From positions 2,584-31,400 of the forward strand of contig CAZDQZ010000001.1 of NCBI GenBank assembly GCA_964507835.1: a DNA stretch of 28,817 bases, in the 5' to 3' direction. Origin of the DNA: an uncultured Candidatus Peribacteria bacterium. Its GTDB lineage: Bacteria; Patescibacteriota; Gracilibacteria; Peribacterales; Peribacteraceae. This document shows, in pieces, positions 1-28,817 of the stretch. The notes under the pieces are model-generated. The model searched no databases. It saw nothing but the letters and a program-made list of their open reading frames with translations, and was not told where the DNA came from. The position numbers and the translations under genes were made by a program. The first letter of the stretch is position 1, and every line of letters starts with the position of its first letter.

Positions 1-222
1 CGCAAGATCGGCAAGATGCTCGCCGAGCACGGGATCTATGTACAGCACCTTGGGATCGGGTGGAATGAATGGCGCTACCACTGGACGCTCTGGAACCACG
101 AACTAGAGTGGAAAGACACGAAAGCAGAAGACTATGTTGTATCAGGAAAAGAACCAGGGGTACCGCAGAAGCGCATACCGAAAGTAATTACACCGTGTCA
201 GGAGGGAGAGTTTGGGTGCTAA
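1..222 (+). CDS. 3' end of a hypothetical protein (truncated by window edge)
   Basis: Frame is open from base 1 (RKIGKMLAEH...) to TAA at 220-222 and converges on the kinase gene; no motif recognised. Confidence 0.55.
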   Translation, partial: RKIGKMLAEHGIYVQHLGIGWNEWRYHWTLWNHELEWKDTKAEDYVVSGKEPGVPQKRIPKVITPCQEGEFGC

Positions 223-231
223 GGGATAACC

Positions 232-2232
232 TTACCTCACAGAAGAGGGAGCTGACCCTGCATTCGCTTGATACCTCTTTCCTGCTTCAGACTTTAACCA
301 ATCCGTTAGTTGGATCATTGGTCCAGTGTATACCCTTCGAACATTGTTCGTGCCTACCCACTGTTCAGGCTTTTCTGTGGGATCCATGGTCCAATTTTTG
401 GATGATAGGTATAAATCTGGATTCTTGATCGCCCCAGGGACACCCTCTACAGACACTATGAATCTCCCTGAATCACCCAAACTCTTTTTAAGAATGTCAT
501 TGTGAGAATAGACGATCGGTTTCTTGCCCTTCGAATAATAAATCATCGTCTGTGACTTGTTATCTACATGTAGTGCACACCCATCATCAAATTCATAGAC
601 AAAAACATCGACACCATCCCCATATGTTTCAAGGGGGAGTGGAGCATCAACAGATAATCCTAAATATTCACGATACTGATCGACGGAAAAGAAGAGAACT
701 GATGCCACACGTTTCTCAGGATCGTTTGGATGGTGCCATTCCGATCCAAATTGTGCAGTGCCTTGCGATTCATCTCCAGAACTCAAGCGAAATACTTTGA
801 CCCCATCCTTCTCTTCAACTGTCATAAGCGTCACTGGCAATGACGGTGAAGATGGCGCGAGTTCCTGATGATCAGGCTTAGCAGGAAGGGAATCTGCTTT
901 CTGTGATGAAAGAGTAGTGCCCGATAGAGTGGCAGGATCAATGACCGATGCCGGCTGACGTGTCGGCTCGGGCGTCTCCACTCCCACGCGCTCACCTCGA
1001 TTTCTCGAAAAACTATAACCACCAACTCCAAGAGCACCGACAGCCAACGTGAGTACAGCTACGATCCCAGCTCTGGTACGCGACCTTGGATCAGCGACAC
1101 GCTGGAGTGTGTCCTGAGTAGACTTTCGCAATTCAACAGTTTCGAGGGTGGCACTATAAGAAAAATCTGTACCTCTCTCCATGGCGTCGAGAGCTTGGAC
1201 AACTTCCTGCATCGTCGGACGTGCGTCAGGTGTGATAGAAGTCATTCGAGAAATTAACTCAGCCAACGGCGAAGGCAAATCTGCTACATCAATATTCAAT
1301 TTTTTTCGAGCCGTATTCACATCAGTGGGTACTGTAGATTGACGAGCGTTAAACAGGGAAAAAGTCGCTGTATGACCTTCTTCATGACCTTCGAGTGCCT
1401 CGAAGTGCGGAACACGTCCTGTCGATAGCTCATACAGTATACATCCTAGAGAAAACACATCGGACTTCTCACTTGATGCGACTGACCCAAGAGAAATTGT
1501 CTCAGGAGCCATGTATCGAGGGGTACCAAGAATACTACCGTCTTGAGTAAGATTCGTTTGTGGATCCTGGTCTTTATATTTAGCTAAGCCAAAATCTGCA
1601 ACTTTCAGCACCCCATCCTTCGTCATCAAAATGTTAGCAGGCTTCAAATCACGATGAATGACGTTCGCCTTATGCGCTGCATGAACTCCGGCTGCGATTT
1701 GCTTCCCATAATTGATAACATCTGTAGCAGAAAGAGGTGTCCCGACTATTTGTGTCAAATCTCCACCGTCTACATACTCCGTCAAAAAAATGACAGTACC
1801 GTCTCCTAGAATTTTGGCATATTCTGCACGTACAACATTCGGATGTGATACTGTAGCAACGCTCTGAATCTCGCGAATAAAACGAAGTTTGGCAGAAGGA
1901 TTATCGCAATATTTTCCAGAAACCAATTTCATTGCATATTTCCTTATTCCTATGATCGGAATATCACTTTCAACTAAATAGACTGTGCCCATCGCTCCAT
2001 TACCTAGCTTTTTTCTTACAATATATTGATCGTCAATCACTGCTCCTTCTGCCAATAGACTCTGGAGATTGTCACGCACCTTATCTGTTTCAGCGAAATT
2101 GGAAGTAGTGTGTGCTGATGTTTGTTCAGAGACTGAGAAACTCTCAGAATTTCTAACAGAACCACTTTCTGTTGCTTCAACAGGAAGCAGTGATTCTCCA
2201 TCTCCTGCAGTAGGTGGCTGAACGATTGCCAT
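232..2232 (-). CDS. Hanks-type Ser/Thr protein kinase with one TM helix and an unrecognised C-terminal (probably extracytoplasmic) domain
   Basis: Motifs LGNGAMGTVY, YAMK, HRDLKPANIL, DFGLA, GTPRYMAPE and SDVFSLG; TM segment AGIVAVLTLAVGALGVGGYSF. ATG at 2232 is preferred over GTG at 2238 because of promoter spacing. Confidence 0.92.
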   Translation of the reverse strand: MAIVQPPTAGDGESLLPVEATESGSVRNSESFSVSEQTSAHTTSNFAETDKVRDNLQSLLAEGAVIDDQYIVRKKLGNGAMGTVYLVESDIPIIGIRKYAMKLVSGKYCDNPSAKLRFIREIQSVATVSHPNVVRAEYAKILGDGTVIFLTEYVDGGDLTQIVGTPLSATDVINYGKQIAAGVHAAHKANVIHRDLKPANILMTKDGVLKVADFGLAKYKDQDPQTNLTQDGSILGTPRYMAPETISLGSVASSEKSDVFSLGCILYELSTGRVPHFEALEGHEEGHTATFSLFNARQSTVPTDVNTARKKLNIDVADLPSPLAELISRMTSITPDARPTMQEVVQALDAMERGTDFSYSATLETVELRKSTQDTLQRVADPRSRTRAGIVAVLTLAVGALGVGGYSFSRNRGERVGVETPEPTRQPASVIDPATLSGTTLSSQKADSLPAKPDHQELAPSSPSLPVTLMTVEEKDGVKVFRLSSGDESQGTAQFGSEWHHPNDPEKRVASVLFFSVDQYREYLGLSVDAPLPLETYGDGVDVFVYEFDDGCALHVDNKSQTMIYYSKGKKPIVYSHNDILKKSLGDSGRFIVSVEGVPGAIKNPDLYLSSKNWTMDPTEKPEQWVGTNNVRRVYTGPMIQLTDWLKSEAGKRYQANAGSAPSSVR

Positions 2233-2241
2233 AACCACTCA

Positions 2242-2269
2242 ATAGTACTTTTTTTAGCACTTTTGTCAA
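2242..2269 (-). promoter_or_regulatory. sigma70-type promoter of the kinase gene
   Basis: Minus strand TTGACA (2269-2264), 16 nt, TACTAT (2247-2242), 9 nt, ATG. Confidence 0.6.
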
Positions 2270-2310
2270 GGAAACTCCACAGGAATCTACAACAAATATA
2301 GGCACTAACA

Positions 2311-3018
2311 TCAATGCTTCAATGTTGCGCTACTCGAGCTTGATGCGAGCTGAATCGATGAGAAGGACGAGAACGATGAAGTTGAAACGAATGGAAAAGG
2401 ATTACTGATGGAGCTAAATCCTCCGGATGATGAGACGTAGGCAGAGCTAGATACGCTACTCATCGAAGATATAGAAAATGGCCACGGTGGAGCTGGTTGA
2501 ATGTTTTCAAAACTAGAGACACTGGAATATGAGATAGAAAAACTCGAAGACTGATTGCTGATGGAAGTAGAGCTAGAAGAAACAGAGCTCCCAAAAGGAC
2601 CTGGTGCTGGATGAGGAATGATAGGAATACTAGAAATACTAGAAATGCTCTGAAACGAACTTGATGTTGTGCTCGTGCTACTGACAGAAGGAAAAGGATA
2701 GACAATAGTCTTTAAGAGAGCGGATGGAACGAATGGCCCTGAGGTATTTTGCTGAATATTCACAGAAGACTGTGCCTCTGCAGTCTTTGGGGTGACAGCA
2801 CTCCCAAGTGGCGCAAACGTCACAGTCGCCACATCTTTGACAGGCGTAGCCCCAGACACACTAAAATCATCATCCCCTGCTTCCTGCACCGCTGGTGGCA
2901 TCTCTCCTCTAGAAATCTGATAACTGACGAAGATGGTACCGAGGAGTACAAGAAATAGAAGTAGAGCAACAAAGAGTTGTTCATGTCTGTGCTCGGTGTG
3001 GTTGTTTGTTCTATCCAT
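2311..3018 (-). CDS. Single-TM membrane protein with long Ser-rich low-complexity C-terminus
   Basis: TM LFVALLLFLVLLGTIFVSY followed by Ser-rich tail with P-F motifs; start uncertain (ATG 3018 or 3045; ORF track extends to 3075). Confidence 0.75.
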   Translation of the reverse strand: MDRTNNHTEHRHEQLFVALLLFLVLLGTIFVSYQISRGEMPPAVQEAGDDDFSVSGATPVKDVATVTFAPLGSAVTPKTAEAQSSVNIQQNTSGPFVPSALLKTIVYPFPSVSSTSTTSSSFQSISSISSIPIIPHPAPGPFGSSVSSSSTSISNQSSSFSISYSSVSSFENIQPAPPWPFSISSMSSVSSSAYVSSSGGFSSISNPFPFVSTSSFSSFSSIQLASSSSSATLKH

Positions 3019-3131
3019 GGTTTGATGTATTTTTTTGTTTCTCATCAGTATAGAAGATTTAACGTAAAATCTCAAGCCTTTTCTACCCTTCTACCGTAGA
3101 ATCAAGTCGTTCACTCCCCTTCCTTACTCTC

Positions 3132-3935
3132 ATGAAGCCAATACTTCTCTGCTTACACGGCTGGGGTGGCTCCAAACAATCATTCGCCGAACTCCGTACG
3201 GCACTCAAGAACGACGATATCGAAATCCTCACACCGGACCTGCCTGGGTTTGGTAGTGAACCAGAGCCAACACGACCATGGACGAATGATGACTATGCGG
3301 ATTGGGTAGAGAACTGGCTTAAAAAAAGCGGAAAGCTGGAAGCGATAAGCGGGAAGCTCTACCTCCTTGGACATTCTCATGGTGGAAGAATTGCACTGAA
3401 ACTTGCAAACAGAGAATCAGTCACAAGTCACAAGTCACAAGTCACAAGTAAACTACGTACTCATAGCTCACAGCTCATAGCTCATAGCTTCCATATCGAA
3501 CATCTCTTTCTCTGTGCTCCCGCCGGCATCCGTCACGCCAGACATTTCAAGCGAATCATCGGACTTCTGCTCGCGAAGACTGGATCATTCTTCCTCGCTA
3601 TTCCTGGGCTCAACATACTCGCCCCCATTGGCAAGAAACTGCTCTACAGGCTCGTCCGTGTGCATGATTACGAAATAGCGAGCCCTGTGATGAGGCAAAC
3701 GATGATCAATGTCGCGCGGGAAGATCTGCGTCCACTCCTCTCTTCCATCGCTCTTCCCACTGATCTCTTCTGGGGGAAAGATGACGGAATGACGCCGTTC
3801 TCCGATGCACTCATCATGGAGAGGGAACTACCGCATGCGACACTGCATGCGTTTGAAGGTGTACGGCACAGAGTGCATCGAGACAAAGCCAGGGAGATTG
3901 CGGAAGTGATACGAGAAAAAATATTAGGTACATGA
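3132..3935 (+). CDS. Alpha/beta-fold hydrolase
   Basis: LHGWGG oxyanion motif, DLPGFG, nucleophile elbow GHSHGG, WGKDD (acid) and C-terminal His (GVRH); carries two heptamer-derived loop segments. Confidence 0.9.
   Translation: MKPILLCLHGWGGSKQSFAELRTALKNDDIEILTPDLPGFGSEPEPTRPWTNDDYADWVENWLKKSGKLEAISGKLYLLGHSHGGRIALKLANRESVTSHKSQVTSKLRTHSSQLIAHSFHIEHLFLCAPAGIRHARHFKRIIGLLLAKTGSFFLAIPGLNILAPIGKKLLYRLVRVHDYEIASPVMRQTMINVAREDLRPLLSSIALPTDLFWGKDDGMTPFSDALIMERELPHATLHAFEGVRHRVHRDKAREIAEVIREKILGT
3326..3360 (+). repeat. 7-bp-periodic degenerate tract (AAGCnnn x5), in-frame in hydrolase
   Basis: AAGCGGA AAGCTGG AAGCGAT AAGCGGG AAGCTCT. Confidence 0.8.
3419..3488 (+). repeat. Bipartite heptamer tandem repeat, in-frame in hydrolase
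   Basis: (AGTCACA)x4 at 3419-3446, a spacer, then TCATAGC TCACAGC TCATAGC TCATAGC at 3461-3488. Confidence 0.95.
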
Positions 3936-3961
3936 TGAGTCAAAGAAGGATTCTTTACATT

Positions 3962-4032
3962 GGGAGCACGATGCTTCGTGCGTTTGACAAGTGCTAATAA
4001 GGGTCATCGACCGCGGGAAGCATCCCGCTCCC
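3962..4032. other. Intergenic inverted-repeat element with two alternative folds
   Basis: GGGAGC/GCTCCC plus GATGCTTC/GAAGCATC long stem, versus local hairpins GCACGA-TGCT-TCGTGC and GCGGGA-AGCA-TCCCGC. Confidence 0.6.
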
Positions 4033-4064
4033 TTTTAAAAAATATTATCAGCTAGAATATACCC

Positions 4065-5693
4065 ATGAGCACATTCAACACTCTCTTCCTCACCCTCACC
4101 GCACTCGCCTGTGTCTCCCCTCTCCTGACACTTCTGCACCTGTGGCAGATGAAGGAGTGGCGGTGGGACAGACTGCTAGATCACCTAAAGACAGAAGGAA
4201 TCTTCATAACTCTCGTGGGCAAAGCACGGTACTTGATTGGTGCCCTGTGGCTCCTGAACGGACTCCTCGTCTTCGCATTCATGAGTCAATCGACTGAAAG
4301 CAGGGATCTGTTCTTCTCCATCTGGTTGCTAATACTCCCAGCACTCCTCGTGATACTAGGAACACTGCAATGGTTCATGAAGAAACAGCCAATGCCTGTC
4401 TGGACTCGCAAAGCTGAGCTCATGTTCGTCGTGAGCATTCTCCTCACGATTGGTGCTGGTGTCCTTGTAATGATATATACGAGTTTTGGCTTCGATAAGC
4501 CAGAAAACATCATTAAGACGAACACTTTTGCGTGGATCACTACCCTCCTTCCCTATCTAGGGTCCTTCTTTGTCGTTCTCTCCTGGCTCCTCCTCCGCCC
4601 CATTGACCTCTTCCTCAAAAATCGAATTCTCGCGCGCGCGAAAGCTCTACGAGCGTCTCATCCGCACCTCATCGTCATCGGCATCACAGGGAGTGTAGGA
4701 AAAACAACAACGAAGGAACTCATCCATCATCTGCTCAAAGACAAAGGAGCTATAGCCACACCACTGCACGTCAATACAGAGATGGGTGTGGCTGGGTGGC
4801 TGTCTTCCGTATTGAAGGACGAACCATATGATTCCACGAGAATCCTCGTCGTCGAGATGGGTGCCTACAGAATCGGAGAAATCGCACTACTCTGTGAGAT
4901 CGCACAACCGACCATTGGCGTCGTAACCTTTGTCGGCAAGCAACACAGCGGACTCTTCGGGGGAGAAGAAGCGATCGCAAAGGCAAAAGGTGAACTCGTG
5001 GCACATCTTCCAAAAAACGGACATGCATTCGTCAATGCTGACAGCCCACTCATCGACCTCCTGCTCAAAGAATCGACAGTGAATCCCATCACCATCGGCT
5101 CAGGCGCAAGCGCTCAGATCGTGGCACTCGATATCGAAGAAACTGGCAAAGGAGTACGGTTTACCACGTTCGATACAACATTCGATGTTCCCCTTGCAGG
5201 GACGCACAACGTCACGAATATTTTGCTCGCGATCGCTACTGCGAAACATCTCGGTGTCGGACTGCCAGAAATCAGACAATCACTCAGAAATTTCACGGCA
5301 TTCGAGCGAACATTCTCCGTACGCCGTGAACACGGCATCACCATTCTTGATAACTCGTATAACTCTTCCGCTGAAAGCGCCGAAGCAGGGATCGATTGGG
5401 CGAAGAGGCAACCCAACAAAGAGAAAATCCTCGTCATGAGTGGCATCATCGAACTTGGAAACGATGAAGAACGTGTGCACCGCATGATCGCCGAGAAAGC
5501 CGTGAAGGTCTTTCAGAAGGTGTACATCACACAAGAACGATTTCTAACCTACTTCAAGCCATTCTTCGGGGAGAGAGCCTCTCTCGTTTCTGCCAAAAAA
5601 CAACCACTATCCTCTGGCGCTCTGCTGGTATGCATGGGACGGATGTCAGGTGAAACAATTGAACGATTCATGCCAGAGAAAAATGAATTATGA
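4065..5693 (+). CDS. murF: UDP-N-acetylmuramoyl-tripeptide--D-Ala-D-Ala ligase with N-terminal TM segments
   Basis: P-loop GITGSVGKTTTKE, VEMGA, LAGTHNVTN, DNSYNS, GIIELG; about 180-aa hydrophobic N-terminus. Confidence 0.85.
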   Translation: MSTFNTLFLTLTALACVSPLLTLLHLWQMKEWRWDRLLDHLKTEGIFITLVGKARYLIGALWLLNGLLVFAFMSQSTESRDLFFSIWLLILPALLVILGTLQWFMKKQPMPVWTRKAELMFVVSILLTIGAGVLVMIYTSFGFDKPENIIKTNTFAWITTLLPYLGSFFVVLSWLLLRPIDLFLKNRILARAKALRASHPHLIVIGITGSVGKTTTKELIHHLLKDKGAIATPLHVNTEMGVAGWLSSVLKDEPYDSTRILVVEMGAYRIGEIALLCEIAQPTIGVVTFVGKQHSGLFGGEEAIAKAKGELVAHLPKNGHAFVNADSPLIDLLLKESTVNPITIGSGASAQIVALDIEETGKGVRFTTFDTTFDVPLAGTHNVTNILLAIATAKHLGVGLPEIRQSLRNFTAFERTFSVRREHGITILDNSYNSSAESAEAGIDWAKRQPNKEKILVMSGIIELGNDEERVHRMIAEKAVKVFQKVYITQERFLTYFKPFFGERASLVSAKKQPLSSGALLVCMGRMSGETIERFMPEKNEL

Positions 5694-5716
5694 ATGAAGA
5701 ATTATGAATTATGATG
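5682..5716 (+). repeat. Heptamer tract (TATGAAT-type x5) containing the murF stop codon
   Basis: AATGAAT TATGAAT GAAGAAT TATGAAT TATGATG. Confidence 0.85.
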
Positions 5717-5732
5717 AAGGAAATCTTTATCT

Positions 5733-5749
5733 GCGGGTCGAAGACCCGC
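5733..5749 (+). terminator. GC-rich hairpin downstream of murF (possible terminator; no U-tract)
   Basis: GCGGGTC-GAA-GACCCGC, perfect 7-bp stem. Confidence 0.45.
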
Positions 5750-5772
5750 GCTCATACTCTACAATATAGAAC

Positions 5773-5807
5773 TTATGACTGAAGACTTGTGACGTATGAC
5801 TTGTGAC
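5773..5807 (+). repeat. Heptamer tract (TTGTGAC-type x5)
   Basis: TTATGAC TGAAGAC TTGTGAC GTATGAC TTGTGAC; TTGTGAC is a reverse-complement permutation of the AGTCACA unit in the hydrolase. Confidence 0.85.
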
Positions 5808-5814
5808 TTCTACG

Positions 5815-5838
5815 AACCCTAACCCAAACCCTAACCCC
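5815..5838 (+). repeat. Hexamer tandem repeat (AACCCn x4)
   Basis: AACCCT AACCCA AACCCT AACCCC. Confidence 0.85.
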
Positions 5839-5846
5839 AAGCCACC

Positions 5847-7085
5847 CTGTCCTCCCCCATCCACCACACCTACGGCCCACACGTCGATCGAGCCACTCTC
5901 TGGCGCTCACTCTCCCTATCGTACAAACCATGGCTCTATCGAAAGGGTCCATCGATCGAGAAGTTACGAAGCGCGCTCAAAGAAAAATTCAATGCATCTG
6001 TGACGCTGTTTTCCTCCGGTCGTGAAGGTCTTCTCGCCCTCCTGCGTGCTCTCGATGTCAGGCCTGGGCAGGAGATCATCGTCCAGGGATACACATGCGT
6101 CGTCGTACCGAATGCGATCCATGCAGCTGGTGCCGTCCCAGTGTACGCCGACATCGATCCAGAAACGCTCAATCTCACACGACAAACTGTGAAAGCCGTG
6201 ATCACCGATCGCACGAAAGCGATCATCTGCCAACATACATTCGGCATCCCCGCTCCGCTCGATGCACTGCGAGAACTGTGTGACGAGAACAATATCATTC
6301 TCATCGAAGACTGTGCACACATCCTGCCCGATGCCAAAGGACCACAAGGAATAGGAATGACCGGAGACTATGCAATCCTGAGTTTTGGGCGAGATAAAGC
6401 TATCTCAGGTATCACAGGTGGTGCCATCGTTGCTCGTAGCCCTGCGGTAGCCGCGATCCTCCGTGAACTAGAGAAAACGGCACTACACCTCTCACTCTGG
6501 ACGATCGGGATGTTGCTCGAGTACCCGTCACGCATGCACTCCATCGTACGTCCGCTCGCAGGCACCATGTTCCTGAAGCCTGTCCTCTGGTTACTTCAAA
6601 GGATGAGGATGATCGTCCCCGTCGTGACTGCAGATGAGAAAGCCGGTCGCATGTCGCCTATTCTCCATAAAATACCGAATGTCTGTTCTGCTCTCGCACT
6701 ACGATCTCTGCAAGCACTCCCCCGTCTCAATGAACGAAGACGCACGCTGACATCATTCTATCTCGCACATGGCAAAAAGCAGTCCTGGCCGATTCCTGAT
6801 GGCATACGAGCCGATATGCCACTCCAGAAATTTCCCATCTTCGTCACGAATGCTCCGGGGAAGCGATCGATCCTCACAAAGGACAACATTCATCTCGATG
6901 ACGGCTGGACGGGGTGCGTTATCTGCCCAGAGAGTGTGTCTCTCGAGGTAGCTGGCTACGAATGGGGCAAGGATCCTCTCGCAGAGCAAGCCTGCAAACA
7001 CATTCTGAATCTACCCACACATCCGACGATGACACTGTACCAGGCACAGATTTTGGCGAAGAAAATTGATACATTACTCAAATAA
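5847..7085 (+). CDS. DegT/DnrJ/EryC1/StrS-family PLP-dependent aminotransferase (start uncertain; probable CTG at 5847)
   Basis: SSGREGL, VPVYADID, QHTFG, IEDCAH, SFGRDKAISGITGG (PLP Lys), LNLPTHP. The frame is open from 5835 and reads protein-like (IHHTYGPHVD...KPWLYRKGPSIEKL) well upstream of the called GTG at 6000. Confidence 0.85.
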   Translation: MSSPIHHTYGPHVDRATLWRSLSLSYKPWLYRKGPSIEKLRSALKEKFNASVTLFSSGREGLLALLRALDVRPGQEIIVQGYTCVVVPNAIHAAGAVPVYADIDPETLNLTRQTVKAVITDRTKAIICQHTFGIPAPLDALRELCDENNIILIEDCAHILPDAKGPQGIGMTGDYAILSFGRDKAISGITGGAIVARSPAVAAILRELEKTALHLSLWTIGMLLEYPSRMHSIVRPLAGTMFLKPVLWLLQRMRMIVPVVTADEKAGRMSPILHKIPNVCSALALRSLQALPRLNERRRTLTSFYLAHGKKQSWPIPDGIRADMPLQKFPIFVTNAPGKRSILTKDNIHLDDGWTGCVICPESVSLEVAGYEWGKDPLAEQACKHILNLPTHPTMTLYQAQILAKKIDTLLK

Positions 7086-7112
7086 ATTACGTGAGAACTG
7101 CAAGATTTTCTT

Positions 7113-7137
7113 TCCACTTTTTTTAGAAAAAAGTGGA
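7113..7137 (+). terminator. A/T-rich hairpin after the DegT stop
   Basis: TCCACTTTTTT-TAG-AAAAAAGTGGA, 11-bp stem flanked by T and A runs. Confidence 0.5.
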
Positions 7138-7166
7138 GAAAAAATCGTCGCTTGTTGGACAGTGCC

Positions 7167-7270
7167 TACGCAGAGCGGCTCGTATCTGCTGAAAGCGTGA
7201 ACTCCTCGCTCGCCCCCGCTCGCTCGTCAAACAGCACGCTTTCATATCGCAGATACTCACCGACTGCGTA
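7167..7270. other. Long interrupted hairpin (MITE/REP-like or ncRNA candidate)
   Basis: Nested stems TACGCAG/CTGCGTA, GTATCTGC/GCAGATAC and TGAAAGCGTG/CACGCTTTCA. Confidence 0.6.
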
Positions 7271-7333
7271 ACAGCACTGTCCAAGGCGACAAATAAATAA
7301 GGTAATACTAATTTTTCCGCTATCATTCCTCCG

Positions 7334-8476
7334 ATGACCATCACTCAAGCCCTCGATCAACAAGCCTGGGATGCCTTCCTCAGTCGTCAGCAGTACCGCC
7401 CGTTCCTCCAAAGCTGGACTATGGGGGAGGTGTACAGAGACATCGGGCAAGAGCCCGTCAGGATCGAAGCACGGGAAAACAATGAACTAATCGCAATCTG
7501 CTATGCACACGTTGTGCCAGCAAAACGAGGGAGGCATCTCTCGATTCCCTACGGCCCCATCATCGATTCCTCGCTTTCTGATGAACAAAAATCTGAAGTC
7601 CTGTGTGCTCTTACTCATGAACTCCAAAAGCTGGCAAAACAGTTTCAATGCACATTTGTCCGCATGAGTCCTTTTCAATCAATTATCAATTATCAATTAT
7701 CAATTATTCATTCCGTCCCCTCCCCACTCCATCTCCTCGCAGAGCACGTATGGTACGTACCTCTCACCACTCCTGACGCATGGACAAGCGAGATGCGACA
7801 GACGACGTACGATAGTCGATCAGAGGAAGAAATCCTCAAAGAGATGCGTAAAACGACGCGTAACCTCATCCGCAGAGCCGAGAAGGATGGCGTCACCATC
7901 GAGGTATCGACGAATCCTCTCCAAGATCTGGATGATCACTTCATCAGACTGCATGACGAAACACGCAAACGACACAAGTTTACGCCGTACTCCAATGCAT
8001 TCTTCAGAGCGCAGGTGAAGCACTTTGCTCCCCGGAATGAATGCACGGTCTACCTAGCCAAATACCAAGGAGACGTCATCGGAGCATCCGTCCACATGCA
8101 TGCATTCGGCGAAACAAGCTACCACCATGGTGCGAGTTCCAGCAATCATCATAAAATCCCCTCAAGCTATCTCCTGCAGTGGAGAGCAATCCAAGATGCG
8201 ATGAAACGGAAAGATCATGTCTATAACTTCTGGGGAATAGCGCCACGGAGCGATGAGCGATTAGCGATGAGCGATGAGCAAAAAAATGCTGATACACACA
8301 GCTCAAAGCTTACGGCTCAAAGCGTAAAGCACCCCTTCGCCGGTGTCACCCTGTTTAAAACCGGCTTCGGAGGCTCTTTACTCAATCTCCAGCACTGCAT
8401 GGATATCCCTGTTTCAAAAAAGTACTGGCTGACGTACGGGTTTGAAATATTCAGGAAGTGGCGACGAGGATTTTAG
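7334..8476 (+). CDS. FemAB/FemX-family peptidoglycan bridge-formation (aminoacyl-tRNA-dependent) transferase
   Basis: FLQSWTMG, SIPYGP, MRKTTRNLIRRAEKDGV, YHHGAS, LLQWRAIQDA, YNFWGI, GVTLFKTGFGG. Confidence 0.9.
   Translation: MTITQALDQQAWDAFLSRQQYRPFLQSWTMGEVYRDIGQEPVRIEARENNELIAICYAHVVPAKRGRHLSIPYGPIIDSSLSDEQKSEVLCALTHELQKLAKQFQCTFVRMSPFQSIINYQLSIIHSVPSPLHLLAEHVWYVPLTTPDAWTSEMRQTTYDSRSEEEILKEMRKTTRNLIRRAEKDGVTIEVSTNPLQDLDDHFIRLHDETRKRHKFTPYSNAFFRAQVKHFAPRNECTVYLAKYQGDVIGASVHMHAFGETSYHHGASSSNHHKIPSSYLLQWRAIQDAMKRKDHVYNFWGIAPRSDERLAMSDEQKNADTHSSKLTAQSVKHPFAGVTLFKTGFGGSLLNLQHCMDIPVSKKYWLTYGFEIFRKWRRGF
7679..7706 (+). repeat. Perfect heptamer repeat (TCAATTA)x4, in-frame
   Basis: Encodes SIINYQLSII. 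Confidence 0.95.
7785..7819 (+). repeat. Degenerate 7-bp-periodic tract (nnnnCGA x5), in-frame
   Basis: CAAGCGA GATGCGA CAGACGA CGTACGA TAGTCGA, in an apparent insertion before SEEEIL. Confidence 0.65.
8250..8330 (+). repeat. Bipartite, roughly inverted heptamer tract, in-frame
   Basis: GCGATGA GCGATTA GCGATGA GCGATGA, a spacer, then GCTCAAA GCTTACG GCTCAAA GCGTAAA GC. Confidence 0.9.
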
Positions 8477-8543
8477 AAGCAGAAATCCAATCGATAAATA
8501 TCGCTCTCTGTGCTATAATGAAACGAAATCCTTCCTCCAATAT

Positions 8544-8858
8544 ATGCCCACAAACACTGAATCTAGCTCTGGAACACCGATTGAGAAGAAGCTTGATCTC
8601 ATCATCGCGCACCTAGAAAAAATCGATGCTCGTGATCGGTTGCGCATGTGGGGAGGGTTCATCCGTGGATGCATCGCGATTGTACCGATTGCCTTCCTTG
8701 TCTGGAGTTCGTGGTACTTCGTCCAACATGGTGCAGATCTCATGAAACAAATAACGGATATTGCCGCCTCCTCCGCAGCCAAATATACCCAGACCTCTGG
8801 ACAAGGAATGGTCGATGAACTCATGAAGAAGTATTCATTCCCTGGTGCGACGAAGTAG
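8544..8858 (+). CDS. Small membrane protein, hypothetical
   Basis: ATG at 8544 follows TGcTATAAT (8511-8519); one TM (GFIRGCIAIVPIAFLVWSSWYF). Confidence 0.75.
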   Translation: MPTNTESSSGTPIEKKLDLIIAHLEKIDARDRLRMWGGFIRGCIAIVPIAFLVWSSWYFVQHGADLMKQITDIAASSAAKYTQTSGQGMVDELMKKYSFPGATK

Positions 8859-8925
8859 AGGATGAGGGGGGGTAGAGGATGAGATGATGTAGAGGAGGAG
8901 AGGGAGAGAAGGGTGACGTAGAACG
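8855..8925 (+). repeat. Purine-rich tract with 17-bp period (GTAGAGGAT...)
   Basis: GTAGAG at 8855, 8872 and 8889; includes the upstream gene's TAG. Confidence 0.7.
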
Positions 8926-8975
8926 TCTGAGAATCGCTTGCGAAGAAAGAAGCGTGCCGAAGGCAGGCTACGCCT

Positions 8976-9013
8976 CCTCATCCCCTACCCTTCTCCACTG
9001 CGGTGGAGAAGGG
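8976..9013 (+). repeat. REP-like palindrome, copy 1
   Basis: CCTCATCCCCTA followed by CCCTTCTCCAC-TGCG-GTGGAGAAGGG; near-identical inverted copy at 25428-25468. Confidence 0.8.
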
Positions 9014-9133
9014 TGACTCAAGAAATAAGAGAAACAGAGTTGGGAATCGCTTGCGCAAGCAAAAAAACGCGAAGCGTTGGGTGCCGAAGGCGGGTCCCGA
9101 CGCTGGAGCGTCTCCTTGAAGGGAAAGGGGTTC

Positions 9134-9166
9134 CGCAGGGGAAAACCGACAAGGTTTTCCCCTGCG
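9134..9166. terminator. 14-bp perfect hairpin between convergent genes
   Basis: CGCAGGGGAAAACC-GACAA-GGTTTTCCCCTGCG. Confidence 0.6.
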
Positions 9167-9224
9167 AATTTCAAAAGAGCGGAAGACCCCCATCTCCCGC
9201 TCTCGGTGGTTTCGTTTGGAAAGC

Positions 9225-10676
9225 CTACTGCGCCAGCTTCACGATGTCCTCCGCCGTCATGCCCGACGTCACGACGAAGCTCGGAAGCCGAAGGAGTTGT
9301 GCACGGGAGAAGTGCTTGTCGGGGAACTGTGAGACACCGAAGAGGTATGCCATGCTTCCCGCAGTCGACATCACGCGATCATTCACGCCTCCACGCGAGT
9401 ATCCAATCGCGTACACTTCTCGGCGTGTTAGATCCTCGATGAGCTTCTTGCTCTGCGAGAGCTCGAGGGACACCTCTGAATCTGTCATCGAACGCAGATC
9501 GTCACCGGTGTGACCGCCGGACTGCAAATCATTGCCATTGGCGAGAAGCGTGAGCACCATCTTCTCTGTGATCCCCGTCATGCCGATGTCCTTGGTCTGC
9601 AAGAACAGCGTAGCTCCCACTCCGGCACTCTGGAGTGCATCCGAAACCTGACGGACGTTCTTCGCATTCACAGAAGCCACCGTGAGGATCACGGTGTCCG
9701 GACTGATGCGTACATCCTTCGTCTCCTGTGCTACGACGATATCGTAGAGATTCTTGAGTGTCGTGATTTTCTTGCCTGCAGATTTGAGAGATGCAATGTG
9801 CTTCGGTAATGCAGCGATGCTCACGGTGTCATCGGCGTTATACTGTAGGACAGGAACGGTGTACCCATCCTGACGAACGAGGAAAACTGGGAGGAACTGC
9901 TTCAAGTATTGCGTCGAAACATAGCCTTCCTTGCCGTCGAAGTTCACACGAGCCCACTCACCATTCATCGAGATCGGCTTCACGATGGACTGCCCAGGAA
10001 GCTCAGCGACTTTCTCCGCTTGTGTGGATGGTTCCCGACGAATATTGAGGAAGGCGTAGTCGACGAAGTACTTCCCTTCAAACTGCTTTTTCTCCTCTGG
10101 TAGTCTCTGCTCTGTCGTAACTTTCGCGAGATAACGGAAAGAGACATATCCCTCTTTTCCGTTCTGCAAGCGAACTTTAGCCCAACCTGCGTTCGGGATC
10201 TCAAGCACGGTGAGCATGTCACCCTGGTTCAGTCGATCGATCTGCGTGGCCGTCACCTGCATCGACGAACGAACGTTGAGGAACGGATTATTGACGCGGT
10301 ACACATTCCCTCCCTGGTCGGTCACCGCTGTACGAATATTGTCGTACAACTTCTGCTTCGCCGAATCGACAACGAGAGGTGCAGAAGAACTTGTTAGGCC
10401 AGTCGTCTGCATCCCGGCTGAACTCACGCTGAACTCCGGCGTACCAGTCGAGCTCGAGCTCATCGTCGTCGCGGTTAGATCATCACCGAGCGTCTCTGTA
10501 CTGAGAGAAGAGCTACTGCTGGAGGCAACCGAGATTTCCTCCACCTTCTGCAGATCTTGATCGGTGAACGTCAGATCCTCAAATGTTGTATCCGGCTCGG
10601 GAGCCGACGAGCATCCGACGAAAAGAACGCCGAAGCAGAGAATGAGAACGAAGGTGGTAAGAGAACGACGGGACAT
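9225..10676 (-). CDS. Lipoprotein with two SH3b domains and a degenerate polysaccharide-deacetylase (CE4/NodB-like) domain
   Basis: Lipobox LFVGC; SH3b repeats (LNVRSS...GWAKVRL..GKEGYVS; LNIRRE...EWARVNFDGKEGYVS); C-terminal CE4-like pattern (ATLFL, ELSQSKKLIE, RLP). Confidence 0.85.
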   Translation of the reverse strand: MSRRSLTTFVLILCFGVLFVGCSSAPEPDTTFEDLTFTDQDLQKVEEISVASSSSSSLSTETLGDDLTATTMSSSSTGTPEFSVSSAGMQTTGLTSSSAPLVVDSAKQKLYDNIRTAVTDQGGNVYRVNNPFLNVRSSMQVTATQIDRLNQGDMLTVLEIPNAGWAKVRLQNGKEGYVSFRYLAKVTTEQRLPEEKKQFEGKYFVDYAFLNIRREPSTQAEKVAELPGQSIVKPISMNGEWARVNFDGKEGYVSTQYLKQFLPVFLVRQDGYTVPVLQYNADDTVSIAALPKHIASLKSAGKKITTLKNLYDIVVAQETKDVRISPDTVILTVASVNAKNVRQVSDALQSAGVGATLFLQTKDIGMTGITEKMVLTLLANGNDLQSGGHTGDDLRSMTDSEVSLELSQSKKLIEDLTRREVYAIGYSRGGVNDRVMSTAGSMAYLFGVSQFPDKHFSRAQLLRLPSFVVTSGMTAEDIVKLAQ

Positions 10677-10709
10677 GGAACGGGAGGGAAAAAAGGTGGA
10701 ATGAAAAAA

Positions 10710-12413
10710 TTACATGCGATCGGGAACGCGAATGGTAAGAATCTCCGCGCCAGTCTTGAGGACGCGGGCCGTATTCTTCGCGAGGAGGAGGCGAAATGTC
10801 CGAGTGTCCCCCGTCGACGTCAGTATGTCATCGGACGCGTAGAAACGATTGAAGGCCTGACACAATTCATAGATGTACACCGTCAATTTATGGGGAAGGT
10901 GATCCTTACGAGCAGACTCCAGCACATCACGGAACTGCACGAGGAGCTTGATGAGTGTGCGCTCTGCAGTGCTCAGACGATCGATGTTGGGCACCGCACT
11001 GATCTCTCCGTCCCCTGCCTTGCGGAGAACCGACATGGCGCGAGCATGGGTGTACTGAACGTACGGCGCACTATTGCCCTCGAAGCTGAGCATCTTGTCC
11101 CAGTCGAAGACCATATCCATTTTGCGATTCTGACTGAGGATGCCGTACACCAACGCTCCGATGCCGATCATCTCTGATAGTTCCTTCGGATCATCGGTCT
11201 GGATTTTCTCCCCTCGCTCTTTGATGATGGCATCCGCTCTCGTCACGGCTTCATCGAGTACTTCCTCTAAGCGCAGAATGTTGCCTTTGCGAGTGCTCAT
11301 CGCCTTGTCCGCAAAACGCATACGTCCGAAGAGCACATGCTCCAGTGCAGGCAGGTCCCATCCAAGCATGCGTACCGTCTCGAATAACTGCTGAAAATGA
11401 TTCTGTTGCTCGACGCCAACGACGTACACAATCGATGATGGATGCCAGGTGTCGATTCTGTAGCGGATCGTCGCGAGATCACGGGTGAGGTAAATGGTTG
11501 ACCCATCGGACTTCACGACGATGGCAGTCGGGATCTTCGTTGTTTCCGGGAATTCCACCACGAGTGCACCTTTCTCGCCTGTCGTAAATACGCCCTTCTT
11601 CTTACCCTCTTCGATCACCGGCGCCATACGATCTTCGTAGAAACTCTCGCCAAGCACCGCATCGAAACGAACGTGGAGCCGACGGTACACATCGTCCATT
11701 TCCCTGAGAGTAATCTCCACGACGGACGCCCAGAACGTCTTGAGCCCTGCATCTCCTTGCTCCAGGGACGCAAATGCAGCACGCCCCTCATCTTCCAGTG
11801 CTGGGCTCTTCTCCGCTTCGTCGTGAAAACGGACGTAGAGCTGAAGGAGCTCATCCACTGAATGTTCGCTCACGGGCTTCGTTCCCCACTTCGCATGGGC
11901 GACGGCCAATTTACCAAACTGCGTCCCCCAATCTCCAATGTGGCTGATGGCAACGACATCGTGACCGGTGAAGCGGTACAGATTCGCGATCGACTGACCA
12001 ATCATCGTCGTGAGGATGTGATGAATGCCGAGAGGTTTCGCAATATTAGGAGAGGAATACTCTACGATCACTGGCTGTGCCCCTTTCTTCGGCTTCTTTG
12101 GTACACACGACTCAGGGACTTCTGCGAGAACGCCACCCAGTGAACGATCGGTGAGAATAATATTCACAAAACCCGGTCCAGCGACGTCTGCAGACTGCAC
12201 GCCATCGACGGATTGCAGTCCGTCGGCCAACGCCTTCGCCACCTCCTGAGGCTTCTTGCCAACCTTCTTTCCATATTGCAAAGCAATCGAACTTGTTAAA
12301 TCACCATGACCTTCCTCCATACAAACATCGAAGTGGACAGTTGTCGATTCTCCAAAATTCTTCTTCAAAATCTCCTGAGCGATAGCCGATAAAGTATTTT
12401 GAAGTTCGAACAA
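10710..12413 (-). CDS. argS: Arginine--tRNA ligase
   Basis: AGPGFVNI, VEYSSPNIAK, HIGDWGTQFG, KSDG..IYLTRD, MSTRKG, FEGNSAPYVQYTHAR. Start probably TTG at 12413 (ORF track GTG 12494). Confidence 0.95.
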   Translation of the reverse strand: MFELQNTLSAIAQEILKKNFGESTTVHFDVCMEEGHGDLTSSIALQYGKKVGKKPQEVAKALADGLQSVDGVQSADVAGPGFVNIILTDRSLGGVLAEVPESCVPKKPKKGAQPVIVEYSSPNIAKPLGIHHILTTMIGQSIANLYRFTGHDVVAISHIGDWGTQFGKLAVAHAKWGTKPVSEHSVDELLQLYVRFHDEAEKSPALEDEGRAAFASLEQGDAGLKTFWASVVEITLREMDDVYRRLHVRFDAVLGESFYEDRMAPVIEEGKKKGVFTTGEKGALVVEFPETTKIPTAIVVKSDGSTIYLTRDLATIRYRIDTWHPSSIVYVVGVEQQNHFQQLFETVRMLGWDLPALEHVLFGRMRFADKAMSTRKGNILRLEEVLDEAVTRADAIIKERGEKIQTDDPKELSEMIGIGALVYGILSQNRKMDMVFDWDKMLSFEGNSAPYVQYTHARAMSVLRKAGDGEISAVPNIDRLSTAERTLIKLLVQFRDVLESARKDHLPHKLTVYIYELCQAFNRFYASDDILTSTGDTRTFRLLLAKNTARVLKTGAEILTIRVPDRM

Positions 12414-12581
12414 AGGAAGTGAACAGAGGAATGTCGCTAATGTATACCGTTCAAGTGTGAAGAAAAGACGAAACAATAATTTGTTCTTGATCACTCTTTT
12501 TCTTCATTGTTTAACGTATCTTTGTACAAAAAATGTATGCACGATCGTACACCCAATTTCGATCAACGAAAGTAGTCAAAA

Positions 12582-12640
12582 TGTGGAAAACTCTGTGGAT
12601 AAAATGTGAACAAAAGAAAAGTTTTCCGCACTGTGAAGAG
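12582..12640. promoter_or_regulatory. Cluster of DnaA-box-like 9-mers
   Basis: TGTGGAAAA (12582), perfect TGTGGATAA (12594), TGTGAACAA (12605), inverted TTTTCCGCA (12622), weak TGTGAAGAG (12632). Confidence 0.6.
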
Positions 12641-12680
12641 GTGAAATAGGAAAAGATGTCTACACATGAATAGCGCAATA

Positions 12681-12707
12681 TGCTATAATGTTTTGTATAG
12701 ATAGAAT
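12681..12707 (+). promoter_or_regulatory. Extended -10 promoter(s)
   Basis: TGcTATAAT at 12681-12689 and TAGAAT at 12702-12707, the latter 10 nt before ATG 12718. Confidence 0.5.
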
Positions 12708-12717
12708 ATAAACAACA

Positions 12718-13563
12718 ATGCATCCTAAAGCTCCTCTCATCATAGGCATGAGCTCACTCATGCTCTTCGCCTGTGCTGTCCCATGGAGGAATTCTGATTC
12801 CGTCGCTGTCTCCGGTGGGCGGAGTGCACTCTTCACGACTGATGCGCTGTCGTTGAGTGCGCTGAATAACACTGTCATCCGTCGATCGGCACTCCTCAGC
12901 CTCTATGTCGCAGACTACCTGTCACAGTCAGTCAATACGGAAATGCAAGGAGCCATTACCGCAGTCACTGCACAGAACATCATGATGCAGGCGCAGGAAA
13001 GTGTCCGTGACCCGGACTACGAACTCCTGCAAGCACTGCAAGACGCTCTCGAAGTCGACGTCGCTGATTTACTCAATCGTAGTGATAACCGTGAGCAAGC
13101 GCTCGATACGTACAGTGATGCGATGACGAACGTTGCAGAGCGCGCCAATGAGCGCTTCAAAGAACTCTCGAGTGTCCAGGAAGAACTCGCCGATCTCCTT
13201 AGGTCACAAAAGAAGGAGAAGACGACCGCGGAGAAAGACGTGAAGCAAGCACTCAAAGTCAAAGACTTCACACAAGCACAAGAACTGCAGAAGACGCTCC
13301 TGGAGAAGGAAAGCGCGTACGCCGATACGACACTGAAGAAGAGCCAAGTCGACGATATCGTCAGTATGCTCGACCAACTCCTGAATCTCTACGGCCAGAA
13401 AATCCTCGCCATCCAAAAGAACCGCGAAGCACTCATCGTGGGTGTGAAAGTGGTCGATGTCCCTGGCATCGATGACCTCCAGCTCATCGAACGCATCAAG
13501 AAGAAGAGCTCAAGAAGCAATGGATCATTCGATACGCTATTCCAGGGGACAGGGCTACAGTGA
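12718..13563 (+). CDS. Putative lipoprotein with long coiled coil, hypothetical
   Basis: Lipobox-like LFAC; heptad-rich charged helical body. Confidence 0.8.
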   Translation: MHPKAPLIIGMSSLMLFACAVPWRNSDSVAVSGGRSALFTTDALSLSALNNTVIRRSALLSLYVADYLSQSVNTEMQGAITAVTAQNIMMQAQESVRDPDYELLQALQDALEVDVADLLNRSDNREQALDTYSDAMTNVAERANERFKELSSVQEELADLLRSQKKEKTTAEKDVKQALKVKDFTQAQELQKTLLEKESAYADTTLKKSQVDDIVSMLDQLLNLYGQKILAIQKNREALIVGVKVVDVPGIDDLQLIERIKKKSSRSNGSFDTLFQGTGLQ

Positions 13564-13697
13564 GCGGAAAAGTGTCACAGTATGAAGTCCAAAGTACTCA
13601 TACTGCCATATTTCCCCACTGTCGAACTTCCGCACTTTTATAGAACTTTCGCACTTCCAAGATATCCCATTTTCTGGTATACTTATTCGATACGTCT

Positions 13698-15608
13698 ATG
13701 GCTACCACACCCACAAAAACCACAGCGCACAGTAGCGGGAAATTCTTGAATCTCCTCGATGAGCTCCTCGGGCTCCATGCCAACATCGACGAAATCCTCA
13801 AGAAAGATGATGATGACGGTACGTACAGCAAAGAGGAGAAGGACATCGTGCGTCGCTACGAAGAGGGCCTCCAGAAGATCCTCGATGTCATCGCTCCGGC
13901 GGGCCTCAAGTTCGATCGATCGATGATTCACCTCAACGAACAGTTGGTGGCTCGCAGTTTCTACGCATACAACTGGCCCAGTCAGATCTACCCGAACTGG
14001 CTCAGTCAGCTCATCAACTTCGACATCCAGCTCGACCTCTCGATGTTCATCTACCCCGCGAGCAACAAGGTCATCCTGAAGATGCTACGGAAGAAAGTCG
14101 CCGAAATGCGTAGTAGTATCCGCATGCTCCAGCAACGAGGCATCGTCCGTGATCCTGCGCTCGAAGCAGCGCTCCAGGACGCAGAAGAACTTCGCGACTT
14201 GCTCGCACGTGGCTCCGAGAAGCTCTTCCAGCTCGGGTTCTACTTCACCATCTACGCCGAGAACGAAGCGAAACTGAAGAAAGTGCAGACCGACGTGGAA
14301 GCCATCCTCGGTGGCAAGCTCATCCTCACGAAAGCGGCGGCATTCCAGATGGAGCACGGATGGAACAGCTGTCTCCCCTACTGTCTCGATGAACTCGACT
14401 TCAGTCGCAACATGAACACGCAGGCGCTCGCCACGAGCTTCCCGTTCAGTTCCTCGGACCTCACGGATGATCACGGCATTCTCTACGGCATCAACAGACA
14501 CAACGACTCGCTCATCATCTTCGATCGCTTCGACCTGCCGAATGCGAATGCGAACGTCTTCGCGACCTCCGGTGCCGGTAAATCCTACGTCGTGAAGCTA
14601 GAGATCCTTCGCTCGCTCATCCAAGGCGTGCAGGCATTCGTCATCGATCCAGAGAACGAATATGTCGATCTGTGTCGCACGGTCGGTGGCACGATGATCC
14701 CGATCTCTCTCCAAGGATCGCACCGCATCAATCCCTTCGATCTGCCACACGCCGTTCGAGGCGATGAAGCAGAGACAGGAGAAGTCCTGAGGAGTGCGGT
14801 CATCAACCTCCATGGTCTCTTCAAGCTCATGCTCGGGAGCATCACGCCAGCAGAAGAAGGTGTCCTCGACAAAGCCATCCTCGACACGTACGCCCTCAAA
14901 GGCATCACACTCGAGACTCTCGAACCGGGAAAACTGGAAGTGCCCACACTCAATGATTTGATCGACGTGCTCATGACGAGCCAAGGGGGAGAATCGATGG
15001 CACAGACTCTTCAGAAGTACACGAAGGGAAGCTTCTCCGGCCTCTTCGATAAGCCTACGAACGTCGAGCTCGATAACGAAATGGTCGTGTTTCAGATCCG
15101 CGACCTGGAGGACGTCCTCCGCCCGATCGCCATCTACGTCGTCCTTAACTTCCTTTGGAATCGTATCCGTAGCGACATGCGCCGACGCTTCCTCGTCATC
15201 GACGAAGCGTGGAACCTCATGCAGTACGAAGATTCAGCACAATTCTTGTACGGTCTCATCAAACGCGCGCGTAAGTACTACCTCGGTGTCACCACGATCA
15301 CACAAGACGTCGATGACTTCATCAACTCTCCGTACGGCAGACCGATCATCAGCAACACATCACTCCAGATGCTCCTGAAGCAATCAGCAGCGAGCGTGGA
15401 TAACCTCGCGAAGCTCTTCTATCTCACAGAGGGCGAGAAGTATCTGCTCCTCAACTCCGGCGTGGGACAGGGACTCCTCTTCGCCAACAACACGCACGTT
15501 GCGATCCAGGTCGTCGCGAGTCCGAGCGAGCACCAGATCATCACGACGAAGCCAGAAGAAGTCATGAAGAAGCGAGCGGATGAGAAAGAGAAAGTGGAAG
15601 GGAAATAA
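13698..15608 (+). CDS. virB4: VirB4-like (T4SS/conjugation-type) ATPase
   Basis: Walker A ATSGAGKS, VIDPENEY, INPFD, Walker B FLVIDEAW, RARKY, TITQDVDDF; preceded by TGgTATACT at 13675-13683. Confidence 0.88.
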   Translation: MATTPTKTTAHSSGKFLNLLDELLGLHANIDEILKKDDDDGTYSKEEKDIVRRYEEGLQKILDVIAPAGLKFDRSMIHLNEQLVARSFYAYNWPSQIYPNWLSQLINFDIQLDLSMFIYPASNKVILKMLRKKVAEMRSSIRMLQQRGIVRDPALEAALQDAEELRDLLARGSEKLFQLGFYFTIYAENEAKLKKVQTDVEAILGGKLILTKAAAFQMEHGWNSCLPYCLDELDFSRNMNTQALATSFPFSSSDLTDDHGILYGINRHNDSLIIFDRFDLPNANANVFATSGAGKSYVVKLEILRSLIQGVQAFVIDPENEYVDLCRTVGGTMIPISLQGSHRINPFDLPHAVRGDEAETGEVLRSAVINLHGLFKLMLGSITPAEEGVLDKAILDTYALKGITLETLEPGKLEVPTLNDLIDVLMTSQGGESMAQTLQKYTKGSFSGLFDKPTNVELDNEMVVFQIRDLEDVLRPIAIYVVLNFLWNRIRSDMRRRFLVIDEAWNLMQYEDSAQFLYGLIKRARKYYLGVTTITQDVDDFINSPYGRPIISNTSLQMLLKQSAASVDNLAKLFYLTEGEKYLLLNSGVGQGLLFANNTHVAIQVVASPSEHQIITTKPEEVMKKRADEKEKVEGK

Positions 15609-15773
15609 GTTGCTCGTATCCTCGTTGCTCGTTTTGGTGTGAATGAGTGAAATAATGAGGAGAGGTACGATACGATCGACGGAGAATCGGCAGAATTTTT
15701 GATGCGTATATATACCGAAAATATTTGCCAAGACCCTTGACAAAACAATGAGAAAAGTACAGTAATTGCGGGC

Positions 15774-17456
15774 ATGGTCAAACGCGAAGGATTTACCCTC
15801 ATCGAGCTTCTGATTGCCATTGCAATCATGGGAATGCTCGCTGGCGTCGTCATCAATGCGATCAACCCAAAGAAATCGCTTGACGAAGCGATGAATGTAT
15901 CTCGGTTGCACGCGATCAAGCAAATCGAAAGTGCCATGCTCCAAGTACTGATCGACAGCAAAAATTTGCCATCGAATATTCCGGCAAATAAAACGAGTGC
16001 CAAAGACATCTGCCAAGAAACGGTAACTGGTGAAGCGTGCACCGTAACGCTCGCGGGCGTAGACCTGAGTATCCTCACCGGAACGTACGTCGCACACGTG
16101 CCGGTTGACCCCGCTGAAACAGGTGTGGAGATCACAGGCTATCGCGTGTACAGAGACGGATCATTCTACAAAGCATGCTCACCGAAAATTGATCCAGAAT
16201 GCGGTGACACTGGTGGCGGAACATCATCATCGTCACCGTCATCGAGCGCATCACAAAGTAGCGGAGGATCATCCGTTGCTTCGTGCACACCAACGACGTA
16301 CGCGAGCACGCGCACGCTTACACTCTGGCTCGACGCAAGCGCTGGCACAGTAAAGAAAACCGGTGGCGCGGTGGCGCAGAACGGCGATGCAATCACGACC
16401 TGGGAAGACACGTATCTCTCGCAGAACGATGTCACACAATCTCAGTCGCAGTTACGACCGATCTACAGCAATGGAGCTGTAGTCTTCGATGGAGCCGATG
16501 ACGGCCTGAGTCACGTTGGCAATGTAACGAACTTTGAAGGAACAACGTTCATCGTCTTCAAGAACTCTGGCGGTCCCAGCGAGCAGACTCTGATCTCGGT
16601 CGATGGTGGTGCAAGTGATGTTGGGAGCTACCTCTCCATCAAGCCGGGCATCAACCAAGGCGGAGATCATGGCCTCGCACTCGGGCACCGCACAGCACAA
16701 CAGTACTACGGTGCGAACACCTGTCTTCCTGTGAATACGAGCACACACTACATTGCCTTCCAGTACGAACCGACCACAGCTGCTGTCTGGATGGATGGAC
16801 AATCCCAACTGATGCAAACGAGCGGTAGTTATCAGACTCTTGCATCGCCAACAGGCATCGCACTCGGGACACAGGTAGATAACCTGCAATCAACGACGCC
16901 GGGGGCGACATCATTCAATGGTAGTGTCCTCGAAGTCATCTCATACACACAGCAACTCTCGACAGCAGAACGTCAGTGCATCGATACCTATCTCCAGAAC
17001 AAGTGGAATATCCCCGCGAGCACGGCACAGGGGAATCTCTCGTCGTGCGTCACGATCTGCTGTGGCCCGGGAGGATGTCCATGTGGCAACGGCATCGTCG
17101 AAGGAACAGAACAATGTGATGATGGAAACAGAATCAACGGCGATGGTTGTAGTATGTCCTGCAGGAATGAGAGTAGTAGCTCCAGTCATTCATCAACTCT
17201 GTCGATGAGCACATCGTCTGCGATCTCTATGTCGACTGCATCGATCCCGATGGGGACATCCTCCAGCTCCTCCATGAGCACAGCATCCATGCCGATGGGG
17301 ACATCGTCGAGTGCATCAATGTTTGTATCATCAATGTGGATGACGCCGTCATCGTCGAGTTCACCTACGGTATCCTCGATGATGATGTCGGTAAGCTCCA
17401 CAAGTAGTATGATGACAGCATCTATGGGCATGAGCATGCCAATGATGGGTCCATAA
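15774..17456 (+). CDS. Type IV pilin-like protein fused to a LamG/ConA-like domain, a Cys-rich repeat and a Ser/Met-rich tail
   Basis: Prepilin site EG|FTLIELL; LTLWLDAS...VFDGADD...FNGSVLEVISY (LamG-like pattern); CGNGIVEGTEQCDDGN...GDGCS..C (Myxococcus-type Cys-rich repeat pattern). TTGACA at 15737-15742 upstream. Confidence 0.85.
   Translation: MVKREGFTLIELLIAIAIMGMLAGVVINAINPKKSLDEAMNVSRLHAIKQIESAMLQVLIDSKNLPSNIPANKTSAKDICQETVTGEACTVTLAGVDLSILTGTYVAHVPVDPAETGVEITGYRVYRDGSFYKACSPKIDPECGDTGGGTSSSSPSSSASQSSGGSSVASCTPTTYASTRTLTLWLDASAGTVKKTGGAVAQNGDAITTWEDTYLSQNDVTQSQSQLRPIYSNGAVVFDGADDGLSHVGNVTNFEGTTFIVFKNSGGPSEQTLISVDGGASDVGSYLSIKPGINQGGDHGLALGHRTAQQYYGANTCLPVNTSTHYIAFQYEPTTAAVWMDGQSQLMQTSGSYQTLASPTGIALGTQVDNLQSTTPGATSFNGSVLEVISYTQQLSTAERQCIDTYLQNKWNIPASTAQGNLSSCVTICCGPGGCPCGNGIVEGTEQCDDGNRINGDGCSMSCRNESSSSSHSSTLSMSTSSAISMSTASIPMGTSSSSSMSTASMPMGTSSSASMFVSSMWMTPSSSSSPTVSSMMMSVSSTSSMMTASMGMSMPMMGP
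17229..17318 (+). repeat. 45-bp (15-aa) in-frame tandem duplication
   Basis: MSTASIPMGTSSSSS / MSTASMPMGTSSSAS; shared DNA core CCGATGGGGACATC. Confidence 0.85.
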
Positions 17457-17466
17457 CAACGAGAGA

Positions 17467-18429
17467 CTACGACTGCACTTTCCATCGTGTCTCCGGTACG
17501 AGCTTACCATCCATTGCGAAGCCAGCGGCCTTCTTGTGTCCCCCGCCCTGGAATGTCGCAGCCATTTTGGAGACATCGACGTCGTCTCTGAGTGTCCGTA
17601 GTGACCCCTTCACTTTCCCCGATTTCTCCGCAAGAACGAGGGAGAACTTCATGCCTGGGACTGCATTGACGTAATCGATGGCACCGGTGAGCTCCGAGTA
17701 CTCGGCACCCGTTGCGCGGAAATCCCCCTCCGTCAGGGCCGAAACAGCACCGCCCTCGTCCGTCACGGAAATCTTCTCAAGGACCCTGCCCCACAGACGC
17801 AGTGTGGAGAGCTTCGCTGTACGGAAGACATTCTGCACGATGACTTGTTGACGAGCGCCTGCCCTCAGTAACCGCGCGACGGTCCGATACACACCGGCGG
17901 TCGTATTGCTGTGGACGAGACCTCCCGTATCGGTGTAGACACCATTGAGTAGTGCCGTCGCGATGTCTGGTGTGATCGTCCATCCGACGGCATCGGCGAA
18001 GTCAGCGACGATTTCGCACGTCGATGCAGCGGACGAAATGACGAAGTTCACGGTAGCGAATTTCGGATTCGTAGGATGATGATCGAAACAGATCGATGGC
18101 CAAACGCCTCCAAAGATCTGAGGGTGTTTTTCGTGGAGCTCTGTGAGCTTAGGCTCAGCACTGTCGAGGAAGATGAAGACATCCCCCTCCCGCGGAGCAG
18201 GATCATGCACGATGCGTGAAGCGAGAGGAAGAAACTGAAATGTCGGCGGTGCAGGATCGACACAGACAAGAACCGTCTGGATCGGTGCAAGATTGTCCTC
18301 GAGCAACTGAGCCATGCCCGAAAGAGAGCCGAGAGCGTCTCCATCGGGGTTCCTGTGACAGACACACACGAGGCGCTTCGCCCCCTTCATGAGCTCGAGT
18401 GCCCGATCGATGTCTGCTTTTGGAAGCAT
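17467..18429 (-). CDS. nrnA: DHH/DHHA1 phosphoesterase (NrnA-like oligoribonuclease/pAp phosphatase)
   Basis: HRNPDGDALGS, FLDSA, DHH, YTDTGG, GGGHKKAAG; lies downstream of rbfA. Confidence 0.88.
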   Translation of the reverse strand: MLPKADIDRALELMKGAKRLVCVCHRNPDGDALGSLSGMAQLLEDNLAPIQTVLVCVDPAPPTFQFLPLASRIVHDPAPREGDVFIFLDSAEPKLTELHEKHPQIFGGVWPSICFDHHPTNPKFATVNFVISSAASTCEIVADFADAVGWTITPDIATALLNGVYTDTGGLVHSNTTAGVYRTVARLLRAGARQQVIVQNVFRTAKLSTLRLWGRVLEKISVTDEGGAVSALTEGDFRATGAEYSELTGAIDYVNAVPGMKFSLVLAEKSGKVKGSLRTLRDDVDVSKMAATFQGGGHKKAAGFAMDGKLVPETRWKVQS

Positions 18430-18521
18430 AAGGGATGAAGTGTACGTGGAAGGATCACAGCATTCAAAACACTTCTCATACCAGAAACGTCATATTGTTA
18501 TATTGCTATATTGCAAGGAGT

Positions 18522-18884
18522 TTACTGGCTGGAGGACGACTTTTTTCTGGGATTTTTCTGTGGAGCAATTTTCATAAGAAGCTCGTCGATGCGGTTCCCG
18601 CGCTCCCCGACTTCATCCCTGTAGAAGCGGAGGACGGGGAGCTTATGGATGCGAATTTCCTGGGACATCTTCTTTCGAATCTCCCCCTTCATCTCGATGA
18701 GAGCCTCGATCGCACGGTCAACTCCATCGATGGCACTCAAATAAATATCTGCATACGAATAATCGGAGCTCAGTTTCACATCAACGACGCTCACCACCTT
18801 CGCTTTCATAGGAGAAATGCGGAGCGCGAATGTCGCGACGATGGAACGGATGATGCCGGCGAGTTGTTCTGGGCGGTGGGACAT
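18522..18884 (-). CDS. rbfA: 30S ribosome-binding factor A
   Basis: VVDVKLSSDYSYADIYLS and IRIHKLPVLRFYRD; true start ATG at 18884 (MSHRPEQL). Confidence 0.9.
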   Translation of the reverse strand: MSHRPEQLAGIIRSIVATFALRISPMKAKVVSVVDVKLSSDYSYADIYLSAIDGVDRAIEALIEMKGEIRKKMSQEIRIHKLPVLRFYRDEVGERGNRIDELLMKIAPQKNPRKKSSSSQ

Positions 18885-18887
18885 AGG

Positions 18888-18970
18888 ATTCGTATATGGA
18901 ATATCGTATGTGGAATATCGAATGATTGCTACTACGAATACGATATACGATATACGATATTCGATATACG
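18888..18970. repeat. Bipartite inverted heptamer tract filling the rbfA/fmt divergent intergenic region
   Basis: Left arm ATTCGTA TATGGAA TATCGTA TGTGGAA TATCGAA; right arm TACGAA TACGATA x3 TTCGATA TACG. Confidence 0.9.
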
Positions 18971-18979
18971 CTTGTATCC

Positions 18980-19831
18980 ATGCCCACCTCCGTCGTCTTC
19001 CTCGGCACCTCAGCATTCGCAGTTCCCAGTCTGAAGGCCCTTGCACATGATCCAGAATTCAACGTCGAGCTCGTCATCACACAGCCCGATCGACCGGTCG
19101 GCAGGAAGCAGATCCTCACACCATCCCCTATCAAACTTCTCTCTCGAGAACTAGGTCTACCCATCGCACAGCCCGAAAACATAAATAATTATCAATTCTC
19201 AATTATCAATTATCAATTTCTTGTCGTCGTTTCCTACGGTCAAATCCTCACCCAGAAAATCCTCGATCTCCCGACTATCGCACCCGTGAACCTCCATGCA
19301 TCGCTCCTGCCTCTGCTCCGTGGTGCTTCGCCTCTCCAGAACGCGATTCTGCAGGGCATGAACGAATCCGGTGTTACAGTGCAGAAAATCGTACGGGAGC
19401 TGGATGCCGGCCCCATCCTTGCGCAGACAGTCGTCCCCCTTGATCCGCGCGAAACGTACCAGACTCTCCACGATCGCTTGGCAGTCCTCGGCGCCTCACT
19501 CCTCGTTGAGACGCTGAAGAAACCTCTCACGCCCGTGGAACAAAATACATCGAAAGCGACGGTCTGCAGAAAATTGTCGAAAGATGACGGGGCCATAGAC
19601 CCCCGCACGATGACGGCAGTCGAGATCGATCGACGGGTACGCGCTCTCACGCCGTGGCCAGGCGTCACGATCAACGGCAATCGAATTCTGCGTTCTTCCC
19701 TCGCTCCCAGTGCAGAATCGCTCACAATACTCTGTAAGGATGCAACGGAACTTTCTATCGAACAAATACAACCTGCATCAAGAAAACCAATGTCTGGCAA
19801 AGCATTTTCTCTCGGGCGCACGCTACAATAA
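18980..19831 (+). CDS. fmt: Methionyl-tRNA formyltransferase
   Basis: VFLGTSAFA, VITQPDRPVGR, NLHASLLPLLRGASP, ELDAGPI, RVRALTPWPG; start ATG at 18980. Confidence 0.93.
   Translation: MPTSVVFLGTSAFAVPSLKALAHDPEFNVELVITQPDRPVGRKQILTPSPIKLLSRELGLPIAQPENINNYQFSIINYQFLVVVSYGQILTQKILDLPTIAPVNLHASLLPLLRGASPLQNAILQGMNESGVTVQKIVRELDAGPILAQTVVPLDPRETYQTLHDRLAVLGASLLVETLKKPLTPVEQNTSKATVCRKLSKDDGAIDPRTMTAVEIDRRVRALTPWPGVTINGNRILRSSLAPSAESLTILCKDATELSIEQIQPASRKPMSGKAFSLGRTLQ
19187..19220 (+). repeat. Heptamer tract (AATTATC-type), in-frame in fmt
   Basis: AATTATC AATTCTC AATTATC AATTATC AATTTC, encoding NYQFSIINYQF. Confidence 0.92.
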
Positions 19832-19836
19832 TCGCC

Positions 19837-21135
19837 ATGCCTCATCGACTTCGATCCATCATCATCCTCTTCGTTGTACTCCTTCTCGCGACACCAAGTA
19901 ACGTCTCAGCACTCTCGTCATCGCAAGATACCGATGGTGACGGTATTCCTGATGTGCAGGAAGATGCGAACAACAACGGCATCCCCGATGATGGTGAAAC
20001 GAATCCTCTGAAAGCAGATACAGACGGTGGAGGAGAATCGGACGGGGCAGAAATCGCCGGGAAGAGAAATCCTCTCGACCCAACGGATGATCTCACCGCT
20101 GACGCTGATGGTGACGGACTCGCCAGTGGCATCGAACTCCTCCGTGGCACGAACCCAAAAGTAGCCGATACCGATAGTGATGGCATCAATGATGCATCAG
20201 ACGCCTTCCCCACGGACAAGAAGTACAGTGTCGACAGCGATGCGAATGGACTCCCCGACGACTGGGAAACATCGACAGGCCTCACGACAGAAGTAATACC
20301 TCAGTCACGTGCATCTGATCCGGATAACGACACACTGACGAATGTTGAGGAACTGGCGCGCGGAACTGATCCGCTCAAAGCAGACACGGATGGCGATGGC
20401 GTGAACGATAGTGCCGAGCTGAAGGCCGGTCTCAACCCTCGTGAGAATGCTTGCCTCGCGTATGAGCTTGCTCCGAATACATTCGCAGACATGCATGATC
20501 ACTGGGCGATGAACGTCGTCATGAATCTAGCGAATCTGCACCAGATCCAGAATGGACATCCGATCGTGAGAGGGTACAACGTGACCACGAAAAAAGGAGA
20601 GGACATTCAATTCAAGCCTGACCAATTCGTCACACGGTTCGAATTCTTGAAGATGGTACTGGCTTCCACGTGCCGGAAGCTCAGCCCCTTCGCCGATCCC
20701 GATGTGCAAGAATTCACCGATGTTCCACGGGCAGTCCAGGACAATGAATCTGCCGATACGACCCTGAAGAGACAGGTGATCTACAGCGCCGCTCAGGATC
20801 GTATCGTGAAGGGCTATGCAGACTACAGCTTCAGACCCAATGCTCCGGTGACGCGAGCGGAAGCCGTGAAAATCCTCAGCCTCGCCGTGAAAGGATGGAA
20901 TGGAGACACGCTCAGCGCCACACCAACGGAGATCTCATTCTTCGACACCAGTACCGAGGAATGGTACTGGCCGTACCTCGAGCTCTCGGTGAAGCGTGAG
21001 CTCGTGCAAGGGTACGCCGACAGCACCTTCCGTCCCAACTCCCCCATCACACGCGCAGAAGCTGCGAAGATCATCGAGAAGAGCATCAGGCAGAACCCAT
21101 TCATCAACGGGTACGTGCTACCGGAGGAAAAGTAG
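19837..21135 (+). CDS. Secreted protein with Ca-binding DxDxDG (TSP3-like) repeats and S-layer homology (SLH) domains
   Basis: Signal peptide; many DTDGDG/DSDSDG motifs; SLH signatures FKPDQFVTRFE, GYADYSFRPNAPVTRAEA, GYADSTFRPNSPITRAEA. Confidence 0.88.
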   Translation: MPHRLRSIIILFVVLLLATPSNVSALSSSQDTDGDGIPDVQEDANNNGIPDDGETNPLKADTDGGGESDGAEIAGKRNPLDPTDDLTADADGDGLASGIELLRGTNPKVADTDSDGINDASDAFPTDKKYSVDSDANGLPDDWETSTGLTTEVIPQSRASDPDNDTLTNVEELARGTDPLKADTDGDGVNDSAELKAGLNPRENACLAYELAPNTFADMHDHWAMNVVMNLANLHQIQNGHPIVRGYNVTTKKGEDIQFKPDQFVTRFEFLKMVLASTCRKLSPFADPDVQEFTDVPRAVQDNESADTTLKRQVIYSAAQDRIVKGYADYSFRPNAPVTRAEAVKILSLAVKGWNGDTLSATPTEISFFDTSTEEWYWPYLELSVKRELVQGYADSTFRPNSPITRAEAAKIIEKSIRQNPFINGYVLPEEK

Positions 21136-21136
21136 A

Positions 21137-21219
21137 AGAAAGAAAGGAAAAAAAGGAACGAAAAGAAATCAAGGATCGTTGATTTCCTTGATTTCTTCTT
21201 ATTCCTGTATTTCTTTTTA
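21137..21219. terminator. 9-bp-periodic purine/pyrimidine inverted repeat between convergent genes (probable bidirectional terminator)
   Basis: Perfect 13-bp core AAGAAATCAAGGA (21163-21175) / TCCTTGATTTCTT (21185-21197); TTC recurs at 21184, 21193, 21202 and 21211. Confidence 0.65.
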
Positions 21220-21582
21220 GAGCTTCGTCTTCATCTCCTGGAAGGCTGCGATCATGGCATCCAGATCCTCGACGTCGAAGACGATCGTAGACTTCTGGCC
21301 TCCGCGAGACTTCTCGGAGACTTTGAAGAACTTGCCGTTACCGGACTGCTTCAAGTCGATGTAGAACGTGCGCTGACGTGCACGAATCGTGATGGAGTGG
21401 ATCTCCTCGCCATAGCGACTGGAGTTGCCACCACCAGGTCCACCGAAACCGCCACTACGAGGCTGTCCACCGAAACTACGACCACCTCCATGTGCTGGAG
21501 CCGGAGCACCAAAGTTGCTCGTTGGTGCGAGTGGATCGTCGTTCCCGACGGGACTACTGAGTTCTGACATTGGATCGAACAT
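21217..21582 (-). CDS. PUR-alpha-like (DUF3276-type) ssDNA/RNA-binding protein with Gly-rich N-terminus
   Basis: EEIHSITIRARQRTFYIDLKQSGNGKFFKVSEK...TIVFDVED matches the PUR repeat pattern; start ATG at 21582 or 21570. Confidence 0.82.
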   Translation of the reverse strand: MFDPMSELSSPVGNDDPLAPTSNFGAPAPAHGGGRSFGGQPRSGGFGGPGGGNSSRYGEEIHSITIRARQRTFYIDLKQSGNGKFFKVSEKSRGGQKSTIVFDVEDLDAMIAAFQEMKTKL

Positions 21583-21691
21583 AAAAAATTGGGGAAAGAA
21601 GTATGTGCTCCCGTGCATCGAGATTGGCTCTGCTCTGCACCCTGTACCGGTAAACCACAACGTATCCCTTGTAGTTCGGAAGCGTAAGCTC

Positions 21692-21700
21692 AGTATACCA
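21692..21700 (-). promoter_or_regulatory. Extended -10 (TGgTATACT) about 110 nt upstream of the PUR gene
   Basis: Plus strand AGTATACCA. Confidence 0.45.
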
Positions 21701-21717
21701 GCACTCCCCCAGCCTGA

Positions 21718-22029
21718 CTAGTTGGCGGGAAACGCATCGAGATTGTATGGATTGTTTTCTGGTGGCGGGTCAACATCATTAGTATCTGGAATCGCGCGAA
21801 TCACCGCTGGAGCAAAAGTAGTCCTCGAATCTTGCTGAGCAGGTACTGGCACATGTTCTTTCGCTTTTGGTTTGCCTTCTTCCTTCGGATCAAGAACAGT
21901 TGCAACGAGCGTCGTCACTCCTAAAACAACAGCAAGCATTTTTAACTTAACCGATGGTCGGTGATGATGATCCGGAGGGATGCACCCATCGTCATCAAAG
22001 CCGAAATCGTCATGTTCGTAGAATGACAT
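21718..22029 (-). CDS. Small single-TM hypothetical protein
   Basis: Acidic/His N-terminus, TM MLAVVLGVTTLVATVL, Pro-rich tail; ATG at 22029 preferred. Confidence 0.6.
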   Translation of the reverse strand: MSFYEHDDFGFDDDGCIPPDHHHRPSVKLKMLAVVLGVTTLVATVLDPKEEGKPKAKEHVPVPAQQDSRTTFAPAVIRAIPDTNDVDPPPENNPYNLDAFPAN

Positions 22030-22065
22030 ATAGAGTAGAACTATCAAGATTATAATATATTTGCT

Positions 22066-23592
22066 TTATTTATCAAGCTGTGGAAACAGGATTGCAGGAT
22101 CCCCTACTTTCGTCCAATCCTTCTGACTCCCCCACTCTTTCATCTCATCAGTGATCACAAAAGATTTCTCCAGCATTTTCTCTGCGTACGGTACCCCAAG
22201 CTGAAGGCTGATCTTCTGCGCCGTCTCTGGCATGAATGGGAGAAGCATGAGCGAGATGTGGCGAAGCATTTCGGCGATCGATGCTAGCACCTGCATCTTC
22301 TCCTCACCTTTGAGAGTCCATGGCTTCTTTTGTTCCATGAGGACATTGCCATCGACAGCAAGGTTTACTGCTTGTGTGATCGCACTCGACAGATCGAAAG
22401 TATCCATCTGATCCGAGTAGAGCTCCCAGAGACTCGTCACTCGATTCTGTAGTACCTCATCAGCAGAGAGTGTGAACGATCCTCCTTCTTTCTTGAGGAG
22501 GACAAGAGCTCGATTCAATAAATTGCCGATCTTATTGCTGAGGACACCGATGTAAAGTTCATCGATGCGCTTCCAGCTGAAGTCTCCGTCGTTACCCACC
22601 GGCACTTCATGGCTAAGGTAGAAACGTAGTGGATCAGGATTACCCTTGAAGTGCGCGAGGACTTCCTCTGGTTTCACGACGTTGCCAAGCGACTTACTCA
22701 TCTTCTCTCCATCACTCGTGAGGAAGCCGTGGATGAGGAGTTGATCGGGAGTGCGAATGCCACTGTGCTTGAGCATCGCAGGCCAAATGAGTGCGTGGAA
22801 GCGCGCGATGTCCTTGCCGATCACATGTGTCACGGTTGCATCATCCCACAATTTCGTATCAGCATGATCCGTCAGGAGTCCAAGACCAGAAATATAGTTG
22901 GTAAGCGCATCGAACCAGACGTACATCGTCTGCTGTTCATCCCCTGGCACTGGGATACCCCATGATAGACTTGTCTTTGGCCTAGAGAACGATACATCTT
23001 CTAAACCCGTGTCGAGGAGCGCGAGCGTCTCATTCTCACGAAAACTTGGCACAATCTTGTACTCTTTATGTAATAATTTTTTGAGCCAAGCAGTTTCCTT
23101 CGAAAGCGTGAAAAACCAGTTTTCCTCCTTTACTTCCTCAGGAGCCCTCTGATGATTTTCACACTTGCCATCGACCAAATCTTTCTTCGTGAGGAAGCGC
23201 TCACAGCCCGTGCAATAGAGCCCCGTGTAGGTGCGCTTCTCCAGTACTCCAGCCTTCTGTAGACGCTTCCATAATTCGATCACCGTTGGCCAATGCTTAC
23301 TCTGATCCGTCGTGCGGATGAAGACATCGGCAGAAATACCGAGTTTGGCATACAAGTCCTGAAAGAACGGCACATTACGATCGACGAGTGCTTTCGGCGT
23401 CATCTTTTCTTTGTCCGCTGTTTGCTGGATCTTTATCCCGTGTTCGTCCGTGCCGATCTGGAAGCGCACTACATCACCACGAAGACGAAAATAACGAGCA
23501 ATGACGTCTGCGAGAACCTTCTCCAAGACATGTCCCATATGCGGAGCAGCATTGGGATAATCGATAGCGGTGGTGATGTATTGGCGGATCAT
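22066..23592 (-). CDS. metG: Methionine--tRNA ligase (short form, no C-terminal dimerisation domain)
   Basis: YITTAIDYPN..PHMGH, GTDEHG, CxxC...CxxH knuckle, YVWFDAL, IGKDI.RFH, KMSKS. Confidence 0.96.
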   Translation of the reverse strand: MIRQYITTAIDYPNAAPHMGHVLEKVLADVIARYFRLRGDVVRFQIGTDEHGIKIQQTADKEKMTPKALVDRNVPFFQDLYAKLGISADVFIRTTDQSKHWPTVIELWKRLQKAGVLEKRTYTGLYCTGCERFLTKKDLVDGKCENHQRAPEEVKEENWFFTLSKETAWLKKLLHKEYKIVPSFRENETLALLDTGLEDVSFSRPKTSLSWGIPVPGDEQQTMYVWFDALTNYISGLGLLTDHADTKLWDDATVTHVIGKDIARFHALIWPAMLKHSGIRTPDQLLIHGFLTSDGEKMSKSLGNVVKPEEVLAHFKGNPDPLRFYLSHEVPVGNDGDFSWKRIDELYIGVLSNKIGNLLNRALVLLKKEGGSFTLSADEVLQNRVTSLWELYSDQMDTFDLSSAITQAVNLAVDGNVLMEQKKPWTLKGEEKMQVLASIAEMLRHISLMLLPFMPETAQKISLQLGVPYAEKMLEKSFVITDEMKEWGSQKDWTKVGDPAILFPQLDK

Positions 23593-23622
23593 AGTGAGAA
23601 CAAGATTAGCACGTTCGGAAAA

Positions 23623-23643
23623 TTATGAATCAAGAATTATGAA
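23623..23643 (+). repeat. Short heptamer tract upstream of metG
   Basis: TTATGAA TCAAGAA TTATGAA; same family as the tract at the murF stop. Confidence 0.6.
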
Positions 23644-23665
23644 CAACAGAAATCTACACCATAAC

Positions 23666-23728
23666 TTTTCTGCCTTTCCTGCCATTTCTGCCCTCCAATA
23701 ATCCTCTCCGCAGGGCAAAGGCGGAAAA
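23666..23728 (-). terminator. 9-bp-periodic tract with inverted partner downstream of the pilin operon
   Basis: CTGCC at 23670, 23679 and 23688; TTTTCTGCCTTT (23666-23677) versus AAAGGCGGAAAA (23717-23728). Confidence 0.5.
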
Positions 23729-23755
23729 ATCAAACCGTAGGTTTTCTCTCGTAAA

Positions 23756-24181
23756 TCAAGGCCACCACACCGCACAAATCCCCCCACCAAAAGATGGGAT
23801 CGATCCTTGTCCGAGTGCGTACATATAGTCACAGAAGAACCGCATGATCATACCCACCATGATCGCAAGCACGAAACCGAGGACTGCGTACATCATCGCT
23901 TTCTTCCCCGTTTCTTTGCCCTCTTCGCCCCGTGAGAGTGTCATGCGCAGTGCGCCGTAGAGGAAGACGATGATGACGAGCCAGAAGAGGAAACCCGGAC
24001 CACCGCTCGACGGAAAGACGAGAGCGATGACTTTCGCGGTCAAGAATGTGATCGCATTCCCACTGTACCCACAACCGACAAAGCCCGTGCAATCCCACCC
24101 CGTATCCGTCAGGTGGAACCCCTGCGCAGATGCGACAAGCGGGAACAAAGAGCCGAGGAGGATGGAGAAGAAACGTCGCAT
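23756..24181 (-). CDS. TrbC/VirB2-like pilin 3
   Basis: Signal peptide (MRRFF...ASA|Q), CxxxxxC, two TM helices joined by S.GEEGKETGKK; start 1 nt after the upstream TAA. Confidence 0.75.
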   Translation of the reverse strand: MRRFFSILLGSLFPLVASAQGFHLTDTGWDCTGFVGCGYSGNAITFLTAKVIALVFPSSGGPGFLFWLVIIVFLYGALRMTLSRGEEGKETGKKAMMYAVLGFVLAIMVGMIMRFFCDYMYALGQGSIPSFGGGICAVWWP

Positions 24182-24182
24182 G

Positions 24183-24803
24183 TTAGAGAGTGGCGAAGGC
24201 ATTGGCGATGACTTGTGCAAGGTTGATGGCGATGGCGCCGATCGCAGCCCAGAAGAGCCCCTCCTTCGCCTTGTCGAACTGTTCCTGCTTCCCGAGCGAC
24301 ACGACCATCCACATACCGCAGTAGAGAGCGACACCAAGGATCGCGACGAAGAGGAGATCGAAAATCGTACTAATGAGCGTAGAGTTGGCAGAGAGCACGA
24401 GATCCGGATTCGGCACTCGATTCTGTACCTCGAGACCGATGAAATCGAGGAGTGAGCTACCGCTACCGACGCCAAGAGTAACGAAGTTCGCGGTTGCAAT
24501 GCCGATGACTGCCCACGTGATCGTCGTCTTGCCCTTCGTCACCCAGTCTTCTCTCCCCGCACTCAGGAGCATCTGCGCTCCCCCGACCATGATCATGAGC
24601 ACGCCGATGGCGTAGATGTAGACAGCGAAGTGTGATCCGAGGAGCTGAAAGACATTCGTGACATATTCCTGAAACGAGACTGAGGAACCGCATCCAGGCA
24701 GGTCTCCGCAGTAGATCCAGATCTCTCCGGGCACCGTCGCAAACGCAATTGTTGGAAGGACGAGGAGTGCCAGCGCCGATGAGAGAGAAGAGAGTATTCT
24801 CAT
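24183..24803 (-). CDS. TrbC/VirB2-like pilin 2 (two pilin repeats)
   Basis: Signal peptide, CxxxxxC, two TM-hairpin units (SAGREDWVTKGKTTITWAVIG; SLGKQEQFDKAKEGLFWAAIG); TGATG coupling with the upstream gene. Confidence 0.78.
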   Translation of the reverse strand: MRILSSLSSALALLVLPTIAFATVPGEIWIYCGDLPGCGSSVSFQEYVTNVFQLLGSHFAVYIYAIGVLMIMVGGAQMLLSAGREDWVTKGKTTITWAVIGIATANFVTLGVGSGSSLLDFIGLEVQNRVPNPDLVLSANSTLISTIFDLLFVAILGVALYCGMWMVVSLGKQEQFDKAKEGLFWAAIGAIAINLAQVIANAFATL

Positions 24804-25258
24804 CAAATGGATTGGAATCCAGTCGGATTGAAGAACTCGAGGAGTGCGCCAGAGAGCAGGAGAATAATCAGACCGATACCAGACCAGATGAGCTTCTGCT
24901 TGCCTGCATCGATCTTTCCGGACTCTCCGTTACTGAGAACGATGTCGAATCCACCACCGACGCCATTGAAGACGGCGAAAGCAACTGCGATGCGAAACGC
25001 CCACTGCCACACGCCGGTATTGACGTACGTTATGAAAGCTCCCAGCGGTCCTGCTGTCTGCGCTGGTGTGAAGTAGTTCGGCATGCCGGGGAACGGTTCG
25101 AGGATGCAGAGGTACGTCTCAGGGATACAGGAGCCATGACAACTCTGTGTATCCGCAGGACAAGTCGCGTACGAAACCGTCACGAACAGAACCGATAGCA
25201 CTCCCGAGAGCATGACGAGAAGAGTAAGCCGAGAGACAACAGAGTAATATCGATGCAT
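24803..25258 (-). CDS. TrbC/VirB2-like pilin 1
   Basis: Signal peptide, four Cys in the N-region, SNGESGKIDAGKQKLIWSGIG pilin hairpin; TGcTAGAAT 10 nt upstream. Confidence 0.78.
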   Translation of the reverse strand: MHRYYSVVSRLTLLVMLSGVLSVLFVTVSYATCPADTQSCHGSCIPETYLCILEPFPGMPNYFTPAQTAGPLGAFITYVNTGVWQWAFRIAVAFAVFNGVGGGFDIVLSNGESGKIDAGKQKLIWSGIGLIILLLSGALLEFFNPTGFQSI

Positions 25259-25339
25259 AAATCTCTATATTCTAGCACAAATAAGCGGAAAGGACAATGT
25301 AGAAACTCGTGATCTTGTACATGCTCTGCGCCTCACTCC

Positions 25340-25379
25340 GGCTCTGCGGAGCCACCTCTCTCCCCACAAGGGAGAGAGG
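25340..25379. repeat. Two short REP-like hairpins
   Basis: GGCTC-TGCG-GAGCC and CCTCTCTCCC-CACAA-GGGAGAGAGG. Confidence 0.6.
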
Positions 25380-25427
25380 AAACTGAGGAAATTCTTCTAT
25401 CACACTTCAGTGCTATCAAATACAACT

Positions 25428-25468
25428 CCCCTTCTCCACCTCAGTGGAGAAGGGGTAGGGGGATGAGG
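25428..25468 (-). repeat. REP-like palindrome, copy 2
   Basis: Minus strand CCTCATCCCCCTA followed by CCCCTTCTCCAC-TGAG-GTGGAGAAGGGG, just downstream of the mgtE stop. Confidence 0.8.
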
Positions 25469-25473
25469 GCTCC

Positions 25474-26811
25474 CTACTTCATAAATAACGACCCCAATCC
25501 TAGGAATACGAAGAATCCACACACATCGGTCATCGTCGTGACAAAGACGGTGCTCGCTGTGGCTGGATCGATCTTCAGGCGCTTCAAGACGAACGGAATG
25601 AGAGAGCCAAAGAACCCCGCGATGAAGAGATTGAAGACCATAGCAACGGTGAGGATGAGCCCGAGGATCATCGATTCTCCGAATGCAACGGCTGCCAGTC
25701 CCGCAAATACACCCGTGATGACACCGTTGAGGGTGCCTGCGAGAGCTTCTCGAAAGACCACCTTCCGAGCCTTCGGCCACGTAATTTCCCCGAGTGCGAG
25801 ACCACGGACGACGACCGCGAGAGCCTGTGTTGCTGTATTTCCTCCCTGACCAGCAACGATCGGCATGTAGACGGCGAGGACAGCAAACTTCGCGATCGTC
25901 CCCTCGAATAAACCAACGACGAACGAAGCGAGGAACGCGGTGAGTAAATTGATGAGCAACCAATTGTAGCGACGCTTCACCTTTGAAAATGCTGAGTCGA
26001 GTGCGTGTTCCTCTATGTCCACACCCGCGAAGCGAAAGATGTCTTCCGTCGCTTCTGCCTGCGCTACCTTCATGAGATCACGCAAATGAATGATGCCGAG
26101 TGGTCGCTCAAGATCATCGGTGACGCAGAGGATTTCACTGCGCATCCGCGACATGATCTCCATTACCTTCTCTCGATCAAGCTTGTGAGACACTGATGCA
26201 AGTGGAATTGTTTGATCCGTCACCGTCGTATTCATCGGTGGGAACAGAAGAACACGCTCCGGGATGAAACCGAGAAGTTTTCCGTCTAGATCCACGATGA
26301 GCACGGTAGGCATATCGCGCTTGCTTTCGACGTGTTGTTGCACTTTCAGGAGAACGTCCTTGAGTGTGAAGCTGGGTTGCACCACGATGAAGTTCAGATC
26401 CATGAGACCACCAGCTGTCTCGGAACCGAAGTTGAGGAGCTTCTCGATCTTCCTTCGCTTCTCCTCCTTCATAAAATTCAGAATCGAAACCCTTCTCTGT
26501 GCAGAGATATGCTGAAGGATATCGGTCGCATCGTCCTCAGCGCAGAAGTGGAGGAAACGCGCGATCACTTCATCTTTGAGGCGCGGGAAAATACGTCTTT
26601 TACTATCTTCGAGCAACACCATCGCCACGTCTGACTGCTTCTCGGGTGGCAGAGCCGAGAAAACTTTCCTCTTGCCGTTATGAAGCGCATCGATGACCTG
26701 CGCGAGCACGTGAAAATCCTGATGGGACACGAGCGTCGCCAGCTCTTTGTCTGCCTTGCGGGCAAGGAGCGCATCAATCTTGACGATGAGTTTCTCCTTG
26801 GTTTCCTTCAT
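25474..26811 (-). CDS. mgtE: Magnesium transporter MgtE
   Basis: N-domain, ETAGGLM, CBS pair, VYMPIVAGQGGN..TQ, IDPATAS..FVTTMTD. Confidence 0.93.
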   Translation of the reverse strand: MKETKEKLIVKIDALLARKADKELATLVSHQDFHVLAQVIDALHNGKRKVFSALPPEKQSDVAMVLLEDSKRRIFPRLKDEVIARFLHFCAEDDATDILQHISAQRRVSILNFMKEEKRRKIEKLLNFGSETAGGLMDLNFIVVQPSFTLKDVLLKVQQHVESKRDMPTVLIVDLDGKLLGFIPERVLLFPPMNTTVTDQTIPLASVSHKLDREKVMEIMSRMRSEILCVTDDLERPLGIIHLRDLMKVAQAEATEDIFRFAGVDIEEHALDSAFSKVKRRYNWLLINLLTAFLASFVVGLFEGTIAKFAVLAVYMPIVAGQGGNTATQALAVVVRGLALGEITWPKARKVVFREALAGTLNGVITGVFAGLAAVAFGESMILGLILTVAMVFNLFIAGFFGSLIPFVLKRLKIDPATASTVFVTTMTDVCGFFVFLGLGSLFMK

Positions 26812-26926
26812 ATGAATAGGACGAGAAAACGATCACAATGATGGTATAGGTTCTCGATCACGAAAAGAAGACCCCATGAATCTTACATGCTTCAAAGAAA
26901 TTCGAAAAACGGTATACTAGGTGTAT

Positions 26927-27000
26927 GCGGGATTCGTACAATGGTAGTACGCAAGCTTCCCAAGCTTGAGACGCGAGTTCGATTCTCGTATCCCGCTCCA
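26927..27000 (+). tRNA. tRNA-Gly (anticodon CCC)
   Basis: Full cloverleaf: GCGGGAT/ATCCCGC acceptor, CAAGC-TTCCCAA-GCTTG anticodon arm, TTCGATT T-loop, U73, encoded CCA; TATACT 8 nt upstream. Confidence 0.97.
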
Positions 27001-27004
27001 CTCT

Positions 27005-28378
27005 ATGCAAAAGATGAACCATCGTCGGTTACTTAATATTTGTGTCCTTGCGATGGCTTCATTCGCTCTTGCTATCGATATTGTTCAAATACTTTACAAG
27101 ACAGCAACGTCTTCTGGGTGGGTTGCGATTCTCAATGTCTTTGAAGGACTGGGAATGTTGCTGGCACTTTCCCTCCTTGGATTCATTATTCTTCCATGGG
27201 TCATTGTTACAATTTCAGTCACAGCTCTACTCGTCATCCGACAAGTACGTGAAAAGAAATGGGCATGGTTTTCAGTATCCATTATCGCTGCTTTTGTCAC
27301 CTTCACCTTTGCGAGCACAGCGCTCTTTGCGGTCGGCACTGTGTACTATGCATTTGTTCTGCGTCCCCAGTTAGGTCTGGAGATTACAAAGGGTAAAAGC
27401 TTCTGGCGTGGATTAGCAATTGTACAGGCACTGCTGACGGTGATTGTTATGATGACCTTGATTCCGATGTATGAAACGACGCGCTCAATCGTCATCAAAG
27501 CAACCCCAGGAGAGCAAGCTCCTTTCGACCTTACGACGCACGCATTGTCCTTACCACAGAACTTCCCGTCGGGGATGCACATCAAGCATTTAGCATTTAG
27601 TCCCGATGGTACAAGGGCTGCATATGTACTCAATCAATACAGCAATTACCCTAGTCCATACTTTGTTGCAGATGGTCTGGTGTACGACATCGATCCTACT
27701 TGGTATCCAGAACTAAGATTTTACTTTACTGATGACAGTGAACTACTTTTATTCCTTGTAACCAATGTTCGCAATGTAACCAAATTCACGGAGGAAGAGA
27801 GGCGGGAAGGTTCGTTTATTGGCATGAAAAATCGCAAAGACGACACATTGCATACTACCGTTCCACTGCAACGAGGGGAAAAAACGCATCAAATTCCTCA
27901 TCGCACGTATTCATTCGAGGACATCATGAAAAAACATCCCGAAAAGGAAAAAGAGGTGATTACTCATGGTGCGCGGACAGCTGAAGTCATGACAGTTCGT
28001 TATTGTGGTATGGGTGGTGAGTGTTTGTTTAAAGTCAAAGTAACGGAAGGCACGCAAGTAGTATTCGAGTCAGATATCTACAATCGAGAAGTACGGAACC
28101 TCACGTTCTCTGCCGACGGTCGGCACATCGCGTATACTGTCGGTAATCCAGAAAATAGTCGAGGGGACGGTGCCTACGTTGTTGTCGACGGCAAGCGGGG
28201 TATCATTGTTGACTCTGTTGCGTACGGATCGCTACGTTTCAGTCCGAACGGAAAATATATCGCGTATGGAGCAGAGAAAAGCGGAAATCTATGGTGGATT
28301 GTCGAGGAAGTAATTCCTGATGCTGGAAACATAACGATTAAATCTTTGGAAAAGATTGTGCGCACAATATCGAAATGA
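27005..28378 (+). CDS. Multi-TM membrane protein with C-terminal PD40/TolB-like beta-propeller repeats
   Basis: About five TM helices, then LAFSPDGTRAAY, LTFSADGRHIAY and LRFSPNGKYIAY; ATG 4 nt after the tRNA CCA. Confidence 0.78.
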   Translation: MQKMNHRRLLNICVLAMASFALAIDIVQILYKTATSSGWVAILNVFEGLGMLLALSLLGFIILPWVIVTISVTALLVIRQVREKKWAWFSVSIIAAFVTFTFASTALFAVGTVYYAFVLRPQLGLEITKGKSFWRGLAIVQALLTVIVMMTLIPMYETTRSIVIKATPGEQAPFDLTTHALSLPQNFPSGMHIKHLAFSPDGTRAAYVLNQYSNYPSPYFVADGLVYDIDPTWYPELRFYFTDDSELLLFLVTNVRNVTKFTEEERREGSFIGMKNRKDDTLHTTVPLQRGEKTHQIPHRTYSFEDIMKKHPEKEKEVITHGARTAEVMTVRYCGMGGECLFKVKVTEGTQVVFESDIYNREVRNLTFSADGRHIAYTVGNPENSRGDGAYVVVDGKRGIIVDSVAYGSLRFSPNGKYIAYGAEKSGNLWWIVEEVIPDAGNITIKSLEKIVRTISK

Positions 28379-28742
28379 TCTTTATTGTCCGAGTGTGCAT
28401 GAAGATACCGCAAAAATTCTTCTTGAAAGAGATGTTGCAGGAATCGACATTGATACGCTGTCACCCGATTCGGGCGGAATTGACTAACTCTGTGGATAGA
28501 GTGCTACTTGGCGCTGGAAAATACCTAGTAAAAAACGAAACAAATGCAAAAGCTCACACACAGGTGTCAGCTTCATGATTATGCCAATGAAGATTAAGGA
28601 CGGAACAGAGGCACCATTCAGACTAGTGACGATCATAGACACAAGCTCCGAGTCGGACATAAGAGTTGTAATAACATCCAATACAGCGTCCACTTGCGCA
28701 GAACCTTTGCCTTCCGTACCATAACGGGGCTCTTTGGATTCT

Positions 28743-28816
28743 GCGGGTATCGTACAATGGTAGTACGGCGCCTTGCCATGGCGCAGACGCGGGTTCGATT
28801 CCCGCTACCCGCTCCA
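28743..28816 (+). tRNA. tRNA-Gly (anticodon GCC)
   Basis: GCGGGTA/TACCCGC acceptor, GCGCC-TTGCCAT-GGCGC anticodon arm, TTCGATT T-loop, U73, CCA. Confidence 0.97.
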
Positions 28817-28817
28817 A

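Follow-up and report, generated by a model that had tools for sequence, protein, structure and literature searches.

Heptanucleotide tandem repeats are known to be in excess in bacterial genomes, as the STRR (short tandemly repeated repetitive) sequences of heterocystous cyanobacteria (Mazel 1990) and as heptanucleotide long SSRs (Mrazek, Guo and Shah 2007), both as represented in later work that reports the excess in many unrelated phyla (PMC4679880, PMC4692102). In these classes, tandem 7-nt units are dispersed in several unit families per genome and show a strong period-7 excess over neighbouring periods and frequent inverted pairs; Xanthomonas tracts typically hold about four units (PMC4692102). 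The tracts analysed here share all of these features and are of the same kind as the cyanobacterial STRR and the heptamer long SSRs of Xanthomonas, Burkholderia and Beggiatoaceae, so that a preliminary description of them as an undescribed system was overstated, the class being known as far as these works are represented there. Unlike STRR, the present tracts occur in a ~1.2-Mb CPR (Peribacteria-like) genome, lie for more than half of their number in frame inside protein-coding genes (housekeeping genes included), rewrite orthologous loops with different units and follow PF05635 copy number in abundance. No earlier link between PF05635 and heptamer abundance was found in the open-access literature searched.

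Two further systems invite comparison. The TAACTGA repeats of marine Beggiatoaceae, cyanobacteria and Bacteroidetes (PMC4679880) likewise have a TGA/TCA core (reverse complement TCAGTTA), orientation rules that follow from stops in three frames, reverse copies translated as a 7-residue repeat (LSVISYQ) and copies just upstream of start codons, but they are mostly intergenic with a single dominant unit, whereas here the units number in the dozens and tracts often lie within genes. The 23S rRNA intervening sequences (IVS) of Coxiella burnetii, Leptospira and Xanthomonas also have a long stem with a PF05635 ORF in its loop; in Coxiella this stem contains 3-4 tandem GACAGAT heptamers beside the S23p ORF, strain-variable in number and cleaved by RNase III (PMC4990558). 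Unlike the IVS, the two annotated cassettes of the present genome (on contigs C15 and C39) lie between protein-coding genes, copies number 1-24 per genome within the family, and a role for RNase III is suggested by analogy.

Period-7 tracts in the window and the genome

The window is a stretch of 28,817 nucleotides from the 1.157-Mb genome of an uncultured, Peribacteria-like member of the CPR from wastewater. Arrays were called with Tandem Repeats Finder (TRF; Table 1), and a stricter scan was run separately against shuffles. The latter returned 5 period-7 tracts, where 0.015 would be expected from shuffles (200, mononucleotide or triplet); the other periods between 4 and 12 gave at most one tract each. 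Besides the 5 strong tracts, the window has about 8 weaker ones of period 7. The preliminary description, which had listed about ten tracts and proposed a scan against shuffled controls, is confirmed, and the TRF units are those that it had named. Genome-wide, 57 tracts have period 7, none has period 5, 6, 10 or 11, 6 have period 8 and 13 have period 9, while a trinucleotide recurs four times in phase 986 times at period 7, 84 times at period 6 and 128 times at period 8. The period-7 excess is present at four levels: window, genome, family and class.

Table 1. Heptamer tracts of the window, with the arrays called by TRF
Position	Unit	Strand	Context	Basis
3326..3357	degenerate (AAGCNNN)x4.6	+	alpha/beta-hydrolase gene 3132-3935, upstream of GHSHGG nucleophile motif	TRF 3326-3357, 72% matches
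3416..3449	(AGTCACA)x4.9	+	in-frame in hydrolase; translation SVTSHKSQVTS	TRF 3419-3449
3460..3489	(CTCATAG)x4.3	+	in-frame in hydrolase	TRF 3460-3489
5683..5714	(ATGAATT)x4.6, TGA orientation	+	murF end into spacer	TRF 5683-5714
5771..5809	degenerate (GACTTGT/ACTTATG)	+	upstream of DegT-type aminotransferase	TRF 5784-5809
7678..7707	(ATCAATT)x4.3	+	loop 1 of FemX-like gene 7334-8476; translation SIINYQLSI	TRF 7678-7707
7786..7820	degenerate (NNNCGAN)x5	+	second variable loop of FemX-like gene	read directly
8248..8322	bipartite (GAGCGAT)x4.6 + 19-nt spacer + (GCTCAAA-type)x3.5	+	FemX-like loop 3	TRF 8248-8279, fold
15609..15633	(GTTGCTC)x3.4	+	immediately 3' of stop, VirB4-like ATPase gene 13698-15608	TRF 15609-15633
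18886..18975	inverted arms, TCGTATA-type then TACGATA-type	.	fill divergent rbfA-fmt spacer	TRF 18890-18923, 18933-18970
19187..19218	(AATTATC)x4.6	+	variable loop of fmt 18980-19831; translation NYQFSIINYQF	TRF 19187-19218
23623..23645	weak three-unit (ATTATGA)	.	~30 nt upstream of metG start (metG 22066-23592, minus)	absent from TRF list
27585..27600	short (AGCATTT)x2.3	.		TRF 27585-27600

Tracts are read in frame and recur in orthologous loops

ORF-internal tracts are oriented stop-free and in frame, and encode the 7-residue repeats SQVTSHK, SKLKAQS, KPQTSNL and SIINYQL. Hydrolase homology was found on both sides of the first tract, and the Pfam/NCBIfam matches to this protein end at residue 96 and restart at 194. 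The CTCATAG tract belongs to the unit family of the C39 cassette arms described below, and its sole unit with a potential in-frame TAG has CAG instead. In the second variable loop of the FemX-like protein, CGA recurs five times at an exact 7-nt spacing (7789, 7796, 7803, 7810 and 7817), while the bipartite loop 3 tract forms an in-frame hairpin (fold -25.8 kcal/mol, z -3.5) in which TTA takes the place of a would-be in-frame TGA. The murF ORF (4065-5693) draws its stop codon (5691-5693) from the tract at its end, and the tract upstream of the aminotransferase is the reverse complement of the AGTCACA family. Inverted tract pairs in spacers form strong hairpins, exemplified by the one between rbfA (18522-18893, minus strand) and fmt (-32.9 kcal/mol, z -5.4).

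From genus to genus, tracts recur in the same permissive loops of proteins and in the same spacers, with differing units. In Fmt, where the tract fills the loop without lengthening it, five or more of 12 genera have tracts in this loop, and the units are TCAATTA, TCAATTT, AGTCCTC and CTCAAAG. FemX-like loop 1 has tracts of TCAATTA, CTACCCG, CTCAATT or CTCTGAA (orthologs with other heptamer units are in G013, G018 and G003), and loop 3 on GAGCGAT+GCTCAAA, CAGCGAT+CTCAAAG, TAGCGAG+CTACCCG or AGATGCA. Loop 3 spans 26-34 aa in G000, G013, G004 and G018 and 13-16 aa in four other orthologs read (G007, G010, G003). Six or more of 12 genera have heptamer-armed hairpins with other units in the rbfA-fmt spacer.

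Tract abundance follows armed IVP genes

The source genome encodes five PF05635 (23S-rRNA intervening-sequence protein, IVP/Avd-like) proteins, all outside the window. All five genes are flanked by inverted arms of 7- or 8-nt period, the units of which match tract units of the window. Across 32 genomes, 30 of 36 IVP genes lie between inverted arms, with period 7 in 24 cases, 8 in five and 9 in one. The cassette consists of a ~120-residue four-helix-bundle gene in a hairpin loop, the stem arms being made of 4-5 heptamer units each in inverted orientation. In C15 the order is lexA-IVP-dinB, in C39 the cassette adjoins a family-2 glycosyltransferase gene, and the remaining three cassettes have flanks that look coding. 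Among solved structures, Xanthomonas XCC0516 (2GSC, E 6e-25) comes closest to the C39 protein. PF05635 is not known to be catalytically active. IVP gave a weak PF22296 bAvd co-hit.

Window hairpins and cassette arms are about 80% identical: the FemX-like loop 3 arms align with those of C39 at 22/27 and 19/23 positions, and the rbfA-fmt arms with those of C15 at 28/35 and 29/35. Judged by this alignment, the rbfA-fmt hairpin looks like the C15 arms without their gene. Sixteen of the 57 dispersed tracts have a unit identical to the IVP arms of their own genome, against 0-2 for 13 unrelated foreign arms. Each genome has its own unit repertoire, which its cassette arms and its dispersed tracts have in common.

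Tract abundance follows IVP copy number across families. Tract hits, counted with a TCA/ACT probe that detects only some unit families, correlate with IVP copies within the family (rho 0.49, n=101), in 30 other families (rho 0.75, n=109 genomes) and among family means (rho 0.83), all uncorrected for phylogeny. IVP-positive genomes exceed IVP-negative ones in tract hits in 10 of 11 families. The arms contribute only ~0.9 hits per gene, and rho is still 0.51 once 2 hits per IVP gene are subtracted; the control gene DinB gives 0.04. PF05635 is present in 15/15 tract-rich versus 8/15 tract-free family genomes, and G081, G091 and G034 have IVP genes but almost no tracts. The IVP phylogeny does not follow the arm unit, which leaves sequence-specific recognition of a cognate unit unsupported. 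A link to four-helix-bundle (Avd/IVP-like) genes, offered earlier, holds through the five armed genes and the class-wide copy-number correlation. The coupling is statistical and structural rather than causal, with IVP a putative driver of the tracts.

Reverse transcriptases and transposases were the other partners suggested at the outset. DGR (RT + Avd + TR/VR) resemble the present system in that Avd belongs to the same four-helix-bundle superfamily as IVP and in that a target stretch within a gene is overwritten with its length unchanged. Unlike in DGR, no reverse transcriptase and no TR/VR pair were found in the source genome, and the overwritten stretches are simple heptamer repeats. Reverse transcriptases are also absent from 11 of 17 tract-rich relatives and are not required for tracts; true RT+Avd pairs occur in a few relatives (G070, G038, G084), via low-scoring Avd-type hits. 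REP/RAYT (Y1/HUH) systems similarly comprise short dispersed palindromes, mostly at gene ends and genome-specific in sequence, with an associated small gene, but REP is a fixed 20-40-bp palindrome whereas the arms here are tandem heptamers. The only HUH/Y1 match in the source genome (Y1_Tnp) is a partial 62-residue fragment within an AlaRS reading frame.

Alternative origins of the tracts

Plain replication slippage in a MutS-less lineage, with the intrinsic 7-nt replisome preference attributed to Mrazek 2007 in later work, is a possible though less probable origin; IVP genes would then be passengers in, or retained by, pre-existing heptamer hairpins, and units would be shared through mutational or selective convergence. 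No MutS (MutS_V) was detected in 29 of 30 family genomes, but tract-free and tract-rich genera coexist within this one MutS-less family, and a lineage-specific factor is therefore needed. The breadth of the heptamer excess across phyla agrees with slippage, as do genomes with many tracts and no IVP detected (G163, 68 hits; G102, 30; G139, 28; G192, 23). Orthologous cassette arms turn over with period and complementarity kept, which concerted slippage and hairpin-templated correction predict. The repeat phase in the Fmt loop runs on from conserved ATCAAT codons, yet single-unit steps break the frame in coding loops, so that gradual unit replacement is unlikely. Slippage also fits poorly with the strength and specificity of the IVP association relative to the DinB control and with identical units that turn up at 9-12 unrelated loci within one genome and, in different genera, in different loops. 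Shared unit families are found at many sites of the source genome and across genera, bearing out an initial claim of recurrence at distant loci. Together with the unrelated units in orthologous Fmt and FemX-like loops, found by the ortholog comparison suggested with that claim, this supports the initial argument that independent local slippage is insufficient by itself.

We consider it improbable that the main role of the tracts is to form arrays bound by a protein with a 7-nt register on RNA or single-stranded DNA, and that regulatory selection keeps them near starts, near stops and in hairpins. A 7-nt register has precedents, as HutP reads UAG-N4 triplets and cold-shock proteins bind heptamers. 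Tracts are enriched in intergenic or boundary positions (24 of 57, in ~10% of the genome), including the murF stop, the virB4 3' end, the rbfA-fmt divergent spacer and the region upstream of metG, but more than half lie within coding loops of unrelated genes. Their typical length of 4-5 units would suit an array, and MacGregor 2015 proposed binding arrays for the TAACTGA repeats; units are, however, very diverse and differ at orthologous sites. The TCA/TCG core suggested earlier survives as a matter of frequency, TCG (64 loci) and TCA (57) being the commonest in-phase trinucleotides with CTC (50), AGC (48) and AAT (47) close behind, but not as a conserved element, since within tracts it is no better kept than the rest and variation concentrates at the single position that follows TCA. 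The TCA core is a compositional preference and no conserved recognition core.

Contigs of three further runs from other studies, one of them an RNA library, span 5683-5809, 7678-7707, 8248-8279, 18890-18970 and 19187-19218, and a contig of X1, the probable source run, also spans 18890-19218; for each of 5683-5809, 7678-7707, 8248-8279 and 18890-19218, one or more contigs of X1, X2 or X7 run across without a gap. No insertion or deletion at tracts was seen among the contigs of these four runs, each from its own study, although assembled contigs lose rare variants and low-level length variation could escape detection. With copy number unchanged in independent metagenome assemblies, the tracts are real, not assembly artefacts, and stable between populations, where the unit-number variation sought since the preliminary description did not appear. 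Phase variation, in which unit gain or loss toggles contingency loci, is therefore very unlikely even though a 7-nt unit shifts the frame and some tracts sit at promoters and stops, given that a nearby 17-bp repeat region (8855-9068) did vary and that all carriers are in frame, essential housekeeping genes (fmt, femX-like, murF end) among them.

A proposed origin

On balance, we lean towards STRR-like tracts that are coupled to IVP hairpin cassettes present in several copies, with selection sifting the tracts. New tracts would be copied in 7-nt register from existing tracts and not from local sequence alone, likely by strand slippage or a template switch where repeats tend to form hairpins, and the pentameric IVP protein may promote or stabilise this copying. 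Selection would act as a filter: within genes, a copy would persist only if it is free of stops, preserves the frame and lies in a tolerant loop, to be translated as a 7-residue low-complexity repeat, TGA-oriented copies would come to lie at stop codons, and arm pairs in spacers would be kept as long hairpins. By analogy with the RNase III-processed stems of the IVS, spacer hairpins probably act on RNA, in processing, stability or termination. A multi-copy IVP gene between arms of the same repeats thus provides a testable lead on tract origin.

Heptamer tracts in the window and across the genome

Tandem Repeats Finder (TRF) identifies 12 period-7 arrays in the window, at or adjoining the positions named in the preliminary description. 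Together with direct reading of the sequence, these bear out the positions and units reported there, one tract being weak (see table). Comparison with shuffled controls and other periods likewise reveals a clear excess of period 7 at both scales examined. Within the window, a stricter scan finds five strong period-7 tracts against 0.015 in shuffles, and zero or one tract at each other period from 4 to 12. Across the genome (G000; 1.157 Mb in 129 contigs, 84% complete, with the window on contig C1), we count 57 period-7 tracts, 6 of period 8, 13 of period 9 and none of periods 5, 6, 10 or 11. In-phase trinucleotide recurrence is about 10-fold more frequent at period 7 (986 cases) than at period 6 (84) or period 8 (128). 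Recurrent unit families include ACATACG (12), AAAGCTC (10), AAGTCAC (9) and AAACCTC (5), among others. The tracts thus combine head-to-tail copies (at least three) of 7-nt units, a genome-wide period-7 excess and several dispersed families, as do the cyanobacterial heptanucleotide repeats (STRR) and long SSRs. A conserved TCA core followed by a variable spacer did not hold up: mismatches within tracts are not depleted at the core, and those in G000 concentrate at position 4.

The sequence is present in wastewater, activated-sludge and aquatic metagenomes of at least 10 studies, as well as in metatranscriptomes. Contigs of two runs from other studies, one of them an RNA library, span tracts in five intervals without an indel; the run that is probably the source provides a contig crossing 18890-19218 (see table). 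No indels at tracts are listed for contigs of four runs from four studies, a type of data that hides rare variants. Gap-free contigs from other studies thus show that the tracts are genuine, do not change from one population to another and undergo no visible loss in RNA-library contigs. An assembly artefact is ruled out, as contigs of four independent runs carry the tracts. Phase-variable contingency loci are recognized by unit-number polymorphism that shifts frame or promoter spacing, which was not seen in the contigs of four runs. Several tracts are exactly 55 bp long, the k-mer limit of the assembler, and one sits at a contig start; the assembler thus cut the longest tracts short, and their true lengths are under-estimated. 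Unlike the heptamer tracts, a 17-bp tandem repeat in the window and its surroundings are polymorphic between metagenome populations.

Coordinates of tracts and neighboring features
Feature	Location	Details
Tract with CGA at exact 7-nt spacing	window 7786-7820	CGA five times; read directly from the sequence, unreported by TRF
Weak tract	window 23623
murF stop codon, overlain by a TGA-oriented tract	window 5691-5693
Tract pair, rbfA-fmt divergent spacer	window 18886-18975	fold -32.9 kcal/mol, z -5.4
Tract pair, FemX-like loop 3	window 8248-8322	fold -25.8 kcal/mol, z -3.5
Tract pair, hydrolase	window 3416-3489	no fold, z -0.5
Tracts spanned by X2 (RNA library) and X7 contigs	window 5683-5809, 7678-7707, 8248-8279, 18890-18970, 19187-19218	no indel
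Span of X1 (probable source run) contig	window 18890-19218
17-bp tandem repeat and surroundings	window 8855-9068	2-nt insertions 8863/8865; 9-nt deletion 8961; 54-nt replacement 9013-9068
Telomere-like hexamer run	window 5815-5837	AACCCT/AACCCA (complement of TTAGGG)
PUR-family ORF	window 21217-21660, minus strand
IVP cassette between lexA and Y-family polymerase gene	G000:C15:15790-18071	locus L151
Y1 transposase match in AlaRS frame	G000:C18:15802-15990	locus L103:1312-3105, minus strand; residues 473-535; profile positions 13-74 of 121
Tandem paralogous genes with hairpins	G033:C8:120-145 kb	loci L064/L065

Placement in genes, at stop codons and in hairpins

On a crude ORF map, 24 of the 57 tracts fall in spacers or at gene boundaries; with spacers covering about 10% of the genome, intergenic and boundary tracts are enriched about 4-fold over their genome share. 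The remaining 33 lie inside ORFs, whereas cyanobacterial and Xanthomonas heptamers are described as mainly intergenic, a descriptive difference to which no strict criterion attaches. The sense strand of in-gene tracts is always the stop-free one, and these tracts translate as 7-residue repeats such as SQVTSHK, SKLKAQS, KPQTSNL and SIINYQL. Units with a possible in-frame stop are changed exactly at the stop, which accounts for the variable position after TCA. TGA-oriented tracts lie on or just past stop codons, at murF and after virB4.

Adjacent tracts separated by at most 150 bp form 11 pairs, against about two expected, and many are inverted. The pairs in the rbfA-fmt spacer and in loop 3 of the FemX-like gene fold into hairpins; a hairpin considered in the hydrolase was rejected on folding (see table).

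Two further features of the window were observed. Directly past heptamer tracts lies a telomere-like hexamer run; there, with no canonical start, the reading frame of a DegT-type aminotransferase seems to open. Elsewhere, a small ORF has a match to PUR, the repeat family of the ssDNA- and RNA-binding PurA, and might bind repeated single-stranded nucleic acid.

Orthologous sites in relatives

Host gene content fits a CPR bacterium: the genome is small and encodes pilins and a CD1110-type VirB4 but no MutS. The closest named relative of its Fmt comes from an uncultured Candidatus Peribacteria MAG (51% identity), and class-level relatives include TGA-recoded genomes. The relatives compared here all represent different genera, with Fmt 53–62% identical.

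The variable Fmt loop, between QPENIN and LVVVSYGQIL, contains (TCAATTA)n in G000 and (TCAATTT)5, at slightly different positions, in two genera; one further genus has (AGTCCTC)4, another (CTCAAAG)4 and seven have ordinary sequence, loop length being about equal in all. Heptamer-armed hairpins of unrelated units occupy the rbfA-fmt spacer in at least 6 of 12 genera. Loop 1 of the FemX-like protein carries TCAATTA, CTACCCG, CTCAATT or CTCTGAA tracts in 4 of 14 genera, with its length unchanged. Two-arm insertions occupy loop 3 in three genera, and one more genus has a lone tract there; the unit CTACCCG is common to loop 1 of one genus and loop 3 of another. In a relative (G018, locus L142), the loop 3 that has heptamer arms in other genera contains a perfect 22-nt non-periodic inverted repeat within the coding sequence.

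The preliminary description had set gradual divergence of orthologous loops against discrete gain of tracts, and the finding of unrelated units in the same loops of other genera favors the latter. A single ancestral tract is unlikely to have diverged gradually into these, since the units bear no relation to one another and any change by one unit would disrupt the reading frame. Local slippage alone does not explain the shared unit repertoire. We conclude that tracts are recurrently written, from a common repertoire, into a few tolerant sites.

PF05635 genes reside mostly in heptamer-armed cassettes

[quoted passage not shown] It occurs in all 15 tract-rich and 8 of 15 tract-free genomes of the family (mean copies 6.5 versus 1.3) and was detected in 1 of 14 control genomes. 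G000 encodes five copies, on contigs C39, C15, C27, C63 and C16, each flanked by inverted arms whose period is 7 or 8. A search of this genome placed no PF05635 gene in the window, which contains only the arm pairs of the rbfA-fmt spacer and FemX-like loop 3. Clear arms flank 30 of the 36 IVP genes sampled in 32 genomes, with a period of 7 in 24 cases, 8 in five and 9 in one.

The arms are built from the same units as the dispersed tracts, and 16 of the 57 tracts match the exact unit of one of G000's own arms, compared to 0–2 for 13 unrelated arms. The rbfA-fmt hairpin aligns with the arms of the C15 cassette at 28/35 and 29/35 identical positions, and the FemX-like loop 3 pair with those of the C39 cassette at 22/27 and 19/23; as repeats of one unit family align easily, these alignments are supportive but no proof of homology. 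IVS-like PF05635 cassettes have an ORF in the loop of a long inverted repeat, whereas the window hairpins are gene-less. Such cassettes are further defined by insertion in 23S rRNA and excision by RNase III; of the window elements, one occupies the spacer between two protein genes and the other a loop within a coding sequence. A link to four-helix-bundle (Avd/IVP-like) genes, which the preliminary description had suggested, is thus substantiated: PF05635 lies elsewhere in the genome, its arms share the units of the tracts, and its copies track tract load.

In the poorly resolved IVP tree, arm families do not form clades. A well-supported clade of orthologous lexA-dinB cassettes includes three different arm units; arms thus turn over while period and complementarity are kept. 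Recognition of a unit by its cognate IVP is not supported, as arm units differ inside this one clade. Among solved structures, pentameric XCC0516 of Xanthomonas (2GSC) is the nearest to the C39 IVP. Tracts and arms typically comprise 4–5 units (median 32 bp) and, speculatively, this size fits one unit per subunit.

The C15 cassette lies between a Y-family polymerase gene and lexA, which encodes an S24 peptidase with a LexA DNA-binding domain. The same lexA-IVP-polymerase order is indicated by flanking sequences in two relatives (G074 and G033), and IVP and polymerase genes are adjacent in a member of another family (G205).

Tract load follows IVP copy number

The probe (TCA-N4)x3-TCA, with a chance expectation of about 0.14 per genome, is positive in 81 of 101 family genomes, with up to 87 matches. 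In some genomes the reversed control, ACT-N4, is found even more often than the probe, indicating that unit spectra are lineage-specific yet overlapping. About one-fifth of genera have no match, and 20-kb samples from 17 of 20 such genomes lack any period-7 tract. Tracts are equally patchy across the class (32 families).

IVP copies correlate with tract load within the family (rho 0.49, n=101), among 109 genomes drawn from 30 other families (rho 0.75) and across 31 family means (rho 0.83), all values being phylogenetically uncorrected. Where a family contains both IVP-positive and IVP-negative genomes, the former have the higher tract load in 10 of 11 cases. Cassette arms contribute only about 0.9 probe matches per gene (2 of 115 in G000), and rho is 0.51 after subtracting two matches per gene and 0.32 after subtracting four. 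Exceptions, as seen with a probe scope of four trinucleotide cores and in incomplete MAGs, are tracts without a detected IVP in G163, G102, G139 and G192 and IVP with almost no tracts in G081, G091 and G034. One relative (G033) has tandem paralogous genes that each end in CxxCYLKEVY-stop followed by a near-identical heptamer-armed hairpin; its tract count is thus inflated by gene duplication.

Other candidate writers

The preliminary description had named several gene classes that might co-occur with tracts, among which four-helix-bundle proteins do so; reverse transcriptases (RTs) show no link to tract load, and the only HUH match in G000 is a fragment. A Y-family polymerase is suggested as a driver by the lexA-IVP-dinB order, but DinB, our control gene, has no association with tracts (rho 0.04). 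The search of G000 (84% complete) yielded no RT (PF00078) and no DGR arrangement of an RT beside Avd with a TR/VR pair. RTs are present in 8 of 30 relatives, namely in 6 of the 17 tract-rich and 2 of the 13 tract-free ones, and some of them form true DGR pairs with Avd. They are not linked to tract load, which argues against RT as the tract writer. Where low-scoring PF05635 matches adjoin RT genes (G070:C25 and C55, G038:C14, G084:C13), the two appear to be genuine RT+Avd pairs of DGRs and to differ from the IVP cassettes, which score high.

Of 30 family genomes searched for MutS_V, 29 gave no match, and the Peribacteria-like family appears to be without canonical MutS mismatch repair; since MutS_V is missing from tract-rich and tract-free genomes alike, its loss does not discriminate between them. 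A RAYT/HUH transposase is dismissed, as the sole Y1 match in G000 is partial and lies in an AlaRS reading frame rather than in a complete gene. That frame encodes the AlaRS catalytic and tRNA-recognition region (residues 1-404) followed in frame by a 62-residue IS200-like Y1 transposase match, and may represent an AlaRS, either truncated or split, that is joined to the remains of a transposase.

Discussion

Heptanucleotide repeats are the most abundant class of long SSRs in many prokaryotes, and a polymerase-contact explanation has been proposed for their excess (Mrazek 2007, as cited in PMC4679880 and PMC4692102). Described cases are cyanobacterial STRR, Xanthomonas GGGAATC and Beggiatoaceae TAACTGA. 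The tracts reported here are a CPR instance of this known repeat class, which lacks an accepted mechanism. Our literature searches returned nothing relevant on heptamer or tandem repeats in Peribacteria and nothing linking heptamer repeats to PF05635. The preliminary suggestion of an undescribed system is therefore overstated: the repeat class was already known, and two features were not found in print, namely the pervasive in-frame rewriting of protein loops and the strong, specific coupling to PF05635 hairpin cassettes.

The IVP may drive the repeats or may merely reside in them. In a driving role, a pentameric four-helix-bundle IVP would attach to stretches of some five 7-nt units, as hairpin or single-stranded nucleic acid, and would promote RT-independent, in-register copying of units to new sites, including the overwriting of tolerant protein loops. 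Taken as a whole, mechanism included, the reading that bacterial heptamer repeats originate from, or are driven by, PF05635 IVP cassettes is a tentative one, which we consider possible but rather less than probable.

To our knowledge, the 7-nt tandem-repeat excess in scattered bacterial lineages has been without a mechanism since it was first described, and we know of no function assigned to PF05635 outside DGRs, although structures have been solved. If IVP cassettes do drive the repeats, the period-7 excess noted since 1990/2007 would be explained and the orphan IVP/Avd-like family would gain a function. Tract-free and tract-rich genera within one MutS-less family of approximately 1-Mb genomes provide a natural comparison, and because tract load follows IVP copy number and not the control gene, the question of IVP's role is testable. 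Essential enzymes (Fmt, the FemX-like ligase and the hydrolase) tolerate repeated rewriting of their surface loops by non-triplet repeats, a process with consequences for annotation, for aligning CPR proteins and for explaining the breaks of CPR assemblies at tracts.

Follow-up and report, generated by a model that had tools for sequence, protein, structure and literature searches.

A DegT-family aminotransferase gene in an uncultured wastewater bacterium of the Peribacteraceae (CPR) lacks a canonical start codon where its orthologues begin, and a block of short repeats separates it from its probable former start. We consider it about an even bet, judging from sequence comparison, that this is an intact and expressed gene of 412 codons initiating at the near-cognate codon CTG 5847. 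Positions are those of the window, i.e. the whole stretch of 28,817 nucleotides that was analysed, and all features described lie on its plus strand. The reading builds on direct observations of the anatomy of the start region, the alignment of the CTG with orthologous starts, the stability of the architecture across populations, the constraint measured on the N-terminal codons, and the leaderless, Shine-Dalgarno (SD)-poor initiation style of the genome.

Anatomy of the degT start region

A -10-like box, TACAAT (5760..5765), is followed after 9 nt by an ATG at 5775 in the DegT frame, and this frame is interrupted by three stops, TGA 5790, TAA 5820 and TAA 5832; direct reading and translation confirmed both features, which the initial annotation had described. 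From ATG 5775 the frame reads MTEDL*, RMTCDFYEP* and PKP*, and then continues as PQATLSSPIHHTYGPHVDR. It thereby contains a promoter-proximal minigene of 5 codons, MTEDL* (5775..5792), whose TGA overlaps GTG 5789, and a second frame-0 minigene, MTCDFYEP* (5796..5822), ending 24 nt before CTG 5847. Between 5835 and GTG 6000, the ORF listing and translation hold no ATG, GTG or TTG in the DegT frame, in accordance with the earlier claim that no canonical start precedes this GTG (6000..6002), from which the public gene calls P0001, P0122 and P0123, all 361 aa long, begin. If the full set of table-11 starts is allowed, the ORF extends over 5847..7085 (412 aa) and starts with CTG, the first near-cognate codon 3' of the last in-frame stop. 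The 30 nt 5' of CTG 5847 contain 3% G, and the RNA between 5772 and 5900 (129 nt) folds no better than shuffled sequences (z +0.92), its MFE of -11 kcal/mol being weaker than the shuffle mean.

The +1 frame carries an ORF of 66 codons (5803..6003; ORF listing) that starts at GTG 5803 and whose TGA overlaps GTG 6000, so that the region displays a chain of overlapping stops and starts (TGA 5790/GTG 5789, TGA 5804/GTG 5803 and TGA 6001/GTG 6000). At these GTGA overlaps, ribosomes loaded at ATG 5775 could, rather than initiate at CTG 5847, switch to the +1 frame and eventually reach GTG 6000. In 30% of the relatives, however, the +1 frame is open for at least 47 codons past the I-H-H motif; the length of ORF 5803-6003 is thus compatible with chance, and we rejected it as a selected feature.

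Upstream lies a murF-like Mur ligase gene (4065..5693; Pfam Mur_ligase_M, NCBIfam murF), whose TGA stop sits inside an (ATGAATT)n heptamer tract (5683..5714; TRF); in the majority of family members, this stop and the ATG of degT are fused into an ATGA overlap. This tract is polymorphic by 21 nt (three units), which are missing from assembly L040 and appear as 21 gaps in a contig from X7, and the indel leaves the murF C-terminus unaltered. Direct reading also revealed a 7-bp GC-rich hairpin, GCGGGTC-GAA-GACCCGC (5733..5749), which we rejected as a terminator: it did not score as one, no T-run follows it, it is not conserved in the related locus L004, and in assembly L038 its stem is broken by a G>A SNP.

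CTG 5847 occupies the orthologous start position

Orthologues begin with M-x-S-P-I-H-H-T-[YF]-G-P-H-V-D, and the window reads L-S-S-P-I-H-H. Both in protein and in DNA alignments, the Met column of 33 orthologous loci falls exactly on CTG 5847 (5847..5849), the proposed initiation codon, in agreement with the initial annotation, which had considered a start at this CTG. Read as DNA, the other orthologous loci all carry ATG, GTG or TTG 2-6 codons before I-H-H, with a partial exception in L001-L003, where a CTG at the same column is accompanied by an in-frame ATG 15 codons upstream. As to whether relatives lacking the repeat block might likewise do without an ATG here, which the initial annotation had named as evidence against a displaced start, the outcome is therefore divided: canonical codons stand at this position, but L001-L003 have the CTG. 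The orthologues reach about 51 residues upstream of GTG 6000 and none begins at the position of that codon, which supports the proposal of a coding region starting upstream of it, by about 51 codons. Thus, the public 361-aa records probably miss 51 conserved residues. Wrong starts have also been called in close relatives, P0003 and P0004 being truncated and P0002 extended.

Near-cognate codons stand at the orthologous start of two more genes of this genome, namely ATT in the gene for HMG-CoA synthase and ATA in that for a Cys-rich surface protein, the latter start being shared with genome G048. With three such genes in one genome, degT included, the data point to a less strict choice of start codons in these SD-poor, leaderless-rich bacteria. 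A genome-wide codon-usage screen for start-less genes was noisy and returned chiefly antisense shadow ORFs; it also recovered prfB, known for its +1 frameshift, and two credible start-less cases.

Constraint on the N-terminal codons

The 412 codons at 5847..7085 encode an intact member of the DegT/DnrJ/EryC1/StrS aminotransferase family (Pfam PF01041, E 1.3e-46; 159.9 bits vs a cut-off of 19.8), for which none of the NCBIfam equivalogs reached its cut-off. The S-F-G-R-D-K of the query aligns with S-F-H-A-T-K of DesI (2po3), lysine on lysine, and the lysine of this S-F-x-x-x-K motif is presumably the residue forming the Schiff base with PLP. Orthologues occur in 116 of the 121 family genomes, and a single copy was detected here.

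In the 416-aa translation from 5835, position 19 of the DegT profile falls at residue 33 (Pfam), which places GTG 6000 at about profile position 42 and the start of the profile about 41 positions before it. Furthermore, residues 12-51 align with residues 28-67 of the solved DesI structure (2po3), so that initiation at GTG 6000 would yield a product with an incomplete fold, the complete N-terminal segment being present only if translation begins at or near 5847. The 51 codons upstream of GTG 6000 are open and retain all family-invariant residues. Their dN/dS is 0.075 vs L004 and 0.11 vs L001, against 0.07-0.08 in the rest of the gene, and on the branch leading to the window their changes per site do not exceed those of the remaining codons. 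The initial annotation had also allowed for a pseudogene; given this constraint, a long-standing one is unlikely.

Among strains sharing the architecture, 13 SNPs are synonymous and 3 codons are changed. These population SNPs are concentrated at 6482-6617, a pattern suggestive of import from elsewhere. Because of this clustering and of the distance to the nearest relatives (dS ~1.4-1.7), much of the selection signal on the N-terminal codons could be older than the loss of the start.

Stability across datasets

Contigs from three other studies (X2, X4 and X10) match this region with 0 differences and 0 gaps, and three independent assemblies (L038, L039 and L040) are identical to it over 5704-6010 save for the single hairpin SNP. 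Recurrence of the same sequence in these six other datasets rules out an assembly error, including a homopolymer error in the C5 run, where a sixth C would bring GTG 5803 into frame. None of the six shows copy-number variation across 5716-5979, i.e. in the tract before degT, and the differences observed between strains (21 nt and 48 nt) all preserve the reading frame. Neither a shorter allele nor a joined form was present among the contigs of four runs and the three assemblies. A 27-nt pattern search of JGI metagenomes for closer relatives or an empty allele returned no match, and a protein search yielded nothing between a cluster of at least 99% identity and 85% identity. Spikes of depth at 5680-5720 and 5815-5844 in the runs came from short repeat contigs that are unrelated and differ by 2-3 mismatches, and hence carry no information on the degT gene.

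Make-up and origin of the repeat block

TRF resolved the region into repeats of period 14/7 at 5771-5809 and of period 6/12 at 5815-5837. The former correspond to five degenerate heptamers of the type RTGACTT (5771..5809; TRF period 7/14, alignment with L004). L004 shares the promoter, including the box and its flanks, and the ATG, but has three heptamers instead of five, the window being longer by 28 nt. The period-6 repeats form the AACCCT-type core (5815-5837) of a 44-nt stretch without counterpart in L004 (5812..5855; TRF, L004 alignment); this stretch holds TAA 5820 and TAA 5832, which are stops in the DegT frame only, and in its region AACCCTAACCC occurs in 3 copies with at most 1 mismatch, vs 0.17 expected in shuffles. 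The initial annotation had proposed a 72-bp repeat block inserted into the start codon. A block indeed parts ATG 5775 from the gene body, but it is not one 72-bp insertion: aligned with L004, the 72 nt appear as a heptamer expansion of 28 nt plus the 44-nt AACCCT-type tract.

In L004, the homologous ATG opens a minigene, MTCDL*, that is out of the degT frame and whose TGA overlaps the in-frame GTG start supplied by the last heptamer; GTG 5803 is the counterpart of this L004 start codon. Removal of two of the three heptamers from L004 yields ATG-ACT-TCT-CCC-ATA, a restored start that speaks for expansion at the start codon as the origin of the block. Because L004 has its ATG in another frame and starts from an in-frame GTG instead, ATG 5775 may share the DegT frame by a one-in-three chance. 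Genome-wide, 147 repeat arrays score at least 50, vs 4 in a Markov-simulated copy, and a tract at a gene boundary, as here, shows a cost of the repeat-forming habit of this family.

Initiation style of the genome

Only 12 of 153 confident genes are preceded by an SD-like 4-mer, and the G content drops to 15-17% in the 20-nt stretch preceding start codons. In 69 of these 153 genes (45%), a TAnnnT box ends 5-10 nt upstream of the ATG. Past strong -10 boxes, ATG peaks at a distance of 6-9 nt (68 of 81 cases genome-wide). TACAAT-N9-ATG fits this common leaderless layout, as expected from the earlier remark that its spacing is that of other genes, and with SD use so rare and leaderless genes so many, it looks like an old leaderless start, which makes ATG 5775 the probable former start of degT. 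A simple scan for sigma-70 promoters yielded no complete -35/-10 pair here.

IF3 rejects near-cognate start codons, and no IF3_C was detected in this genome, which is 84% complete; loss of IF3 as the cause of a relaxed start choice was nevertheless rejected, as 59 of 60 family genomes contain IF3. Likewise rejected were CTG as a common leaderless start, as CTG is not enriched after -10 boxes genome-wide, and an alternative code with TGA=Gly, as TAA accounts for two of the three stops and TGA terminates the murF genes both here and in L004. Searching the literature on repeats or start codons in Peribacteria and Peregrinibacteria, we encountered nothing specific to this case. Ca. Peribacter riflensis is listed among the organisms without a conserved CCUCC anti-SD (PMC10783764).

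A model for degT initiation and its alternatives

In our model, the ancestral degT would have possessed its own promoter and a leaderless start, with TACAAT followed after 9 nt by ATG. Tandem expansion of the heptamer bearing the start codon would have added 28 nt relative to L004 and the AACCCT-type tract another 44 nt, leaving the gene body 72 nt from the ATG in a frame shut by three stops. The mRNA would now be leadered and, with SD pairing nearly absent, ribosomes would select its start within an unstructured leader poor in G, where the initiator tRNA would read CUG, perhaps aided by ribosomes that have just finished the upstream minigenes; the product would begin with (M)SSPIHHTYGPHVDR. 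Initiation at CUG and the order of these events are what we infer here, and near-cognate codons are known as weak starts in the bacteria tested so far, and as very weak ones on leaderless mRNAs (PMC8459731). The occurrence of IF3 in nearly all family genomes and the lack of CTG enrichment after -10 boxes likewise speak against a CUG start. More speculatively, and in our own estimate quite unlikely in this extended form, repeat formation in leaderless-rich, SD-poor Peribacteraceae might expand the heptamer of a leaderless start and so turn a leaderless gene into a leadered one with a cascade of 5-codon minigenes joined by stop/start overlaps, as L004 shows; reinitiation would then hand ribosomes to the gene proper, in degT to a near-cognate CUG, so that repeat number and start strength would jointly set a low, heritable and evolvable expression of a cell-envelope enzyme.

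A recent destruction of the start, after which nothing is made, or only a 361-aa protein from GTG 6000, seems unlikely to us, though it deserves serious weight; degT would then be a young pseudogene or encode a crippled enzyme. The lack of canonical starts at 5835-6000 and the choice of GTG 6000 by public gene callers agree with such a loss, termination-reinitiation after the 66-codon +1 ORF could deliver the short product since the stop/start chain links the promoter-proximal ATG to GTG 6000, and the comparison with distant relatives, from which the constraint was estimated, does not tell when the start was lost. However, the N-terminal 51 codons remain open with their invariant residues and without excess change on the window branch, residues 12-51 belong to the fold in solved homologues, and the +1 ORF is no longer than that of 30% of the relatives. 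Moreover, a gene found in 116 of 121 family genomes has one copy here, and its architecture is fixed across the datasets of several studies, with mostly synonymous polymorphism.

Translation might instead start at GTG 5803 and run through N-P-N-P-N-P-K-P-P-C-P-P-P in the +1 frame until a -1 shift on a C-run (5835-5838 or 5854-5858), giving full-length DegT with an extension of 15-19 residues. This route, which we judge improbable, draws on the identity of GTGACTTCT at 5803-5811 with the start region of L004, on the length of the following 44 nt (3n+2), by which one -1 step restores the frame, and on the hexamer tract, whose stops all lie in frame 0 and which can be read through in the +1 frame. 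In addition, a P-site tRNA-Pro can re-pair within a C-run, here one base back, and consecutive prolines stall ribosomes, the run 5854-5858 being located at Pro-Pro-Pro codons. Slippage without stimulation is inefficient, though, and the region offers C-runs of only 4-5, lacking both an X-XXY-YYZ heptamer and a stimulatory structure downstream of it; the length of the C5 run is constant across datasets, and no examined relative needs a frameshift here. Least credible, with hardly any weight in our assessment, is the excision or bypass that the initial annotation had entertained, in which the 72-nt block 5778-5849 would be removed from the RNA, skipped as in T4 gene 60 or excised from the DNA in a subpopulation. 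Joining ATG 5775, which is in frame and at leaderless distance from TACAAT, to TCC-TCC-CCC-ATC would indeed recreate an orthologue-like M-S-S-P-I-H-H. Against this, neither the contigs of the four runs (one of them an RNA library) nor the three assemblies include any that lacks the block, although contigs can miss rare forms, and the signals of gene 60 are absent: take-off ATG and landing CTG differ, the next codon is ACT rather than a stop, and there is no take-off hairpin. Furthermore, the 72 nt split into two unrelated expansions (28 + 44 nt), and L004, with its ATG out of frame and an ordinary in-frame GTG, needs no skipping.

Initiation at CTG 5847 would make degT a natural case in which repeat expansion took the canonical start of a near-universal family gene, which yet stayed intact and constrained across many samples. 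If true, this bears on the annotation of CPR genomes and on how ribosomes choose starts without SD pairing.

Comparison with known systems

NCBI table 11 includes CTG, ATT, ATC and ATA among its start codons, and infC of E. coli starts with AUU. For leadered mRNAs of Caulobacter, CUG, AUC, AUU and AUA starts have been reported (PMC8459731). degT resembles these near-cognate starts in having a one-mismatch codon at the position of the canonical start, an intact and constrained gene, and a presumably leadered mRNA. In contrast to them, its host makes hardly any use of SD sequences, and its leader is built of repeats and contains minigenes.

Slipped-strand contingency loci, for instance those with CTCTT repeats in the leader codons of Neisseria opa or 7-bp repeats in the promoters of Haemophilus hmw, likewise have non-triplet repeats that separate the body of a cell-envelope gene from its promoter or start, and the adjoining ATGAATT tract varies by strain as theirs do. 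The degT tract, unlike contingency loci, is invariant in all datasets, and a change in heptamer number cannot open frame 0 because the hexamer tract holds TAA 5820 and TAA 5832. Direct repeats of the heptamer TAACTGA occur just 5' of starts in marine Beggiatoaceae, some Cyanobacteria and Bacteroidetes (MacGregor 2015, PMC4679880). Whereas one heptamer is used throughout in that system, here the unit varies by tract (RTGACTT, ATGAATT and many -10-like units), intragenic tracts occur as well, and the degT tract itself holds start and stop codons.

With a -10 box 6-9 nt before the ATG in many of its genes, this genome is akin to those of mycobacteria, which are rich in leaderless mRNAs. Deinococcus deserti is another such leaderless-rich bacterium (PMC4007540). 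The degT region of the window and that of L004 also stand in different relations to termination-reinitiation: in the window, the stop/start overlaps feed the wrong frame and the codon at the orthologous start is non-canonical. Such reinitiation takes place at overlapping stop/start sites (ATGA/GTGA), and L004 presents this very arrangement, the TGA of its 5-codon leaderless minigene overlapping the in-frame GTG of degT.

Anatomy and reliability of the locus

In the window, an alpha/beta hydrolase, a murF-like ligase (4065-5693), a DegT-family aminotransferase and a FemAB/FemX-like transferase (7334-8476) are encoded in this order, on a genome 84% complete at 1.16 Mb; the nearest named relatives of the window's proteins belong to Candidatus Peribacteraceae (Peregrinibacteria, candidate phyla radiation). 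Ahead of degT, a TACAAT hexamer (5760-5765) is followed after 9 nt by ATG 5775, from which the DegT frame translates as MTEDL*, RMTCDFYEP*, PKP* and then PQATLSSPIHHTYGPHVDR, GTG 6000 being the first ATG, GTG or TTG past the last stop. Hexamer, in-frame ATG, three stops and GTG 6000 all lie, base for base, where the initial annotation had placed them. TRF resolves the intervening DNA into period-7/14 (5771-5809) and period-6/12 repeats (5815-5837). Public gene calls for the DegT protein all give 361 aa from GTG 6000, and with every table-11 start codon allowed, the ORF spans 5847-7085 (412 aa). We consider the gene most likely intact and mis-annotated.

The locus occurs in 20 public sequencing runs from 15 studies, mostly of wastewater and activated sludge, and contigs from four runs were compared with the window. 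Run X2, an RNA library, yields a contig of 1298 nt that covers 5560-6140, and contigs from X4 and X10 cover 5665-6076 and 5716-5979, all with 0 differences, while three independent assemblies are identical over 5704-6010 save one SNP, in a hairpin. The agreement of contigs and assemblies shows that neither CTG 5847 nor the C5 run nor any of the three stops is an artefact, and that all are fixed in this population. The sole length variant among the contigs, a 21-nt gap in run X7, lies in an ATGAATT tract at the murF stop, outside the 72-nt block (5778-5849) before degT. The strain length differences seen here are all in-frame, the other being a 48-nt stretch of the FemX-like gene (8257-8304), a (GAGCGAT)n tract plus the sequence following, which is missing in strain L039; in-gene repeat tracts are thus polymorphic between strains by whole codons. 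Directly after the FemX-like gene, a purine-rich 17-mer of the GTAGAGGATGAGAGGAG type is present in 2.9 copies (8855-8903).

Orthologous starts and constraint on the N-terminus

The closest proteins measure ~410-420 aa and cover 98-99% of the translation from 5835. Aligned orthologues open with M-x-S-P-I-H-H-T-[YF]-G-P-H-V-D, to which L-S-S-P-I-H-H corresponds in the window, so that the Met column falls on CTG 5847; the comparison of N-termini proposed in the initial annotation therefore places the orthologous start there, ~51 codons before GTG 6000. Among the 33 orthologous loci whose DNA was compared (30 of them species representatives of the family), ATG, GTG or TTG stands 2-6 codons ahead of I-H-H, with L001-L003, a single strain sampled three times, as a partial exception: they carry CTG at the Met column, with an ATG in the same frame 15 codons before it. 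Of the loci compared, only that of the window is entirely devoid of a canonical start. In most family loci the murF stop and the degT ATG share bases (ATGA), the classic coupled layout. About one third have a short tandem-repeat tract wedged between the two genes, and there the start is often GTG or TTG, at the tract edge.

Codons 1-51 (5847-5999) show dN/dS values of 0.075 against L004, a relative's locus of 85% protein identity, and 0.11 against L001, compared with 0.07-0.08 for the rest of the gene. On the window branch, 11.7 non-synonymous and 18.3 synonymous changes fall in the N-terminal part and 37.8 and 101.2, respectively, in the remainder, a non-synonymous share slightly above that of the rest yet far from neutral. 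Strains that all carry the block differ by 13 synonymous SNPs and 3 changed codons, clustered at 6482-6617, which may be an imported segment. Furthermore, residues 12-51 align to residues 28-67 of solved DesI (2po3), the PLP-lysine motif is present, GTG 6000 corresponds to about position 42 of the Pfam profile, and the gene, single copy here, occurs in 116/121 family genomes. N-terminal dN/dS, SNPs, fold alignment and near-universal occurrence together make a long-dead N-terminus unlikely.

Start signals in this genome

At 6-9 nt past strong -10 boxes there is a marked excess of ATG (68 of the 81 ATGs that follow such boxes and open long ORFs); the GTG peak is weaker, and CTG forms no peak after such boxes in a genome-wide count. 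Upstream of confidently placed ATG starts, TAnnnT ends at a distance of 5-10 nt in 69/153, a Shine-Dalgarno (SD)-like 4-mer precedes only 12/153, and G makes up 15-17% of the last 20 nt ahead of starts versus 25.5% genome-wide. Given this spacing and the scarcity of SD motifs, TACAAT-N9-ATG 5775 resembles a leaderless start, as had initially been suspected. A published survey counts Ca. Peribacter riflensis with the organisms that lack a conserved CCUCC anti-SD (PMC10783764). The IF3 C-terminal domain (PF00707), present in 59/60 family genomes, was not found in this 84%-complete genome, probably owing to an assembly gap. A screen for start-less genes also picked up the gene for release factor 2 (contig C39, 8899-9939, minus strand); judged by its translated sequence, the 5' part that lacks a start resembles the familiar programmed +1 frameshift of prfB.

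Two further genes carry near-cognate codons at the orthologous start position. Where 14 family orthologues begin with a leaderless ATG or GTG, the HMG-CoA synthase gene (contig C126, L042:20-1084) reads ATT, then CTG. No ATG, GTG or TTG occurs among its first 95 open codons, and an out-of-frame ATG lies 4 nt upstream; this reading of the start is tentative, since the gene is located at the beginning of a 1.7-kb contig. In a Cys-rich repeat surface protein gene (C108, L043:221-1882), ATA, preceded by TACAAT and a CA-rich leader, stands before a typical signal peptide. Its orthologue in another genome (L074) shares AAACCC-ATA-GC and likewise has no canonical start before the membrane helix, whereas other orthologues start with ATG. 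Both cases add weight to a near-cognate reading of degT.

How degT may be translated

No start further upstream can feed into the DegT frame, so that without a change of frame translation has to begin at 5835 or later. From there on, CTG 5847 is the earliest near-cognate codon, and it occupies the orthologous start position. The 30 nt ahead of it contain 3% G, and the surrounding RNA has no more stable a fold than shuffled sequence (MFE -11 kcal/mol over 129 nt, z +0.92), which is in keeping with how starts look in an SD-less organism. We give about even odds that translation begins at CTG 5847 or at a neighbouring near-cognate codon. Since the minigene MTCDFYEP* ends 24 nt before this CTG, reinitiation could add to its use. 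Leadered bacterial mRNAs are known to use near-cognate starts, though weakly, and leaderless ones disfavour them (PMC8459731). A near-cognate start, the likely mechanism, is hence of an already known kind; the probable route to it, through expansion of repeats at the start codon of a leaderless gene in an SD-less bacterium, is an unusual variant.

A recently disabled N-terminus, leaving at most the 361-aa product from GTG 6000, is a doubtful but serious competitor: the nearest relatives are so far off (dS about 1.4-1.7) that a recent loss could have occurred, and a ribosome path via the stop/start overlaps TGA 5790/GTG 5789, TGA 5804/GTG 5803 and TGA 6001/GTG 6000 is conceivable, but the constraint data speak against it and the +1 ORF is of ordinary length. 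It is improbable that translation starts at GTG 5803 and shifts by -1 on the C-run at the Pro-Pro-Pro codons, where re-pairing would be possible but both a canonical slippery site and a stimulator are absent. Excision or bypass of the block, entertained in the initial annotation, has hardly any likelihood left, as a shorter form appears in none of the datasets compared (contigs of four runs, three assemblies) and gene-60-type signals are missing. Nor is the locus a classical phase-variable switch: the tract is invariant across datasets, and no heptamer count opens the DegT frame.

Origin of the block

In L004, 22 of 25 bases around TACAAT are as in the window and an ATG likewise follows after 9 nt. 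Three heptamers come next (ATGACTT GTGACTT GTGACTT), then CT-CCC-ATA-CAC-CAC. The promoter-proximal ATG is out of frame and opens a five-codon minigene, MTCDL*, whose TGA overlaps the GTG of the third heptamer, itself in frame and at the Met column (M-T-S-P-I-H-H). As deletion of two heptamers recreates ATG-ACT-TCT-CCC-ATA, the tract looks, from its sequence, like a tandem expansion of a heptamer that once held the leaderless start. In the window there are five degenerate heptamers (+28 nt versus L004); GTGACTTCT (5803-5811) is shared, and behind it lie 44 extra nt (5812-5855) with an AACCCT-type core and TAA stops in the DegT frame only. Because 28 + 44 = 72 nt, ATG 5775 is in frame, which may be a coincidence, and because 44 is 3n+2, GTG 5803 misses the frame by one base. 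The original proposal, a repeat block inserted into the start codon, thus comes close in outline, although the block is composite and its exact history blurred. Furthermore, L004 is closest to L001 in degT coding sequence (dS 0.28-0.70), whereas between the two genes, with its TACAAT promoter and RTGACTT tract, it belongs to the window type and L001 to that of L005, which suggests recombination at the murF-degT junction.

Short tandem repeats and known parallels

TRF found 747 non-redundant arrays in the 1.16 Mb of the genome, 7 being the commonest period; 147 score at least 50, versus 4 in a simulated genome. They sit at gene boundaries and also in frame within genes. For instance, in-frame heptamer tracts occur in the alpha/beta hydrolase (3419-3489, right past the GHSHGG nucleophile elbow), the FemX-like gene (7678-7707) and fmt (19187-19218), and a TCAATTA-type unit is found in two unrelated genes. 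Many of the period-7 arrays repeat in tandem a -10-like hexamer with one extra base (TAGAATG, TAGTATG, TATCGTA; e.g. C3:1693-1725, C54:2104-2136 and C8:17085-17118), providing one -10 box per 7 nt, frequently right ahead of long ORFs. A literature search on repeats or start codons in Peribacteria returned no paper. The nearest published parallel is the TAACTGA repeats of Beggiatoaceae (PMC4679880), which are likewise heptamers located directly ahead of start codons.
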